A stretch of DNA of 64,000 nt from a virus (IMGVR_UViG_3300025436_000002:106201-170200), one strand, 5' to 3'. Positions 1-64,000 are shown, counted from the first letter of the stretch. Translations and numbers: made by a program. The notes: generated from the letters alone by a model not told the origin.

Positions 1-89
1 CACATTGTTACGGTGATGACAAACTAATAGCCATAGCTGAATTTACAACGAGGTCAATTGGCAGTAATATTCTTTATAGGTATTGGTAC

Positions 90-281
90 ATGAGTAGTAA
101 CTTACTTAGTAATAATACTCTTAACACTTCATACCTTGAGAGAAGCGAGTATGGTCATTTATTGGATATTCAATCAGACTTTGAACAAGTTAGAAGCGAA
201 GTAGCTAGATACTCAGGGAGGTTGATAACTGATCAGAAAGCTCTAGATAAACATATGATGATGAGAGAGTTATTAAAATGA
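90..281 (+). CDS. C-terminal-tag family small protein (probably begins upstream of window)
   Basis: Ends LDKHMMMRELLK*; stop overlaps next ATG (ATGA). Confidence 0.75.
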   Translation: MSSNLLSNNTLNTSYLERSEYGHLLDIQSDFEQVRSEVARYSGRLITDQKALDKHMMMRELLK

Positions 282-619
282 AAATAAAAGAGTTATTACT
301 AGATTTTATAATACTACTTAATGTATTAGTACTGCCTACCCTGCTTCCAGAGATGTGTTGGATGAAAGTATGCTTTGAAGAATTCAATTATAGTCATCCC
401 TTAATATCATGGCTAACCATGATAATTCCAGTTGTCGTATATTTCAAGGTTGCCTCATTCCTACTCCCTAAATTTATACTGTACGTATTTCCGAAAAGAT
501 TTTTAGACTCTAATTTAGAAGCTAGATATGGAACTCTGACAGATGAACAAGCTACAGTATTTATAGTTTTACTTATAGGTATTGGACTCATATTTGCTTT
601 AATTAATTTATATATTTAA
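278..619 (+). CDS. Hypothetical membrane protein
   Basis: Three hydrophobic segments; ATGA-coupled to upstream tag gene. Confidence 0.7.
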   Translation: MKIKELLLDFIILLNVLVLPTLLPEMCWMKVCFEEFNYSHPLISWLTMIIPVVVYFKVASFLLPKFILYVFPKRFLDSNLEARYGTLTDEQATVFIVLLIGIGLIFALINLYI

Positions 620-631
620 GGAGTTACTAAT

Positions 632-871
632 ATGAAATGTAAAATTATCGCAATAGTTTTGATTAAGGAAAGTCGTAGAGTTACTAGACTATATTTTATG
701 GATGAAAATTCCACACTATGCTATGTACATCCATGGCTACCAACTCGATTTATAAGTGCATGTAGGGATTTAAAATCATTATCTAAGATCTTTCATAGTC
801 CAGACACGGAGTTAATTATAGATAAAAATAAAATTAACAAGTATATTATGGCACAGGGGTTATTGAAATGA
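632..871 (+). CDS. C-terminal-tag family small protein
   Basis: AGGAG RBS; ends INKYIMAQGLLK*. Confidence 0.85.
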   Translation: MKCKIIAIVLIKESRRVTRLYFMDENSTLCYVHPWLPTRFISACRDLKSLSKIFHSPDTELIIDKNKINKYIMAQGLLK

Positions 872-1101
872 TGGAATATGTAGCCCTAGTTCTTATAAAT
901 AATGTACTAGAATTAGGGTATTTTTATCAGGAAGATAGGCTTTGTTATAGTTACTTTAATGGTTGCGGTTTCTATTATATCAGTCGTCACATCACATTAG
1001 AGACGTGTCTAAAAAATAGTTCTAAATTTTTAGGGTACTCAGTAGTAACGGATATAAAATGCATGAATAAACATCTTATGGCACAGGAGTTATTGAAATG
1101 A
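868..1101 (+). CDS. C-terminal-tag family small protein
   Basis: Starts MMEYVAL; ends MNKHLMAQELLK*. Confidence 0.85.
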   Translation: MMEYVALVLINNVLELGYFYQEDRLCYSYFNGCGFYYISRHITLETCLKNSSKFLGYSVVTDIKCMNKHLMAQELLK

Positions 1102-1352
1102 TGGAATATGTAGCTCTTGAGATAACTAAATATGCATGGATTAAAAATTTGATAAGTTACTATGCATTAGACGTGAGTGGAGTATTGCATTTTAAACCTG
1201 ATGACTGGAATCTCTACAGACCGAGTAATCTAACTTTAGAAGAGTTATTAGAACTACATAAACCCGAGGGTATCAGATCAGAGTATTCTTACCTAATAAC
1301 TGATAAAAAAGAGATAGCTAAATACTTAATGACGAGAGAGTTATTGAAATGA
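1098..1352 (+). CDS. C-terminal-tag family small protein
   Basis: Starts MMEYVAL; ends IAKYLMTRELLK*. Confidence 0.85.
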   Translation: MMEYVALEITKYAWIKNLISYYALDVSGVLHFKPDDWNLYRPSNLTLEELLELHKPEGIRSEYSYLITDKKEIAKYLMTRELLK

Positions 1353-1771
1353 TGATTAGTTTTATAATAGGTTCCCTATGGCTTATATTTATATGGAAGA
1401 TTTGGACTCTGTTCCGAGATCAACCTGTTGAAGAGTCCGTTAGATTCCCTAAGGAAATTTGGAATTGGCAAGGGGGCTTTAGATCAGATTGTGGAGATAC
1501 TCCTTTCTGTATTGGATACCTAGATAAAGGTATTCTAGCTAATGGGGAGTGGAGTACTGCTGTGTTCTTTAAACTATGGTTCGAAGAAGGGACTAAAACG
1601 TATTGGGGCTCTTTCTTGCACATGGGACATCACATGATAGTTAGATCATTAACTGATGACTATAACGAAATACTCTTGGATGCTCGGAGTAAAGTGGGTT
1701 CTGATTTAAAGTTTGTTGAAGGTACCCGAGAAGTAGGTAGATTCTTAATGACACAGGAGTTACTTAGATGA
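1349..1771 (+). CDS. C-terminal-tag family protein with N-terminal TM anchor
   Basis: Hydrophobic N-terminus; ends VGRFLMTQELLR*. Confidence 0.85.
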   Translation: MMISFIIGSLWLIFIWKIWTLFRDQPVEESVRFPKEIWNWQGGFRSDCGDTPFCIGYLDKGILANGEWSTAVFFKLWFEEGTKTYWGSFLHMGHHMIVRSLTDDYNEILLDARSKVGSDLKFVEGTREVGRFLMTQELLR

Positions 1772-2013
1772 ATAGAGAATATATAGCTCTAAGCTATTCA
1801 GAAGATTCTAATCCATTCTTGATTAAATATTACTGGGATGGGGATACTCTTATGTTTGAATTAGGAAGAGATGACTCTATAAAAGAAATCTGGAAATCTA
1901 GGAGTAATAAACTAGATATTGAATTGTCTAGGGATACTGTGTCAGGTTATAAAACTATATGGAATCCTACAGAAGTGGCTAAGTACTTAATGACTCTGGA
2001 GTTACTAAAATGA
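1768..2013 (+). CDS. C-terminal-tag family small protein
   Basis: Starts MNREYIAL; ends VAKYLMTLELLK*; paralogue of 7510..7758. Confidence 0.85.
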   Translation: MNREYIALSYSEDSNPFLIKYYWDGDTLMFELGRDDSIKEIWKSRSNKLDIELSRDTVSGYKTIWNPTEVAKYLMTLELLK

Positions 2014-2312
2014 ATAAAAGATATGTAGCCCTTCGGGATACTGGTGCATCTCTTCACGAATATATTCGTGATGGAGTAGTCATTAGGACTTTCTATTACC
2101 AAGTCTCTCAAAAGCATATACTTCTTACTGATATCTACTACGGGGGAATACTTAAAACTGATGGGGAGATATTTACTGAATTGACAAAGGCACCTAAAAG
2201 TTGGTATGTATACCTTACAGATAAATACTATTGGGATGTTGAGACTATTATAAAAGTGTCCAGTAGCTTAGAAATTAATAAGTATCTAATGGTTAAGGAA
2301 TTATTACGATAA
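2010..2312 (+). CDS. C-terminal-tag family small protein
   Basis: Starts MNKRYVAL; ends INKYLMVKELLR*. Confidence 0.85.
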   Translation: MNKRYVALRDTGASLHEYIRDGVVIRTFYYQVSQKHILLTDIYYGGILKTDGEIFTELTKAPKSWYVYLTDKYYWDVETIIKVSSSLEINKYLMVKELLR

Positions 2313-2325
2313 TTTAACGCATCTA

Positions 2326-2354
2326 TTGACTTTATATTTATAAGATGCTATTAT
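2326..2354 (+). promoter_or_regulatory. sigma70-like promoter
   Basis: TTGACT-N17-TATTAT with TG extension, then GTAAGGTTAA and AAGGAG RBS. Confidence 0.75.
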
Positions 2355-2387
2355 TAATATGTAAGGTTAATTAAAGGAGATACAACT

Positions 2388-2864
2388 ATGTTAAGATTTA
2401 GATTAGACGGGGATATACTTATAACTACTGAATCTTCTGGAGGATTCTTTTATAGTGAACCTCGTAATTTTTATTGTGATATTAAAGAGTGGGTACGTTT
2501 TGAAGTCAACAGTAAAGATGGTAAACGATTTGCTATCCAAAAAGTTCGTGAGGATGATAAACCTAGATACTTAGCCAATGTTGAGAGAGCACATATTCAA
2601 GCTCGTGAGGATGCTGAGAGTGCAAGAATAGCTGAGATACGTACTAAAGAATTTGAAGCTCACGAAAGACTCTATAAGAATGTTAACAGGGAGCTTGAGA
2701 GTTATAAAGACAGTGTAGAACACTTAGACAATTATGGTGATCTAATTAATAAGAAGAACATAGAAGTTAATTGTAAATATGAAGTATACGGTTATAAATA
2801 TGTTGATGGAAGACCTTTTCATAATACCGAAAGAGGCATGAGTAACATAGCTAAATATTTTTAA
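2388..2864 (+). CDS. Hypothetical protein, paralogue of 16377..16865
   Basis: Shares YCD..W..FE and CKYE.YGY..V.G.PFHNT..G..NI motifs with 16377..16865. Confidence 0.8.
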   Translation: MLRFRLDGDILITTESSGGFFYSEPRNFYCDIKEWVRFEVNSKDGKRFAIQKVREDDKPRYLANVERAHIQAREDAESARIAEIRTKEFEAHERLYKNVNRELESYKDSVEHLDNYGDLINKKNIEVNCKYEVYGYKYVDGRPFHNTERGMSNIAKYF

Positions 2865-2876
2865 GGAGACGAAAAC

Positions 2877-3110
2877 ATGAACGCTTATAGTAAATATTGT
2901 ACTAACTGTTCTTATAAGAAAACTACGCCAGGTTTCGGAGACCCTCATGAATGTGCTACATGTCAAGTGAACATGCAGTACCCTAAAACAATTTTATGTG
3001 ATGAGTGTGGGAAAGCCATAACAAAGAATAATAAGAAGAATCTAACTGAATCCACCTGTGATGCTTGTATACCTGAGAAGTATCTAAAATTTTTAAAAAA
3101 AGTAGATTAA
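2877..3110 (+). CDS. Small Zn-finger-like protein
   Basis: Four CxxC pairs; AAGGAG RBS. Confidence 0.7.
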   Translation: MNAYSKYCTNCSYKKTTPGFGDPHECATCQVNMQYPKTILCDECGKAITKNNKKNLTESTCDACIPEKYLKFLKKVD

Positions 3111-3133
3111 TAAAATTATAAGGAGACAAAACA

Positions 3134-3346
3134 ATGGAAAGAATTCCTCAATCAGAAGTTGATAAGTTCCAGAGAGCTGGGAAGAAGTACCAAGTTGTAG
3201 TAAAGACTGAAAATGGTGTAGAGTCCCCAATAGAGAAACCATATCCAGATATGGATGGAGCTAGAGCATGTATAACCTTCATAGAGGATTACGCCAGAGA
3301 AAATAATCCTGATCGTGTATTATCATTTTATATTAAGGAGGTATAA
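3134..3346 (+). CDS. Hypothetical protein
   Basis: AGGAG RBS, clean ORF. Confidence 0.7.
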   Translation: MERIPQSEVDKFQRAGKKYQVVVKTENGVESPIEKPYPDMDGARACITFIEDYARENNPDRVLSFYIKEV

Positions 3347-3350
3347 TTAT

Positions 3351-3539
3351 ATGAATACATTAGTACACATATCCCTAATAGCATTAGCTATGATTTCTAT
3401 GACAGGACTTGGGGGTCTCATAAGCTTTCAATTAGGATACAATTATAGAAAACTCGGAATTCCTTTAACTTTCTTACTTTTTGGGGTAGATTTGTTTCTA
3501 CTTCTCACATCTTTACATTACATTGAAAGTTTAATTTAA
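3351..3539 (+). CDS. Small membrane protein
   Basis: AAGGAGG RBS before ATG 3351; two hydrophobic segments. Confidence 0.6.
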   Translation: MNTLVHISLIALAMISMTGLGGLISFQLGYNYRKLGIPLTFLLFGVDLFLLLTSLHYIESLI

Positions 3540-3550
3540 AGGAGACTTAT

Positions 3551-4894
3551 ATGAGTACAGATATTAAACCCTTAAACAGTGTTACTTATTTTACAAAAGA
3601 GTCTGAGGATAGAGCTTTGAAGACTCATTACGGAGTTTCCCTTATGGGTTACATCCTAAAACTATTAGGAAGAAATGCAAAGTATGTAAAGGCTAGGGCA
3701 TCTGAATTAGAACTTGATACTGGAATAAAATATGAACTAGAAATAGAAGATTATGCTAAGATAAAAAGCGTAAAACCTATGGGAACTTCCCTAGCTCCAT
3801 ACAAAGCATGCTTACCTGAACTTAGAACATCGTTACTATACGACGCTATCTGGAAGGTCCAGAATGACAGTATTCGAGATAAACTTCTTGAAGATATAAG
3901 GGAAGACCTTTACGGAGAATCTAAGTATGTAGGAGAAACTATTCCAGTTAAAGTTAATAAGGAGACAGAAGTGAACTATCAAGAAAAAGAAGACATACTT
4001 AATAAGTACCTAAGGGAAGTTATAAATAATCAAGATTCTGAGGTTTCTACACTAAAAGTTAAGGAGAATATTTACCTAAGTAGTAAGCCGACCCTTGAGC
4101 ATATCCAAGCTAAAATAATCTCTCAACTAAGTCTAGGGGGAGTACTGGCAGGAGTACTTCAAAGAAGTGTATGCGACAGAGCAGGATGCTCTAAAACAAG
4201 ATACTACATGGCGTTAAATGGCTTAGGCTCTCTGATAGTTAAGAAACTGAGCAAGTCTGGGAGTGTTAATGTAGTACTTATGAGAATGCCTTCCGTAGAA
4301 ACTTCGGGTAATGAGGAGAAAACAATGATTAAAGATATGGTAGAGGAACGTATTGAACGAGAGATACTAGAACAACTTAAACAAGGTGAGATGCTTTCTA
4401 GTACTTTAAGAGAGAAGGTAACTAAGAAATTAGATGTATCAGATCCTAGATTTTATGCATCTTTGAAAAATCTAGGCTTACTTGTCAGTGTGAGGCAAGA
4501 GGGGTCTAAAAAGTATAGATGTCTGTCCAGTGGTATTGAAGAGAAGGCTACGGAGCAACCTGTTATCTTTAAAATTGAAGAAGTTGTGAAACCTACGATC
4601 ATTAAGAGTTCTACAGTAAATCCTAACGAATATGGAGTAGAAGTCAGTATCATAGGATCAGACGTAGTCATTCAAAAATCTCCTACTGGGAGGGAACTTA
4701 CATCAGTAGAGGTAGCTCCTTCTCAAGCCCAAGTTACCACATATAAAGTAAAACAAGGAGACTTCCAAGCGTTTGCTCATGATAACTTAGAAGTGGCAAA
4801 AGGGTATGGAATGTGTTTAAGAGACCGAGGTTGGTCAGCAGTTCAGATATTCAAGGAAGTAGTTATCAAGACATCAGAAGTAGTAGAATTTTAG
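3551..4894 (+). CDS. Putative DNA-binding protein with two tandem winged-helix-like repeats
   Basis: Internal repeat IQAKIISQL..G.L...LQRSV....G.S..RYY.AL..LG / IEREILEQL..G.M....LREKV...L.VS..RFY.SL..LG. Confidence 0.5.
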   Translation: MSTDIKPLNSVTYFTKESEDRALKTHYGVSLMGYILKLLGRNAKYVKARASELELDTGIKYELEIEDYAKIKSVKPMGTSLAPYKACLPELRTSLLYDAIWKVQNDSIRDKLLEDIREDLYGESKYVGETIPVKVNKETEVNYQEKEDILNKYLREVINNQDSEVSTLKVKENIYLSSKPTLEHIQAKIISQLSLGGVLAGVLQRSVCDRAGCSKTRYYMALNGLGSLIVKKLSKSGSVNVVLMRMPSVETSGNEEKTMIKDMVEERIEREILEQLKQGEMLSSTLREKVTKKLDVSDPRFYASLKNLGLLVSVRQEGSKKYRCLSSGIEEKATEQPVIFKIEEVVKPTIIKSSTVNPNEYGVEVSIIGSDVVIQKSPTGRELTSVEVAPSQAQVTTYKVKQGDFQAFAHDNLEVAKGYGMCLRDRGWSAVQIFKEVVIKTSEVVEF

Positions 4895-4908
4895 AAAGGA
4901 CAGTAAGC

Positions 4909-5131
4909 ATGAACGACAAAATATTAGAAATGATAAAAATATTATCAGGGTATGTAACTCCCCCCATATGACTGTGTTGCAACGTCTTTTATACACCTAG
5001 AAGTAGACGGAGTTAGTGTACTCTTATCCGAAATGGATGTGACGTATTCTAAGGGGATACATATAACATTAAAGGGGCTGACTCCTAAGATTAGTAAGAA
5101 GAGTACAACTGTATTTATTGACAATGATTAA
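4909..5131 (+). pseudogene. Frameshifted small ORF
   Basis: RBS + ATG 4909; removing one C from the C6 run at 4960-4965 restores a 73-aa ORF ending at TAA 5129-5131. Confidence 0.5.
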
Positions 5132-5136
5132 AGACT

Positions 5137-5189
5137 TGTAACAATGCCTTAACACATGACTTGACTTAGCTTGAGTCATGTGTTACCAT
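5137..5189 (+). promoter_or_regulatory. sigma70-like promoter with upstream TGTAA box and inverted repeat
   Basis: TGTAA-N8-TAACA at 5137; TTGACT(5161)-N17-TACCAT; 12-bp IR taacacatgact/agtcatgtgtta. Confidence 0.75.
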
Positions 5190-5540
5190 ATACATGTAAG
5201 GTTAATTTATAAGGAGCTGTTGGCATGTGTAGATACAATTACAAAAGTGAGTTAACCACTGTAAAGTACTCTGGAGCTAAGAGTAGATCATATGGTGGGG
5301 AGAGAATCTTAATAAAAACTGAGTCATCTGAGAAAATAAACACGACTGGTATTAAGCTACCTTCGTTGAGTAAGCCTAAAGGAGTTTTATAATGTTTGAT
5401 ACAGAACTGGCTTGTCATTATTTAATGACTATGGGAATGGCAAGAGAGTGCCTAATGAATCTATCTGACCCAGACAATGTAACATTTATAAATGATAAAT
5501 TCTTTAATATTTATGTAGGGATGTTGGGGAGTGACTGTAT

Positions 5541-5810
5541 TTGAAGGATAAAGAATACTTATTTAAACAATACTTTCCTGCCCCCAAGTATACTACTTAC
5601 TATTTTGTATTAGGGGGTAAGCTTATGGCGGAGAGAAGATATGCTAGTAGACGAAGCCCTGAGACCTACGAGTGTGGTCTTAAGTTAAGCCAGTTATATT
5701 TTTGTGAGGGAGATACTAATTTATATTTTTGTGTGGGAGATATTAATTCCGAGATATTAAATGAATCTTTATTAAATAGATACCTAATGCTAGAGGAGTT
5801 GAGTAAGTGA
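5541..5810 (+). CDS. C-terminal-tag family small protein
   Basis: Ends LNRYLMLEELSK*. Confidence 0.85.
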   Translation: MKDKEYLFKQYFPAPKYTTYYFVLGGKLMAERRYASRRSPETYECGLKLSQLYFCEGDTNLYFCVGDINSEILNESLLNRYLMLEELSK

Positions 5811-6091
5811 ATCTTAAGTGTAATAACTTTTTAAAATATTTCGGAACTATCAAAAATTCAAGAATAGGTGACATTACTATACTCGGTTATGCGAGGAATC
5901 TTGGATGTCTCCATGGAAGTTTTTCCGAAATGTATCTGAGGAGATATGGGGATACTCTCCTTGATAGTAAGGAAGCACTTCCTGTATCTTTTAATGATGT
6001 AGAGGTACGTTCTTTCATGGGGGTCAGTTGTAATGATTTCGATATTCAAGAGGTTATGAAGTATTCAATTATGTTGGAGCTATTGAGATGA
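5807..6091 (+). CDS. C-terminal-tag family small protein
   Basis: GTGA-coupled; ends VMKYSIMLELLR*. Confidence 0.8.
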   Translation: MNLKCNNFLKYFGTIKNSRIGDITILGYARNLGCLHGSFSEMYLRRYGDTLLDSKEALPVSFNDVEVRSFMGVSCNDFDIQEVMKYSIMLELLR

Positions 6092-6196
6092 TTAAGAAGC
6101 ACCTATCCATGCAGACTGGGCAAGCTCCTAAGGATTCAAAGTTTACTTGGATAATTTATATAGCTCAACCTTTCATTCATGGAGAATATTTAATGG

Positions 6197-6418
6197 ATGT
6201 TTACGAAGAAAAGGTACTCAGGTATCTTAATTAACAAACTTGATGATTCCGACTTTGTGTACTGTATTTTCCATGGGGAGAGATTGTGCTACTATATAGG
6301 TAGCCATCTCTATAAGTCGGAAAGTACTCTTAAGAAGATGTTGAGTATTGGGGATTATAAGATACTAGAGGGTATGGAATTAGATAAGTACTTAATGACG
6401 GAGGAACTGTTGAAATGA
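6197..6418 (+). CDS. C-terminal-tag family small protein
   Basis: Ends LDKYLMTEELLK*; close paralogue of 6700..6921. Confidence 0.85.
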   Translation: MFTKKRYSGILINKLDDSDFVYCIFHGERLCYYIGSHLYKSESTLKKMLSIGDYKILEGMELDKYLMTEELLK

Positions 6419-6651
6419 GTTCTATAAAATATTTAGGCCTAGTGACCCATTTCCCTACAAATACTACTCTACTGTACTACAAACAAGACAGAATTAACTT
6501 AGTTAGAACTACTCAAGGAGAGCCATGGCCATCTGGCTACACTGAAACAGAGTTAGCTAGGGACATGGCGAAATATAATAAAGACTTTCTGTATGTTACG
6601 GACAGATTGGAGATATTAAAAACAATCATGACATGGGAGTTATTGAAATGA
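6415..6651 (+). CDS. C-terminal-tag family small protein
   Basis: Ends ILKTIMTWELLK*. Confidence 0.85.
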   Translation: MSSIKYLGLVTHFPTNTTLLYYKQDRINLVRTTQGEPWPSGYTETELARDMAKYNKDFLYVTDRLEILKTIMTWELLK

Positions 6652-6703
6652 AGAAAAGAGGATACTTAATAAATATCTAATGTGCGGAGAGTTATTAAAA
6701 TGA
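6648..6703 (+). pseudogene. Deleted tag-family cassette (orphan tag)
   Basis: ATG 6648 opens only 10 codons; another frame reads ILNKYLMCGELLK* whose TGA overlaps ATG 6700. Confidence 0.7.
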
Positions 6704-6921
6704 GTAGACTCACGAAAGGATATTCAGGACTCCTTATTAATAGGTTCGATGAGACTGATTATATCTACTGTATCCATGGCAATAGCCTTTGGTATTACAG
6801 AGATGGAAGTTTAATAAAATCATGTCTTAGTGTAACTGATAAAATGAATAGGGGCGGGTACAAAATATTAAAAGGAAAAGAACTTAATAAGTACCTAATG
6901 ATATCGGAGTTATTAAAATGA
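6700..6921 (+). CDS. C-terminal-tag family small protein
   Basis: Start at ATG 6700 (MSRLTKGYSG); ends LNKYLMISELLK*. Confidence 0.85.
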   Translation: MSRLTKGYSGLLINRFDETDYIYCIHGNSLWYYRDGSLIKSCLSVTDKMNRGGYKILKGKELNKYLMISELLK

Positions 6922-7214
6922 CGTATAAAGAATACAGTATCCCTATACACTATTTTAGGGAGGATAGCCCCAAGGATTATTTAAACAAAGTTATTCTAAT
7001 TATAGATAACGGAACGTATACTGTTAGATACTATTATTTGGACCATGTTCTAAAATATTATACTATGTATAAATGCGGTTCTAAATCATGGGGCAGAGTT
7101 GCTATAATACAAAACTTAGATGATATTAGATCTACTAGCCTCTCTCTAGGACATAAGGTACTCGAAGGTTTAGAGCTTGGTAAGTTTCTTATGATGGAGG
7201 AGTTACTAAAATGA
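6918..7214 (+). CDS. C-terminal-tag family small protein
   Basis: Ends LGKFLMMEELLK*. Confidence 0.85.
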   Translation: MTYKEYSIPIHYFREDSPKDYLNKVILIIDNGTYTVRYYYLDHVLKYYTMYKCGSKSWGRVAIIQNLDDIRSTSLSLGHKVLEGLELGKFLMMEELLK

Positions 7215-7513
7215 AATTAAGGGTAACTAAGGAAGGAGTGTCTCTGGATTCTCTTACAACTGTACTAGCTATTATTATATCTAACTACAACGGTAATATA
7301 GTATATAACTTCTATTATAAGATAACAAATTTTAATACTATACGTTTAAGTCCTGATCTGGCATTCGATGTCCAGTACGTTCTCAGATCCGATTTTAAGA
7401 GTGTAGAGGATATTGTAGCTAAATTTAAGACCTCTCCTGTAAAGATTGTTACGGGAGCCGACTTAGTCGGAGAGATTAATAAATATTTAATGATACATGA
7501 GTTGATGAAATGA
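7211..7513 (+). CDS. C-terminal-tag family small protein
   Basis: Ends INKYLMIHELMK*. Confidence 0.85.
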   Translation: MKLRVTKEGVSLDSLTTVLAIIISNYNGNIVYNFYYKITNFNTIRLSPDLAFDVQYVLRSDFKSVEDIVAKFKTSPVKIVTGADLVGEINKYLMIHELMK

Positions 7514-7758
7514 GTAGAGAATACGTAGCTATATCTATTAAGAATTACTCCGACAGGGATAGGTGCACTATAAAATATTACTGGGAGAGTTATAGCCTCT
7601 GCTACATAATCTCTGATGAATTTGGAACTGTTGAGGAGTATGCCGATACAAGTATATTAATGGAGGAATTAAATAAGGATAAGGAGTCTGGGTTTGAAGT
7701 TATATCTGGTAGGCTTGAGGTTGCAAAATACCTAATGATGCAGGAATTATTGAATTAA
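7510..7758 (+). CDS. C-terminal-tag family small protein
   Basis: Starts MSREYVAI; ends VAKYLMMQELLN*. Confidence 0.85.
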   Translation: MSREYVAISIKNYSDRDRCTIKYYWESYSLCYIISDEFGTVEEYADTSILMEELNKDKESGFEVISGRLEVAKYLMMQELLN

Positions 7759-7768
7759 CACTGGTTAG

Positions 7769-7779
7769 TTTATATTATA
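7769..7779 (+). promoter_or_regulatory. Putative late promoter TTTATATTHTA
   Basis: TTTATATTATA 40 nt before fibre-like gene; no -35. Confidence 0.7.
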
Positions 7780-7808
7780 AGAAGTATTCGTATAAAATTA
7801 TAGGAGGG

Positions 7809-9548
7809 ATGGACATGACATTAAAAATTGAAAATTTAGGGGATATTATTGAAGTTGTATCAGGACTTGGAAACTTTAAGATAGGTGCTCTACTTACGGT
7901 AGATGCTCCTTCAGGATATAGTGAAGATATTATACTCAATGCTATATCAACACATCCAAACTTAGTACTTATCGGAGGCACTATTCTAAATACATACACA
8001 TATGATATTAATAAGAATAACATAGTAGACCTAGTAGATGGTATGGATGGATTATCCGCAACCCTAGATGACTTATCTACAACTGTTGACGGCTTATCTA
8101 CAACTACGGATGGATTATCTACAACTGTTGATGGATTATCTACAACTGTTGACGGCTTATCTACAACTGTTGACGGCTTATCTACAACTGTTGACGGCTT
8201 AGTTAGTTTCAGTATACCTGGAACTGATAGGTATTATATTGATGGTAATCTAGGAGATGACTCCACCCCAGATGGAAGTTTATCAAAGCCTTATAAAACC
8301 ATTCAAGCATGTTTAGACATGATAGGGCAACCCGTTAACCACATTGATGCTATGAGAACTATCCATATATACGTATCAGGTAAAACTTCAGCTGTGGAAT
8401 CAATATCTGGGGGTCAAACTTTTAGTGGATGTTACTCTGAAAATTTAACAGTTCCGTCGAGAAGGATTACCATATTTGGCTATGGTGTTAAACTAGGTGA
8501 TAATGGAGCTGGCTCTGGCGGTGGAAATATATTAAAAGAGTATTCAACAGGTAGGAGATTTGGTGCAACATCCTCAGAGTTGAGACCGTGTCTTACTTTA
8601 GTCGGATTGGCAGAGGTTAGGGATAATCATCAAAGATTACGTAACGGTTTCCACGTCGGTGGAACTTGTAGAACATCGATTTTAACAAGGAGTTTTGACT
8701 CGATACAAGGTGATGGTAGCAATAAAATAACAGTACATGTAGCAGCAGGTCAATATGCATACCCAATAACTGTATCAAATTATCCAACTACCCCCTACAT
8801 AAGAATATCAGTCCAAAATTCATTGTACTATAGTGGTACTTATGATATAACTGAAAAAATAGATGACACAACTTTTGTTGCCACTAAAGTAAGTGGGACA
8901 AACTTACACACCGAAATTGAAACATCTGGTAGATTTTTTGAGTCAGATAGTGCTGGTGCTTCTGGTTTATCTCATGATTCTTGTTTTTTAAATACTTATA
9001 TGCAAGGTGCTTACACCTGTGATGATGGGACTGTTAACGGTGCAGCTCCAACAGCAGGGACGGAAGTTCTTTATAGTGAAGGTAGTAGATTTTATACAGG
9101 GGTTGAAGGTAGGAGTATTTTATTACAAAGATGGATTAACACTACTTTAGCTGGAGCAAGTATCATTAACTCGTCAGAAGGTATGAACAATTGTTCAATT
9201 AGCGGAACTTTAACCTTATCCACATTTACATATGCAACTGATGACATGGGCTTCATAGCAAATAGATTTAATAGTGCAGTTCCGATAACGGTAAGTAGTG
9301 CGGGTCAAACCGTAAGAATGGATGCAATAACTTACAAATCTTTCAGAGATGCTGGCTGTACATGGGTAACAAATACCCCTACAATAGATTTACTTGGTAG
9401 ATCATGGGATTCGGGAGTTTGGGCTTCTAGACCGACTACATGTTTACAAACTGGTCAAATGTATCTGGATACTGGATTGAAAAAACCTTATTGGTATAAC
9501 TCTGGGGATTCCAGTTGGTACGATGCTACGGGAGTAGTCCACATATAA
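7809..9548 (+). CDS. Putative virion fibre/decoration protein
   Basis: Heptad DGLSTTV coiled coil; G.D...DGS..KPYKTIQ motif; G/T/S-rich beta body; C-terminal RPT....GQMYLDT.L.KP.W....W.DATG fibre-type motif. Confidence 0.7.
   Translation: MDMTLKIENLGDIIEVVSGLGNFKIGALLTVDAPSGYSEDIILNAISTHPNLVLIGGTILNTYTYDINKNNIVDLVDGMDGLSATLDDLSTTVDGLSTTTDGLSTTVDGLSTTVDGLSTTVDGLSTTVDGLVSFSIPGTDRYYIDGNLGDDSTPDGSLSKPYKTIQACLDMIGQPVNHIDAMRTIHIYVSGKTSAVESISGGQTFSGCYSENLTVPSRRITIFGYGVKLGDNGAGSGGGNILKEYSTGRRFGATSSELRPCLTLVGLAEVRDNHQRLRNGFHVGGTCRTSILTRSFDSIQGDGSNKITVHVAAGQYAYPITVSNYPTTPYIRISVQNSLYYSGTYDITEKIDDTTFVATKVSGTNLHTEIETSGRFFESDSAGASGLSHDSCFLNTYMQGAYTCDDGTVNGAAPTAGTEVLYSEGSRFYTGVEGRSILLQRWINTTLAGASIINSSEGMNNCSISGTLTLSTFTYATDDMGFIANRFNSAVPITVSSAGQTVRMDAITYKSFRDAGCTWVTNTPTIDLLGRSWDSGVWASRPTTCLQTGQMYLDTGLKKPYWYNSGDSSWYDATGVVHI
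8046..8200 (+). repeat. 21-bp coding tandem repeat (about 7 units, DGLSTTV)
   Basis: gacggcttatctacaactgtt units. Confidence 0.9.
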
Positions 9549-9577
9549 CTGTTAACTAGTACACGTTACAAACGTCG

Positions 9578-9588
9578 TTTATATTATA
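9578..9588 (+). promoter_or_regulatory. Putative late promoter TTTATATTHTA
   Basis: TTTATATTATA upstream of 9635. Confidence 0.7.
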
Positions 9589-9634
9589 ACTAGGTATTCA
9601 GTGTAGAATACCACAATTTAGAAAGAGGTTAACC

Positions 9635-10222
9635 TTGGTATTACAAATCAAAAACACGAGTCTTTCAGAAGTTATTGTATCAGGTCTTAGTATTTCCATT
9701 GATGCAAGTGCTACAGTATCCGCTCCATTCTATGCACCTTATGTTAGAAAAACAGTTCAAGATGCCATAGTCGGCTATCCAACATTGTCTATGGTTGCAC
9801 TAGCAGCAGGTTCTCCGACTCAAATTAAAAACCATGACTTAGTACATGCGGTGACTGTTGTTGAACTTAACAATCTTGTTATAACTGCGGATACTACTGT
9901 TGTTGTTCCTTTGAGTGAGGTTGAACTTACTGAGTCTCAAATTGTAGCTGCTATCAGACCTTTCCCAGAGTTGGAACTATTAGGTAGCACTATGTTGACA
10001 GTTGAAATTCCAACACAAGCTTTTGACATCACTAACCCTGTTATCCTTGGCGACATGTTTGAGGATGTCAATACAATCTTAGAAACTATCGAAGCTAACG
10101 ATGCTGCTGCCACGGTAGCAATAGCAGATTGCCTAGTTAAAAATGGTTTCAATGATACATTCGTTACCGCTGGTGGAAAAACAGTTACAGTTGTTGATGG
10201 TCAAATAATCAGTATAATCTAA
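9635..10222 (+). CDS. Putative virion structural protein
   Basis: V/T/A-rich; N-terminal module resembles the N-terminus of 7809 (L.I.N....V.VSGL ... AI..YP.L); C-terminal TVTVVDGQI motif. Confidence 0.55.
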   Translation: MVLQIKNTSLSEVIVSGLSISIDASATVSAPFYAPYVRKTVQDAIVGYPTLSMVALAAGSPTQIKNHDLVHAVTVVELNNLVITADTTVVVPLSEVELTESQIVAAIRPFPELELLGSTMLTVEIPTQAFDITNPVILGDMFEDVNTILETIEANDAAATVAIADCLVKNGFNDTFVTAGGKTVTVVDGQIISII

Positions 10223-10224
10223 TC

Positions 10225-10288
10225 CGTAACAATAACTTAATAAACATTATAAAGGGGACTTGTAAAAGAGTCCTCTTTATGTTATACT
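10225..10288 (+). promoter_or_regulatory. sigma70-like promoter overlapping hairpin, with upstream box
   Basis: CGTAA-N8-TAATA at 10225; TTGTAA(10260)-N17-TATACT; hairpin ataaaggggact/agtcctctttat. Confidence 0.7.
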
Positions 10289-10323
10289 AAATTTGTAAAG
10301 TTATTTAAAAGAAGGGCTAAAAT

Positions 10324-10665
10324 ATGTTAGTAAAAGTAAAAGCACGTTTAAAAAAGAATCCTAAGTATAGAGTTGACGAACCTATATCATACTACGGATA
10401 TCCTCAGTACATCCAGATACTGTCCGATAGTGTTATAGATTCTGAGGAAACTACCAATATATTCAAAGCTGTTGATGACTTTATAAGTAGGGATGTGGCA
10501 CACGACCGAATATTGAACTACCTCAATCAAGAGGGGACTGATAACATATCTCGTTCAGTACTCTTAACTCTTGAAGTGTTTTACGTATATACTTCGGGTA
10601 CTCAGTATTACAAACCTCATGGAAGTATTGACGTAGTTAATATAAAAGATATTAAGTTAATTTAA
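10324..10665 (+). CDS. Hypothetical protein
   Basis: Clean ORF after promoter. Confidence 0.7.
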   Translation: MLVKVKARLKKNPKYRVDEPISYYGYPQYIQILSDSVIDSEETTNIFKAVDDFISRDVAHDRILNYLNQEGTDNISRSVLLTLEVFYVYTSGTQYYKPHGSIDVVNIKDIKLI

Positions 10666-10856
10666 GAAAGGTTTCTGAGATGGATTATGATTTAAAGAAA
10701 GCTAACGAACGGATAGTTGAACTCGAGAGTTTTATACGGGATTTAAAAAGGGCTATGTCTAATAGTTATTCAACATCTTATACAACTTGTAGTAAGTGTA
10801 GCAAACCTACCGAGAGGAGATATATTTGCTGTAACTACGGTTATGGGGGAGAATAG

Positions 10857-11105
10857 GTGTACATAATAGGTAAGGCTACAGTACTGAAGATAGCGATATG
10901 TAAAGATACAAAGGTAGCTTACATGATTAGAGGGTGGGGATGTCTATGTCAGTCTAATATAGATTATGATTGTGTAGAAACTACTACTGGGAGTGTAAGG
11001 CGTATTACTGAAAAAACTGCCTTCAATATAGACCTTGACAACTACGATGTTCTTGAAGGGACTGGTATGAATAAATATTTAATGGCATTGGAGTTAAGTA
11101 AGTGA
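10857..11105 (+). CDS. C-terminal-tag family small protein
   Basis: Ends MNKYLMALELSK*. Confidence 0.85.
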   Translation: MYIIGKATVLKIAICKDTKVAYMIRGWGCLCQSNIDYDCVETTTGSVRRITEKTAFNIDLDNYDVLEGTGMNKYLMALELSK

Positions 11106-11290
11106 GAATAGAAATTGGAAATAGGGTTAGACTTCTCTATCAATCTGGGTATTATGAAGTCCTAGGATACACAGTTGAAGGTTGTATTAGATGTAAGAAA
11201 ATAGCTAACGACGAGGGTCTTTGGGTAGCTCCAGAAATTGAGATAGTTAATCCTAGTCATCTAGGTAATGTGTTAGACATGTTAGGGTAG
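11102..11290 (+). CDS. Small hypothetical protein (SH3/KOW-like start IEIGNRV)
   Basis: GTGA-coupled ORF. Confidence 0.55.
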   Translation: MRIEIGNRVRLLYQSGYYEVLGYTVEGCIRCKKIANDEGLWVAPEIEIVNPSHLGNVLDMLG

Positions 11291-11307
11291 GGGGAGGTGA
11301 AAGTCTC

Positions 11308-11449
11308 ATGAGTTATGTAGAAGATGTCTTAGAGTTAGTAAGATTTACGGAGTTAGTTAACGATAATTCCATGGGGGGGTGGGTTGGATATTGAAATACT
11401 CTTGAAGGAATATAGGAAATATCTTATGATGAAGGAACTATTAAAATGA
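11308..11449 (+). pseudogene. Tag-family ORF frameshifted in a G7 run
   Basis: GGAGG RBS, ATG 11308; G7 at 11373-11379; G6 gives a continuous ORF ending YRKYLMMKELLK* overlapping ATG 11446. Confidence 0.7.
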
Positions 11450-11682
11450 AGATGGTAGCTGTAATGACAGATGTTCAGAATCCTGAGATAATTTGTTATT
11501 ATTTTGAAAAAGAAGGATACAAGTATCTATTACTTGAGGATAATGGGGAAAACTGGGTGCAGTACACGGGGCATACTCTAGAAACATTACTAGACACGGG
11601 AAGGTTGTCTAATAATTTTAATGTCACAACTGATTCCTTAGAAATTAACAAACATTCCATGCTGAGAGAGCTGTCGAAGTAG
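11446..11682 (+). CDS. C-terminal-tag family small protein
   Basis: Ends INKHSMLRELSK*. Confidence 0.85.
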   Translation: MKMVAVMTDVQNPEIICYYFEKEGYKYLLLEDNGENWVQYTGHTLETLLDTGRLSNNFNVTTDSLEINKHSMLRELSK

Positions 11683-11846
11683 AATTAAAAGAATACGGGA
11701 GGTAACCTTTGAACCAGTCCATGTTGTTTAAAATAAATATTATTTACATATCTCTGTACCTACTGATAGGTCCGTCCATGTTCACTATGCTAATTAGTTT
11801 GTACATTAGCATGTTGTTTATAGTATGCTATAAGGATTCAAAATAG

Positions 11847-12233
11847 ATGAAAAAAATTATAATATCTTTAGCATTGATGCTACTGACATGCATGCCCGTG
11901 TTAGCTCAGGATTGGCAAGAGGCAGGGTTCCAACAGTATACTAAGATAATAAAATATCATTTTCCGATAGTCGAATACTGGATGATGTCCTTCCCATTCG
12001 AACCTGAATTTATAGGGGATGTGCAGGTAGGCTCAAGGCTCATGTACACTAAGACAAATTGTGACGAAAGGAGTTTAGCAGTACTTAGATATATTATATA
12101 TGACTTAGATAGAAATATCATAGCTAACTATGAGGTATCCTCAGAGGAGAAACTAAATCCAAGTTATCAAGATCTTGTTGAAGGTTCTATCGGAGAGCAG
12201 GCATGGAAATCTGTTTGTGATGGAGAAGACTAG
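11847..12233 (+). CDS. Secreted protein, surface-adhesin protein E-like
   Basis: Signal peptide ending VLA; C..R......YD..G-like and EGSIGE..W..VC pattern. Confidence 0.5.
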   Translation: MKKIIISLALMLLTCMPVLAQDWQEAGFQQYTKIIKYHFPIVEYWMMSFPFEPEFIGDVQVGSRLMYTKTNCDERSLAVLRYIIYDLDRNIIANYEVSSEEKLNPSYQDLVEGSIGEQAWKSVCDGED

Positions 12234-12326
12234 TTGTAAAGTTTTATTTAGAATACTTGTAGTTAAGGTGTACAATTTTTAGTTAATATGATATGATGTT
12301 TGAGTAGATTATAAGGAGACAAGAAT

Positions 12327-12854
12327 ATGTTAAAGATTACCACAGTAGGTGAAGCACTTAAAGCAGTAGAGCATTGTTGTTTTGCTTTAGAATTTGTAGA
12401 GGACTCGTTGCAAACGTATGAGATGTGTTTATCCGCAGTCGATAGTGATGGATATAATATACAATGAGTAAAGGAAGAATTTAAAACGCATGAAATGTAC
12501 GTAACGGCTTTAAAGTCTCAAGGAGGAGCTATAGAATGTATAGATGATAAATTTATAACTGAGGAATTTTGTATCTTAGCGGTTCAGTATTGTGATCATG
12601 CTCTAAATCTTATAAGTAAGAAGAACCAAACTGAGAAAGTTTATATGGCAGCAGTTACGGAATATGGAGATTCCCTCGAATATGTAAAAAAGCAAACCTT
12701 AGAAATCTGTATTGAGGCAGTAAAACAAGATGAAGATGCTTTTGAGTATGTTGAAGCTAAATTCAAAAAGCCAGTGTCCAAGTTCCTAGAAACTTATGTT
12801 AGAAATAATAAACCTATTACTTATAGGCAATGTAAAGATATTTACATCTACTAG
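12327..12854 (+). pseudogene. DUF4116-like repeat protein interrupted by in-frame TGA
   Basis: AAGGAG RBS + ATG 12327 in frame with 12495 ORF; TGA at 12465-12467; repeats C..AV..DG.ALEYV...QT.E. Confidence 0.7.
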
Positions 12855-12887
12855 TAACAGTGTGCAGAATATAAGGAGACAACTAAT

Positions 12888-13157
12888 ATGAATGTTTTTG
12901 ATTTAATAGGCGGAGTCCCCCAAGATCCAAAACCTCCAGTTACCCACTTATCCATGTATACTGAAGAAACTGAGTCTATATTAACTTCAAGTACTGAAAC
13001 GTGGTATAAGCTTAAAGCAGGTAGCATGACGCTGTTCGAATCTCAGGATTTGAAAGAGGCCGAGGAATACGCTGAGTTCAATAAGAACGTACTCTTTATA
13101 GATAACGTAAAGCTGTATAAGAAAGTAACTACTAAGGAACTAATAAAAGAATACTAA
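12888..13157 (+). CDS. Hypothetical protein
   Basis: AAGGAG RBS. Confidence 0.7.
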   Translation: MNVFDLIGGVPQDPKPPVTHLSMYTEETESILTSSTETWYKLKAGSMTLFESQDLKEAEEYAEFNKNVLFIDNVKLYKKVTTKELIKEY

Positions 13158-13259
13158 ATACTAGGAAGATTCAGTGTATTTTATATTAAGAATATTAGGA
13201 ATAGCTATTATTAATAAAGATGATAATCTTGAGATAGGTACTAAGACTAAGAAAGGTTT

Positions 13260-13622
13260 TTGGTAAGCATGGCTAAAAAACTAGAAATAAGTATAGGGGA
13301 TATAATTACTATTGCTAGAGCTACTGGATATTTTAGATACGTAGCTAGTTTACCTAGAATAGGTTATCACGATGTAAAAGTATTTGTCAAAGAACTTGGA
13401 TCTGGAGGGAAAATTGACTCTTCTGATTATAAAGTGGAGAGGATCGGCTTTGTGGGGATAGCTAAAGTATCCAAAGAGTCTCTTGATGAGATGTATAATA
13501 AAGAATTAAAGAGTATTGAAGGACGTAAGATTAGACTCGAAGCTAAGAAAAAAATATTATCAAAATTGACTAAACCCTCTGAGATAGCTAAATTCTTAAT
13601 GACAAGGGAACTATTGAAATGA
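13260..13622 (+). CDS. C-terminal-tag protein with unrelated body (coiled coil)
   Basis: Ends IAKFLMTRELLK*. Confidence 0.85.
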   Translation: MVSMAKKLEISIGDIITIARATGYFRYVASLPRIGYHDVKVFVKELGSGGKIDSSDYKVERIGFVGIAKVSKESLDEMYNKELKSIEGRKIRLEAKKKILSKLTKPSEIAKFLMTRELLK

Positions 13623-13885
13623 AACACGAAGATTATCTTACGGATGATAAAGGACTTATATACTTAGACTCTCTCAAAGCTGAGGGTCTAACCTTTAAAT
13701 ATGTTCCTAAATGGACATCTAAATATAATAGTTATGTGGTATATGACTATGAACCTTTCTGTGCTGATGGATTCTATGTTTCAGTCGATCTTGAAGGGGA
13801 TGAATCCATGGTTAATTATGTAGTATATCTGTGTGATAAAAGAAAAGAAGGTATCGAGAATATCAAGAGGTGCTTTAATGAGTAA
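13619..13885 (+). CDS. Hypothetical protein
   Basis: ATGA-coupled; C-terminal NYVVYLCDKR resembles NYILYLCEKR of 26903..27196. Confidence 0.7.
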   Translation: MKHEDYLTDDKGLIYLDSLKAEGLTFKYVPKWTSKYNSYVVYDYEPFCADGFYVSVDLEGDESMVNYVVYLCDKRKEGIENIKRCFNE

Positions 13886-14123
13886 AGAGTACGTAATTAT
13901 CGCCAAATTTTTTGATGACGGGCCAACACTGGAGTATTTTAGATATCCAGATAATTCTAATGATATTTACTATATGTTTTCAAATTGTACTAATCTAGAA
14001 AGTAGACATCCTTATAGTGTTGATCGTATAGTATGTGATCTTAGTCAAAGGAATACTGTAATGTTGTTAACAAATAAAAAAGATATAGATAAATACCTAA
14101 TGACCAAAGAATTATTAAAATAG
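13878..14123 (+). CDS. C-terminal-tag family small protein
   Basis: Likely start MSKEYVII at 13878; ends IDKYLMTKELLK*. Confidence 0.85.
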   Translation: MSKEYVIIAKFFDDGPTLEYFRYPDNSNDIYYMFSNCTNLESRHPYSVDRIVCDLSQRNTVMLLTNKKDIDKYLMTKELLK

Positions 14124-14125
14124 AT

Positions 14126-14189
14126 TGTAAAGTTTCATTTCAATAACCTTACTGAGAGTCTTGACGACTCTCTTTTTTTATGCTATCAT
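14126..14189 (+). promoter_or_regulatory. sigma70-like promoter fused to terminator hairpin
   Basis: TGTAA at 14126; TTGACG(14161)-N17-TATCAT; -35 lies in the loop of gagagtc/gactctc followed by T7. Confidence 0.75.
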
Positions 14190-14219
14190 GTTCTTGTAAG
14201 GTTAAATAAGGAGTTAGTC

Positions 14220-14522
14220 ATGAAAGAATATACGGTAGAATTTATAGTCCTAGTAGGGGAAGGTGCAGGTCATGAACACAAGACTATAAGTATTAAAATA
14301 AATGCTGAGGATACGGAGTCTGCATTAGTGATAGCTAAAAGCATGCTATCCATAGAAATTCAATTCAAAGGGGAGTGTGGGTATTTAGCTCCCAATGCTG
14401 AAAAGCTCCATAAATATGAAATAGATTATGACGATTCAAACCCATGTAATGATTGTGAGTTATCTTCTTGTGTAGGCTGTGCTCATTCTGAAACTAATGA
14501 TGATTGGGAAGACTATGACTAA
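14220..14522 (+). CDS. Hypothetical protein
   Basis: AAGGAG RBS; Cys-rich acidic tail. Confidence 0.7.
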   Translation: MKEYTVEFIVLVGEGAGHEHKTISIKINAEDTESALVIAKSMLSIEIQFKGECGYLAPNAEKLHKYEIDYDDSNPCNDCELSSCVGCAHSETNDDWEDYD

Positions 14523-14556
14523 GAACTTTGATACATGTGTAAAAGGAGTTAACTGA

Positions 14557-14811
14557 GTGAGGGAATACATACTTTTTGAAAGGTATTGGAACTACGAACA
14601 TAAATACTACTACGTCGAAGATGAAGTTACCTATTGGGTATATTCTGGAGGAGGTCCTCCTGCTATTTCAGCATGGCAAGGCGAGGCGGATGTTAAAAGG
14701 TTAGTCCGTATTACTAAACTTGATAGTCTTGAAAAGGTACAACCTTATATATTAACTATTGGACATCGTGAAGTGGCTAAGTTATTAATGGAGATAGAAT
14801 TGCTAAAATGA
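14557..14811 (+). CDS. C-terminal-tag family small protein
   Basis: Starts MREYIL; ends VAKLLMEIELLK*. Confidence 0.85.
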   Translation: MREYILFERYWNYEHKYYYVEDEVTYWVYSGGGPPAISAWQGEADVKRLVRITKLDSLEKVQPYILTIGHREVAKLLMEIELLK

Positions 14812-15041
14812 AAAAAGTCTTAGCTCTTATACTTGATATGGAGTCTAATGAGATAATTTGTAGGATAGCTTGTGATACCTATGGAAATACGTTCACTTCG
14901 TTAGGCGGTGTTAATTGGAGATATGCTCAAAAACCTATGTCCTACTACATAAGTTCTGTTAACTTAGGAGAGGGTTATTACGCTGTAACATCTCCAGAGG
15001 GTGTTGATGAGTTACTTATGGTTGAGGAGCTATTAAAATGA
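14808..15041 (+). CDS. C-terminal-tag family small protein
   Basis: Ends VDELLMVEELLK*. Confidence 0.85.
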   Translation: MKKVLALILDMESNEIICRIACDTYGNTFTSLGGVNWRYAQKPMSYYISSVNLGEGYYAVTSPEGVDELLMVEELLK

Positions 15042-15307
15042 AAAGAAGGTTTATTTATTTAGGGCATTCCAATACCTACTACCCAGGTGGATCAGGTAAT
15101 ACATGTTACAATAGATATTATTACTTTAGAGACGAAGAGTATACAGTATATCTCTCGGATATTTGTTATCCTACTAAACATAGTCTATCCCGAATATCAT
15201 CAGATCGTCTGAAATGTAGGCTACACGGGGCAGGAGGACATGTCATGTGTAAACGGAGTAAAAAGAGTATATCTAAATTTTTAATGACTAAGGAGTTATC
15301 TAAATGA
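15038..15307 (+). CDS. C-terminal-tag family small protein
   Basis: Ends ISKFLMTKELSK*. Confidence 0.85.
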   Translation: MKRRFIYLGHSNTYYPGGSGNTCYNRYYYFRDEEYTVYLSDICYPTKHSLSRISSDRLKCRLHGAGGHVMCKRSKKSISKFLMTKELSK

Positions 15308-15600
15308 CTAAAAAGTATATAGGACTTATTCTAGGGAGGTACAGTAGGTGCGGAGATTTTAATTTCTATTCACCTTCCATGAAGATATACTATGTTGAAA
15401 ATAGAATTTGTTATCAAAGTGTTGTATTTGACGAGATTCCCGTCATGCCAAACCTTTATAATAAAACATTTACTATGGATACAAGTTATGCTAGAGTAGC
15501 ATTTGACTTAATTATAGCTAAAAGACATAGTTGTCTAACAGTCATTACAAACCATGCTGAGATTATAAAATATTTAATGACGGAGGAACTATTAAAGTGA
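15304..15600 (+). CDS. C-terminal-tag family small protein
   Basis: Ends IIKYLMTEELLK*. Confidence 0.85.
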   Translation: MTKKYIGLILGRYSRCGDFNFYSPSMKIYYVENRICYQSVVFDEIPVMPNLYNKTFTMDTSYARVAFDLIIAKRHSCLTVITNHAEIIKYLMTEELLK

Positions 15601-15641
15601 AGATTAATAAATTCTTAATGTTAAAGGAGTTATCTAAATGA
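15597..15641 (+). CDS. 14-aa tag-only micro-ORF MKINKFLMLKELSK
   Basis: GTG overlaps upstream stop (GGAGG RBS); TGA overlaps ATG 15638; entirely in frame. Confidence 0.65.
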   Translation: MKINKFLMLKELSK

Positions 15642-15826
15642 GGGATATAAATAGAATACCTAGAATACTTAAAAAATTAGAGGAGGTTTGGACAGCTTCT
15701 CCAGATTTGAGATTATTTCAACTACTGACATGGGTTGTTCGAGACTACAGAGGTGACTTATTCTACCTTGAAGACGACGTTGTAGAGGACAACCTTAATG
15801 AAGAGAAGATACGGAGGCAAGTATGA
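15638..15826 (+). CDS. Conserved phage hypothetical protein
   Basis: MRD..RI...L..L...W...PDLRL.QL motif. Confidence 0.7.
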   Translation: MRDINRIPRILKKLEEVWTASPDLRLFQLLTWVVRDYRGDLFYLEDDVVEDNLNEEKIRRQV

Positions 15827-16089
15827 GTTTATCTAAAGAATTCTTCATACAACTTAAAATTAACTTCGACGAAGTCTTTGGAGGTACTAGTCTCCTAGAC
15901 ATGGAACATATGATACATAGTGCGGGTACTATGGGTTTTGACAGGGCTCTTCTAAAGACTTGTAAAGAATTCAATGTGATGTCAACTTACCAAGAGTTTG
16001 AAGGTATGGATTGGTATGAGTATGATGTATCATGTTCTCTTCTAGTCGATGAAGTGGCTAATGCTTTGGAGAGAATACATGAAAGCTAA
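15823..16089 (+). CDS. Hypothetical protein
   Basis: GGAGG RBS, coupled ORF. Confidence 0.7.
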   Translation: MSLSKEFFIQLKINFDEVFGGTSLLDMEHMIHSAGTMGFDRALLKTCKEFNVMSTYQEFEGMDWYEYDVSCSLLVDEVANALERIHES

Positions 16090-16366
16090 AAGAGGAAATA
16101 GTGTTTATTTTAATGTTCAAGATATTAACTTTATTCTTATGGAGGAGGGACGTATACTATATGAGTATGTATGGAAAAACAATAATCTCTATGTTAGACA
16201 TAGGGATATGGAAGTTCACCTCATAGGTAACAAGTTGGGTTCTTCTTTAAGAGAGGTGGTAGCTTACTTTAAAGGAAAACATGCGGAGATATATCCGAAT
16301 CTCTTATTTTCAGATGATAAGATTCATATAGATAAATTGTTGGTGATAGAAGAGTTATTAAAATAG
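16079..16366 (+). CDS. C-terminal-tag family small protein
   Basis: Likely start 16079; ends IDKLLVIEELLK*. Confidence 0.8.
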   Translation: MKAKRGNSVYFNVQDINFILMEEGRILYEYVWKNNNLYVRHRDMEVHLIGNKLGSSLREVVAYFKGKHAEIYPNLLFSDDKIHIDKLLVIEELLK

Positions 16367-16376
16367 AGGAGGTCGT

Positions 16377-16865
16377 TTGGGTAAACTAAGTTATAGGTTA
16401 GAAGGAACCGTGTTAGTAACTACAGAAACTTTCGGATTCTCGACCAGAAGTGAATATTGTGATCTGGCTACATGGGAGACGTTTGAGATTGATAAGATGG
16501 GAGCTAGATTTTTGGTAACATCTTTAAAGTTTGAAGACAGGGGAGGTTACTTAGATAAGGTAGTCCAAGCTAGGGATCAGCTTGCCAAAGAACTCATGTA
16601 CGGAGAAGTTGTTTGGAAGAGTGCTAAAGAACAAGAAGCTCACCACTCTAAATGTGATAGAAGAAACAAGGAGCTTGAATACTTTAAAGAGGACTTAGCC
16701 CATGATGCGGGAGTCCCTTCTGAGGAAGAAAAAATTGATGCCGTTAACCGAAAGGCTGTAGAATTAGATTGTAAATATGAAATTTATGGGTATAGGTTTG
16801 TACTCGGAAAACCTTTTCACAACACTAAAAAAGGTAGAGACAACATAAATAGATTATTTAATTAG
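16377..16865 (+). CDS. Hypothetical protein, paralogue of 2388..2864
   Basis: Shared N- and C-terminal motifs. Confidence 0.8.
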   Translation: MGKLSYRLEGTVLVTTETFGFSTRSEYCDLATWETFEIDKMGARFLVTSLKFEDRGGYLDKVVQARDQLAKELMYGEVVWKSAKEQEAHHSKCDRRNKELEYFKEDLAHDAGVPSEEEKIDAVNRKAVELDCKYEIYGYRFVLGKPFHNTKKGRDNINRLFN

Positions 16866-17175
16866 GAGGTACGGTATATGGTCACACTACTGCTTATTAT
16901 AGCATTTAGCTCTCTAACTTTTAAAGGTCTAACCTTATCTATTTTATTTACATGGTTAAACCTACATCCATTTGTTACCTTATTTCTTATAGGAGAAATC
17001 ACTAGGGATGTGATTAAACTCGGGAGTAATAAGATTGGATAAGATCAACCTAAGGGTACTATTGGATGAGTGGGCTATGGAGCTTAAAGGAGACAGGGAT
17101 TAATAAAGCTCCAAGAGCTCGAGCAAAGATAGTAAGATACATACGAGTTGAGGAAAGTAACTCGCAATAATAAAG

Positions 17176-17186
17176 TTTATATTATA
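17176..17186 (+). promoter_or_regulatory. Putative late promoter TTTATATTHTA
   Basis: TTTATATTATA upstream of discoidin-like gene. Confidence 0.7.
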
Positions 17187-17233
17187 TACAGATTGCCTCT
17201 CATGGGGGGGTAACATTGTACGGAGAATATATA

Positions 17234-17721
17234 ATGTCAGATTAAAATTTAGTTCCAGTAATGACAAGTAGTACGGCTCCTAGTGGAGTAGCTAGTGCAA
17301 GTAGCGTGTATAGTTCTTCTTTTGCTGCATGGTATTCCTTTGATAACAATGTTAATACTTATTGGAGAAGTCTTTCTACCGTAAATAATAAATGGCTTCA
17401 ATATCAATTGACTAGCCAGAAGACGTTAACGGGTTATGCCATAACTGGGTACAATTCCTCCCACAATCCAGCATCATGGACTTTAAAAGGAAGTAATGAT
17501 GGTATAGGCTGGATAACATTGGATACTCAAACAGGTCAGAATACAGATAGAGGAGAGAGTATAGTATTTCTGGGATTAACAACTATACGTACGTCAAACT
17601 TGATAATTTAGTAGCTACTAATGGAGATATAGTATGGATACGTGAATTTGAAATTCTAGGTACTGACTATATAGCCCCTCCCTCAATAATACCTCGAGTG
17701 GTAAACTATTGGTCAATTTAA
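17234..17721 (+). pseudogene. Disrupted discoidin (F5/8 type C)-like virion protein
   Basis: MSD*NLVPVMTS..PSG (in-frame TAA); body homologous to 54053 and 54952 (W.L.GSNDG..W..LDTQT); frameshift near 17550 continues ...IREFEILGTDYIAPPSIIPRVVNYWSI*. Confidence 0.75.
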
Positions 17722-17741
17722 CATCCTAAGGAACCAAGATT

Positions 17742-17768
17742 AAAAGAGAGTTGTAAGACTCTCTTTTT
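17742..17768 (+). terminator. Intrinsic terminator
   Basis: aaaagagagt-tgtaag-actctcttttt. Confidence 0.8.
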
Positions 17769-17796
17769 GTATTTAAAATGGAATTACTCATCCTAC

Positions 17797-17859
17797 TGTA
17801 AAGAAAACTTAACATTTTAAAGTCTAAGGCTTGACAAATTAAAGAGGATAGTTTATACT
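17797..17859 (+). promoter_or_regulatory. sigma70-like promoter with upstream TGTAA box
   Basis: TGTAA-N8-TAACA at 17797; TTGACA(17831)-N17-TATACT. Confidence 0.75.
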
Positions 17860-18021
17860 AAATACATAAAGACAAGTATTTTATAACGAATGTAGGTTGT
17901 ATCATGAAAGGAAGGAAACGTATGTAGCTTAGGCTATACTAAATAGCATCTAGTGGACTATATTATATTTAAGAATGGTGCTACTCCTTCGTGGGTGGTG
18001 CCATTTTTGTTAACTTAGGGG

Positions 18022-18327
18022 TTGCACATGGAAAAAGATTATTTAGTTTTAATACTTATAGGGAATAACTATTTTTGTTACTATTATGACAAATCTAACT
18101 TTGAAGATAAGATATATCAAGACAGCAATTTTACTAGAATTTCTAATAGAAGTCAAGATTTCTTCATGAGGACTGATGATAGGATTTTAGCTCTGTCGGT
18201 TATATTCACCCACCATCAATTAGATATGATAGGTAAACGAGACTTCCCTAAAAAAGAAAAAGTTACCATTGTAACAGACCGTAATGAATTCGATAAGTAT
18301 TTAATGATATTTGAGTTACTTAAATAA
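18022..18327 (+). CDS. C-terminal-tag family small protein
   Basis: Ends FDKYLMIFELLK*. Confidence 0.85.
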   Translation: MHMEKDYLVLILIGNNYFCYYYDKSNFEDKIYQDSNFTRISNRSQDFFMRTDDRILALSVIFTHHQLDMIGKRDFPKKEKVTIVTDRNEFDKYLMIFELLK

Positions 18328-18342
18328 AACTTAACATTACTC

Positions 18343-18371
18343 TTGACAAACCACTCAGGTTCTGGTATTCT
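18343..18371 (+). promoter_or_regulatory. sigma70-like promoter
   Basis: TTGACA-N17-TATTCT. Confidence 0.65.
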
Positions 18372-18391
18372 TATTAAATAATGAGGTATCT

Positions 18392-18637
18392 ATGAAAGAA
18401 TATATAGCTGAATATTCAACAAATAGGCATATAAGAAGATACTATGTTCGAGAAGGGGAGTTATTCTACAATTTATATAGTCCTTTCTCAGACGGTAGCG
18501 AAGAGAAAAAAGACGTATACAATAACAGTGTTCATGCTCTATCCATTGGGATGTATTTTGTAAACGCATCTAAACTAGTAATACTAAATCAAGGTCTTGT
18601 TGATAAGTATCTTATGCTGGAGGAACTAATGCGGTGA
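18392..18637 (+). CDS. C-terminal-tag family small protein
   Basis: Starts MKEYIAE; ends VDKYLMLEELMR*. Confidence 0.85.
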   Translation: MKEYIAEYSTNRHIRRYYVREGELFYNLYSPFSDGSEEKKDVYNNSVHALSIGMYFVNASKLVILNQGLVDKYLMLEELMR

Positions 18638-18960
18638 GAGAGTACCCTGAAAAGAAAGAGACTGGCTTTGTCGAACAACACGTTTTTATGTGTCTCCATA
18701 ACCCAAATAGACTCCCTGAATATTATCATAAACCAGTAGAGTCCAAGTTTTATATATCTGAAGGACAGAGTTATTACTATTTATTTCAAAATCAATCTTT
18801 GAAGTTTTATACCTCCAATTCAGGCCTCTTAATAAAAGTTCACCACGGCAACCCCCAGAAATCCTTAAACCATTTTAAATATAATAGACTAAACTACGAT
18901 ATAATTACTAATAAAAAAGAAATAAGAAAACACTTAATGATGAAGGAGTTATTGAAATGA
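18634..18960 (+). CDS. C-terminal-tag family small protein
   Basis: Ends IRKHLMMKELLK*. Confidence 0.85.
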   Translation: MREYPEKKETGFVEQHVFMCLHNPNRLPEYYHKPVESKFYISEGQSYYYLFQNQSLKFYTSNSGLLIKVHHGNPQKSLNHFKYNRLNYDIITNKKEIRKHLMMKELLK

Positions 18961-19679
18961 AAAGATGGACTAAAGAAGAAACAGGATTGCTTAAACAAAA
19001 CATGGATGCTACACTGTTAAATTTAAAACAACTACTACCTGACAGAACCGAAGACATGATTATTGAGAAAATTAAAGTGCTCTATCGTCAAGTTGCCTTT
19101 GATAGATGGAACGAAGACGAGTTAAACATCATTAGAGCCAATCCTAATAGATCAGTATTTGAACTACTCAAGCTATTGCCTAATAGAACTTTTAGTGCTA
19201 TTGTGTCAAAGAGGGCTGAGATACGTGGAACTATGGGAGTATCCCGAGATAACAGAGTTGCATGGAGTACTGAAGATATATCTCAATTAAAATATCTCAA
19301 ATCAGAAGGTTACACGAATTACGAGATAGCCTTAACTTTAGGTAGACCTTTAAATTCAGTCATTGGAAGATTATCTACTGAGAGTCTGATGACTCGAAAA
19401 TCAAGGGGACATGCTTGGACACCTAAAGAACTTGAACTTGTACGGGAGAAGGTGGCTGGGAAAGTATCTATCGAAGCTATAGGTAGAGAGTTAAATTTAC
19501 CAACTAATAAAGTCTTCCAGAAAGCAATACACCTAGGATTTAGATCAGCTGAGATAGTAACAGCTAGTAGTCATACTCGTAAAGAGGCTTCAGTCCTTAG
19601 AGAACAGATAAAAGAACTAACCCGTAGAATAAAGATACAGGATAAGACTATAATTAAATTATCTAAAAAACAGGTTTAG
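18957..19679 (+). CDS. Myb/SANT-like HTH repeat DNA-binding protein
   Basis: Four W[TNS]xxE/D..LL repeats with LPxRT / IA..LGR helices. Confidence 0.7.
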   Translation: MKRWTKEETGLLKQNMDATLLNLKQLLPDRTEDMIIEKIKVLYRQVAFDRWNEDELNIIRANPNRSVFELLKLLPNRTFSAIVSKRAEIRGTMGVSRDNRVAWSTEDISQLKYLKSEGYTNYEIALTLGRPLNSVIGRLSTESLMTRKSRGHAWTPKELELVREKVAGKVSIEAIGRELNLPTNKVFQKAIHLGFRSAEIVTASSHTRKEASVLREQIKELTRRIKIQDKTIIKLSKKQV

Positions 19680-19745
19680 GTATTGACATTTAAGATAACA
19701 TCCTTTATACCGTGAGTATGTAGTAGACGATTAAGGAGATAAACC

Positions 19746-20126
19746 ATGAAATGTGAATTTTGTCATATACCTTTAGCTAACGAACCAACCCTTCAAGAGT
19801 ATTTCTACCAAAAGAAGAGAGAGTTCGTTCCAACTCTTCCGACTCTATTTGATGAGTGCCAAATAGAGATAGAACAAAAGTGTATTTGTCCTAAGTGTTT
19901 TATGGCAGGTAGAATCCAACCTGAAGATATATTTATTCAGACTTTTGGATTTGCCCAAAGTGACGTTACCTATGAGTCTATAAAAGAAAAAGTACTTACA
20001 GAAGTTAAGGATAGAATTAAATCAATGGGAGAAACTCAAAAACTTTTAAAGAGAGAGATTGACATATATAAAAAATATCTAATTCCTAAGAAAGAGAAGA
20101 AGACTAAGAAGGTAAAAGGTGTTTAA
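19746..20126 (+). CDS. Zn-binding hypothetical protein
   Basis: CEFC...CPKC; AAGGAG RBS; upstream TTGACA at 19683. Confidence 0.7.
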   Translation: MKCEFCHIPLANEPTLQEYFYQKKREFVPTLPTLFDECQIEIEQKCICPKCFMAGRIQPEDIFIQTFGFAQSDVTYESIKEKVLTEVKDRIKSMGETQKLLKREIDIYKKYLIPKKEKKTKKVKGV

Positions 20127-20358
20127 TGTGGAAGATTTCACAGCTAGGCAGGTATACGAAATAGCTTATAAACTACGAAGGCTTCCAGAGTGTACTGAGA
20201 AAATGCTTGATAGAAAAATAAAACCTTCAAAGCTTAACTCATGTAAGTGTGTAGTTTGTGATGTTATATTTATGTATACATCTGATCGAAAAAAGACTTG
20301 CTCAGTTAAACGTGGGGACGTATATACTGAAAGATTAGAGTCTGGGTTTTATGGATAG
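20119..20358 (+). CDS. Hypothetical protein (CxxC)
   Basis: Coupled ORF. Confidence 0.6.
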   Translation: MFNVEDFTARQVYEIAYKLRRLPECTEKMLDRKIKPSKLNSCKCVVCDVIFMYTSDRKKTCSVKRGDVYTERLESGFYG

Positions 20359-20584
20359 AGAGTACGTTGCTCTATCCGTAGGAAAGGAATATGGAACTAT
20401 ATCTTTGAAGTTCTTCTTTAAGGATGGAAGGCTTTATCATGAGACTAGGGCAGGCTCTACTCAGATGAGTCATCTTAGAACTTTAAGAGGTTTGCGTAAC
20501 GCATATAAAGGTGCATTGTATGTAGAAATAGTGACTGGCAAAGAAGTTGCTAAGTACTTGATGTTAGAGGAACTTAAGAAATGA
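20351..20584 (+). CDS. C-terminal-tag family small protein
   Basis: MDREYVALSV...; ends VAKYLMLEELKK*. Confidence 0.85.
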   Translation: MDREYVALSVGKEYGTISLKFFFKDGRLYHETRAGSTQMSHLRTLRGLRNAYKGALYVEIVTGKEVAKYLMLEELKK

Positions 20585-20817
20585 TAAAAGAGTATGTAGC
20601 ACTTTCCGTAGACAAAACTTGTAATTTTATCAATCTAAAATATTTTTTTAAGGACGGAGTTCTCTATTGCGAAACATATAAAAAGTACAGCATGATGATT
20701 AGTCAACATAAATCTTTGGAAGAACTTATTGAGGGGTTTACACACTCTAAATCAAATAAACTCATAGTGGGTAGGGAAATGGGTAAGTATCTTATGATAC
20801 TAGAGTTAATGAAATAA
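20581..20817 (+). CDS. C-terminal-tag family small protein (tandem paralogue of 20351)
   Basis: MIKEYVALSV...LKYFFKDG; ends MGKYLMILELMK*. Confidence 0.85.
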   Translation: MIKEYVALSVDKTCNFINLKYFFKDGVLYCETYKKYSMMISQHKSLEELIEGFTHSKSNKLIVGREMGKYLMILELMK

Positions 20818-20827
20818 GGAGATAAAC

Positions 20828-22000
20828 ATGGGAACTGAAATTAAAAGATCATTGGCAAGTATACAAGAGATACTAGACATTCAACCTATATACGGTGCTG
20901 ACATGATAGAAGTAGCAACAGTACTCGGCTGGAATGTTGTAGTAAAGAAAGGAGAGTTTAAAGTCTCTGACAAAGTTGCATACTTTGAAATAGACTCATG
21001 GATTCCAAATAGGGTTGCTCCCTTCCTTACAAAAGAGGGTAAAGAACCCAGTGTATACGAAAATACTAGAGGAGAGAGACTCAGGACTATTAAACTACGC
21101 AAACAGATAAGTCAAGGCTTGATACTCCCATTAGCAAATGTAGGAATGTTTGAACCTATAATAGGTGAGAAGTTACAAGTAGGTTTAGATATAACAGATA
21201 AACTTGGAATTAAACTCTATGAGAAAGAAGTAAAGACTTTCGTAGGAGGAGTCGCTGTAAGCACGGGTAAGTCGTTCCCTTCATTCATACCTAAGACCGA
21301 TCAAGCTCGTGTACAAAACATTTATAATAAATACTCAGAATCCTATGCTGAAGAGACCTTTGAAGAGAGCTTAAAAATGGATGGAAGTTCATGCACAATC
21401 TACTATAAAAGTGGAGTATTCGGAGTTTGTAGCAGAAATGTAGACTTAGAAGATCCAGATAGAGTTATCCCCGTAAGTAAGTTTAAAATATTTCTTAATA
21501 AAATACTTCCTTTCATCTTTAAAAAACCAGTTCAATTTAAAGTAGCTCCTAATAATTTCTGGAAAATAGCTAAGGAAGAAAGACTTCATGAAATACTTCC
21601 TCAAATTTGTAATATGGCTGGAGAAGACTATGCTATCCAAGGGGAACTTGTCGGAGACGGTATAAATGGGAATAGAGATAAGTTTAAAGGTCACTTCCTG
21701 TATGTCTTTGATATCTTTAATATAACTACTGGAAAGTACATGCTCCCAGCTGAACGAAGATCTCTTATAAATAATCTAAATATCACTTTTGGATGTACTC
21801 TAAAACATGTTCCTATAACAAACGAGTCCATTCAACCCTTTAAATTCTCCCTAAACGGGTTATTAATTGAGGCAGGAGGTTCTGCACTAAATACTAAAAA
21901 TAGGGAGGGAGTTGTTTACAAATCCAATAGATATATCGATGGAAATATCTTCTCTTTTAAAGTTATAAATAATAAGTACTTGCTTGAGGAGGAGGATTAA
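20828..22000 (+). CDS. RNA ligase, DRB0094 (Rnl2-like) family
   Basis: N-terminal LASIQ.I..I.PI.GAD.IE...GW.VVVKKGEF...YFEIDS; adenylation motif KMDGSS; QGELVG, YVFDI, REGVVYK, SFKVIN. Confidence 0.92.
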   Translation: MGTEIKRSLASIQEILDIQPIYGADMIEVATVLGWNVVVKKGEFKVSDKVAYFEIDSWIPNRVAPFLTKEGKEPSVYENTRGERLRTIKLRKQISQGLILPLANVGMFEPIIGEKLQVGLDITDKLGIKLYEKEVKTFVGGVAVSTGKSFPSFIPKTDQARVQNIYNKYSESYAEETFEESLKMDGSSCTIYYKSGVFGVCSRNVDLEDPDRVIPVSKFKIFLNKILPFIFKKPVQFKVAPNNFWKIAKEERLHEILPQICNMAGEDYAIQGELVGDGINGNRDKFKGHFLYVFDIFNITTGKYMLPAERRSLINNLNITFGCTLKHVPITNESIQPFKFSLNGLLIEAGGSALNTKNREGVVYKSNRYIDGNIFSFKVINNKYLLEEED

Positions 22001-22001
22001 C

Positions 22002-22244
22002 ATGGGTATCCTTAAAATAATTAAGAATTGGTTATTTCCTATTAAGAAAGTTAAAGTTTATAATAATACGTATACTATGTCTACATCCATGGCTAAAAGA
22101 CTTGACTTTAGAGGCATGCCTATAATGACATGTCATGTGTGCGGTAAAAAAACATATGAACATAACACAAAAACTTGGCTGAGGTACTGTTGGCAATGTG
22201 AAACTCAGCATGTAAAATATGATACCATGTCTAGATGGTGGTAA
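22002..22244 (+). CDS. Small Zn-finger hypothetical protein
   Basis: GGAGG RBS; CHVC...CWQC. Confidence 0.6.
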   Translation: MGILKIIKNWLFPIKKVKVYNNTYTMSTSMAKRLDFRGMPIMTCHVCGKKTYEHNTKTWLRYCWQCETQHVKYDTMSRWW

Positions 22245-22265
22245 GCAGTTGACAAACTTATAGAC

Positions 22266-22898
22266 ATGTGTCATAATGTATTCAAAGGAGATAGCTACTT
22301 GAAATTTAATATAATAACGGCAGATTGTCCATGGACATACTCTAATAAAAAGAATAACAATCCTAAAATGGGAGGCATTACTTATGATGTTATGAGTAAT
22401 GAAGATATTTGTAAAATTCCCGTAGGAGATCTAGCTGACAAAGATTGTCTTTTATTCATGTGGGCTACCATGCCTAAACTTCCAGAAGCTCTTGAAGTCA
22501 TGAAGGCTTGGGGTTTCAAGTATACAACTTGTCCAATCGTGTGGGTTAAGCTAAACCCTAAAGGTTCTATAACTAAGGACGGCAAAGATATAACTCTAGT
22601 TCGGGGGGTGTATAGTGGGATGGGACACTACACTAATGGAAATGCAGAAATACTGCTCATGGGTAAAAAAGGAACTCCTAAAAGATTCGAGAAGAATGTT
22701 AAACAGATTCAACTCCATGCTCGGGGGAAACATTCTGAAAAACCAAATGAAGTGTATGATGAAATTGTAAGATTTGCAGGGGACTTACCTCGAGTAGAAC
22801 TCTTTGCTAGGAAAGGTAGGGTAGGTTGGACGGCTCTTGGGGGAGACATTTCTGGAAACGACATAACTGAGGATATAAAGAGGATTATAAAAATATGA
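22266..22898 (+). CDS. MT-A70 family adenine methyltransferase (likely start TTG 22299)
   Basis: IITADCPW, LFMWAT, WGFKY, WVK, HSEKP, RVELFAR motifs. Confidence 0.9.
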   Translation: MCHNVFKGDSYLKFNIITADCPWTYSNKKNNNPKMGGITYDVMSNEDICKIPVGDLADKDCLLFMWATMPKLPEALEVMKAWGFKYTTCPIVWVKLNPKGSITKDGKDITLVRGVYSGMGHYTNGNAEILLMGKKGTPKRFEKNVKQIQLHARGKHSEKPNEVYDEIVRFAGDLPRVELFARKGRVGWTALGGDISGNDITEDIKRIIKI

Positions 22899-23248
22899 CA
22901 ATGATACAAAGAATGAGCATTGAACAACTTAGAAAAGAGCTAGATCTTATAGACCAGTCTATTCGGGATAAGGAACTGCAACGTAAGGAAGTAGATAAGG
23001 AACTCTACATGAAAGTGTACGGCTTTGAGGTTGGGGATATCGTAGTATATGAAGGTATTGAAGGCGTTATAGGTTTCGTATCTGAAGGTACTCGGGTATC
23101 CCCCGTACTCTATAAAAGGAATAAAAACGGAGAGTTCTCTAAAAAATACACTATCGTCTGTATATGTAATTGGGGTAATCGTAGGGATGATTCATTTAAA
23201 GTTATAGGCAAACAATTATCTCTCATAGGAGTAGATTATGGAAATTGA
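22895..23248 (+). CDS. Hypothetical protein (coiled coil + KOW/SH3-like)
   Basis: FEVGDIV; coupled ORF. Confidence 0.65.
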   Translation: MTMIQRMSIEQLRKELDLIDQSIRDKELQRKEVDKELYMKVYGFEVGDIVVYEGIEGVIGFVSEGTRVSPVLYKRNKNGEFSKKYTIVCICNWGNRRDDSFKVIGKQLSLIGVDYGN

Positions 23249-24194
23249 AACCTCCTCAAATTGTGGAATATATAAGATAACAAACCTACTGCCTGATGCT
23301 GAAACAGGCATTCTTAAAGTACATATTGGAAGTTCAATAGATTTACGTGGTAGGCGAAAATATCACTTTAGTAAATTGGACACCTGTAAACATAAGAATG
23401 CCTATCTACAAAATGCCTATAATAAGATTAAGGATAGCTACGGAGATGACAGAGTCAAAGAATATTTTAAATGGGAAATACTTGAGGAGATAGAAAGTAA
23501 CCCTTGTAAGTTAGAATTAAGGGAAACCATACTCTCCCTAGAACAATCTTACCTTGATAAATATATCTTGGAGGGCAGTCTAAATCTAGATCGAGATAGA
23601 TGTTATAACATGTGTCCTAACGCAAGTAATAGGCTAGGTCATATTGTCTCGGAAGAGACGAGATTAAAAATAGGTCTAAGTAGTCTTGGTAGAAAGTATC
23701 CTTTAAGACATAGAACTTACACCCCAGAGCATAGAAAGGCTATGAGTGATCTATTTAAGGGTAGAACGGTCAGTCCTGAGTGGAGGACTAAGATATCTAA
23801 AAGTCTCCTAGGTAGAAAACATTCTGAGGAGACTAAATTAAAAATGAGTTTAAATAACAGAAGTAAAGACACTGAAGTTCGAAATAAGATGAGTATGTCC
23901 GCTAAAAGAAATATGACGGAAGCTAAGAAGCAGTATTTAAGAGATATAAATGTGGGTAAAAAAGCTTCCGAAGAGGCTATTCTAAACATGAGACTATCTC
24001 ATAAAAATAAGAGGGGAGTTCTGAATCTAACAACTGGAGAATATTTCGAGAGTTTAGCTGATGCAGCTCGACATTACAATCTTAAACGACCCCACACTAT
24101 CTGTGAAGTATGTAAGAATAAGATTGGAAGGAAGACTTATGGGGGATTCAGATGGGCATACGCAGATATTTTAAAGGAGATTAACTATGGGTAA
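23238..24194 (+). CDS. GIY-YIG homing endonuclease with NUMOD3/NUMOD1 repeats
   Basis: GIYKITN...HIGSS; HSEETK repeats; C-terminal FESL.DAA...GGFRW.Y. Confidence 0.9.
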   Translation: MEIETSSNCGIYKITNLLPDAETGILKVHIGSSIDLRGRRKYHFSKLDTCKHKNAYLQNAYNKIKDSYGDDRVKEYFKWEILEEIESNPCKLELRETILSLEQSYLDKYILEGSLNLDRDRCYNMCPNASNRLGHIVSEETRLKIGLSSLGRKYPLRHRTYTPEHRKAMSDLFKGRTVSPEWRTKISKSLLGRKHSEETKLKMSLNNRSKDTEVRNKMSMSAKRNMTEAKKQYLRDINVGKKASEEAILNMRLSHKNKRGVLNLTTGEYFESLADAARHYNLKRPHTICEVCKNKIGRKTYGGFRWAYADILKEINYG

Positions 24195-24612
24195 GTGTGC
24201 AATTTTTGACATCGACATGACTATTATAGATTCGGCATGGGTGTGGAAATACTTAGCCGAATGTGGAACTTTTTCAAATGCGTATGACAAGTATGGAGAT
24301 CAAGATGTACCTATTCAGGGTACAATCGATTTAATTAAGAACTTAGACTTTTCGTGTGTAGAAATAATATTCCTTTCTGCAAGACCTGAAGAAGATAGAG
24401 CTAGGACTGAAAACTCCCTCAAAAAGCTATTCCCAAATATGATTTTTAATTTAATACTTGTGGGATATTCTGATGGGATAGCTGAAAGAAAAGAAACTGT
24501 ACTAAAAGACATCCAAGCTAACAAAGATATCATGTTCTTTATAGATGATGATAGAGAGAATTGTATTAGGGCAAATAGACTTGGAATAACTACATTTAAT
24601 ATATTAACATAA
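24187..24612 (+). CDS. HAD-family polynucleotide 3'-phosphatase-like protein
   Basis: AIFDIDMT, LSARPE, FFIDDD motifs (PseT phosphatase-like). Confidence 0.8.
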   Translation: MGKCAIFDIDMTIIDSAWVWKYLAECGTFSNAYDKYGDQDVPIQGTIDLIKNLDFSCVEIIFLSARPEEDRARTENSLKKLFPNMIFNLILVGYSDGIAERKETVLKDIQANKDIMFFIDDDRENCIRANRLGITTFNILT

Positions 24613-24614
24613 AA

Positions 24615-24677
24615 CGTAACATTAACTTAATAAACTATAGAAACAGACTTGTAATTGAGTCTGTTTTGTGTTATATT
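24615..24677 (+). promoter_or_regulatory. sigma70-like promoter in hairpin, with upstream box
   Basis: CGTAA-N8-TAATA at 24615; TTGTAA(24649)-N17-TATATT; IR aaacagact/agtctgttt. Confidence 0.7.
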
Positions 24678-24705
24678 GATAACGTAGGTTATATGAGGAC
24701 ACGTT

Positions 24706-24981
24706 TTGGGTATTCGTGATAGAGAAAATTTAATAGCTATTTGGGTTTGCTTAGAGGGTGAAGAAAAATATTTGGGAAGGTATATTAAATTTTTTCAGAC
24801 TGGAAATATAATCTACATGGGTGAGAGTAACCTACGCTCTGAGAGTACTAAGCTCCAGAGAACATCTTGGAAAAATAAAGAGACTTTACAAGACTGCTTA
24901 GGTGCCATGGAAGACTTTAAACTTATAGTAGATCACGGAACTTTAAATAGGTATTTGATGGTGGAGGAACTGGGAAGGTGA
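24706..24981 (+). CDS. C-terminal-tag family small protein
   Basis: Ends LNRYLMVEELGR*. Confidence 0.85.
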   Translation: MGIRDRENLIAIWVCLEGEEKYLGRYIKFFQTGNIIYMGESNLRSESTKLQRTSWKNKETLQDCLGAMEDFKLIVDHGTLNRYLMVEELGR

Positions 24982-25133
24982 ATGTAGATGTTAGAAGAGT
25001 CCTAGACGTTGTTCGATGTGAATTTGACGTAACTACCCATGAGTTTAGTTCCGAGTTCATGGATATATATAACTCATTAGTTAATCTTTCGGATGAGGAA
25101 TTGGATAGACTTTACGAGCTGTCAAATGACTAG
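24978..25133 (+). CDS. 51-aa ORF with degenerate tag
   Basis: GTGA-coupled; ends LDRLYELSND*; fills the gap in the array. Confidence 0.55.
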   Translation: MNVDVRRVLDVVRCEFDVTTHEFSSEFMDIYNSLVNLSDEELDRLYELSND

Positions 25134-25371
25134 AGACTATATAGCTATGATAATATTCTCAAAAAGTAATGAACCTGCTATAGGATATTTCTGGGGAATG
25201 GGCTGTCTACATCATGAGTACTTTATATATCGAGACAATGAACCTATGGTAGGAGTAGTTAACTTTAAGTTGGAGAACATACGTGAAGCATGTACGGATA
25301 GTCTTACTCTATATATGTTAGAAGGAAAAGAATTAGTTAAATACTCAATGACTAGAGAATTATTGAAATAA
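25126..25371 (+). CDS. C-terminal-tag family small protein
   Basis: Likely start MTRDYIAM; ends LVKYSMTRELLK*. Confidence 0.85.
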   Translation: MTRDYIAMIIFSKSNEPAIGYFWGMGCLHHEYFIYRDNEPMVGVVNFKLENIREACTDSLTLYMLEGKELVKYSMTRELLK

Positions 25372-25381
25372 GGAGAAAAAC

Positions 25382-25576
25382 ATGAAAGAACCTAAAGGGC
25401 TTGCACACTTGAGTGATAACTTAGAGAAGTTAAGGAATAGAATTATAGACCTTGCTAATCTTGAACAGAAGGCTATCAATGCACAGGATGTTAGACTCTT
25501 AAATGAAGTTGTTGAGAAACAAAATAGAATATATCTTGAGCTTGCTAAGACAAAACCTTTCCATATTGAGGAGTAG
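25382..25576 (+). CDS. Small coiled-coil protein
   Basis: AGGAG RBS. Confidence 0.65.
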   Translation: MKEPKGLAHLSDNLEKLRNRIIDLANLEQKAINAQDVRLLNEVVEKQNRIYLELAKTKPFHIEE

Positions 25577-25578
25577 CC

Positions 25579-25857
25579 ATGGATGAGACTAAGTATATCT
25601 TATTGGCTCTTTATGAAGATTATCTGGGAGAGACTTTCTATGAGAAGTATTACAAAACTTCTGGAGGAAGTATTGTCTTTTACAGCGTTGGGAAGAATAA
25701 CAGTTTTAGAGGTATTACTAAACTGCGTTCTTTAAAGTGGCTTATAAGACGTTTATCTAAAAGACAGTCTGTGAAAAATCATTGTACTCTTGTAAGATAT
25801 ACTATCGACCCTGGAGAGATAAGTAAGTTTTTAATGGTGGAGGAGCTGTTGAAATGA
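25579..25857 (+). CDS. C-terminal-tag family small protein
   Basis: Ends ISKFLMVEELLK*; shares SLKWLI.R with next gene. Confidence 0.85.
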   Translation: MDETKYILLALYEDYLGETFYEKYYKTSGGSIVFYSVGKNNSFRGITKLRSLKWLIRRLSKRQSVKNHCTLVRYTIDPGEISKFLMVEELLK

Positions 25858-26129
25858 TAAATAATAGAATAATACTTATAGTTATTTATGAGTCTGACTC
25901 TGATGTGATGAACTGTACTCAAATGTACTTTAGAGGAGATCGTGGCAAGGTATGTGGACGGGAGTATTATCATGGATCTCGGGATTATTTTGAATTTAAC
26001 ACGGGGCTATCCTCCCTCAAATGGTTGATAAAACGTATTAAAAAACAGTCTCTGTTGTTCAGTGAAACTATAATACAAGAACCACATAAGATAAATAAAT
26101 TTTTAATGACACAGGAGTTACTTAGATGA
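25854..26129 (+). CDS. C-terminal-tag family small protein
   Basis: Ends INKFLMTQELLR*. Confidence 0.85.
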   Translation: MINNRIILIVIYESDSDVMNCTQMYFRGDRGKVCGREYYHGSRDYFEFNTGLSSLKWLIKRIKKQSLLFSETIIQEPHKINKFLMTQELLR

Positions 26130-26395
26130 ATAGAGAATATATATCAGTCAGTTACTACCGTAGACGAAATGATTTAAAATATATAATTAAGATATATTTC
26201 TATTACGAAGGAATTATCTCCTACACGTATAATGATAATGTATACTCCACAGGTCGTAAGTATTTTAAAGCTTTTATCAATAGCGAACAAAAAAGTATCT
26301 TGCAAAATAAATATACAATGGGGTTTGATAGAGGCTTCGTACATGGAGTACAAGAAGTTAATAAATGTTTAATGATGTTGGAGTTATTGAAATGA
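26126..26395 (+). CDS. C-terminal-tag family small protein
   Basis: Starts MNREYIS; ends VNKCLMMLELLK*. Confidence 0.85.
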   Translation: MNREYISVSYYRRRNDLKYIIKIYFYYEGIISYTYNDNVYSTGRKYFKAFINSEQKSILQNKYTMGFDRGFVHGVQEVNKCLMMLELLK

Positions 26396-26619
26396 GAAGA
26401 TTTAATAGAAAAGAAGATGCTCCTTTTGGCTCGTCATGGATAAGAGTTGCTGGGAAGTTTAAATCTGAGACAACTAAAGCTCTTGGATTTGAGTATAAAG
26501 ATTATGGAACAGTTTGGCTTCCTAAATCTAAAATGTACTGTATTGACAATGGCGTTACTGAGATAAACTACTATGTCCAAAAATGGTGTCTTGCTAATAG
26601 TAAAATTAAAATTGTATAA
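26392..26619 (+). CDS. Hypothetical protein
   Basis: ATGA-coupled; ET.KA...VWLPKS motif. Confidence 0.65.
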   Translation: MRRFNRKEDAPFGSSWIRVAGKFKSETTKALGFEYKDYGTVWLPKSKMYCIDNGVTEINYYVQKWCLANSKIKIV

Positions 26620-26627
26620 GGGAATCG

Positions 26628-26843
26628 ATGAAAAATATTGACATAGCAAAAACAATTGATGGTGAAGGTACTTACTATTTAGATAGATATAGAGGAGGCA
26701 CTGTTTGGTTAAGCTATAAAGACTTATCTGGTCTGGTGTCCGACTCTTTGGAACTTTTTTTAAAATACCATAACGCAATAACTCTCCTAATCTCCGAGAA
26801 AGAATTAAACAATTTACTCATGGCAGAGGAACTTGGTAAGTAA
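26628..26843 (+). CDS. C-terminal-tag family small protein
   Basis: Ends LNNLLMAEELGK*. Confidence 0.8.
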   Translation: MKNIDIAKTIDGEGTYYLDRYRGGTVWLSYKDLSGLVSDSLELFLKYHNAITLLISEKELNNLLMAEELGK

Positions 26844-26848
26844 AGTAA

Positions 26849-26900
26849 AGTAACAAACATTCATACATGACTTGAATTATTTCTAATCATGTAGTATACT
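26849..26900 (+). promoter_or_regulatory. sigma70-like promoter
   Basis: AGTAAC box at 26849; TTGAAT(26872)-N17-TATACT; IR tacatga/tcatgta. Confidence 0.6.
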
Positions 26901-26902
26901 CA

Positions 26903-27196
26903 ATGAGTAGGGTTTTATTTAAGGATATTGTTATGAAAAAAAGCGACACTTTTAAAACAGATGACATGGAATTGATGTTCTTAGCAGATTTAAAGTCTAG
27001 TATCTCATTTAATACATGTTTAAGTTATCGATCAAAGATTAATCCTCTATTTATTTATGATAACGCTCCAGCTAATATGGAGAAATTTGATACGCTTATA
27101 CAATTTGAAGCCGAAGAATATGTTTTAAACTATATACTATATCTATGCGAGAAGAGACTAGAGGATATTGAAAAATTATCCCTATCCCTACTTTAA
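26903..27196 (+). CDS. Hypothetical protein
   Basis: Clean ORF; true start probably the internal MKKSD. Confidence 0.6.
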   Translation: MSRVLFKDIVMKKSDTFKTDDMELMFLADLKSSISFNTCLSYRSKINPLFIYDNAPANMEKFDTLIQFEAEEYVLNYILYLCEKRLEDIEKLSLSLL

Positions 27197-27211
27197 GTTT
27201 AAAATAGATAA

Positions 27212-27222
27212 TTTATATTCTA
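27212..27222 (+). promoter_or_regulatory. Putative late promoter TTTATATTHTA
   Basis: TTTATATTCTA 36 nt before 27248. Confidence 0.7.
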
Positions 27223-27247
27223 TGTAGGTAAGATTTGGGAAAAGATT

Positions 27248-28729
27248 ATGATTAACAGAATTAAAAATTTGATAAACGAGTTGGTTGGGGAAGTTACTCA
27301 ACCTATAGTAAACTCGGAAAACTTTAAAAAATGGTTTGACGATAGTAAAATTGTAGATGAGCATGGAGAACCTTTAGTCGTCTACCATGGTACTAATAAA
27401 AACTTTGTAGAGTTCTCTCATGAAGAGATAGGGAGTGGTTCTGGAAACAGGGGTCATTATGGGGAAGGCTTTTATTTCTCGTATGATATACGAGAAGCTA
27501 AGGGCTACGGTAAGAACTTACTAGAAGCTTATCTTAAAATAACTAACCCTTTTGATGCGGGTAATCCTAAAAACTTTGAAAAGTATGCTGAAGATTACGG
27601 ATTTAAAAAAGAAGATTTAGCTATTAACTTTGGATGGCTTATAAGTAGTATTAGGAAGACTGATAAGGTAGCTCATGAGTTAGCTCTGTTAGTAGATGGA
27701 TACGGATTTGAAAAAGGCTGGGAAGTATTCATAGAAAATCATGATGGAAAAGTTCCAGAATCTAAATTAGACTTAAATGAAGTATCTAACTGGATATCTG
27801 AATATTGTAACTCTGATTCTAAGTGGGCTGTTCCCGACTACATAAAAGAAGAATTAAAAGTACTTGGGGAAACTCCAGTATATGAACAAGGTTACGAAGC
27901 TGGTTCTGAACCAAATCTATTATATATGACTGACTATGGACAATCTGGAAGTATAACTAAAACCCTTAAAGAAGACGGATACGATGGAGTTCTTGCAGGA
28001 AGTGAAGTAGTTGCTTTCTATCCGAATCAAATTAAATCAGTTGATAACAAGGGTACTTTTAATCCTAACTCTAATAGTGTGTATGAAAGTGATGATAAGA
28101 CTGAAACAGATAGTTTCAAGACATGGTTCGACGGAAGTAGGGTTGTAGATGAACAAGGTAATCCTCTAGTTGTTTATCATGGAACTAGTGCATCTTTTGA
28201 TACTTTCTCATTAAAACACTTAGGTATCTCGACTAAGGCATCTTCTGCAAAGCAAGGATTCTTCTTCGCTTCTGATGAAGAAACTGCAAGAGGGTATGCT
28301 AATTTTGCTGGAGAACTAGCAGTCCAAGATCTTATAGATAAAGCGGGAAGGATGGAACGATTAAAGAAATGGGACATGGCTGTCTTATACACTAAAAAGG
28401 CTGAGGACTTAGAAGAGAGTGGCGAACATTTGAAGAACTCTACGGTAATGAAAGCTTATTTAAAACTAGAAAACCCTATCATAATTGATGCTGACGGAGA
28501 GTCTTTTGTGGATTTTGAAGATGAAATTCACAAAGCTATTGAAGACTCTAAACGAAGAGGTAGGGATGGAGTTATCATTAAGAACCTCGTAGACAATGCA
28601 GACTATAGTAGCTCTAGGATAGCTACTCACTATCTAGTATTTTCCCCTAATCAAATTAAATCTGTCAATAATAAAGGTACCTTTAGTTTAGATTCTGATA
28701 ATATATATGAACAAGAGGAGGGGATGTAA
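27248..28729 (+). CDS. Tandem ADP-ribosyltransferase-like (ART-PolyVal-like) domain protein with N-terminal leader
   Basis: Two copies of FK.WF..S..VDE.G.PLVVYHGT...F..FS...GF[YF]F...A.GY...AYLK..NP...DGV...PNQIKSV.NKGTF; leader MINRIKNLINE. Confidence 0.75.
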   Translation: MINRIKNLINELVGEVTQPIVNSENFKKWFDDSKIVDEHGEPLVVYHGTNKNFVEFSHEEIGSGSGNRGHYGEGFYFSYDIREAKGYGKNLLEAYLKITNPFDAGNPKNFEKYAEDYGFKKEDLAINFGWLISSIRKTDKVAHELALLVDGYGFEKGWEVFIENHDGKVPESKLDLNEVSNWISEYCNSDSKWAVPDYIKEELKVLGETPVYEQGYEAGSEPNLLYMTDYGQSGSITKTLKEDGYDGVLAGSEVVAFYPNQIKSVDNKGTFNPNSNSVYESDDKTETDSFKTWFDGSRVVDEQGNPLVVYHGTSASFDTFSLKHLGISTKASSAKQGFFFASDEETARGYANFAGELAVQDLIDKAGRMERLKKWDMAVLYTKKAEDLEESGEHLKNSTVMKAYLKLENPIIIDADGESFVDFEDEIHKAIEDSKRRGRDGVIIKNLVDNADYSSSRIATHYLVFSPNQIKSVNNKGTFSLDSDNIYEQEEGM

Positions 28730-29476
28730 TTGAGTATGAATACAAAATCAAGGTCTTCTACAATAAATTGTGAGGATTTAACGGGTAGGGTATTCCATAT
28801 GTTAAAGGTTGCAGGAATTTATAGTGTGGGTAGTGGCGGAGGAGTAGTTTGGGCTTGTGATTGTACTTGTGGTAATAGAAAAAATATAAGAACTCCTTAC
28901 CTTATTAGTGGGAGTTCTAAGTCTTGTGGCTGTCATAAGAGAAAGACCAATCTAATAGAGGCTTTCGAGGGTCATGCTGAGATAGTAATTAATAGTATTA
29001 AATTTGGAGAAATTCGAGCAATAATAGATCTAGAGGATGTAGCTAAGTGTAAAAATCATACTTGGTGCACTAGTAGCTGTACGGAAGACAAATATGGATT
29101 TTACATAAGAAGTCGGAATACTGAAATGAAGTCGCCCTACCTACACAGATTGGTAATGGGGTCTTCGTCTTCTCATGTGGATCATATTAACCATAATAAG
29201 CTAGATAACCGTAAGTGTAATCTACGTCTAGTAACTGCTGGGGAGAATGCTCAAAATAAGGTGGGTTGTCAATCCAACAATAAAACTAGTGGTATTAAAA
29301 ATATACATTATGATAAAAGTAGACAAAAATGGGGTGTTAGTATATCATTAGAAGGAAATAAAGTATTCTTCAAGAGGTATGATACTCTTGAAGAGGCTAA
29401 ACTAGCTTCTATAGAAGCTAGAAAGAAATTTCATCCTTTTTTTAGTCAGGAGTTTTTAAATGAACCTGAAAATTGA
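28730..29476 (+). CDS. HNH homing endonuclease with AP2 domain
   Basis: DLTG..F..L / W.C.C.CG / SKSCGC; LHRLVM...VDHINHNKLDNRK.NLR; C-terminal AP2-like SG.K.I..DK...KW. Confidence 0.9.
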   Translation: MSMNTKSRSSTINCEDLTGRVFHMLKVAGIYSVGSGGGVVWACDCTCGNRKNIRTPYLISGSSKSCGCHKRKTNLIEAFEGHAEIVINSIKFGEIRAIIDLEDVAKCKNHTWCTSSCTEDKYGFYIRSRNTEMKSPYLHRLVMGSSSSHVDHINHNKLDNRKCNLRLVTAGENAQNKVGCQSNNKTSGIKNIHYDKSRQKWGVSISLEGNKVFFKRYDTLEEAKLASIEARKKFHPFFSQEFLNEPEN

Positions 29477-30245
29477 AAGTGATCTTCACATAGAATTCAA
29501 GAATCATGAGCCTGACTTATCCGACGTGCAAGTATACGTTATTGCAGGAGATTTAGGTCTATTTAAGAATGAAAAAAAATGGCTTATTGATCTAACTAAC
29601 AAGTATCCAAACGTGGAGATGGTTGTGGTTTCAGGCAACCACTCATTCTATGACACTAATATCGAAAAAGTAGATAGAGAATCGAGAGAGCTTTCTAAGC
29701 AATATGAAAGAATACATTATCTTCAAAATGATTCTATAGTTCTTAACGGGTTTAGGTTTATAACTAGCACTTTATGGACCGACTTCAATAAAGGCAATCC
29801 TACTGCGATGTACCTAGCCCAAGCTAGAATGAATGATTATAAACAGATAAGATATCATGGAGGAGCTTCTAGACTTACTCCATATAGAGTCGCTATATTA
29901 CATAAACAATCTAAGGATTATATATTTAAGACCCTCAATACTAGTGAAGAACCTTGCTTTGTCATATCCCACCATCGTCCTTATATAGAAAGAAATCACA
30001 TGACCGATGAGTTATCCCCAGCTTATGAAGTTGATTTACTTAAAGAGCTTGATAAATGTAAAAAACTGCCTATAGCTTGGTTCCACGGACATGATCACGT
30101 CTCAAGCACTAAGATAATAGAGTATGGGCATGGCTCTGTAGAATTTATATCAAATCAAAAAGGGTATCCTAATGAAGAATCTGGTTTTGATCCGAACTTT
30201 ATTTATATTTTAAATGAGGATGTTTTGGGATTAAGTAATGATTAA
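29460..30245 (+). CDS. Calcineurin-like metallophosphoesterase
   Basis: SDLHIE, AGDLG, GNHSFY, TLWTD, HH.P, HGHDH, N.KGY motifs. Confidence 0.9.
   Translation: MNLKIESDLHIEFKNHEPDLSDVQVYVIAGDLGLFKNEKKWLIDLTNKYPNVEMVVVSGNHSFYDTNIEKVDRESRELSKQYERIHYLQNDSIVLNGFRFITSTLWTDFNKGNPTAMYLAQARMNDYKQIRYHGGASRLTPYRVAILHKQSKDYIFKTLNTSEEPCFVISHHRPYIERNHMTDELSPAYEVDLLKELDKCKKLPIAWFHGHDHVSSTKIIEYGHGSVEFISNQKGYPNEESGFDPNFIYILNEDVLGLSND
30202..30212 (+). promoter_or_regulatory. Putative late promoter inside 3' end of phosphoesterase gene
   Basis: TTTATATTTTA 36 nt before 30238. Confidence 0.65.
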
Positions 30246-32175
30246 TAGAATAAATGAACTAATACATAAGTTATGGACTAATGAGAAAGTTACTAGAGCT
30301 CAACTACACGAGATGAGTTTTGGGATAGAACTTGAGATGAAACATGAAGACATGGATATGTCTGATTTTGGAGTAATGAGGAGAGATGATAAGAAATTCT
30401 TCAATTTAACTAAAAATTGGGATATACACCATGATGGTTCTCTAAGTGGAAATGGTACTGAATTTGTATCCCCTCCTATGCCTTTTGAAGAATTTATAGA
30501 AAAAATCCCCCAAGTCATAACTTATCTTAGAGATGAAGGTTTTTATGGTGATGATGAGTGTGGATATCATATAGGAGTTTCGTCCTCTTCTTTAAATCTT
30601 TCTAAAAATATGAGAGACATGTATGAAAAACTTGAAGATGAATATTCTGAGCTAGTTGCTACTATTTTAGCGTATAATTTAAACTCTAAGGGTTTATTCG
30701 CCCTTGGAGACATTGATAGACAGTCTGGGGAGTATACACAAGACTTGGTAGATACTATTCATATAGACAAAGATGAAGTCGGAGATTTTCTAAAAGATGT
30801 TGAAAGGAATGAGCTGACTCTTGGAGATATTATATCTAACTCTGATAGATTTGTACATGGGGTTGCTCATTTTAGACAAAAAGTAGACCAGAATATACAT
30901 CATGTCTCTATGACAAGAAGGGAGGACTATGTAGAATTTAGAGGCTTAGGGGGTAAAAAAGCTTTTGACAGTCTTAGACTTCCAGACTTTGTTAGAAAAC
31001 TCTGTGTTATCTCAGCTTCTCAGGCTTTGGGCAATATTAAAACTGATTATACTGAACGGGAGCTGTATAAAATATTAAAACCTTACATGAAAGGCATACC
31101 CGAAGTAGCCCATATCTTCCAAACACAATCCAAAGAGACTGAAGGAGCTTCTGGACTTTTAGGGATAATTAATTACTTAAAAGATAAACCTAACTTGAGA
31201 AAAACTGCTTCTAGGATGTCCGACATGACTTTTTCTAAGATGTTTAGAGAATACTTAGGAACAGTTAGACCTAATTCTTTAGAGTTCAAAAAGTTGATGG
31301 TGAGATTTCCGATAGATACTATATACATGTTGCTTAGTTATACTAGAGATTTTAAAGATCTGCTAGGTACTATCTCTGGAGATAAATTTCCTTTAGATAA
31401 AATGCTAGAAGTCTTAGATAGAGAAGGATCTTCCGATTCTAGATTATTTGGAAATATCATGGAAGCTCTTACTAAACTAAAAATAGTAACCCTAACGGAT
31501 AAACAACAACTTGATGTGGTTGATAGATTAAAAGGCGTGTCTGGCATACTTAAATACTTACCTAATGTGGGTCTAAATACATTAGTTTATCTCTTTGGTT
31601 CGGATAATGCAAACGATAGGTTTAATGCGTATCAATATCTTGAATTAAATAATAAGTTAAATCTAATTCCTAAGGAAGAGTTGTTAAAATTCTGGGATAC
31701 TCTATACGAAAAGGGACAGTGGCTGTCATTTAGAGATGGGGCTAAGAAAATATTAACTCCTGAGGAATACCTTACCAGATATCCTAAAGCTCTTCAAGAT
31801 AGGCTACTTCTCAGTGAGCCTGATGTTCTTACCTACGTTTTAGACAACTATGACAAATATAAAAACATGGGTCTCCCTTTCACAGGTGTTATAGTTTGGC
31901 TTGCTAATGATGCTTTAAAGGACGAAGTAGCTGAGAAAAATTTTATAAGGCTAACTGTCTTGAAACCAGAGTTATTATCTCAAATAGATTATATAAGTAG
32001 AGAAGTACAACTAGAAATAGTTAAACAAAGACCTGATGCTATATTATCCATAAAATCTCCCTACAAGGCAACTCTGAATAAAGTAAGAGAGCTTGGTGGA
32101 AAAGATGCAGATAAGTGGATTGAGACTGCTGCGACAGACTTTGGGTATAGAGATGTTATGGATGGTTTATTGTAA
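30238..32175 (+). CDS. Putative amidoligase (COOH-NH2 ligase, Amidoligase_2-like) paralogue 1
   Basis: FGIELE, DGSL..GTEFVSPP, CGYHIGVS, YVEFRGLGG; leader MINRINELIHKLWTNE. Confidence 0.8.
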   Translation: MINRINELIHKLWTNEKVTRAQLHEMSFGIELEMKHEDMDMSDFGVMRRDDKKFFNLTKNWDIHHDGSLSGNGTEFVSPPMPFEEFIEKIPQVITYLRDEGFYGDDECGYHIGVSSSSLNLSKNMRDMYEKLEDEYSELVATILAYNLNSKGLFALGDIDRQSGEYTQDLVDTIHIDKDEVGDFLKDVERNELTLGDIISNSDRFVHGVAHFRQKVDQNIHHVSMTRREDYVEFRGLGGKKAFDSLRLPDFVRKLCVISASQALGNIKTDYTERELYKILKPYMKGIPEVAHIFQTQSKETEGASGLLGIINYLKDKPNLRKTASRMSDMTFSKMFREYLGTVRPNSLEFKKLMVRFPIDTIYMLLSYTRDFKDLLGTISGDKFPLDKMLEVLDREGSSDSRLFGNIMEALTKLKIVTLTDKQQLDVVDRLKGVSGILKYLPNVGLNTLVYLFGSDNANDRFNAYQYLELNNKLNLIPKEELLKFWDTLYEKGQWLSFRDGAKKILTPEEYLTRYPKALQDRLLLSEPDVLTYVLDNYDKYKNMGLPFTGVIVWLANDALKDEVAEKNFIRLTVLKPELLSQIDYISREVQLEIVKQRPDAILSIKSPYKATLNKVRELGGKDADKWIETAATDFGYRDVMDGLL

Positions 32176-32924
32176 TGCTAAAAAGAATAAAAGAACTTTT
32201 AAAATTGAATGAAGCTACCCTAGAACAAGTGTTAAGTGTTACAGATAGGGACAGGCTTATTAAAACATGTATAGCAAATCTTGAAGTGAGTGGTGAGAGT
32301 CTTAGTCATTTCTATATGTATATTGATTCGGATACTGCTGAGGAGATAGCTGATGAATTAGGAGATTCCGAAGATGTCCATTCACTAGATGACCTGCTTA
32401 ACAAGTATAGTGATGACGAAGTAGTAAACACGAATGCCTTTAAACAGTTCGTATATACCAATACCGAAGCTAAACTTGATAGTGTAGTAGATGAGTTGGA
32501 GGATACTTTAGATTGGCGTAGAGATCATAGTTTCGTAAATCTGTATAGAGCTATTGGATTTTCTAGCTCTGGTAAATTTAATCGACTTACGGGTGAGCAT
32601 GGGGCTACTAACTTATCTTCTTGGTTAGAACATCTTTACGTCAAAGGTAAGCATGTAGGCATCTTCTGGGCTGATTCTTTTGATAAGGCTAAGGAGTTTG
32701 GAAACTTGAATGTTAGCGGAGATTTCTATATTCTAAAAACCAATGTTGAAAATAGATATATTGATTGGTATGAAACTATAAAACTTAGGATGGATTTAAC
32801 TCTTGGGGAGGAAAACGAGATAAGATTATTCAAAGGAACTCCTTTAACAATAGAAACTATATATGACGAAACTGGGGACGAAATAGATATATCCATATTA
32901 GAAGGGAAGAAACTGTATGCTTAG
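32175..32924 (+). CDS. ADP-ribosyltransferase-like protein with leader
   Basis: LYRAI...HVGIFWADS...EENEIRL (R...ExE pattern); leader MLKRIKELLKLNE. Confidence 0.55.
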   Translation: MLKRIKELLKLNEATLEQVLSVTDRDRLIKTCIANLEVSGESLSHFYMYIDSDTAEEIADELGDSEDVHSLDDLLNKYSDDEVVNTNAFKQFVYTNTEAKLDSVVDELEDTLDWRRDHSFVNLYRAIGFSSSGKFNRLTGEHGATNLSSWLEHLYVKGKHVGIFWADSFDKAKEFGNLNVSGDFYILKTNVENRYIDWYETIKLRMDLTLGEENEIRLFKGTPLTIETIYDETGDEIDISILEGKKLYA

Positions 32925-33291
32925 AAGAATTAAAGAAATACTAGATTACATTAAAGGGGACGTACATAAACAAGATTTAGAAGATATATTTCCCATGGTT
33001 AATAACGTATACTACCTAGATTATAACGGGGACTCTGAGTTTATATATGTACGTAAAGATGATGATACTTTTCATGTGGCTAAACATTTGGGAGGCATGC
33101 AAATGAGGGGAAGACACGGAGAGCTTGTTCCTCATGAAGTAAATGCTGACGAATTACTCTTGACAATACAACAATCTGATGCAAGTTTAGACCCTAGAAA
33201 TGGTGATAGGGAAGTCAGGATACAAGATACTCCCAAAGGTTATGACGTTACTCTTATAGAAATAGATAATGATATCTGGGAGCCTTTGTAG
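32917..33291 (+). CDS. Hypothetical protein with leader
   Basis: Leader MLRRIKEILDY. Confidence 0.7.
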   Translation: MLRRIKEILDYIKGDVHKQDLEDIFPMVNNVYYLDYNGDSEFIYVRKDDDTFHVAKHLGGMQMRGRHGELVPHEVNADELLLTIQQSDASLDPRNGDREVRIQDTPKGYDVTLIEIDNDIWEPL

Positions 33292-33292
33292 T

Positions 33293-33967
33293 ATGCTTAG
33301 AAGAATAAAAGAACTTTTAAAATTAAACGAAAAACAACAGACTCTCGACGGTTTTTGGGAAAATATAGATTGGTATAAGTTTGCTGAATGGACTAAAAGC
33401 AATATACCCGACTATATGTATGAAAACGAGAATCCCTTAGACTCTTTTGCGGAAGCGTATGTGGAAGACCACGATATCGACTTAAACGACTTAGATGATA
33501 ATGAGGATTATCAAAGTTGGTTAACGGGTGAATTAGCTTACGCATTAGAAGAAACTTATAGACTTGTAGATCATGCTGTGGGGAGTTCAAATCCTATATC
33601 TATTTACAGAGCTCTTAGAATATCAGGAGACTACTTAGAACATCTTAAAAACCAAGGTAAACATTTAGGTATCTACTGGACATGGGAAGAAAGTCTTGCT
33701 ACTGACTATGAAGGCTCCGAGTCAAGTAGGAATAGCTCTGGTGACTTCTACTTAATTGAGACGGAAGTCCCTCAGACCAATATAAATTGGAGAAATACCC
33801 TACTACAGAATTTTGTATCCCAAGGGGAGAGTGAAATTCAGTTATATAAAGGAGTCCCAATCAAAATTAAACGGATGTGGAAAGCTCCTAATAACTTAAC
33901 TGCTGTACCCAATAGGAAGGAATTAGAAGTTCCTGAAGAGATTAAGAATAAAGTATTTTTTGCCTAA
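33293..33967 (+). CDS. ADP-ribosyltransferase-like protein with leader (paralogue of 32175)
   Basis: IYRAL...HLGIYWTW...GESEIQLYKG; leader MLRRIKELLKLNE at ATG 33293. Confidence 0.55.
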   Translation: MLRRIKELLKLNEKQQTLDGFWENIDWYKFAEWTKSNIPDYMYENENPLDSFAEAYVEDHDIDLNDLDDNEDYQSWLTGELAYALEETYRLVDHAVGSSNPISIYRALRISGDYLEHLKNQGKHLGIYWTWEESLATDYEGSESSRNSSGDFYLIETEVPQTNINWRNTLLQNFVSQGESEIQLYKGVPIKIKRMWKAPNNLTAVPNRKELEVPEEIKNKVFFA

Positions 33968-33970
33968 CAC

Positions 33971-33999
33971 TTGACATACTAGTAAAAGTATGCTATCAT
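33971..33999 (+). promoter_or_regulatory. sigma70-like promoter for ncRNA
   Basis: TTGACA-N17-TATCAT with TG extension. Confidence 0.75.
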
Positions 34000-34005
34000 G
34001 TAATT

Positions 34006-34210
34006 ATTGGAGACGTTTTCTTAAGTTCTCGGTAGGAGGTAGCTACCATTAAGAGAGCAGAAGCGTTTCGGGATAAAATTAAGAAGAACGGTCACTATTC
34101 GCACCACTACCGACTGTATCTTGTATAAATACCTGATGTACCTTGTAGGGGCTGGCTGTCCTACTACATCCGCCTAGGGGCTAAAGAGAGGTTGTGCGAC
34201 CTCTCTTTTT
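34006..34210 (+). ncRNA. Putative structured small RNA of unknown family
   Basis: Bounded by promoter and terminator; no ORF of 60 aa or more; GC-richer than flanks; several complementary segments. Confidence 0.6.
34183..34210 (+). terminator. Intrinsic terminator
   Basis: aaagagaggt-loop-acctctcttttt. Confidence 0.85.
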
Positions 34211-34213
34211 ATT

Positions 34214-34266
34214 TGTAACAAATTATTAACGTACCCCTTGACTTGTACTAAACTACATGGTATACT
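34214..34266 (+). promoter_or_regulatory. sigma70-like promoter with TGTAA box
   Basis: TGTAA-N8-TAACG at 34214; TTGACT(34238)-N17-TATACT. Confidence 0.75.
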
Positions 34267-34291
34267 TCTAATTATAAAGGAGTTTTAGAAC

Positions 34292-34576
34292 ATGATTATA
34301 TTTCCTAAGTTAGATACTTTTTTAGTTGAAAATTCCACAAGAAAACATTTAACCTTATTCTCAAACATTAGAACTCACTCTAGGAAATATTGGGCTCTGG
34401 AGATGTACGATAGATTTATAGTATATGACTTTGAAGATTTTGAGGAATACCACTTCATTGCCTTAGACGATGGAAGATGTACAGCATCCGTATCCGTAAA
34501 GAATATATACTCCTCAATGAAGCAGTCCTTCAATAGCTCAGATAATTTAAAATGTATAGAGATAACTGAAAAATAA
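34292..34576 (+). CDS. Hypothetical protein whose C-terminal tag is cut off by a stop
   Basis: In-frame continuation after TAA reads LKKMLMCREMMK* (to 34615). Confidence 0.7.
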   Translation: MIIFPKLDTFLVENSTRKHLTLFSNIRTHSRKYWALEMYDRFIVYDFEDFEEYHFIALDDGRCTASVSVKNIYSSMKQSFNSSDNLKCIEITEK

Positions 34577-34782
34577 TTAAAAAAGATGTTAATGTGTAGA
34601 GAAATGATGAAATAGGAGATTAATTATGCCAGATATCGAAGATTGTGCTAATAGAGCATTCCTGTATAGTAAGAGGGTAAACCTCACTTCTAGTGAAAAA
34701 CGTATATGTAGATTAGAAGATGAAGTCAAGGTACTCAAGGAGTGTATCGAAGCCTTACTAACTGACAGAATAGGGGATTAAT

Positions 34783-35034
34783 ATGGGTAATGAGAGTCTT
34801 ATTGAAGAAGTACAGAATATTGTTTGGGGACTAAAAGAATCTTTCGGTAAAGGATGTTCGGATTATTTTGAAAGTATTGAAGAATCTCTTATTGGAAAGT
34901 TAGACTCCTTAGATTTTCTTATAGCTAACGATCCTTGGATGGATTCAGATAGACGAGAAACTGGGAGGACTCTCTTTAAAAATCTCAGGACTTTCCTCGT
35001 GGAAATTAGGGAACGTCTCGACTCCAGACAGTAA
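34783..35034 (+). CDS. Hypothetical protein
   Basis: Clean ORF with RBS. Confidence 0.65.
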   Translation: MGNESLIEEVQNIVWGLKESFGKGCSDYFESIEESLIGKLDSLDFLIANDPWMDSDRRETGRTLFKNLRTFLVEIRERLDSRQ

Positions 35035-35088
35035 TCTCGTTCTCCATAAAGATAAGAATAACCAATTGATTCTAAATACATGCCCTAG

Positions 35089-35099
35089 TTTATATTTTA
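35089..35099 (+). promoter_or_regulatory. Putative late promoter TTTATATTHTA
   Basis: ctagtttatattttaaatagga, identical to the site at 43048. Confidence 0.7.
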
Positions 35100-35128
35100 A
35101 ATAGGAAAAGATATGTAAGGATTAAATT

Positions 35129-35752
35129 ATGGATAGGGCACTAGGTAGGATTAAAAAGCTATGCGAGGATCTATCCTCTGATTTGGCTAACCATTATTTA
35201 TGGTATCGAAGTGTAGATCGAATCCCTAAGGACATTTACAGCTACATTATAGGTGCTGCTAGGAGTTTAACTTATGATATGATAGACGAACCCGAAGTAG
35301 CTGAAATATTAAAAAATGATGAGAGTCTTAGGGCTGTAAAGCTCATGGATTATCCTTTTAAGATAAAAAAAGAAAATACAGGTATGCAGAATTTTGGATA
35401 CGGTATCTACTTTGCCAGTAATTACAAGTGGGCTAGTCGGTATGGAAGTTTTACTTTCGTATCTCGAGTTATGCCTAAAGAGATAGCCGTAATAAAAGAC
35501 TTTCAATCCGAATGGGTTAAACTTTCTGGAGGATTAGGTACAGACATTGCTAACTACTTTCAAGAGATGGGAATTGACCTCCATAGTGAACAAGCTCCTT
35601 TATTTCCTAAACTTATTAAGAAGTTCGCAGGTAAGGATAAAAAAGCGTTACTAGTTAATAACTCATCTGACAGTATTGATGCACAACTTTGTGTATACAA
35701 TACGAGTGCGATATATACTAAATATCTTATATATAAAAACGGAGACTTATAA
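35129..35752 (+). CDS. ADP-ribosyltransferase-like protein with leader
   Basis: WYRSV...FGYGIYFASN...ASRYG...QLCVYN; leader LGRIKKLCE. Confidence 0.55.
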   Translation: MDRALGRIKKLCEDLSSDLANHYLWYRSVDRIPKDIYSYIIGAARSLTYDMIDEPEVAEILKNDESLRAVKLMDYPFKIKKENTGMQNFGYGIYFASNYKWASRYGSFTFVSRVMPKEIAVIKDFQSEWVKLSGGLGTDIANYFQEMGIDLHSEQAPLFPKLIKKFAGKDKKALLVNNSSDSIDAQLCVYNTSAIYTKYLIYKNGDL

Positions 35753-36264
35753 TGGAGGATAATTTCGTGGGACTTAATGACTTAAAAAGATTATTAAACA
35801 AAAGTAAAATAAATGAAGCTTCAACACTCAAAGTCTCTTTCAATTTAACAGACTTAGAAAATGTGGTATTAAAATTTGAAACAGGGGTTCTTCCAGTCGA
35901 ACGTCTTATAGAATTTCTAAGAAAAGAAATGGACGAAGCTCTCGAGAAAAGACAAGTCAAGGATAACCATAAGACAAGAGAAGATCAAAAGTTGGCTGAG
36001 GGCATGAAAACACATGCTCGTATTCTTTTTGCAGATGCTTTTGAAACTTTAGGATATGATGCAAATGACTCTTCCATAGTTAGTATGGTTGAGAATTTAA
36101 CCATACACTTTATAAAATTAAAAGTTAAATATAAAGATGCCGATGATACTACTACTGCAACTTCTGCTATTGAGGCAACATGGCATGCATCCTCAAATGA
36201 GTGGAGAGAAGTCTTAGATAGACTTAAAGCTACATTCGAGGGTGAGGTTACTAATGTTGAATAG
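35752..36264 (+). CDS. Hypothetical protein with leader
   Basis: Leader LNDLKRLLNKSKINE. Confidence 0.7.
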   Translation: MEDNFVGLNDLKRLLNKSKINEASTLKVSFNLTDLENVVLKFETGVLPVERLIEFLRKEMDEALEKRQVKDNHKTREDQKLAEGMKTHARILFADAFETLGYDANDSSIVSMVENLTIHFIKLKVKYKDADDTTTATSAIEATWHASSNEWREVLDRLKATFEGEVTNVE

Positions 36265-36325
36265 GCTTAACCAGTGCCATTGACTTATTACTAATAATAT
36301 GATATACTCATGTTAAGTATTAATT

Positions 36326-36574
36326 ATGGAGGGAAATACTTTGGGTACCAAGAATTGTAAAATTAAAACTGAAATTGATTCTGAATTTGTAAAGCATATC
36401 ATTACTGCAATTGCTTGTAGTCATGATTGTGATGAATTAAAAGTCCTCACTCAAGTGTTACAAGATTTATTAGACGACGGTAGAATATCACAAGTCATCT
36501 GGTTTGAGGCTACTAATGCATGGGCATGGGCTAGAAAAATAATAGAAGAATCTGAAGATGAGGACGAGGATTAA
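36326..36574 (+). CDS. Hypothetical protein
   Basis: Downstream of TTGACT-N17-TATACT at 36280. Confidence 0.6.
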   Translation: MEGNTLGTKNCKIKTEIDSEFVKHIITAIACSHDCDELKVLTQVLQDLLDDGRISQVIWFEATNAWAWARKIIEESEDEDED

Positions 36575-36849
36575 TGGATTTACAATATTTAGGCATAGCT
36601 TTTTATTTATATCTTATAGTTGGAATGCTCTTATACTGGAGCATTATAAATATTTTTAAAATATCAAGTAATACCAATGAACTTAGGGAAGTACTATCTG
36701 AGCATAATAAGAATAATGGATTCCATATGACCGAAGATACTATATGGACACTTATAAAATCTCCTAGAGTAATGACTTTATTTATAATTGGATATCCTCT
36801 ACTTGCATTACACTTAATAATTAAATTATTTTTTAAAAAAGTAATATGA
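36574..36849 (+). CDS. Small membrane protein
   Basis: Two hydrophobic segments. Confidence 0.65.
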   Translation: MDLQYLGIAFYLYLIVGMLLYWSIINIFKISSNTNELREVLSEHNKNNGFHMTEDTIWTLIKSPRVMTLFIIGYPLLALHLIIKLFFKKVI

Positions 36850-37172
36850 GGGTATATTTTGATCCTACTATAAACTTAACATACTTAACGGGTGTAGATT
36901 CCTACGGACTCTTAAAAGCTGGAGTTGACTTAGAACTTAAAGAATATACTAATAAACTTCGTAACTACGTTAACACAGGTAGTTGGAAACTTGTAGATCA
37001 TACTTTTATCTCCGAGCGTGAAAGATCCAGATTTATTATTGTGAATAAGCACAATGTATTGTCGCATGCAGGTAGCCTTCCGGAAGTTGTATTTGGGGTA
37101 CTCTCTCACTATGAAGCTATAGATAAGAATCTATATTTTAAATTATCCATGATGACTGAGCTGTTAAAATAG
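36846..37172 (+). CDS. C-terminal-tag protein
   Basis: Ends YFKLSMMTELLK*. Confidence 0.8.
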   Translation: MRVYFDPTINLTYLTGVDSYGLLKAGVDLELKEYTNKLRNYVNTGSWKLVDHTFISERERSRFIIVNKHNVLSHAGSLPEVVFGVLSHYEAIDKNLYFKLSMMTELLK

Positions 37173-37178
37173 AATAAT

Positions 37179-37189
37179 TTTATATTTTA
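37179..37189 (+). promoter_or_regulatory. Putative late promoter TTTATATTHTA
   Basis: TTTATATTTTA 39 nt before 37218. Confidence 0.7.
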
Positions 37190-37217
37190 ATTAGAGATTA
37201 TTATATAGGAGTTTTCT

Positions 37218-39743
37218 ATGCCTTTAGGTAATATAAAAAGATTTTTAAATAAAATTGGTAATATAAACGAAGTTCTTCCAAAAAAAGAAATGGCTCCGAT
37301 ACTTAAAAGTATCAAACTTGGTACTGAACTTGAAGTAATCCATGAAGGTGAAGAGCTTACTATAGAAGATTGGGTTGGTACTTTTCAGAATATGGAAGCT
37401 GGTGAGTCTGAATCTGTCGATAAGTATTCTGACATGAAAGATTATATGGAGCAAACCTATAATATATATAATTCCAGTAGGGTGGCTTCTAGGGCTAATG
37501 ATGAATGGGTTGTTCTAAAAGATTTTGGAAGTGAGCATGTTCATAGGAATGATGTAGTGTCATCATGGTACATTAGCCTTAATATAGAAGAGGGTAGGGG
37601 GAATCAATCTACAAGTAGTAGTATGAAACTGTATAACGATAAAACTAACTCTCTATATAAACTTAGAGATGGCTGGGCTAAAGTATTTGAAGACCCTAAA
37701 AATGAACACACTCTTTTAAGTCTTAACGATGTCATACACATGGAACATGGGGACCTTGATAAGATACTTGACTGGATAGAAGAGAATGTTACTAGCAAGT
37801 TCGATGAATTAGAGTATGATACTGTATTTGAAGAAGTGACTCTAGACGATGTACAAGATTACGAAAGTGAAGATGACGACGAATATCCAGAAGCTGACGA
37901 AGATATTGAAGATTTTCTCAGATATCTCGAAAATAATGGAGGAGTTAATGTCTCAGGTAGCTATCATGGTGCGGTATCTTCAAGTGGTTGGAGAATTGAA
38001 CCTGACAGTTCGTTGGGACATTATGGTATTGAAGTTATATCCCCACCCATGGAATATAAAAAGTTTATTCAGTTAGTTCCTAAGGTAATAGAAAGACTTA
38101 AAGATTTAGGATACGGAGCAACCTCTCTCTGCGGTTATCATATAGGTGTATCTTCTGACGAATTTAACATTTCTGAAGTTATAAGAGATAACTTCTATCA
38201 TTTCAGACATGAGGGTTGGAGTTCCTTAGTATCCGCTGTACTTGCAATGGGTCAAGAGTCTAAAGGTCTATTCTCTAAGGGAGATCCTAATAGATCAACT
38301 GGAAACTGGTCTGAAGATATCATGTCTCACTTACGAGGTGTTCACAAAGAGAGTACAACTGTTGACGATATTCTATATACAGATAAAATTAACATGAAGG
38401 ATTACATTAATAGTGTATTCTCTAAGAGTAGCCCTACTCATGCTAAAAACGTATCTTTAAGAAAAGATTATGTAGAGCTACGCTCTCTCGGAGGAACTAG
38501 TGGTTTTGAGTCCTTAAGCTCTTTATCCTCTCTTAAAGATATTGTCAACATAGCTATATCCCAGTTATTCCAAAAACCTAAAGATTATTCTAAGAGAGAG
38601 GTTTTAAAAATAATGAGACCTTACCTAGATAAACTTCTAGGTGAAGACGAGGAGGATGCTAAAGTAGAAAGTATGCTAGAGCTACTCAAACAACCTGATC
38701 CTTGGGAAAATAGAAAGATAATAAAACTTTGTAAGAAATACCCTAAAAAATATCTACAACCCGTCTTCAATTACATAAGAAAGAACTTTCAAGCTTCTAA
38801 TGTCATGAGCTTCCTATACTGGGTAACAAATAGATGGGATAATATAGATGACTACGAAGATGAGAGAGTTATAAAAAACTTCTTACAAGACAAGCTGGAA
38901 TTTATCATGAGTAATGTATCCTCAGATACTCCTAAAGCTAACTTATCCATTTTTAACTTCCTAACGTCAAATCTAGTAGTTAGTGGTAAAATTGAATCTC
39001 AGATATTGGAAAATCTAGTATCTTACATAGAAACTGCCAGAAATTCATGGGATGTGGCAGACGCCTGTGTGGTATTAAGAAACCTACCTATTATGTACAA
39101 ACCTGAAGGAGATAAAATATTTTCAGACCTAGTGGGTGATTATAGTTTCCCAATAAAAGCTAAGTTATACCTCATATCTTCTGATGAACATGGAAGACTT
39201 GAGAAATTAGGAGAAGGTCGAGCGAGTGTATTACTTGCAGAGATGCGACGTAACCTAGAACAAATTCATGCTACCTCCGTGTTTGATTACCCTAGAGATA
39301 CTAAAGCCATCTTACAAAGACTGCTATCCAATTTTGATAGTTGGAATACTGATATCTTATCAGATATATTGGTACTATCTGAAGAGTTTAATTTACAAGA
39401 TAGTATAGTTTCCCTAGTAGATAGCTTACCTAACTTAGAAAATGCCTTATCCAAACTAATGGACATTGACCAATCTAACAAGGAGAGAATTTTTGCTGTA
39501 TTTTTCAAACACTACTATGGAGGAGCTAATCAAGATATCATAGAAAAATATAAAGATATATTCCATACTGATCTTTATAAAGATGCAATCAAGAATCCGA
39601 GGGAAGTTGCTAGTATGGGACCTTTGCAGGTAGGGGATATGACTAACTACGGAAAGATTAAAGATATGTATGGGACTGGGAATTCAGTATCTTATTTAAT
39701 AGACGGTCAAATATATCATCATTCTAAAGTCCAAAGAATATGA
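37218..39743 (+). CDS. Putative amidoligase paralogue 2
   Basis: LGTELE, WRIEPDSSL..GIEVISPP, CGYHIGVS, YVELRSLGG; leader MPLGNIKRFLNKIGNINE. Confidence 0.8.
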   Translation: MPLGNIKRFLNKIGNINEVLPKKEMAPILKSIKLGTELEVIHEGEELTIEDWVGTFQNMEAGESESVDKYSDMKDYMEQTYNIYNSSRVASRANDEWVVLKDFGSEHVHRNDVVSSWYISLNIEEGRGNQSTSSSMKLYNDKTNSLYKLRDGWAKVFEDPKNEHTLLSLNDVIHMEHGDLDKILDWIEENVTSKFDELEYDTVFEEVTLDDVQDYESEDDDEYPEADEDIEDFLRYLENNGGVNVSGSYHGAVSSSGWRIEPDSSLGHYGIEVISPPMEYKKFIQLVPKVIERLKDLGYGATSLCGYHIGVSSDEFNISEVIRDNFYHFRHEGWSSLVSAVLAMGQESKGLFSKGDPNRSTGNWSEDIMSHLRGVHKESTTVDDILYTDKINMKDYINSVFSKSSPTHAKNVSLRKDYVELRSLGGTSGFESLSSLSSLKDIVNIAISQLFQKPKDYSKREVLKIMRPYLDKLLGEDEEDAKVESMLELLKQPDPWENRKIIKLCKKYPKKYLQPVFNYIRKNFQASNVMSFLYWVTNRWDNIDDYEDERVIKNFLQDKLEFIMSNVSSDTPKANLSIFNFLTSNLVVSGKIESQILENLVSYIETARNSWDVADACVVLRNLPIMYKPEGDKIFSDLVGDYSFPIKAKLYLISSDEHGRLEKLGEGRASVLLAEMRRNLEQIHATSVFDYPRDTKAILQRLLSNFDSWNTDILSDILVLSEEFNLQDSIVSLVDSLPNLENALSKLMDIDQSNKERIFAVFFKHYYGGANQDIIEKYKDIFHTDLYKDAIKNPREVASMGPLQVGDMTNYGKIKDMYGTGNSVSYLIDGQIYHHSKVQRI

Positions 39744-39752
39744 TACTAGCTA

Positions 39753-39799
39753 TTGACAAATAATAAAACTCATGCTAAACTAAGGGCATGAGTTTTATT
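39753..39799 (+). promoter_or_regulatory. sigma70-like promoter with -10 in hairpin loop
   Basis: TTGACA-N17-TAAACT; 14-bp perfect IR aataaaactcatgc/gcatgagttttatt. Confidence 0.65.
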
Positions 39800-39962
39800 T
39801 ATAGAAAAGGGTATTCATGATTATACTTAACAAACCTAACATTTGGGGATTCATCTGGGATTTAAGCGAGACACTTCATATAGGACTGGGAAAACATGCC
39901 CCTTACGTTTTTCATAAGATGATGGGGATTGAAGAGAGCCAAATTAAGAAAGTAGATGAGTA

Positions 39963-40286
39963 ATGGACGATAGACTGAAAGATGGAGTTATCCTCGTGTA
40001 TAAGTCCGAGTACGCTAGGAGCTATGTACCTAAGGAAGTATTTGATAAATATAAAGGCATGCCTTTTGTTGTAAAAGAAATAGATAACATATTCTATCTT
40101 TATTGGAAAGATCACAAAGTAAAAACTAAATTAGATTTTAATGATCCTATTACAAAGTCTACTTATTCTAAGGATAGGTACAAGGTTATCGGAAATATAG
40201 GAATGCCTCGTAAGAAATATAGAGAACTCTCAGGGTATAATTTGGTTAACAGTTTGGAAGATTTCAATAATCATACTGGAGTTTAG
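39963..40286 (+). CDS. Hypothetical protein
   Basis: Clean ORF. Confidence 0.65.
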   Translation: MDDRLKDGVILVYKSEYARSYVPKEVFDKYKGMPFVVKEIDNIFYLYWKDHKVKTKLDFNDPITKSTYSKDRYKVIGNIGMPRKKYRELSGYNLVNSLEDFNNHTGV

Positions 40287-40299
40287 TTAAAATAGCCCT

Positions 40300-40310
40300 T
40301 TTATATTATA
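40300..40310 (+). promoter_or_regulatory. Putative late promoter TTTATATTHTA
   Basis: TTTATATTATA 32 nt before patatin. Confidence 0.7.
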
Positions 40311-40331
40311 AATAATGTAGGAGGGATTTTT

Positions 40332-41255
40332 ATGGAAACTAAAAAAAATATTAGAATTTTAAGTTTAGACGGAGGAGGATGCAGAGGTTTGTTATCAGCT
40401 GTTCTTCTCAAAGAGATAGAGACTAGGACAGGCAAACCTATCTCTGAACTATTCGATTTTTTCATTGGAAGCTCTACTGGAGCTATTATGTCCCTACTTA
40501 TAAATAAACATGATAATAATATACCTACTTATACTATGACAGATATTGTGGAGTTCTATACAGGATGCAGTTGTAAAACAATATTCAAAAAGAAATTCTT
40601 CAAGATGCCCTTAAATGCTGTTAGGTATCCTAGTTCTCAGATAGAGGGAGTTCTTAAAGGGTCCCTAGGTGATTCTAAAATGAAAGACTCTTTGAATCCA
40701 GTAGTGGTTACAACCTATGATACTGTGTCAAGAAACTCATTATTCCTAAATTCAGAGGATACAAAATATAATAATTTGGGTATGTGGGAATGTGCTAGAG
40801 CTTCCTCAGCAGCCCCCACTTTCTTTGAACCTTTTTCTATGGGAGATATCTGTGCTGTAGATGGGGGAGTTGTTGCAAATAATCCCGCACTTTTCGGGTA
40901 CATTGAAGCTAAGAAACTATTTCCAGACTCGGATGTTACGGTCGTGTCTTTAGGTACTGGATCCAGTGTCTCTTCTCTAAGTAAGAAAGATATGGATAAG
41001 TTTAATCTACTAACATGGGCATCTAATATTTTTGATTTTACATCGGATGCTCAATCCGATACAGTTTCATATGCTATGGGTAAACTACATGATGTATCAG
41101 ATTATTATAGATTTCAAGTTAAGTTAAATACCAAGGATGCTTCAATAGATGATACTTCGAATGCAAACTTAAATAACTTAATTAGGATAGCTAGGACTGC
41201 TATTATAACAGAATGGGCTACTGAACTTGATAGACTCATTGTATCTTTAACTTAA
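40332..41255 (+). CDS. Patatin-like phospholipase
   Basis: LSLDGGGCRG, GSSTG nucleophile elbow, ASSAAPTFF, DGGVVANNP. Confidence 0.93.
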   Translation: METKKNIRILSLDGGGCRGLLSAVLLKEIETRTGKPISELFDFFIGSSTGAIMSLLINKHDNNIPTYTMTDIVEFYTGCSCKTIFKKKFFKMPLNAVRYPSSQIEGVLKGSLGDSKMKDSLNPVVVTTYDTVSRNSLFLNSEDTKYNNLGMWECARASSAAPTFFEPFSMGDICAVDGGVVANNPALFGYIEAKKLFPDSDVTVVSLGTGSSVSSLSKKDMDKFNLLTWASNIFDFTSDAQSDTVSYAMGKLHDVSDYYRFQVKLNTKDASIDDTSNANLNNLIRIARTAIITEWATELDRLIVSLT

Positions 41256-41330
41256 CAATACTAAACTAAACACTAGACTTAATAATCTCTATGTGTTATA
41301 TTAATAGAATAATACGTAAAGGAGATAAAC

Positions 41331-41708
41331 ATGGGAACTTTTAAAAAGAATAGAAGAATAACTGATCCTACAAGCATGGAAGATTTCTTAACCGAATGTG
41401 CCTTAAAAGGTCTTACTAATACAGAGATTGAGAACGAACTACAAATAATACTGGATAGTGATAGGCAAGGTCATGCTAATAGGTATACTCCAGAGAATAT
41501 GTCAGATCTTGTAAAACATCTTCCTAAAAAGTTAGAAGGAGTTTTAGATAAATTTAAGAGCATAAGTTCTTCTGGAAATGCAAGAGGCATGGAACATGAA
41601 GTCGATAGATACAGGTCTGGATTCTTTTCTGCATTCATGAACTTGAATTCATTCTTAGATAGCCTGTTAAAAAGTGTTGAAGAGGAGGGGTTGGGTTTAA
41701 ACGGATAA
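41331..41708 (+). CDS. Hypothetical protein
   Basis: AAGGAG RBS. Confidence 0.7.
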   Translation: MGTFKKNRRITDPTSMEDFLTECALKGLTNTEIENELQIILDSDRQGHANRYTPENMSDLVKHLPKKLEGVLDKFKSISSSGNARGMEHEVDRYRSGFFSAFMNLNSFLDSLLKSVEEEGLGLNG

Positions 41709-42019
41709 TGGCTAATAAAGAATTACTTGAATATTTATTTAGTACCGAAGACGGGGCTGCTCTGATAGCTAAATCTCTTGAAGATTACGAAGAGGAAACT
41801 ATTAATCTTGTAGATGCATCTAAAAATATGATATCATCAATAGCTTACGATTCATTTACGAATAGCTACAAGGGATTACTAGATGCAGATACTGGAATGT
41901 CTAGTCAAGATCTTTGTAAGTTGGCGATTGAGTCTGCTTGTACTACATTTATGATATACGGTTTCATAGTAAAAGAACAACTTACTAGATTAGAGTTAGA
42001 GAAATTAATGAATGCGTAA
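41708..42019 (+). CDS. Hypothetical protein
   Basis: Coupled ORF. Confidence 0.7.
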   Translation: MANKELLEYLFSTEDGAALIAKSLEDYEEETINLVDASKNMISSIAYDSFTNSYKGLLDADTGMSSQDLCKLAIESACTTFMIYGFIVKEQLTRLELEKLMNA

Positions 42020-42028
42020 GGAGATATT

Positions 42029-42439
42029 ATGGGCATGTTTATACCAGAAGTTGAGGGTAAATTAAAAGTATTCAAATATCTACAAGATATTGTTAAATTT
42101 AATGAGGACGTGAAATTTTCTCAGATAGCCACTTCGGATGAGATGGATTTTTACGGTATGAGTAAGATTAAAAGTTCTGCCACTCTTATGATGTTTGTAA
42201 GAAGTCCTGATGTTAAATACAACCATGAAATATCGGTTTCTTTAGAAACTAATATGGAGAGTGAGATAAATAAGTTCCTTCATGAAGTCTTTAAAAAGGT
42301 AGGTAATATTGAAAGTATAGATTTTGAACTCATGCAATCCTTGTATAAGAAAGCTAAACTAGATTATAAGAAGTTCGAGAAAGGGAAGTTTAATAAAGAT
42401 TACAAGAAGGCTTTAATGGCTAAAGAATTATCTAAATAG
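42029..42439 (+). CDS. C-terminal-tag protein with unrelated body
   Basis: Ends YKKALMAKELSK*. Confidence 0.8.
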   Translation: MGMFIPEVEGKLKVFKYLQDIVKFNEDVKFSQIATSDEMDFYGMSKIKSSATLMMFVRSPDVKYNHEISVSLETNMESEINKFLHEVFKKVGNIESIDFELMQSLYKKAKLDYKKFEKGKFNKDYKKALMAKELSK

Positions 42440-42447
42440 GAGAAGAC

Positions 42448-43008
42448 ATGCTTAATTTTTTTAAGAGAATGGCTAGTGCTAGACTGACAAGGAGGCTTGA
42501 GATAGCTTTAGGAGAACTAAAGGAGTTTAATATGATACATGACACTTTTATTTGGGACGTTATTTGTTTCTTTAGGAAGCAGGGTAGGTTTATAGTTAGA
42601 ATGTTCCAGTGGATTCCTATACTTTATAATGATGAAGATTGGGACTTCAATTACTTTCTTTATATAGTTAGATTCAAATTAACTAAGATTAAAAAATGTC
42701 TTTCTGAAGACGACATGCATGTAAATGCCAATAGGAGAGCTAGGGAAGTTGGGGTAGTTATAGCACATCTGGATAGGTATTTTGATATTGGAAAATACAC
42801 TATTGACGTAGACACAGATGAGTACTTAAATAATAGTTCTTGGTTAAGTACTGAGAGATTAGACGGTAGTGTTCGACACTCCTACAAAGATAGTCAGATG
42901 GCTAAGAGACATCGAAGGATTCATGATAGACAAAACTACTTAACAGAGTTCCATTTCTCAGAAGCTATGAGAAAGTTAAAATTATACGGACGGGCATGGT
43001 GGGTATGA
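42448..43008 (+). CDS. Conserved phage hypothetical protein
   Basis: W.P.LY.D.DWDF.Y...FKL motif; ends WWV. Confidence 0.7.
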   Translation: MLNFFKRMASARLTRRLEIALGELKEFNMIHDTFIWDVICFFRKQGRFIVRMFQWIPILYNDEDWDFNYFLYIVRFKLTKIKKCLSEDDMHVNANRRAREVGVVIAHLDRYFDIGKYTIDVDTDEYLNNSSWLSTERLDGSVRHSYKDSQMAKRHRRIHDRQNYLTEFHFSEAMRKLKLYGRAWWV

Positions 43009-43047
43009 CGACTTAATATATAATAATCCTATTTAGAAGTTAACTAG

Positions 43048-43058
43048 TTTATATTTTA
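43048..43058 (+). promoter_or_regulatory. Putative late promoter TTTATATTHTA
   Basis: TTTATATTTTA 42 nt before 43090. Confidence 0.7.
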
Positions 43059-43089
43059 AATAGGATTTAACATTTATTGGGAAAAATAT

Positions 43090-45633
43090 ATGATTAATAA
43101 AATTAAAAATATACTAAATGAGTTAGCTCATCGTAACTCTATAAACGAGATACTTCCTAAAAAACAACTTGATAAAATACTTCCTAATCTTATACTAGGT
43201 ATTGAGATAGAAGTAATACATGAGAGTGGGGAGAATGTTTGGGAAGCTGAGGACTCGAACACAGTATCTAGAAGGATTCAGAGATATCAAAATGACATTG
43301 GAGAGTACAAATCAGATATCAAGGATCTAGAACGTACTGCAACTCCCATTGGAGCTGAACTCTATGAGGAGGACAGTGAAGTTTGGATGGATGCTATCTT
43401 AACTAAGCAGGATACACTCATAGATGAAATTGCATACAACGAGAGGAAGATAGACGAGACCCGAGCTGACACTTCAAAACTTCAAAGAGAGATTGCTATG
43501 CAAGGAACTCCTATCACCCCAGATGAAATAAAAACTAGAAAATGGTATATGTCTCGTATAGAGTATCTCGATAAATTTATTGATGGTTTAGAGAATGAAA
43601 TATATGTTAAGAAACAAGATTATAAACGCCTAGATGCTGACTACACTGTTGTTCAGAATATTAAACGTCTGGAGAAAAAAATAGCTGAATATACTCAAAA
43701 GATTAAAGATATTGAAACTGAGGAAGAGTCTGATAATTCTATTGAAAGTCTAGTAAAGAACTCTAGCATTGCCTCTATACTTGATGAGTCCAGTCCTATC
43801 GGATGGGAAATATTTCATGGGTACCATCATGGTAGAGACTTTAGAGGTTGGAGGATTGAACCTGACGGTTCTCTAGGTAATTCGGGTGTTGAATTTATCT
43901 CTCCTAAGATGCCTTATGGAGATTTCATAGAGTATATTCCAAAAGTAGCTACTGCCTTAAACGATAACGGATTTCTTGCTGAGGATGGGAGAACTGGACT
44001 ACACATAGGAGTCTCATCTAAGAAACTACATATAGTTCGTAAGATAGAAGATGATTTTGCTTTTTATAGGGGAAAAGGTCTTTCTCAACTTATGGCTTTA
44101 CTCTTAACGACTCAGAAAGAGCAGAGAGGACTCTTTGTAAAAGGAGAGCCTAGTAGAGAGTCTTCTGGATATTCTAAATCCATTACAGATATTATTGGTA
44201 AAGCATTAGGTCATTTGACTCCAGAAGATGATTATACCCTAGAAGACTTAATATATACAGATAAGTTTGAATCCAATAAATCTTTGAGTAGTCTTAAAGA
44301 GAGTGTCTCAGGTTTCGTTCGTGAAATGTTCAATAAGTCTCACTATACTAATGTGTCTATTCGAGATGAGTATGTTGAAGTTAGATCACTTGGAGGCGTT
44401 AATGGGTATCTAGCAATTCAAAGTGAGTCTTCCCTCAGAGAGATAATAGCCATGATTACTACTCAACTATTTTCTGAGGCTGAGATGCCGTCAACTAAAG
44501 AACTTGTAAGTATAGTTCGTTCTTTTCTACCTAAGAGCAGTCGAGGTAATAAAGATAGTCTTTCTCAGGAGTTTAATTTCTTAAAAGCAAACTCAGACAG
44601 TGACGGATCCAACACTGTCTCTGAAATACTTAAAATATTTAAAAACAAGAGTCCTAATCTATTAGTAAAACTCCTCAATAAGATAAAATTAGGGGATGGG
44701 ATCGTTACAGCTCTCTTTGAGTATAATAAATTTGGTACTCTGCTAGAATCTCCAGAATTTGTAGATCATCTTTTAGAGTATCCAAAAAACTATAATCGTA
44801 CTCAAGCATTCCCTTGGAGCAAACTCGATATGGATAATTTTGTCGCTTTAATGAAGAATAATAAGATATTCGGAGAAATCTATCCTAAAGATCAAGAGTA
44901 TTTAATAACTAGGTTACTAGGTAGTACTTATTTTTTGGGAGAACTGGGAGATAATCCTAACCTTACTCAATACATTTCTAATACCAAGAATGGAGATAGA
45001 CTTAATAATATAATTGTCAAGCTGGGAGGATTTGGAAATAGTAAGCTATATGAAGTAAAAGATATATATGACGTACTACCTAAAAGTAGTAAAATTAATG
45101 TACTAGGCGATTTATTCTTTAGTCGTCAATATAATTCTGAGATTAAAAATGACAGTGAGGCTATGGACATTATTTTAGACCCATCCAACGAGAGGTCTAT
45201 CCTTATGAAAATAAATAGATCCGCAACCTTTGAAGTTGTGGAAGCTGCTAAAGATGTTGATATTTTATTCAAATTTTCTGACGAGGTAAAAGATAGAATA
45301 CTTCTTAAAGTGTGGGAAGGTCTAGCAGTCGAGTCAGTGCCTCCCGTATTTATAGAAAATTTAGATAGTAAAATAAAAGATTATCTTTTAAGAAATAAAA
45401 GTGACTTCTTTGAAGGAAAACCTGTATATCTATCTAGGCTAGTAAGTTATGGAGAACTTACAGACTATCAACTTAAAAAGGTTCTAGATACTATAGATAG
45501 GTATGAAACCTCTGAGAATATATACTTAGTTCCAAGCTTAAAGAGGGCTTTGAAAAAAGTACTCAATGAAGTTGGAGATTTAAGTGGAAGTAACATTCGT
45601 AAAATAAAAGCTTTGTTAGATATGGAGGTATAG
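43090..45633 (+). CDS. Putative amidoligase paralogue 3
   Basis: LGIEIE, WRIEPDGSL..GVEFISP, TGLHIGVS, YVEVRSLGG; coiled-coil insert; leader MINKIKNILNE..SINE. Confidence 0.8.
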   Translation: MINKIKNILNELAHRNSINEILPKKQLDKILPNLILGIEIEVIHESGENVWEAEDSNTVSRRIQRYQNDIGEYKSDIKDLERTATPIGAELYEEDSEVWMDAILTKQDTLIDEIAYNERKIDETRADTSKLQREIAMQGTPITPDEIKTRKWYMSRIEYLDKFIDGLENEIYVKKQDYKRLDADYTVVQNIKRLEKKIAEYTQKIKDIETEEESDNSIESLVKNSSIASILDESSPIGWEIFHGYHHGRDFRGWRIEPDGSLGNSGVEFISPKMPYGDFIEYIPKVATALNDNGFLAEDGRTGLHIGVSSKKLHIVRKIEDDFAFYRGKGLSQLMALLLTTQKEQRGLFVKGEPSRESSGYSKSITDIIGKALGHLTPEDDYTLEDLIYTDKFESNKSLSSLKESVSGFVREMFNKSHYTNVSIRDEYVEVRSLGGVNGYLAIQSESSLREIIAMITTQLFSEAEMPSTKELVSIVRSFLPKSSRGNKDSLSQEFNFLKANSDSDGSNTVSEILKIFKNKSPNLLVKLLNKIKLGDGIVTALFEYNKFGTLLESPEFVDHLLEYPKNYNRTQAFPWSKLDMDNFVALMKNNKIFGEIYPKDQEYLITRLLGSTYFLGELGDNPNLTQYISNTKNGDRLNNIIVKLGGFGNSKLYEVKDIYDVLPKSSKINVLGDLFFSRQYNSEIKNDSEAMDIILDPSNERSILMKINRSATFEVVEAAKDVDILFKFSDEVKDRILLKVWEGLAVESVPPVFIENLDSKIKDYLLRNKSDFFEGKPVYLSRLVSYGELTDYQLKKVLDTIDRYETSENIYLVPSLKRALKKVLNEVGDLSGSNIRKIKALLDMEV

Positions 45634-45636
45634 AGA

Positions 45637-47385
45637 ATGAGTTTAGAAAATATTAGACAACTTAGTAAAGGACTTTTAAATGAAGGTCTTAATAGAAATG
45701 TATATCAAAAGATTATTAAAGATATCGAACTAGGTATTGAGCTTGAGGTTATTTATAATGGGGATAACATTTATAGACATGGCGGAGACTCTGATGAGCA
45801 AGATGCTGTGATAGATTTCAGTTCTGACCTGTCTTACTTCAAAGGTCAACTTAAAGCTTTTGAGGAGATAGCTGATTTCTTCTATGACATGTTAAAGCCA
45901 GATACTTTTAAATATCTGAGATCTAAGGGCGAGAAGTATGTCCCACATATTACAGAGTTTAGTTCAAATTTTGAAGGTTCTTTATATCGTCTTAAGAATG
46001 ACGTTGAATCTGAGCTTGACGAACGTATACAAGAGTGTGAAGACATCTATGATACATATGAAAGATATATACCAGAGATTGAAGATATGCCCAACAAATA
46101 TTTTCTTGAATATACTGAAGTGCCTTATGGTGAAGGACATGGAAACTTTACCTATCCAGAGGATGCGGAAGTTACTTATGAAAAAGAGATAACTGAGGCT
46201 AAGGGTAAGTTGTTAGATGTACTGGGAGATCGTCTTATTGAATTATATAATCAAAAATATGAACTAGACCCTGCTAAAAAGAATACTCTTCATGCTGTCG
46301 AATTAACTATAGATGACTATTCTGGAGGAGGTAGTGAGGTAGGTAGTGAGGTAGGTAGTGAAGGAGGTGTTGATCCTGATGACGTAAGACGTTATCTTGA
46401 AGATACTACTGCTGGAGAACTCATGACTGAATTTGAGGTTGAAGGTTTAGGTCAATGGAGTTATGAAACAGATAGTTCCCTTAATGAGGGAGGGGTTGAA
46501 TTGGTATCCCCTGTTGTAGGTTTTGATGATTTCGTAAATTTAATACCTCAACTCTGTAATGCTCTGAATGCAGAATCTTTTGAATCTGATGAATCTTGTG
46601 GTTATCATATAGGCTTGTCTAGTTACAACTTTAATATCCAAGATATGATTAAACAGATTATGGATTACTATAAAGCTAAAGGTTATAACTTATTAACTTC
46701 TTACATAATAGCTACTCAACAAGGGTATAAAGCTACTTATAGACATAATGATAAGTATAGTAGGGACGAAACTACTTCCTATGCAGAATCATTGATGAGT
46801 TGGGTAGGTGGCCATCGTCTAAGAAGTAAGAGTTTTGATGAGATACTACACTCTAATGAATTTGATACAGAAGTGCTTAAATTTATGAACAGTAAGTATT
46901 CAAATACAAACTTATTGCATAAAAACTATGTAGAACTTAGGGTTCTGGGGGGCGGAAAAGGTTTTAGAGTTCTTAGAAATGAAAGTATGCTAAGAAAATA
47001 CCTATATGATGCTATCTCACAAGTTTATGGAGGTATTGATTTTGATTCCGAAGGTAAAGTTATTGTCAAAGAAGTGTCTGCTAAAGAAATAGTTAAGCTA
47101 GTTGACTTTTATGTTAGGGGTATTAATTATAAAGGAGCTCCTTCTAGTAATCCTACTTCTCAAAGTCACTTGGATAAGTCTAAAGAATATAAAGAGAAGA
47201 GAAAGACTGCTCAATGGAATAAGGGAGTTGAAAAAGCTAAAGAATCTACCCCTATAAAAGTTGGAGATATAACTAATCTAGGAAAAGTCACGGAGATTCT
47301 TAAAGGTGGAGAACAGTACGTAATCAATGGTGTAATACATAGTGCACGTAATGTACGTAGTTTAGAAGACGAGGTTCCATTTTAG
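45637..47385 (+). CDS. Putative amidoligase paralogue 4
   Basis: LGIELE, TDSSL..GVELVSP, CGYHIGLS, YVELRVLGG; leader MSLENIRQLSKGLLNE. Confidence 0.8.
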   Translation: MSLENIRQLSKGLLNEGLNRNVYQKIIKDIELGIELEVIYNGDNIYRHGGDSDEQDAVIDFSSDLSYFKGQLKAFEEIADFFYDMLKPDTFKYLRSKGEKYVPHITEFSSNFEGSLYRLKNDVESELDERIQECEDIYDTYERYIPEIEDMPNKYFLEYTEVPYGEGHGNFTYPEDAEVTYEKEITEAKGKLLDVLGDRLIELYNQKYELDPAKKNTLHAVELTIDDYSGGGSEVGSEVGSEGGVDPDDVRRYLEDTTAGELMTEFEVEGLGQWSYETDSSLNEGGVELVSPVVGFDDFVNLIPQLCNALNAESFESDESCGYHIGLSSYNFNIQDMIKQIMDYYKAKGYNLLTSYIIATQQGYKATYRHNDKYSRDETTSYAESLMSWVGGHRLRSKSFDEILHSNEFDTEVLKFMNSKYSNTNLLHKNYVELRVLGGGKGFRVLRNESMLRKYLYDAISQVYGGIDFDSEGKVIVKEVSAKEIVKLVDFYVRGINYKGAPSSNPTSQSHLDKSKEYKEKRKTAQWNKGVEKAKESTPIKVGDITNLGKVTEILKGGEQYVINGVIHSARNVRSLEDEVPF

Positions 47386-47386
47386 A

Positions 47387-48955
47387 ATGAGTTTAGAGAA
47401 TATAAGACAACTTGGAAAAGGACTTTTAAACGAAGGTCTTAATAGAAATGTTTATCAAAGAATCATTAAAGATATAGAACTCGTTATTGAACTTGAAGTT
47501 ATTTATGAGAACGATTTGATGGGTGGGGATGATTTATCCTCTGGGCAGGATTCTTATTTGGACGACATCTATATTGGGGATGATGCAGACTCTTTCAATG
47601 CTAAAATAGTAGAGTTTAACGATTATATAGATACTATTTACCATATTCTAGGAAACCAATGTTTTGACTACTTACACGAGAAAACTAACATATACCTTCC
47701 TAATGATGTAGAGGAACTAGATACTAATATTAGTGGAGATAGTCATAGCCTTCTAAATGAACAAAAATCTGAAATAGATAAGAGACTTAATGAATGTGAA
47801 ACCATAATAGAAGACTATAATAAATACTTAAAAATATTTAAAGATATACCTGACGAAGCTTGGATTGACGACACTGGATTAGAAGGCGAAGAGCTCCTAG
47901 AGGCTAAACAAAAAGACTTTGAAGATTTCCTACTATATGTGCATAATTTAAGTAATATTTTAGATACCCTCAAATCCCTAAAGGCAGAGTTATTAATGGG
48001 TATTGAAATGATAATTGAGCAACCAGTTTCTGATAACATCGGGAATGGGAGTGGGCGTGACTCTGACGAATCTCAAGCTGATCTTGTAATGAATGATATA
48101 GAACATACTGGACCTGTAAGACTTATGAGGGAAATGGATGAATTTGATATTAGTGGTAAGAGATCATGGGAATTCGTAGATGACGGTTCTTTGAGTTCTG
48201 GAGGGGTCGAGATGGTATCCCCAGTAGTATCCTATAAAAATTTTATTGATTATATTCCTAGAATATGTACGTCTTTAGCTGAGAATGGATTCCATGCTGA
48301 TAAATCTTGCGGTTATCATATAGGATTGTCCAGTAGTTCCTTTAGTCTCCCAAGCCTTATAAGCGATACAATAGAACATTATGGAAAGCTCGGATACAAC
48401 AAATTAACATCTACTATCATAGCTACTCAACAAGGTTATAAAACTGTCTTTAGACACAACAATCCAGAACGAGATGAAAGTTATAGGTACACTATATCTC
48501 TTTTAGACCATGTTATCTTTGCTACTTCATATCAGGATAGTATGACGGGAGATACTCTTGATGCTATTAAGAATTCCAGTCTTGATGATCTACTCCACTC
48601 TAATAAATTCGATGCCTCTGTTGCTAAGTTCCGTATCGAAAAATTTACAAACGTAAATAGACTCCACAATAATAAATATATTGAGCTCAGAGTACTTGGA
48701 GGTGTTGAGGGATTCGAGATTCTCAAAGATGAGAATAAACTAAAGAGATATTTATATGATGCTATCTCTCAAGTCTATGGAGCGGTTGATTTTGATAAGG
48801 CTACTGGAGAAGCTAAAATTAAAGAGATGTCTGCTAACGAGATAGTTAAGCTTATGGATTTCTATTTAAGAAAAGTGAGACAGGAGAGAGAGCCTGATAA
48901 TGTTTATAAACAAAATAGGGAAGCTATTAAACTTAGAAATAATGGAGGATTGTGA
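47387..48955 (+). CDS. Putative amidoligase paralogue 5 (recent duplicate of paralogue 4)
   Basis: LVIELE, DDGSL..GVEMVSP, CGYHIGLS, YIELRVLGG; leader MSLENIRQLGKGLLNE. Confidence 0.8.
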   Translation: MSLENIRQLGKGLLNEGLNRNVYQRIIKDIELVIELEVIYENDLMGGDDLSSGQDSYLDDIYIGDDADSFNAKIVEFNDYIDTIYHILGNQCFDYLHEKTNIYLPNDVEELDTNISGDSHSLLNEQKSEIDKRLNECETIIEDYNKYLKIFKDIPDEAWIDDTGLEGEELLEAKQKDFEDFLLYVHNLSNILDTLKSLKAELLMGIEMIIEQPVSDNIGNGSGRDSDESQADLVMNDIEHTGPVRLMREMDEFDISGKRSWEFVDDGSLSSGGVEMVSPVVSYKNFIDYIPRICTSLAENGFHADKSCGYHIGLSSSSFSLPSLISDTIEHYGKLGYNKLTSTIIATQQGYKTVFRHNNPERDESYRYTISLLDHVIFATSYQDSMTGDTLDAIKNSSLDDLLHSNKFDASVAKFRIEKFTNVNRLHNNKYIELRVLGGVEGFEILKDENKLKRYLYDAISQVYGAVDFDKATGEAKIKEMSANEIVKLMDFYLRKVRQEREPDNVYKQNREAIKLRNNGGL

Positions 48956-49494
48956 TCATGACAGGAAGACGTATAATAAATCATTGGTCTGTTTCAGGGT
49001 ATACCCCTAACGCTACTGACTTTGAACATTACCATTTTATAATAGCTGGAAACGGGGATGTGTATCATGGAGATCATAAAATAGAAGCTAATGATAATAC
49101 ATCGGATGATGACTATGCTCAACATACTGGTGGAGGCAATACCAAGAGTATTGGAGTGGCTGTATCGGCTATGCTGGGGTATGAGTCTCCTAAGAAAGTA
49201 GGTAAATATCCTATAACTAAAGTTCAAATAGAAAAACTATTTGAATTAAATGCTAAGTTATTATTTAACGAGGGTTTTACTAAAGTAACTATCGAAAATT
49301 TAAAAACACATTATCAGTTTGGAAAAGAAAACCCTAAAACTTCAAGTGTTGGAAAGATCGATATCTGCTTCATCCCATACTATCCTAAGATAAAACCAGA
49401 CGACTGTGCTGACTTCATAAGGGAAAAAACCCAATGGTACTTAAATAAGATAGTTACTGGGGAATTAAATCCCAGGGTAACTCTAAAAAATTAA
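48952..49494 (+). CDS. N-acetylmuramoyl-L-alanine amidase (Amidase_2-like), possible endolysin
   Basis: RIINHWS, HYHFII.G.G, AQHT.G.N..SIGV, THY..., KIDI motifs. Confidence 0.8.
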   Translation: MIMTGRRIINHWSVSGYTPNATDFEHYHFIIAGNGDVYHGDHKIEANDNTSDDDYAQHTGGGNTKSIGVAVSAMLGYESPKKVGKYPITKVQIEKLFELNAKLLFNEGFTKVTIENLKTHYQFGKENPKTSSVGKIDICFIPYYPKIKPDDCADFIREKTQWYLNKIVTGELNPRVTLKN

Positions 49495-49502
49495 ATACTA
49501 AT

Positions 49503-49531
49503 AAAAGGATGAGGTTACTTATCCTTTTTTT
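49503..49531 (+). terminator. Intrinsic terminator
   Basis: aaaaggatga-loop-ttatccttttttt. Confidence 0.75.
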
Positions 49532-49648
49532 GTTTAACATATCTTAATAATTAGCCTCACCTACTTGAATTATCCTTAACACTATGTTATACTATTTGTA
49601 AGTAGTCAATCAAGGGATTAGTGGAAAGGAAACATTATTAATTAACTT

Positions 49649-49966
49649 ATGGAATTAATAAATTGGAGAAATCTAAGTACAGTTATTCGAGACGGTTGTA
49701 AAAAGCGTACTGTCTCCGAGGTTAGAAACATGGTAAGTTATTTAGGATACCATGAAAATAAAATAATAGGGGCATATTTAAGTATGGAATTCGAAGAAGG
49801 ATACCTTAATGACTTAGCTAAAGATATTGGTAACTTAGAAAGTTATCTAGCTAAGGGAAAATACTCCGAAGACGACACTTTTATAATAGAATTAAAAAGA
49901 CAACGAGATGAATTAAAGAAAATACTTGAGATAGGAATGAGGGGGTATAAGACCAATGAAATGTAA
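49649..49966 (+). CDS. Hypothetical protein
   Basis: Downstream of TTGAAT-N17-TATACT at 49565. Confidence 0.65.
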   Translation: MELINWRNLSTVIRDGCKKRTVSEVRNMVSYLGYHENKIIGAYLSMEFEEGYLNDLAKDIGNLESYLAKGKYSEDDTFIIELKRQRDELKKILEIGMRGYKTNEM

Positions 49967-50243
49967 AGAATGTGGGAAAGAGATTATTCCCAATTACCTA
50001 GGTACATGTTCTAGTTGTATTCTAGTTGAAACTATGGATATATCCGTAAAAGAAGATTGTAAGTGTGAAGATAGATACCATAAAAAGTATGTAGGTTTCT
50101 TTAAAAATAGAATTGAATGTATTAAATGCGGTAAAGTTATCCAAGGAGATATTCCTAAATCTGAAGAAGAGTTGGAAGCCTCTAAAGGATGTTCTCCTAA
50201 CTTTATAATTCCAGTAGTGGTAGATATGGATAGAGATTGGTAG
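49956..50243 (+). CDS. Zn-finger-like hypothetical protein
   Basis: Multiple CxxC. Confidence 0.65.
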   Translation: MKCKECGKEIIPNYLGTCSSCILVETMDISVKEDCKCEDRYHKKYVGFFKNRIECIKCGKVIQGDIPKSEEELEASKGCSPNFIIPVVVDMDRDW

Positions 50244-50250
50244 GTAAATC

Positions 50251-50922
50251 ATGGGGAACTATAAGAAGAAACCCGTAAAAAAGTCTGCAAAATCCATAAA
50301 GAAACAGTTGAAAGAGTATGCTATCAAAGCTAGGGTAGCCTGTGCGTACTGTGGAAATCATTATTCTGAGAAAAGAAAGATGAGTGTAGATCACGTAGTT
50401 CCTAAATCTTCTGAGGGGATAGCTTCTCTTGATAATCTTATCATCGCCTGTACTTTTTGTAACAGTGGGAAGAAGTGTAGTCTTCCTATGGGAGAATTTT
50501 TAGAGTTAAATCCTAAAGCTAAGGTTTTCTTAGGCAGGTACCTTGAGAAGATGAAGAAATGTGTTATAAACGGTAAAAATTATTTTAAAGAAATATCATG
50601 GGTACTTGACCCTCTTTATATTCTAAATGAGGATATAAAAAGAGAGGTGGATTCCATGAGTCTAGGTAAACTTAAAAAGATAATAAAAGAAAATAAAGAA
50701 CCTAGTGATGAAATTCAGGAGTATTTGGATAAGCTAGGATTTAGACACTATTCTGAGGATGAAGTAAAACCTGATCCAGAACAATTAGCCATGGGTATTA
50801 AAGTTGAAATGGAGCATACTACAAATAAAGAAGTGGCTAAACTTATAGCACTAGCTCATCTTTCGGAGATTCCCCTTTATTATACTTATCTTAAAAAAAT
50901 GGAATCTGAACATGGTGGTTAG
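50251..50922 (+). CDS. HNH endonuclease read in frame into a DUF5661-like domain
   Basis: CAYCG..SVDHVVPKS..G...NL..AC..CNS.K; C-terminal QL.MGIKVEMEHT....A..IA.AHL.E.P.YY..L. Confidence 0.8.
   Translation: MGNYKKKPVKKSAKSIKKQLKEYAIKARVACAYCGNHYSEKRKMSVDHVVPKSSEGIASLDNLIIACTFCNSGKKCSLPMGEFLELNPKAKVFLGRYLEKMKKCVINGKNYFKEISWVLDPLYILNEDIKREVDSMSLGKLKKIIKENKEPSDEIQEYLDKLGFRHYSEDEVKPDPEQLAMGIKVEMEHTTNKEVAKLIALAHLSEIPLYYTYLKKMESEHGG
50615..50625 (+). promoter_or_regulatory. Putative late promoter inside HNH ORF
   Basis: TTTATATTCTA 41 nt before in-frame ATG 50656 with GAGGTG RBS. Confidence 0.65.
50656..50922 (+). CDS. Nested late gene: DUF5661-like protein with leader
   Basis: Own promoter motif and RBS; leader MSLGKLKKIIKE. 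Confidence 0.6.
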   Translation: MSLGKLKKIIKENKEPSDEIQEYLDKLGFRHYSEDEVKPDPEQLAMGIKVEMEHTTNKEVAKLIALAHLSEIPLYYTYLKKMESEHGG

Positions 50923-50924
50923 AT

Positions 50925-50987
50925 TGTAACATTAAGTTTACATGTCTAGTAGATGACATTGACTTTGTATTCAATGTCATCTATAAT
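50925..50987 (+). promoter_or_regulatory. sigma70-like promoter with palindromic box and 13-bp IR
   Basis: TGTAA-N8-TTACA at 50925; TTGACT(50959)-N17-TATAAT; IR tagatgacattga/tcaatgtcatcta. Confidence 0.8.
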
Positions 50988-51023
50988 TATAAAGTGATTA
51001 AATTTATGAAGGAGCTGGAAGAT

Positions 51024-51461
51024 ATGAATAAACAGAGAGGTAGGCTGCCTGAGTATAAAAATCCTGCGTTAGTGTTTGTATATGGAAGTCTTAAAAAAGG
51101 ATTTAGAAATAACAAAGTTTTAGGAGACTCTAAGTATGTTGGAACATTTAAAACTACTACTAAATTTAAGATGTTGGACTTAGGATACTACCCTGCACTT
51201 ATGTTGGATGATGTGGGTGGTAACGTAGTCCTTGGCGAACTTTATGAAGTCTCTGGGGATACCTTTGAAAGATTAGACCAGCTTGAGGGGTACCCTCATA
51301 TGTATGATAGAGATATCATAACATTGAGTAATGGAAGTAAGGCATGGGTATACTTCATGAAGAAAGATAACTATAATGCAACGGCAGACTTGGTAGAGCC
51401 AAATAAGGGAGGTCTATTAATTTGGACTGAGAAGCCTCTTCAGAATAGGAGGACTATCTGA
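51024..51461 (+). CDS. Gamma-glutamylcyclotransferase (AIG2/GGACT-like)
   Basis: VFVYGSLKKG..N, YPAL, GELYEV, LDQLEGYP..Y.R motifs. Confidence 0.9.
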   Translation: MNKQRGRLPEYKNPALVFVYGSLKKGFRNNKVLGDSKYVGTFKTTTKFKMLDLGYYPALMLDDVGGNVVLGELYEVSGDTFERLDQLEGYPHMYDRDIITLSNGSKAWVYFMKKDNYNATADLVEPNKGGLLIWTEKPLQNRRTI

Positions 51462-51502
51462 ATCTTCATCTAGGACTAATATTCAAAGCAGACACTTCTG
51501 GA

Positions 51503-51739
51503 GTGTACACTTTAGTAAGTCATAGGAGTCTACTTAAAATAATAATAAATCCAATACTACGTCAATTTGGTTTTTATATAAACTCAACTACCAATGAATC
51601 CAGAAATGATATCATTGGACTGAAGTTATGTAAACTCCCTAAAGGACTACGTATAAATATAATAGATGGGTATAAGGATTCCCTATATTACTTAATAACA
51701 AGTAGGCACATGGTAGTTAAAAAAAGAATATTTTTTTAA
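51503..51739 (+). CDS. Hypothetical protein
   Basis: ORF only. Confidence 0.45.
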   Translation: MYTLVSHRSLLKIIINPILRQFGFYINSTTNESRNDIIGLKLCKLPKGLRINIIDGYKDSLYYLITSRHMVVKKRIFF

Positions 51740-51817
51740 TATACTGTTACATAGACTTGCAATTATATCAAAGATAGTGTATACTAGTTAAGTAAGGTTA
51801 ATTAAGAGGACTATTTT

Positions 51818-52087
51818 ATGAAAGTATCAGAAGTTAACGGAACTCTAAAAGTACATCGTATTGCAAGTAGAAATAAAACTATTCAAAAGTACTTAGTAAC
51901 TTTGTTCAGAGGTTCTGAAGAAAAACTTCTAGCTAAACTCGATGGAGATATTTCAAACTTAGTTACATTCTGTGATAATAATTATTCGTTCGAAAATCTA
52001 GACCGTATTTGTCATTACGGTGGATGTGTTACCACAGCTACTTTTGAGGGTCTTACTACTTTCACGGTGGAGGTGTTTGTTGACTAG
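51818..52087 (+). CDS. Hypothetical protein
   Basis: After TTGCAA-N17-TATACT (51757) and GTAAGGTTAA. Confidence 0.7.
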   Translation: MKVSEVNGTLKVHRIASRNKTIQKYLVTLFRGSEEKLLAKLDGDISNLVTFCDNNYSFENLDRICHYGGCVTTATFEGLTTFTVEVFVD

Positions 52088-52216
52088 TTGGAAATTATTT
52101 GATAAAAGGATTAACTCCCTATGTGCTAGATTAAGGATAACTAAGCAAGAGTTAATGACATGGAAATTTATAGACGTACAAAAAGCATTAGAATTAATGA
52201 ATTAAGGAGACAAGGC

Positions 52217-52930
52217 ATGGAAAAGTACATACAATCATTTAAAGATCAATTAAAAATACTTCCTGAGAGTGGCTATAAAAAGCAATTGGCTAAATACGGT
52301 GAAAGAGTTGCTAGAAATATTTACAATAGTAGTATTGTTAGTTTAGTTTCTCAAATATCTTTAACCGATAAGGATATAGAATTTAGCGTAGACGAGCTGA
52401 GTGGAAATATACCCGTAGAGAAGATTAAGCCAGTCTATATTCAATATGGGCATGATCTTGGAGTTGTTCGAGAACTTATATATGATGAGCCTTCTGATAT
52501 GAATACTATAGATAAGGCTGTCATGAAGTCATCTTCTGATATAAATAATCATTTCATGAACTACGTTTTAACGGATAGTCTCAAGAGTGTTCATATTGAG
52601 TTAGGTTCTTTAAAATATCTCTTAGAGAAACAAGTTGACAAACGTATTCTTATTGTAGGAAACGGGACTTTAGATAACTTGTTAAAATTAAAATATGCTA
52701 TAGACTCTACGGATTTAAAATACGCAGGTAATACTCCAGCTGGAGATTTGGTATACCACTCTAAGCATATCCCAACACAAACTATATTTATAATAGAACT
52801 TAAAAATGGAGTTAAATTATTAGAATATGTGGTTAAGAATCCATTAACTATCGTAGGATCTAATTACATGCATAAGGCTGGTATCATTCTAAAAAATCAC
52901 AATATTATAACTAAATATTCATTAATCTAA
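52217..52930 (+). CDS. Hypothetical protein
   Basis: AAGGAG RBS before ATG 52217. Confidence 0.7.
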   Translation: MEKYIQSFKDQLKILPESGYKKQLAKYGERVARNIYNSSIVSLVSQISLTDKDIEFSVDELSGNIPVEKIKPVYIQYGHDLGVVRELIYDEPSDMNTIDKAVMKSSSDINNHFMNYVLTDSLKSVHIELGSLKYLLEKQVDKRILIVGNGTLDNLLKLKYAIDSTDLKYAGNTPAGDLVYHSKHIPTQTIFIIELKNGVKLLEYVVKNPLTIVGSNYMHKAGIILKNHNIITKYSLI

Positions 52931-52966
52931 TGACCGAATAACATATTCTAGAGTTGATAACTCCCT

Positions 52967-52977
52967 TTTATATTATA
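52967..52977 (+). promoter_or_regulatory. Putative late promoter TTTATATTHTA
   Basis: TTTATATTATA 34 nt before 53001. Confidence 0.65.
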
Positions 52978-53000
52978 AGTATGAAGGGGAGGTTCTTCGT

Positions 53001-53291
53001 TTGGAAAGGTTTGAGGCATATATCTCTAATTTAAGTCCGTTAGAATTTGATATTCTTGAAGAACTTTGTCAAGAGTTTGATATTATCTTGACAAACCCCA
53101 CTACTTGCTTTAAAGATAGCAGTAGTCCTATTAGGTTTAATAAACACGATAAGAGAGAAACCGTTACTAGAGTATTACTTGTAAGTAATGATTTGAATAG
53201 CATAAAATTTATAAAGTATCTTATTAAGCATAGGAGAGATTCAATAGAGTGCTTAGAAAGTAATTTAGGTTATGAAATACCTACTATATAA
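53001..53291 (+). CDS. Hypothetical protein
   Basis: GGAGG RBS, TTG start. Confidence 0.65.
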   Translation: MERFEAYISNLSPLEFDILEELCQEFDIILTNPTTCFKDSSSPIRFNKHDKRETVTRVLLVSNDLNSIKFIKYLIKHRRDSIECLESNLGYEIPTI

Positions 53292-53896
53292 TTAGCAACC
53301 CTTCTTCCGCCACCAAATCTCATCTTGCTTTCGTATTTAAGAGTGCTTGAGCTTCCACCATCCATGTTTATTGATCTAATACATCCTAGTTTCTTCATGA
53401 TACTTGAAGCCTTAGTTAGATTTGCATTTGATATAGTAACTAATAGCACATTTCCCTCTTTATCCATACCAAAGCATGTCCTAGGAACTCTTGCATTTTT
53501 AAATTGTTTGCTAAATTTATCTTGTGTTGAATATTGTACGCTGTCCTTAACGAGCCATGACCCTGCTGAAACTGGAGAGTCTCCTTCTAGCACGTCTTTC
53601 TTATCGTCTGTTATTAATATAGTTTTATCTTTCTTAAAAACTATGAAAGGTCTGCGGTAGTCTCCATATTTTATAGTTTTCCGAGTATTAACATTGAAGT
53701 ATGAAGCATTTATTCCAGACGTATAACCTTTTAAAGTATTGGATTCTTTAATGTTCGAGGGTTTAGTGGTTATAACTTTAACAATTACACCCCCTACTGT
53801 AACTGATTTAAAAGAACTGTTAGTATTCTTACTGAATGCTGGAATTGCGTTAACAAAGATAGTTATTAGTATGACTGATATAATTCTTTTAATCAT
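53270..53896 (-). CDS. Secreted phosphodiester glycosidase (NAGPA/DUF2233-like)
   Basis: Signal peptide; INASYF, PRTCFG, SINMDGGSSS motifs. Confidence 0.85.
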   Translation of the reverse strand: MIKRIISVILITIFVNAIPAFSKNTNSSFKSVTVGGVIVKVITTKPSNIKESNTLKGYTSGINASYFNVNTRKTIKYGDYRRPFIVFKKDKTILITDDKKDVLEGDSPVSAGSWLVKDSVQYSTQDKFSKQFKNARVPRTCFGMDKEGNVLLVTISNANLTKASSIMKKLGCIRSINMDGGSSSTLKYESKMRFGGGRRVANYIVGIS

Positions 53897-53926
53897 ATAC
53901 TCACTCTACCTTTTCTTTATTATATC

Positions 53927-53937
53927 TATAATATAAA
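53927..53937 (-). promoter_or_regulatory. Putative late promoter TTTATATTHTA (minus strand)
   Basis: Reverse complement reads TTTATATTATA 41 nt before 53896. Confidence 0.7.
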
Positions 53938-54007
53938 AGGCTATGATACAGATATACGTAGTAATCCAAGTGTTTAATAAACACTTGTTGATATTGTCTT
54001 GATTTAG

Positions 54008-54018
54008 TTTATATTATA
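54008..54018 (+). promoter_or_regulatory. Putative late promoter TTTATATTHTA
   Basis: TTTATATTATA 45 nt before 54053. Confidence 0.7.
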
Positions 54019-54052
54019 AATATAGCTAACACTGTGTGAAGGGGGAAAATAT

Positions 54053-54955
54053 ATGACATCTAGTTTCGTTCCAGTTATGACAAGTAATACCACGCCTAGT
54101 GGATTAGCTTTTTCAAGTTCTTCCCAGTTTAGTGGGAGTATTTGGTATCATCCATGGATGGCTTTTGAACCTCTTACTGGATACGGTCATACATGGATAG
54201 CTGGCTCGGGGGATACCCCTCAATATATAGGATATAAAACTACTGGGAATTATAAACTCGATTCCATTAAGTATACTGCGGTAGTCCATAAGGGTATGCC
54301 TTTCCCCCCACCTGGAATAAACACTATTGAAGGAGCCCCTACTAATTTTAAAGTCCAAGGTTCTAACAACACAACTGATGGATCTAATGGAACTTGGATA
54401 GACCTAGCTACTTTTACAAATGTAACTTGGAATGTAGACAGTCCAACACAGACTTTTAATGTGGCTAGTAACACTTCATATTCTTCTTTTAGAATATACA
54501 TGACATCTATAAATACTAATTGGGCTCAGTGTGAATATTTAGAATTAATACAGTCGCCTGTAATTCGAAAACCTTATACATTTACTCCAGATACCGAAGC
54601 TTCTGCTGGTGAAGTTAATGCTGATTTCGATACCTTATACACATACTTAAATAACCCTCTTTCTAGCATATCCGATAAAACAGATAGTTATACTTTATTA
54701 GACTTGGATAACACTTCTATAATAAGAATAGACTCTGCCTTAGATGTCACTTTAAATGTTCCAAATACTTTAAGTGTCGGTTTTTCTTGCTTAGTTAAAC
54801 AGGTAGGGGTTGGAAAAATTACAATTGTGGGTACTGGAGGCATGGTAGTCCAAAGTTACAGTCTCCATACTAAGACTGCTGGAGTTAATGCTATAGCTTC
54901 TCTTCTTGTAGATGCTGTAAACTGTGTAACGCTTGCTGGGGAGTGTACGGTATGA
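54053..54955 (+). CDS. Discoidin-like carbohydrate-binding virion protein
   Basis: VPVMTSNTTPSG, W.AF, F.VQGSN...W.DL, YSSFRI; C-terminal fibre-type beta domain. Confidence 0.65.
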   Translation: MTSSFVPVMTSNTTPSGLAFSSSSQFSGSIWYHPWMAFEPLTGYGHTWIAGSGDTPQYIGYKTTGNYKLDSIKYTAVVHKGMPFPPPGINTIEGAPTNFKVQGSNNTTDGSNGTWIDLATFTNVTWNVDSPTQTFNVASNTSYSSFRIYMTSINTNWAQCEYLELIQSPVIRKPYTFTPDTEASAGEVNADFDTLYTYLNNPLSSISDKTDSYTLLDLDNTSIIRIDSALDVTLNVPNTLSVGFSCLVKQVGVGKITIVGTGGMVVQSYSLHTKTAGVNAIASLLVDAVNCVTLAGECTV

Positions 54956-55470
54956 TTAAACCTAGTTTATTTGGATTTCTTTCTAAAATGACCGAGATAG
55001 TCCAGAATCCTATAAATCAGGTGCCTATAATGACAAGTTATATTCTACCCAGTGGTGAAGTTAATGCTAGTTCTACTAATTATGGTATGGGTTCTCGTGC
55101 ATGGATGGCTTTTAATCGTAATTTTGATGACTCTTGGTTTTCCAACCCTTCGTCTAGTACACCTCAATGGCTACAGTATCAGTTCAGTTCACCGAAATCA
55201 ATAAGTTCTTATACATTATTCATGGGCGGTGGTATTGTTAGTGTAGTATTTCCGAAGGCATGGACGTTTGAAGGAAGTAATAATGGAACTATCTGGACAA
55301 TACTAGATACTCAAACTAATCAGGTACTTAACTCTCAAGTTAAACAAGACTTTGATCTTCCCAATAACGCAAATTATAGCTATTTTAGAATAAATAATAT
55401 GGTGGGATCTTGCAGTAATATCTACTACGTCACTATAACTGAGATGGAGATAATAGGAACTGACATATAA
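54952..55470 (+). CDS. Discoidin (F5/8 type C)-like virion protein
   Basis: VPIMTS..PSG, AWMAF, PQWLQYQF, PKAWTFEGSNNG..W..LDTQT. Confidence 0.7.
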   Translation: MIKPSLFGFLSKMTEIVQNPINQVPIMTSYILPSGEVNASSTNYGMGSRAWMAFNRNFDDSWFSNPSSSTPQWLQYQFSSPKSISSYTLFMGGGIVSVVFPKAWTFEGSNNGTIWTILDTQTNQVLNSQVKQDFDLPNNANYSYFRINNMVGSCSNIYYVTITEMEIIGTDI

Positions 55471-55474
55471 CCTC

Positions 55475-55503
55475 TTGAAATCCTCTCTTATATATGTTAT
55501 AAT
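55475..55503 (+). promoter_or_regulatory. sigma70-like promoter
   Basis: TTGAAA-N17-TATAAT with TG extension. Confidence 0.7.
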
Positions 55504-55659
55504 AAATGGGAGAGGAGATTTTCATGAAAAATTGTAAACATAGGTATCTTATTAGACATATAAGAAAGATAGTAGACTCTGTTGGAGTCTACGTAGTTGT
55601 TTTTCATGAATGTGTTGTTTGTAAAATTCTATCCATTCAGGTAGTTACTAGGAGTCCCA

Positions 55660-56043
55660 ATGAGAAAGATTAGATCGGATTATCTATTAAAGAATTGGAA
55701 AAAATTAAATATATCCGAGCTACAAGCTATAAGAAATAAAGTAGACTGGCATTATATATCCAACAATAAACATGTCATAGATTTAGAATTCTTAGACATG
55801 TTTAATAATAACGTAGTTTGGGAACTTATCTCTTATCATAAATTAAGTGATGAAATAATTAGTAAACACTTTAAGCTATTAAGCCAATCTTTAGTCATAT
55901 ACAATAATGTACTGAGTGAGGAATTTATATTAAAGAATATAGATAAATTTATGGAGTATGTGGACTTAATAAAAGCTTATCAGAAGCATATTCCAGAAAA
56001 AACCTTGAATAAGATAATGATGATTAAAGAGATGAGTAGATAA
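55660..56043 (+). CDS. Trp-repeat protein with C-terminal tag
   Basis: VDW..IS / V.W.LIS..LS.E.I repeats; ends LNKIMMIKEMSR*. Confidence 0.75.
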   Translation: MRKIRSDYLLKNWKKLNISELQAIRNKVDWHYISNNKHVIDLEFLDMFNNNVVWELISYHKLSDEIISKHFKLLSQSLVIYNNVLSEEFILKNIDKFMEYVDLIKAYQKHIPEKTLNKIMMIKEMSR

Positions 56044-56066
56044 CCCATTGACATGCCTTTAATTAT

Positions 56067-57986
56067 GTGGTAAGATTAGTATACATAAATATCAGGGAGT
56101 TTGGATTGTCAAAAGAATTTATAAAAGCTAAGGACGGTAAATTATACTCTAAGACCGATAAAGAAGATTGGCTAGGTATTTATGCTGAGTATTTAGGTGG
56201 GAAATCTTTTGTAGAACTATCCAGCATGCATGGAATTTGTAGAAACATTTTAAAAAAATATTTTACTAATTTTAATATGCACATTCGTGATAGATCAGCC
56301 GTCCTAAAATTAATAGTTAGGGAAAGAATGCCTGTAAAACTTAATCCCCATTTCGGTTGTATCAAAGCTAAGAATGGAATATGGTATTCTAAAACTGATA
56401 GAGAAGATTGGTTGGATATCCACGAAGATTATAAAAGTGGGAAATCCTTCGTAGAACTAGCAACTATTTGGGGAATAAGTGATATAACTCTTAAAAAATA
56501 TTTCTTATTATTTAACTTTAATCTTAGAAGTTCGTCCGAAGTAAAAAGACTTGCACATGTTAAAAACGAAAAAGTTAACATTGGAAAATATGGAGTTCCC
56601 TATACCCTCCAAGTCTCTAAATTTAGAGATAAAGGTAAGAATACTAATATGTTGAAATACGGGTATGAATATCCTAATCAATCTCCAGAGATAAAAGATA
56701 AGATTAAGAAAACAAATATTCTCAAATATGGGTATCCTTGTTCTCTCCAGAATATAGATATAATTCAGCAGGGGCGAGATACAAACATTCTTAAATACGG
56801 GTATCCGTCTCCTAATCAAAATGAGGATGTGAAAAATAAACAGAGGAGTACAACTTTTAGAAGGTACGGAGTCTATCATGCTATGAGGTGTTCAAAGATA
56901 TCTAAACAGAGTATCTCGAAACGCATGGGTGCCGTAGAACATTTATGGAACATCCGATTGAAGAATAAAGGGTATACTCTTCTAGGAGACTACACGGGTG
57001 TTTTTAATAGAAGTAGTACTGGGGATTATTTAAGTTGGTCTAACTATAGTATAGAACATGAGGCTTGTGGAACTATCTTCAAACATGCCCTATGTGGAGT
57101 TATAAAGTGTCCTAAATGTTTTCCTGCTAAATTTGGGGCTTCCCAGAAAGTTCTATCTGATTTAATAGAATCTTTAGGTTTTGTGATAACATTAAATGAT
57201 AGAAGGATAATAACTCCTAAAGAGATTGACATACTGACTCTAGAATTAAATATTGGATTTGAATATAATGGAACTTACCACCATAGCTCTAAATATAAAG
57301 ATAAACACTATCATAAAATGAAATCAGACTTAGCTTTAGAAAAAGGGATTAAGCTATATCATGTTTGGGAACATGACAATTTAGATATTGTTAAGTCCAT
57401 GATCAAGTCATGTCTGGGAAAATCTGAAATTAGATATCAAGCTAGAAAACTTAAAGTTAAAGAAGTCTCTATAAAAGAAAGAAGAGATTTCTTTGATAAC
57501 AATCATCTACATGGGGATGTTAATAGTAACTTTGCTTTAGGGCTATATGAAGGTTCTAAGTTAGTTTCATGTATTTCTTTTCGTAAACATAAAGAAGGCA
57601 TAGAAATAGCTAGATTTGCTACACTACTAAACTCTTCATGTGTTGGAGGTTTCTCAAAACTATTGAAACATAGTATTAATAGGTGTAGGCTACAAGATTA
57701 TACAAAAATAATAACATATTGTGATAGGGACTGGACCCCTAACTACAAAGATTCAGTATATTTTAAAAACGGATTCAAGTTTGTTAAGGATACTGGAGTA
57801 CAACTTAAATATATGAAGACTGGGAAGCATGCCATATACTCGAGAGAGACATACCAAAAACATAAACTGAAAGAAATGTTTCCAAAGTCGTATTCAGATG
57901 ATAAAACAGCAGATCAAATATTAGAAGAAAATAATATTTATTCAATTCATAATAGTGGTAACTGGAAATTCGAGATGAGTTTGTAA
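56067..57986 (+). CDS. Putative homing endonuclease (KYG repeats, Zn ribbon, PD-(D/E)XK nuclease, C-terminal GNAT-like domain)
   Basis: Duplicated N-terminal HTH-like module; TN..KYG repeats; CPKC; EIDI...GFEYNGTYHHS; ARK...NHL.G; EIARFA; GGFSKLLK; TYCDR. Confidence 0.75.
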   Translation: MVRLVYINIREFGLSKEFIKAKDGKLYSKTDKEDWLGIYAEYLGGKSFVELSSMHGICRNILKKYFTNFNMHIRDRSAVLKLIVRERMPVKLNPHFGCIKAKNGIWYSKTDREDWLDIHEDYKSGKSFVELATIWGISDITLKKYFLLFNFNLRSSSEVKRLAHVKNEKVNIGKYGVPYTLQVSKFRDKGKNTNMLKYGYEYPNQSPEIKDKIKKTNILKYGYPCSLQNIDIIQQGRDTNILKYGYPSPNQNEDVKNKQRSTTFRRYGVYHAMRCSKISKQSISKRMGAVEHLWNIRLKNKGYTLLGDYTGVFNRSSTGDYLSWSNYSIEHEACGTIFKHALCGVIKCPKCFPAKFGASQKVLSDLIESLGFVITLNDRRIITPKEIDILTLELNIGFEYNGTYHHSSKYKDKHYHKMKSDLALEKGIKLYHVWEHDNLDIVKSMIKSCLGKSEIRYQARKLKVKEVSIKERRDFFDNNHLHGDVNSNFALGLYEGSKLVSCISFRKHKEGIEIARFATLLNSSCVGGFSKLLKHSINRCRLQDYTKIITYCDRDWTPNYKDSVYFKNGFKFVKDTGVQLKYMKTGKHAIYSRETYQKHKLKEMFPKSYSDDKTADQILEENNIYSIHNSGNWKFEMSL

Positions 57987-58044
57987 CAATAACTTAGTAA
58001 ATAAGGATTAGCATGTTGACATTAGCTTGTTTATATGCTAATCT
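57982..58044 (+). promoter_or_regulatory. sigma70-like promoter with TGTAA box
   Basis: TGTAA-N8-TAGTA at 57982; TTGACA(58016)-N17-TAATCT; IR gattagcat/atgctaatc. Confidence 0.7.
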
Positions 58045-58076
58045 TTATTTGTAGGGTAAATTTAAAGGAGACACAC

Positions 58077-59309
58077 ATGGCTTCCGATTTAAAACAATTG
58101 CAACGTAAGGTATTTTTAGCTCAGAGTAAGCTTATGCATAAAGAGTTTTGTTTCTTTGGATGTTTGAGTCTTTGGCTGAAGTATCGTATTGACGATTCCA
58201 TTGAAACGGCTGCTACTAATGGGAGTGAGATAATATTCAATTCTGAATTCCTTGATAAAATGAACATGGGAGAATTAAAATGGGTTATGGCTCACGAAAT
58301 TATGCATATTGCATTGGGTCATATTAGAAGAAAAGGTACAAGAGATCACATGGTTTTCAACTATGCAAGTGATTTCGCCATACACTCTATTCTTAAAGAA
58401 TTTGAAGCTGATACATTCAAGATGCCTGAGGGTTGTTTATATGATAAAAAGTATGACGGCATGTGTTCCGAAGCTATTTATAATGACATAGCCCAACAAA
58501 TTAGTGAAGGCAAGGGCAAAGCTATGAAAACATTAGATGACCATGGTCAATGGGGCAAGGATCCTGCCAAAGGTCAAGGTGATCCAGATGATAAAGATGG
58601 TGAAGGCTGTGAGATGGGTGAAGTCTCTGAGGACGAGTGGAAACAAAGGATGGAAGATGCAGCAAAGTTAGCTGCTGGAAAGATGGAGGGGAAAACTCCT
58701 TCATTCCTTAAGGATTTATTAGCTAATCTTCAACCTCCTAAAAAGGATTGGAGACAGTTGCTCTCTGAATTTATCCAACCTGAGGTAGCAGACTACTCTT
58801 TTAACCCTCCAGATAAGAGATTATATTCCATGTCTGAATGCCTGCTACCTGATTTTAATGATGAAGAAGAGACTGTTAAAAATATAGCATTCTTTATAGA
58901 TATCTCAGGATCTATGAGTGAGCAAGATATTTCAGATGCGTATTCTGAAATTGTGGGAGCTATCAATCAATTTGGATCCATGAGTGGGTATTTGGGATAC
59001 TTCGATACAGCTATACACAACTTTGAAAAATTTGAGGATGTCAAGGATGTTATAAAAAATAAACCTCATTCTGGAGGAGGAACTGACTTCGAAGCATGTT
59101 TTAGATTTCTTAAAGATACCGATGTCGTAGACATGCAGGGTATCGTTGGAATTGTTATTTTATCCGATGGGGAGTGTGGGTTTGGAAATTCATATAAACT
59201 TTCTGAGGGAATTCCCACTCTTTTCTTGTTTACCGATGATCATATTCCTAAAGCACCTTTCGGTACCACATCTTATCTAAGATATAGGAAGAGCCTGAAC
59301 TCACATTAA
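58077..59309 (+). CDS. DUF2201-like metallopeptidase + vWA domain protein
   Basis: TAATNG, HEIMH zincin motif, N.A.D.AI; MIDAS DISGSM, GGGTDF, LSDGE. Confidence 0.9.
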   Translation: MASDLKQLQRKVFLAQSKLMHKEFCFFGCLSLWLKYRIDDSIETAATNGSEIIFNSEFLDKMNMGELKWVMAHEIMHIALGHIRRKGTRDHMVFNYASDFAIHSILKEFEADTFKMPEGCLYDKKYDGMCSEAIYNDIAQQISEGKGKAMKTLDDHGQWGKDPAKGQGDPDDKDGEGCEMGEVSEDEWKQRMEDAAKLAAGKMEGKTPSFLKDLLANLQPPKKDWRQLLSEFIQPEVADYSFNPPDKRLYSMSECLLPDFNDEEETVKNIAFFIDISGSMSEQDISDAYSEIVGAINQFGSMSGYLGYFDTAIHNFEKFEDVKDVIKNKPHSGGGTDFEACFRFLKDTDVVDMQGIVGIVILSDGECGFGNSYKLSEGIPTLFLFTDDHIPKAPFGTTSYLRYRKSLNSH

Positions 59310-59327
59310 ATTAAGAGAGGTCTAGTA

Positions 59328-60194
59328 TTGTCTAATAAAGTAGGAATATATCAAATACGGAATACTATAAACGGGAAGGTTTATGTAGGAAGTTCAATAC
59401 GCATGAATCATAGAAAATACGAGCATTTCTGTGACCTCAATAAGGGGAAACATCATAGTATTAAACTCCAGAGGGCTTACAATAAGTATGGGAAAGATAG
59501 TTTTATATTTGAAGTTATAGAATGTATCCAACTAACTGAGGACTTGGGTATCAACTCAAAATTAATAACGGCTAGGGAGCAATTTTACATAGATTCTAAA
59601 AATTCATATACACTTGGTTACAACAGTAGACCTCTAGCTGAAACTAACTTAGGATGTAAACGCTCGGAGGATGTAAAAAGAAAAATGAGTATATCCTTCA
59701 GAGGGTCTCTTAATCCTAACTTCGGTAAAACAATGCCTGACAATATTAAAAAGAGGATAAGTGATGCCAAAATGGGTAGAAAAAATCCACATACTTCAGA
59801 ACAAGATAGACGAATAGGAGAATCTAATCCTAATAAGAGAAAAGTTATAAATTTAACAACTTTGGAAGTATACGTTAGTGTATCTAAAGCTTCTTCTGAA
59901 ACAGGTGTTGATAGAGTTAGTCTTTATAGATGTTGTCAAGGTAAGTACGGGAGTGCTGGAGATTTTATATGGGCTTACTATAATGAAAGTATAAGCTATT
60001 CCAAGATACTTCCCTCTCCCGTTTCCACTAGACCTAAAAAAGTTATTAATTTGACCAAGGGCATTATATACGAAAGTTTAAATCAAGCTTCCTTGGATGT
60101 AGGTTCATCATGTTCATGTATTAGGAGATGTTGTAAAGGTAAACGTAAAACTTCTGGCGGATTTGAGTGGGCTTACTATACAGAAAAAGTTTAA
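59328..60194 (+). CDS. GIY-YIG homing endonuclease with NUMOD repeats
   Basis: GIYQIRN..NGKVYVGSS; NPNFGK; two NUMOD1-like C-terminal repeats. Confidence 0.9.
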   Translation: MSNKVGIYQIRNTINGKVYVGSSIRMNHRKYEHFCDLNKGKHHSIKLQRAYNKYGKDSFIFEVIECIQLTEDLGINSKLITAREQFYIDSKNSYTLGYNSRPLAETNLGCKRSEDVKRKMSISFRGSLNPNFGKTMPDNIKKRISDAKMGRKNPHTSEQDRRIGESNPNKRKVINLTTLEVYVSVSKASSETGVDRVSLYRCCQGKYGSAGDFIWAYYNESISYSKILPSPVSTRPKKVINLTKGIIYESLNQASLDVGSSCSCIRRCCKGKRKTSGGFEWAYYTEKV

Positions 60195-60227
60195 ATTCAC
60201 ATTAGTTTACAATTGAGAATCCAAGTA

Positions 60228-60256
60228 TTGACTTATTAAAAATAATCTGCTATTCT
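60228..60256 (+). promoter_or_regulatory. sigma70-like promoter
   Basis: TTGACT-N17-TATTCT with TG extension, then GTAAGGTT. Confidence 0.7.
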
Positions 60257-60317
60257 AATTAGGTAAGGTTTTAAAAAAAGTTTAAGTTTAATTATTATGT
60301 AGAAAAAGGGGAAAAAC

Positions 60318-61394
60318 ATGGCTAACATTTCAAGTAAAATCAGGGTTAATGAATTAATTAATTTAATGGCAGACTATTGTACTTCTGCTACATCACCTAA
60401 GGATGTTGAACCAATAATGCTTTGGGGATCTCCAGGGGTAGGGAAGTCTCAAGCCATGAAGCAAGTAGGAGAAACTTTAGAGAAAAGGCTAGGTAAGAAA
60501 GTAAAAGTTACTGACATAAGACTTGTAAATTACAGTCCAGTAGATTTGAGAGGTATCCCAGTTCCGAATGATGACAAAACTTTAGCAATATGGTTAAAAC
60601 CTTTGGTATTCCAAATGGATGACAGTCCTGATGTTATAAATATCCTAATCCTAGATGAAATATCAGCAGCTGCTCCAAGCATTCAAGCGTCTGCTTATCA
60701 AATAGTCCTAGATAGAAGACTCGGAGAACACTTAATTCCAGACAACTGTTTAATAATGTGTGCAGGTAATAGAGTCACAGATAAGTCAGTAGCTTACAAG
60801 ATGTCTAAAGCGTTAGGAAATAGACTTGTCCACTTAGACGTATCCGTAGATTTCGATGACTGGAAAACATGGGCACTTCCTAGAGGATTTGACAGTAGGA
60901 TTATGGGATTCTTAAACTGGAGGCAAGGTGCCGACCTCCACAAGTTTGACCCTTCCAATGATGAAAATTCTTTTTGTACTCCTAGAACATGGGAGAAGGT
61001 TAACAGTATCCTGAGTGTCTTGGATTTAGAACGAGCCATGAGTCTCATTTCAGGTACTATCGGAGACAGTACAGCTCATGAGTTTTACACGTATACTCGA
61101 TTGTATGGAGAGCTTCCGAATATGGAAACAATCTTAGCAGGGAAGTGTACTAAAGTTCCTACAAAACCTGATGTAAGTTTTGCATTAGTCTCCGCCTTAG
61201 TATGTCAAGCGTTAAAATCTAATGATGTTCAATTAACAAATATCCTAGAATACTCTTTCAAACTCAAAGATGAATTCAAAATATTACTACTCAAGGATTT
61301 AATAAAGTCATCTAAGGACATGTTACTTAAAATAGTTAATCATCCTAAATTTGAGAAATTTACAGAAGAGAATATGGACTTGTTGAGGGATTAA
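60318..61394 (+). CDS. MoxR-like AAA+ ATPase
   Basis: Walker A GSPGVGKS, DLRGIP, Walker B LILDE, AGNR, AL.NR, TPRTW. Confidence 0.92.
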   Translation: MANISSKIRVNELINLMADYCTSATSPKDVEPIMLWGSPGVGKSQAMKQVGETLEKRLGKKVKVTDIRLVNYSPVDLRGIPVPNDDKTLAIWLKPLVFQMDDSPDVINILILDEISAAAPSIQASAYQIVLDRRLGEHLIPDNCLIMCAGNRVTDKSVAYKMSKALGNRLVHLDVSVDFDDWKTWALPRGFDSRIMGFLNWRQGADLHKFDPSNDENSFCTPRTWEKVNSILSVLDLERAMSLISGTIGDSTAHEFYTYTRLYGELPNMETILAGKCTKVPTKPDVSFALVSALVCQALKSNDVQLTNILEYSFKLKDEFKILLLKDLIKSSKDMLLKIVNHPKFEKFTEENMDLLRD

Positions 61395-61395
61395 T

Positions 61396-61602
61396 ATGGC
61401 AAAGGTTATCTGGGGGAGACGTAATAGAAACACTCCCCCTTCCAAGATATCTATCTGGACTCCTCTTATGAGTGACGGAGAAGTATTAGAAAAACTTAAT
61501 GATTTTAGTGTCCAAGATATCGAATACCTTTTGAGGTATCAGTTACAGATATCTAAAATACTCCAAGGTAAGTTACGTATGTTATTAGAAATGTTAAAAT
61601 AG
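61396..61602 (+). CDS. Small protein with C-terminal tag variant
   Basis: Ends QGKLRMLLEMLK*. Confidence 0.7.
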   Translation: MAKVIWGRRNRNTPPSKISIWTPLMSDGEVLEKLNDFSVQDIEYLLRYQLQISKILQGKLRMLLEMLK

Positions 61603-61610
61603 GAGCAGAC

Positions 61611-61883
61611 ATGTTAATACGAGCTAAGAATTACTTAATAAATACTAAGGATTTCATGAGTATCAGTGCTCATGACGACGGAAATTGTATAAACATTAAT
61701 TTTGATATCTTTGCATATATCATAAAACTTAAACCTGATGCTGACGGTTCAGTAGTTCTAGACTTTATAATCTCAGAGTTGGCTGAGGGGAAGCCTATGG
61801 TAACTATGAGTGATTTTATAGTAGAGAGGGTAGACATGTCATGTTATATGTCAGAAGGTGATGGTTCTGATTTCCCAGATTAA
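61611..61883 (+). CDS. Hypothetical protein
   Basis: AGGAG RBS. Confidence 0.7.
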   Translation: MLIRAKNYLINTKDFMSISAHDDGNCININFDIFAYIIKLKPDADGSVVLDFIISELAEGKPMVTMSDFIVERVDMSCYMSEGDGSDFPD

Positions 61884-61912
61884 GTATTTGTAGTTAGAAG
61901 AAGGGTTGGGTA

Positions 61913-62200
61913 ATGTTTCAAGCACTGTCTGAATGTGATGATTATCTGGGAGACTCTCCAGATACCAGTTTATACGAACATGGAATTGCACGGAACTCGG
62001 ATACAGGGGTTAGCTTTTTATACAATTTCGACTCTGGAGAGGTTATAGAAAGAATAATAACCTTAGATGACGTATTTTATGTTTTAGATATTCTAGAACT
62101 TAGTTCCTTTGATGAAGAGTTAGGATGTTTACATGAGGAACATCTCTCGTCAGTTATAAAATGTATTAATGAAAATAGTGATTTCTTTTTGAAGGTGTAA
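61913..62200 (+). CDS. Hypothetical acidic protein
   Basis: Clean ORF. Confidence 0.65.
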   Translation: MFQALSECDDYLGDSPDTSLYEHGIARNSDTGVSFLYNFDSGEVIERIITLDDVFYVLDILELSSFDEELGCLHEEHLSSVIKCINENSDFFLKV

Positions 62201-62202
62201 CA

Positions 62203-62634
62203 ATGACCTACAATCTAGATAATTTAAAATTCATATCAGAAAACGAAGGAGTTTCATTTCCAGTATTCCTGTATTGCAACATGAAAAAGAATTTCATGCT
62301 TCATGATATGATAGACAAGCCAGAAGTCATTTATAAGGGAGAATTTACTACTGAGGATGCCTTTATAATGTACCATATGGGTAAATTTCCCCTAGTATCT
62401 GATTTAGGTGAAGGTACTGGTAGTGTGTTAGGAGAGCTCTATTACGTAGATGCCCCTACCTTGATATACTTAGATGAGTATTTTAACACGCTTCATAGGA
62501 TAGATGTAAAATTAGTACATAAGTCTCAAATATCCTTAGGAGTTCATGGATTTATGTACGTTGGATCTCTAAGGTTTAACACTAAGAAAATAGAATTAGA
62601 CATCAATAACAATTTAGTTTGGAAAGGAAAATAG
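62203..62634 (+). CDS. Degenerate gamma-glutamylcyclotransferase-like protein
   Basis: VFLYCNMKK, G.FP, VLGELY.VD..TL..LD aligned with 51024; lacks YGSL and catalytic LEG. Confidence 0.65.
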   Translation: MTYNLDNLKFISENEGVSFPVFLYCNMKKNFMLHDMIDKPEVIYKGEFTTEDAFIMYHMGKFPLVSDLGEGTGSVLGELYYVDAPTLIYLDEYFNTLHRIDVKLVHKSQISLGVHGFMYVGSLRFNTKKIELDINNNLVWKGK

Positions 62635-62635
62635 C

Positions 62636-63004
62636 ATGATTATAAATTTAGAAAAAAATACAATTTTTGTAACGAATAAAGAACAGAAGCCTTGTGTTAG
62701 AGCGTCTCTTAACTTTGAAAAGATGGTTGACCCTACTGAGTTTAATAGTGAAGTTGTGATAGCTCCAGTGTACTCTATATACGTATACGGTATCGATGAT
62801 ACTGATGAAATTAAAGCTTTGTATAAGGAGTACTATAAACAAGTTGTAGCTCTCATGTCTGTACTTTATACAGGACCTGTCTATTACATAAATACTTTTG
62901 AATCTGGAGAAGTAATTAACTGTTTAACAGACTCTATTATAGAGACAGGTAAATCTCCTGTTAAAGTTCCGCATAAGACTGCCCTTAAGATATATAGGGG
63001 TTAA
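62636..63004 (+). CDS. Hypothetical protein
   Basis: Clean ORF. Confidence 0.65.
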   Translation: MIINLEKNTIFVTNKEQKPCVRASLNFEKMVDPTEFNSEVVIAPVYSIYVYGIDDTDEIKALYKEYYKQVVALMSVLYTGPVYYINTFESGEVINCLTDSIIETGKSPVKVPHKTALKIYRG

Positions 63005-63024
63005 CTCTTTTCTTCATAATTTTT

Positions 63025-63053
63025 TAGAGGCTTTTTAAGCCTCTATTTTTTTT
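63025..63053 (+). terminator. Intrinsic terminator
   Basis: tagaggct-loop-agcctcta + T run. Confidence 0.8.
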
Positions 63054-63057
63054 AATT

Positions 63058-63068
63058 TTTATATTATA
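63058..63068 (+). promoter_or_regulatory. Putative late promoter TTTATATTHTA
   Basis: TTTATATTATA 61 nt before 63119. Confidence 0.7.
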
Positions 63069-63118
63069 TTTAGCGTTACTTCCTTGTGGGGGTAACTATA
63101 ATTTAAGGAGATTAAATA

Positions 63119-63436
63119 ATGGCATATTCATGGACAGCTGTAACACCGAATACTCAAACTTGGGGATCAAGCTACTTTAATTTCTGTATTACGGGGGATG
63201 TGAGATCTCAAATACCTGCACATTCTATTGTCAAGATGCAGGGAGGTTCTGGGACAGAGTACACTGTAACTGCTACTTTTGAATCTATGTTTGGGGATAC
63301 AACATGGGTACGTAGTGATGATAACCAAGAAATAGACCCCGTAGATCGAGCTCTCTACGGAGGGGGTACTTTGTTAGTAAGAGGTGCTGAGATTCCGTCA
63401 ATCATACCTAGGATAGTAAACTTCTGGACTATATAG
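63119..63436 (+). CDS. Putative virion protein with C-terminal PSIIPRIVNFWTI motif
   Basis: AAGGAG RBS; tail shared with the 17234 locus. Confidence 0.7.
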   Translation: MAYSWTAVTPNTQTWGSSYFNFCITGDVRSQIPAHSIVKMQGGSGTEYTVTATFESMFGDTTWVRSDDNQEIDPVDRALYGGGTLLVRGAEIPSIIPRIVNFWTI

Positions 63437-63447
63437 TAAGGAGGGTA

Positions 63448-64000
63448 ATGATGTTACCTAATATAAATAGACTAATTCATGAGATAAAAGGGATTGAGTA
63501 TCATAAGGTACTCAATCCTAAACTCTGGAATAATTTCATATTAAAGAAAGAGGTTAGAGATAAGTTATTAGAAATAGCTGATCTCTTTATAGGTTTCTTA
63601 GATGTAGACTTAGACAAACATGATGTTTCAGATATAGTCTTTACTGGTTCCTCGGCTAACTTTAACTATACAAAGTATTCAGATGTTGATTTACACGTTA
63701 TAGTCGATTATGACAGAATACATAAAAATTGTCCTATTGTTGGAGAATTCTTAGATGCTAAGAAGTCGCTATTTAATAAAAAACATGAGTTATCTTTATT
63801 TGGACACCCTGTTGAGGTATATGTAGAAGATTTAGACAATCCTGCAACGTCTAGCGGAGTATATTCAATACTTAAAGACACTTGGGTAACTAAACCTACC
63901 TATGCAAATATAAAGATTGACGATCGTTCTGTGCAAGCTAAATACAACCATCTAAAAAGTATAATAATTGACATTATTAAAAATGATGACAACTTAGACG
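63448..64000 (+). CDS. Phage nucleotidyltransferase (Pol-beta superfamily), truncated by window end
   Basis: Manual translation MMLPNINRLIHE...LNPKLW...DIVFTGSSANFNYTKYSDVDLHVIVD...PVEVYVED; not in ORF track because it has no stop in the window. Confidence 0.85.
   Translation, partial: MMLPNINRLIHEIKGIEYHKVLNPKLWNNFILKKEVRDKLLEIADLFIGFLDVDLDKHDVSDIVFTGSSANFNYTKYSDVDLHVIVDYDRIHKNCPIVGEFLDAKKSLFNKKHELSLFGHPVEVYVEDLDNPATSSGVYSILKDTWVTKPTYANIKIDDRSVQAKYNHLKSIIIDIIKNDDNLD

What the first reader, a model, noticed from the sequence alone, without database searches (positions are those of the whole stretch)
30238..48955. Five amidoligase paralogues with hypervariable inserts
SEEN: all five keep ExE, DxSL, E[FVLM][VI]SP, GxH[IV]G and YxExRxLGG motifs. 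Between the first ExE strand and DxSL the insert is about 25 aa in 30238 but about 210-230 aa (acidic or coiled-coil) in the other four. 45637 and 47387 are near-identical at their 5' ends yet unalignable in the insert, and C-terminal extensions differ. ESTABLISHED: COOH-NH2 ligases (glutamine synthetase/PafA fold) join a carboxylate to an amine. INFERENCE: a constant catalytic core with swappable substrate-recognition inserts, each paralogue modifying a different host target (e.g. glutamylation or crosslinking of defence proteins).
Basis: partly seen in the sequence, partly recalled or inferred. Interest (0 to 1): 0.78.

Follow-up and report, generated by a model that had tools for sequence, protein, structure and literature searches.

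The report
Five late-expressed phage amidoligase paralogues

Summary
Five genes (30238, 37218, 43090, 45637, 47387) are the only Amidoligase_2 (PF12224) genes in this 170-kb myovirus. All five keep every catalytic motif.

Two structure models place the core in the glutamine-synthetase fold (Z 9.9-10.8), with PafA, Dop, YbdK and GshA also listed. One paralogue has 26 residues between the ExE and DxS strands. The other four have 211-235 residues that are helical and strongly acidic.

One detail is wrong. The inserts of 45637 and 47387 can be aligned (28% identity, E 5e-16).

The inserts are not unique to this genome. In relatives the same site spans 23-294 residues. In two near-identical related phage contigs, divergence is concentrated in the insert, with a second short divergent patch near the 3' end of the gene.

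New context:
- The genes sit behind the promoter-like motif that precedes the portal, capsid and baseplate genes.
- They share an N-terminal leader ending in [LI]-N-E with an ART-PolyVal protein and several unknown proteins.
- The phage encodes a T4 gp21-type protease.

My reading is that these are head-packaged, injected ligases, analogous to T4 Alt. Their targets are unknown. This is a new variant of a known kind.

The parts
30238..32175 (+). P0001, compact amidoligase paralogue (645 aa): leader, GS-fold core with a 26-aa ExE-DxS spacer, ~360-aa helical-repeat C-terminal domain
   Evidence: Pfam PF12224 at 28.5 bits. Motifs. The C-terminus is ARM/HEAT-like in the ESM Atlas model, TM 0.57-0.59. 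Orthologues are P0014 and P0015.
37218..39743 (+). P0002, insert-bearing paralogue (841 aa)
   Evidence: PF12224 at 28.1 bits. In the model the core has pLDDT 80-96, and the ten best structure matches are all GS-family enzymes at Z 9.5-10.8.
43090..45633 (+). P0003, insert-bearing paralogue (847 aa); first gene of the P0003-P0004-P0005-amidase operon
   Evidence: PF12224 at 15.8 bits, below the 22-bit cut-off. The core is 43% identical to P0002 and all motifs are kept.
45637..47385 (+). P0004, insert-bearing paralogue (582 aa)
   Evidence: PF12224 at 31.3 bits. Motifs.
47387..48955 (+). P0005, insert-bearing paralogue (522 aa)
   Evidence: PF12224 at 25.3 bits. Model pLDDT 74.8. The core matches glutamine synthetases at Z 9.9.
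37338..37988 (+). Insert of P0002 (217 aa, net charge -37)
   Evidence: No detectable similarity to the other inserts. The model of this stretch has low confidence.
43216..43848 (+). Insert of P0003 (211 aa, net charge -17, coiled-coil-like)
45751..46455 (+). Insert of P0004 (235 aa, net charge -35)
   Evidence: Homologous to the P0005 insert, E 5e-16.
47501..48166 (+). Insert of P0005 (222 aa, net charge -37): three long helices
   Evidence: Helices 64-100, 119-153 and 167-211 with block-mean pLDDT 80-94.
30238..30285 (+). N-terminal leader of P0001, ending in T-N-E
37218..37271 (+). N-terminal leader of P0002, ending in I-N-E
43090..43149 (+). N-terminal leader of P0003, ending in I-N-E
45637..45684 (+). 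N-terminal leader of P0004, ending in L-N-E
47387..47434 (+). N-terminal leader of P0005, ending in L-N-E
30202..30212 (+). Late-type promoter-like motif TTTATATTTTA, 36 nt upstream of P0001
37179..37189 (+). The same motif, 39 nt upstream of P0002
43048..43058 (+). The same motif, 42 nt upstream of P0003
27248..28729 (+). ART-PolyVal ADP-ribosyltransferase with the same leader and the same promoter motif (27212-27222)
   Evidence: Pfam PF18760, E 4.7e-47. Leader. Motif.
32175..33967 (+). Three leader-bearing ORFs of unknown family, co-transcribed downstream of P0001 (32175-32924, 32917-33291, 33293-33967)
   Evidence: Leaders. No Pfam or PHROG family.
35129..36264 (+). Two further ORFs of unknown family behind the same motif (35089), with leader-like N-termini as read by eye. 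35752-36264 has I-N-E within its first 25 residues; neither ORF matched the stricter leader regex.
   Evidence: N-termini. I-N-E in 35752-36264. Neither in the regex hits. Motif. No family.
48952..49494 (+). Amidase_2 endolysin-like gene overlapping the stop codon of P0005
   Evidence: Pfam PF01510. phrog_5867 endolysin. Same arrangement in related contig L016.
50994..51461 (+). GGACT (gamma-glutamyl cyclotransferase-like) gene, 2 kb downstream
   Evidence: Pfam PF06094, E 1e-23. GGACT lies near or is fused to amidoligases elsewhere.

Best explanation
The five genes encode catalytically intact ATP-dependent carboxylate-amine ligases of the glutamine-synthetase fold (Amidoligase_2).

They are transcribed late, from the same promoter type as the virion genes. 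Each starts with a 16-20-residue amphipathic leader that ends in [LI]-N-E. I infer that this leader works like a T4 capsid-targeting propeptide. It would bring the enzymes into the prohead core, be cut off by the phage's gp21-type (S77) protease, and leave mature ligases that are ejected into the cell with the DNA, as T4 Alt is.

In the cell they would use host ATP to form amide bonds, probably gamma-glutamyl-type, on host molecules. The shared core does the chemistry. The fast-evolving acidic three-helix insert between the first two core strands, and the variable helical-repeat C-terminal domains, give each paralogue its own partner.

Shown here: the fold, the motif conservation, the insert anatomy and its localised divergence, the shared leader, the shared promoter motif and the presence of the protease. 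Inferred: packaging, cleavage, injection, the bond type and the nature of the targets.
For: Fold and catalytic residues:
- PF12224 hits in all five, four above the cut-off.
- GS-family enzymes fill the top ranks for both models: Z 9.9 for P0005 and Z 10.8 for P0002. PafA (8.4), Dop (8.1), YbdK-like (8.2) and GshA (8.1) are also listed.
- E-x-E, D-x-S, E, G-x-H, R and E-x-R-x-G-G are invariant in 25 diverse relatives.

Late expression:
- TTTATATTHTA occurs 14 times in the window against 1.37 expected.
- It lies 30-80 nt upstream of the portal, major head protein and baseplate-wedge genes, and also of P0001, P0002, P0003 and the ART gene.

Leader and protease:
- The leader is shared by the five ligases, ART-PolyVal, at least three unknown ORFs in the window and two ORFs inside the structural module.
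- The same leader sits on unrelated ORFs next to amidoligases in four other phage contigs.
- The prohead protease is Peptidase_S77.
- The major head protein has V-N-E at residues 63-65, and its PHROG homology starts at residue 61. This parallels the 65-residue gp23 propeptide of T4 (PMC9026906).
- SPN3US ejection-protein paralogues likewise have identical N-termini but diverged bodies (PMC5694885).
- ART-PolyVal is a domain of proteins predicted to be injected (PMC5512222).

Relatives:
- A distant relative fuses SLT, LysM and two amidoligase domains in one 2288-aa protein.
- In Porphyromonas phages the amidoligase gene lies in the head module, after the portal and adaptor genes.

Insert as variable module.

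Gamma-glutamyl chemistry: GGACT lies nearby here, in L016 and in Bacillus phages, and is fused to an amidoligase in one protein.
Against:
- The promoter motif is called 'late' only because it precedes structural genes. It also precedes a patatin gene, and the endolysin-like gene lies in a motif-driven operon; neither carries the leader.
- [LI]-N-E within the first 25 residues is only about 2.6 times enriched genome-wide: 13 seen against 4.9 expected.
- Conserved 5' ends could also reflect recombination junctions. Synonymous divergence in the P0004/P0005 leader is lower than in the rest of the gene (pS 0.46 against 0.72-0.74).
- Amidoligase is not among the domains catalogued in polyvalent injected proteins (no occurrence in PMC5512222).
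- In LUZ24-like podoviruses the family sits among early genes (PMC3890496).
- I could not read model coordinates, so whether the insert lies near the active site is unknown.
Confidence: 0.45

Rival explanations
1. The ligases are late cytoplasmic enzymes that are not packaged. They would work with the adjacent Amidase_2 and the nearby GGACT on peptidoglycan peptides, its precursors or other gamma-glutamyl compounds. This would resemble the 'peptidoglycan modification cassette' proposed for LUZ24-, phiEco32- and PSA-HP1-type podoviruses, for example to block superinfection or to prepare lysis.
For: - Amidase_2 overlaps the stop codon of P0005, and the same order is kept in L016.
- GGACT lies 2 kb downstream.
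- The amidoligase-GGCT association recurs in Bacillus phages and as a fusion protein.
- The literature proposes this role (PMC5498523).
- One relative is fused to SLT and LysM.
Against: - The cassette partners GATase_6 and ATP-grasp_4 are not found in the genome.
- A cell-wall role does not explain five paralogues, large acidic helical inserts and solenoid tails.
- It does not explain a leader shared with an ADP-ribosyltransferase.
- L016 is syntenic overall with this phage, so the shared gene order may only reflect common ancestry.
Confidence: 0.2
2. The proteins are mainly internal head (core or inner-body-like) structural proteins. The acidic helical inserts would serve head assembly or DNA packing. 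The ligase activity would be secondary, or would act on the phage's own proteins, for example by cross-linking before DNA packaging.
For: - The leader, the late promoter motif and the S77 protease are the same as for the best explanation.
- Paralogue families with conserved propeptides are typical of head proteins in giant phages (PMC5694885).
- The insert keeps its charge and helicity but not its sequence.
Against: - All catalytic residues are invariant in all five paralogues and across distant relatives. That argues for selection on catalysis.
- Localised diversification of the insert between near-identical phages looks more like an arms-race interface than a scaffold.
- The compact paralogue P0001 has no insert.
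Confidence: 0.12
3. The ligases build a DNA or nucleotide hypermodification, or another small-molecule product. Amidoligases are found in thymidine-hypermodification gene clusters.
For: - Amidoligase domains co-occur with 5-HMUDK and aGPT-Pplase genes in viral contigs (PMC8989533).
- The best structure matches are small-molecule enzymes: GS and gamma-glutamylmethylamide synthetase.
Against: - The genome has no thymidylate-synthase-like dUMP hydroxymethylase and no 5-HMUDK. The record is about 90% complete.
- Late expression and the leader shared with an ART do not fit a replication-linked pathway.
Confidence: 0.05

Closest known systems
Pfam Amidoligase_2 (PF12224), the phage and bacterial COOH-NH2 ligases of the glutamine-synthetase-like superfamily (annotated 'amidoligase' in LUZ24-like, Bacillus and Porphyromonas phages)
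   Same: - HMM match over the central core.
- The same order of acidic, His and Arg motifs.
- GS fold.
- Association with a GGCT/GGACT gene.
   Different: - Typical members are about 290-390 aa, single-copy and, in LUZ24-like podoviruses, early genes.
- Here there are five copies of 522-847 aa. Four have a 211-235-aa acidic helical insert after the first strand. There are also long variable C-terminal domains, a shared N-terminal leader and a late-type promoter.
- The GATase and ATP-grasp partners are not found.
Glutamine synthetase, gamma-glutamylmethylamide synthetase, GshA and YbdK (GS-fold small-molecule ligases)
   Same: Best structural matches: Z 10.8 with 197 aligned residues at rmsd 4.1 for 9qur, and Z 10.4 for 2ojw. 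The catalytic motif order E-x-E ... E ... H ... R ... E-x-R is the same; the residue equivalence rests on my own knowledge of GS.
   Different: - There is no GS N-terminal beta-grasp domain.
- Sequence identity is 10-13%, and a sequence profile finds no PDB relative.
- The large insert and the solenoid tail have no counterpart.
PafA and Dop (Pup ligase and depupylase)
   Same: GS-fold catalytic domain that starts directly with the ExE strand and acts on proteins. Structural matches at Z 8.4 (4bjr) and 8.1 (9cku).
   Different: No sequence-level relation was found. No Pup-like partner was sought or found. These matches score lower than the GS matches.
T4 Alt and internal proteins IPI-III, and the ejection-protein paralogue families of phiKZ and SPN3US (capsid-targeting propeptides cut by a gp21-type protease)
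   Same: - S77 protease in the genome.
- A short N-terminal leader ending in a hydrophobic-x-Glu motif.
- Leaders conserved between paralogues whose bodies have diverged.
- An ADP-ribosyltransferase in the same set.
- Expression signal shared with head genes.
   Different: - No sequence homology to Alt or the IPs.
- The cargo is a ligase family not reported as virion cargo in the papers I could search.
- Packaging and cleavage are inferred, not shown.

Membership tests
Pfam Amidoligase_2 (PF12224) | HMM score at or above the 22-bit gathering cut-off | tested here: met
   P0001 28.5, P0002 28.1, P0004 31.3 and P0005 25.3 bits. P0003 scores 15.8, below the cut-off, but its core is 43% identical to P0002.
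Glutamine-synthetase-fold COOH-NH2 ligase superfamily | GS-type catalytic fold | tested here: met
   Two independent models. GS-family chains hold ranks 1-7 (P0005, Z 9.2-9.9) and ranks 1-10 (P0002, Z 9.5-10.8), with 179-208 aligned residues. PafA, Dop, YbdK-like and GshA are also listed. Foldseek alone gave nothing significant.
Glutamine-synthetase-fold COOH-NH2 ligase superfamily | Conserved metal- and phosphate-binding residues (E-x-E, acidic pair, His, Arg, E-x-R) | tested here: met
   These residues are invariant in all five paralogues and in 25 diverse relatives. Residue-by-residue equivalence to GS was not checked on coordinates.
Glutamine-synthetase-fold COOH-NH2 ligase superfamily | ATP-dependent amide-bond formation | not testable with these tools
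   This needs an enzyme assay.
PafA/Dop pupylation enzymes | Pup-like small protein substrate and PafA-specific sequence family | not tested
   Only fold-level similarity was found, at Z 8.1-8.4. No search for a Pup-like gene was made.
T4-type capsid-targeted, protease-processed ejection proteins | gp21-family (Peptidase_S77) prohead protease encoded by the phage | tested here: met
   Genome 17937-19331: PF03420 at 36.1 bits and phrog_207.
T4-type capsid-targeted, protease-processed ejection proteins | Short N-terminal propeptide ending in a hydrophobic-x-Glu cleavage motif, shared by unrelated cargo proteins | tested here: met
   The leader is present on the five ligases, ART-PolyVal and further ORFs. 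It is also present in four related contigs. The major head protein has V-N-E at 63-65. This is sequence pattern only.
T4-type capsid-targeted, protease-processed ejection proteins | Co-expression with head genes | tested here: inconclusive
   The shared upstream motif TTTATATTHTA is strongly over-represented and precedes the portal, capsid and baseplate genes as well as the ligase genes. No transcript data are available.
T4-type capsid-targeted, protease-processed ejection proteins | Presence in virions with a processed N-terminus | not testable with these tools
   This needs virion mass spectrometry.
Podovirus gamma-glutamyl amidoligase / peptidoglycan-modification cassette | Class II glutamine amidotransferase and ATP-grasp partners | tested here: not met
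   GATase_6 and ATP-grasp_4 have no match in the genome, while the controls rang in 14 and 13 of 14 genomes. The record is about 90% complete.
Podovirus gamma-glutamyl amidoligase / peptidoglycan-modification cassette | Second ligase of family COOH-NH2_lig (PF14395) | tested here: inconclusive
   No match was found, but the control rang nowhere.
Podovirus gamma-glutamyl amidoligase / peptidoglycan-modification cassette | Gamma-glutamyl cyclotransferase gene nearby | tested here: met
   GGACT at 50994-51461, E 1e-23.
Thymidine hypermodification gene cluster | dUMP hydroxymethylase (thymidylate-synthase family) and 5-hmdU DNA kinase | tested here: not met
   PF00303 has no match (control rang in 10 of 14 genomes). 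PF18723 has no match, with a weak control.
Diversity-generating retroelement target | Reverse transcriptase and a template repeat of the variable region | tested here: not met
   No RVT_1 match. No second copy of any insert in the genome.

The most novel reading that the evidence does not exclude
This would be an unrecognised class of capsid-packaged, DNA-co-injected effectors. A T4-like targeting leader would load a battery of five GS-fold ligases, together with an ADP-ribosyltransferase, into the head. On injection the same amide-forming chemistry would be aimed at different host proteins. The aiming parts would be a recombining, hypervariable, strongly acidic helical insert (possibly a nucleic-acid mimic that docks on DNA-binding defence proteins) and variable solenoid tails.
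Probability: 0.2. Interest if true: 0.85.

Novelty: new variant of a known kind. Interest (0 to 1): 0.62.

Why it matters
In the papers I could search, phage amidoligases have been annotated for more than a decade, yet I found no demonstrated substrate.

This locus offers a concrete and cheap test: virion mass spectrometry for the five proteins and for N-termini that start after [LI]-N-E. It also offers a natural experiment, because one catalytic core is paired with five different insert and tail combinations, and the insert is a localised diversification hotspot between near-identical phages.

If the enzymes are injected and modify host proteins, they would add ATP-dependent amide ligation to the known repertoire of phage take-over chemistry, which currently includes ADP-ribosylation and AMPylation. 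The leader could also serve as a portable packaging signal for this phage group.

Tried and rejected
Searches that found nothing useful:
- Megablast of the region and tblastn of P0005 against 50,697 phage records gave no match.
- The pattern-based search of IMG/VR found no relatives.
- Foldseek against the PDB gave nothing at E <= 0.001. YbdK and several GS chains appeared only as weak rows.
- Sequence-profile searches of the PDB returned only designed helical bundles and coiled coils that match the insert.
- ESM Atlas feature searches gave no usable hit for the C-terminal domains of P0001 or P0003. P0003 has no Atlas model.
- P0002 has no relative in the word-indexed protein search.

Analyses that did not work or were inconclusive:
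- Adding the short N-terminal fragments to the core alignment misaligned them, so I dropped them.
- hhalign of the P0002 and P0003 inserts against the P0004/P0005-type insert profile and against each other scored no better than shuffled or reversed controls. Common origin of all inserts is therefore neither shown nor excluded.
- The P0002 model has low confidence in the insert and the C-terminal half, so the insert folds could not be compared.
- dN/dS for P0004 against P0005 is uninformative because synonymous sites are saturated.

Ideas rejected:
- A DGR mechanism: no reverse transcriptase and no template repeat.
- Thymidine hypermodification: the partner genes are absent.
- The canonical podovirus cassette: the GATase and ATP-grasp partners are absent.

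Not attempted: complex prediction, because no specific binding pair is claimed.

Full report
WHERE THIS IS. The window is the last 64 kb of a 170.2-kb IMG/VR virus record that is about 90% complete. The record encodes a tail sheath, portal, baseplate wedge, a gp21-type prohead protease and a major head protein, so it is a large myovirus. Almost all genes are on the + strand, and GC content is about 34%.

THE OBSERVATION.
- The five ORFs are at 30238-32175 (P0001, 645 aa), 37218-39743 (P0002, 841 aa), 43090-45633 (P0003, 847 aa), 45637-47385 (P0004, 582 aa) and 47387-48955 (P0005, 522 aa).
In a joint alignment the invariant columns include E31, E33, D66, S68, E75, H111, R161, E233, R235, G238 and G239, in P0001 numbering.
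- The distance from the ExE strand to the W-x4-D-x-S-L strand is 26 aa in P0001 and 217, 211, 235 and 222 aa in the other four.
- A Pfam scan of the genome and a profile built from the five proteins both find exactly these five copies.
- One detail is wrong. The inserts of P0004 and P0005 align along their whole length at 28% identity, E 5e-16.
- The inserts of P0002 and P0003 show no detectable similarity to that type or to each other. Profile comparison scores no better than shuffled controls.
- The C-terminal domains are also mutually undetectable, apart from a ~40-70-aa tail shared by P0002 and P0004.

FOLD AND CATALYTIC COMPETENCE.
- All five match Pfam Amidoligase_2. Four are above the gathering score. 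P0003 is below it, but its core is 43% identical to that of P0002.
- The AlphaFold model of P0005 has mean pLDDT 74.8, and the P0002 core has pLDDT 80-96.
- Both models were aligned to 48,161 PDB representatives. For P0005, glutamine synthetases hold ranks 1-7, with 2ojw at Z 9.9.
- For P0002 the ten best matches are all GS-family enzymes. The top one is gamma-glutamylmethylamide synthetase 9qur at Z 10.8, with 197 residues at rmsd 4.1. PafA (Z 8.4), a YbdK-like protein (8.2), Dop (8.1) and several GshA enzymes (7.7-8.1) are also listed.
- Foldseek alone found nothing significant, and sequence profiles find no solved relative.
- The motif residues stay invariant in an alignment of 25 diverse relatives. 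I therefore read all five as active ligases. The equivalence of these residues to the GS metal and phosphate ligands rests on my knowledge of GS, not on a superposition.

THE INSERT.
- In the P0005 model the insert forms three long helices (64-100, 119-153 and 167-211) with block-mean pLDDT 80-94. It matches only generic helical bundles.
- An exhaustive profile search of 1.84 billion representative proteins found 973 relatives at E <= 1e-3 and 21 at E <= 1e-30.
- In the close clade both forms occur: compact, with the core starting near residue 83-91, and insert-bearing, with the core starting at 185-300.
- Over 68 relatives in which both landmarks could be placed, the spacing runs as a continuum from 23 to 294 aa. 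The site is a family-wide hotspot for length variation and is not peculiar to this genome.
- Across 16 insert-bearing proteins, mean pairwise identity is 17% in the insert, 42% in the core and 50% in the leader plus first strand. Every insert is strongly acidic, with net charge -15 to -46, while the cores are near neutral. Length class, helicity and charge are kept, but sequence is not.

HOW THE INSERT EVOLVES.
- Between P0004 and P0005 synonymous sites are saturated in the insert and the core (pS 0.74 and 0.72) but not in the first 38 codons (pS 0.46). Non-synonymous divergence is 0.66 in the insert against 0.39 in the core.
- For three close orthologues from other phages (P0007, P0008, P0009), insert dN is 3-7 times core dN.
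- The most telling pair is P0008 and P0009. Their contigs are 98-100% identical over about 3.4 kb, except for nt ~146-770 of the ligase gene and a short patch at nt ~1448-1540. The first segment is the insert, where identity falls to 72-94% and there is an 81-nt indel.
- Synonymous divergence jumps from 0.008 in the core to 0.145 in the insert. That points to import of a diverged allele by recombination, not to point mutation in place.
- There is no reverse transcriptase and no template copy of any insert, so a DGR is excluded.

EXPRESSION AND THE SHARED LEADER. These leads came from earlier notes of this scan, and I tested them.
- The motif TTTATATTHTA occurs 14 times in the window against 1.37 expected and 34 times in the genome. 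It nearly always lies 30-80 nt upstream of a start codon.
- It precedes the portal, major head protein and baseplate-wedge genes. It also precedes the ART-PolyVal gene, P0001, the ORF at 35129, P0002, the patatin gene and P0003.
- P0003, P0004, P0005 and the Amidase_2 gene are packed head to tail as one operon.
- Each ligase begins with an amphipathic leader of the form M-x-x-[RK]-I-[KN]-x-[LI] that ends in [LI]-N-E. P0001 is the exception, ending in T-N-E.
- The same leader is on the ART-PolyVal protein (27248) and on ORFs 32175, 32917 and 33293. ORFs 35129 and 35752 have leader-like N-termini by eye. Two ORFs inside the structural module, at genome 28968 and 35186, also carry it.
- In four other phage contigs the amidoligase and its unrelated neighbours carry the same kind of leader behind a TTTATATT motif. 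The Glu and the Leu two residues after it are invariant among 16 relatives. Conservation is therefore at the protein level.
- The prohead protease belongs to Peptidase_S77, the T4 gp21 family.
- The major head protein has V-N-E at residues 63-65, and its homology to other head proteins starts at residue 61.
- In T4, gp21 removes a 65-residue propeptide from gp23 and short N-terminal capsid-targeting sequences from Alt and the internal proteins, which are then ejected into the cell (PMC9026906).
- In SPN3US, ejection-protein paralogues have identical N-termini although their bodies have diverged (PMC5694885). P0004 and P0005 show the same pattern.

WHAT IT MOST LIKELY IS. I read the five proteins as late-made, head-packaged, protease-processed and injected amide ligases, in a set that also includes an ADP-ribosyltransferase.
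- Support from elsewhere: a 2288-aa relative joins SLT, LysM and two amidoligase domains.
- Several giant relatives carry two amidoligase domains in one chain.
- In Porphyromonas phages the gene lies after the portal and adaptor genes.
- ART-PolyVal is a hallmark domain of proteins predicted to be injected (PMC5512222).
- The likely chemistry is gamma-glutamyl-type amide formation. A GGACT gene lies 2 kb downstream here, near the ligases in L016 and in Bacillus phages, and is fused to an amidoligase in one 944-aa protein.
- The C-terminal domains look like alpha-solenoid repeats, which are typical binding scaffolds.
- Targets remain unknown. That the insert selects them is an inference from its position in the core and its evolutionary behaviour.

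RIVALS.
- A late cytoplasmic role in cell-wall peptide or gamma-glutamyl metabolism fits the adjacent endolysin-like amidase and the GGACT gene, and it fits published proposals (PMC5498523). However, the GATase and ATP-grasp partners are missing, and this role does not explain the leader, the paralogue number or the variable domains.
- A mainly structural head role fits the leader but not the strict conservation of the catalytic residues.
- DNA hypermodification lacks its partner genes.

NOVELTY. The family and its presence in phages are known. The new elements are the five-fold expansion, the large acidic insert as a defined and recombining module, and the link to a capsid-targeting-type leader and a late promoter. 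The scan had already noted the leader and the motif on this same DNA. I found no paper that reports amidoligases as virion cargo.

Noticed in passing
window 20351-26843, 36846-37172, 42029-42439, 55660-56043, 61396-61602: Many small ORFs of 64-136 aa with unrelated bodies end in the same C-terminal tag, roughly K-[YF]-L-M-x-x-E-L-[LG]-K followed by the stop codon. This is visible in the ORF listing and was also noted by earlier readers of this genome.
   Followed up: no
window 28730-29476 and 50251-50922: HNH endonuclease genes sit inside otherwise coherent operons. The first (HNH_3 plus AP2) lies between the ART-PolyVal and metallophosphatase genes. The second carries HNH plus DUF5661. They look like homing-endonuclease insertions.
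   Followed up: partly
L010:10545-14525 (genome coordinates): A 1326-aa ORF matches both the terminase large subunit and HNH endonuclease families. This may be a terminase interrupted by an intein or an endonuclease insertion.
   Followed up: no
window 40332-41255: A patatin-like phospholipase gene lies behind the same late-type promoter motif (40300) but has no N-terminal leader.
   Followed up: partly
window 29460-30245: A calcineurin-like metallophosphatase gene overlaps the start of P0001, and the P0001 promoter motif lies inside its 3' end. A metallophosphatase is also present upstream of the ligase pair in L016.
   Followed up: partly
window 58035-59309 and 60318-61394: There is a DUF2201 metallopeptidase/VWA protein and a MoxR-like AAA ATPase. 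The same DUF2201 protein occurs at the end of related contig L016.
   Followed up: no
window 20828-22898: An RNA ligase (PHA02142 OB-fold plus RNA_ligase) and an MT-A70 methyltransferase lie upstream of the ligase region.
   Followed up: no
contig holding P0072 (no DNA fetched), gene at locus coordinates 18499-21333: A 944-aa protein fuses GGACT, AIG2_2 and Amidoligase_2 domains. On the same contig a 2288-aa protein fuses SLT, LysM and two amidoligase domains.
   Followed up: partly
L021:1001-2770 versus L020:676-2367: Two phage contigs that are 98-100% identical over 3.4 kb differ almost only in the amidoligase insert (nt ~146-770, with an 81-nt indel) and in a patch at nt ~1448-1540 near the 3' end of the gene.
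   Followed up: yes
L023 (Bacillus phage 035JT001, record 32804-41883): A 288-aa amidoligase, a gamma-glutamyl cyclotransferase and a poly-gamma-glutamate hydrolase are annotated within 9 kb of each other, downstream of the lysis genes.
   Followed up: no
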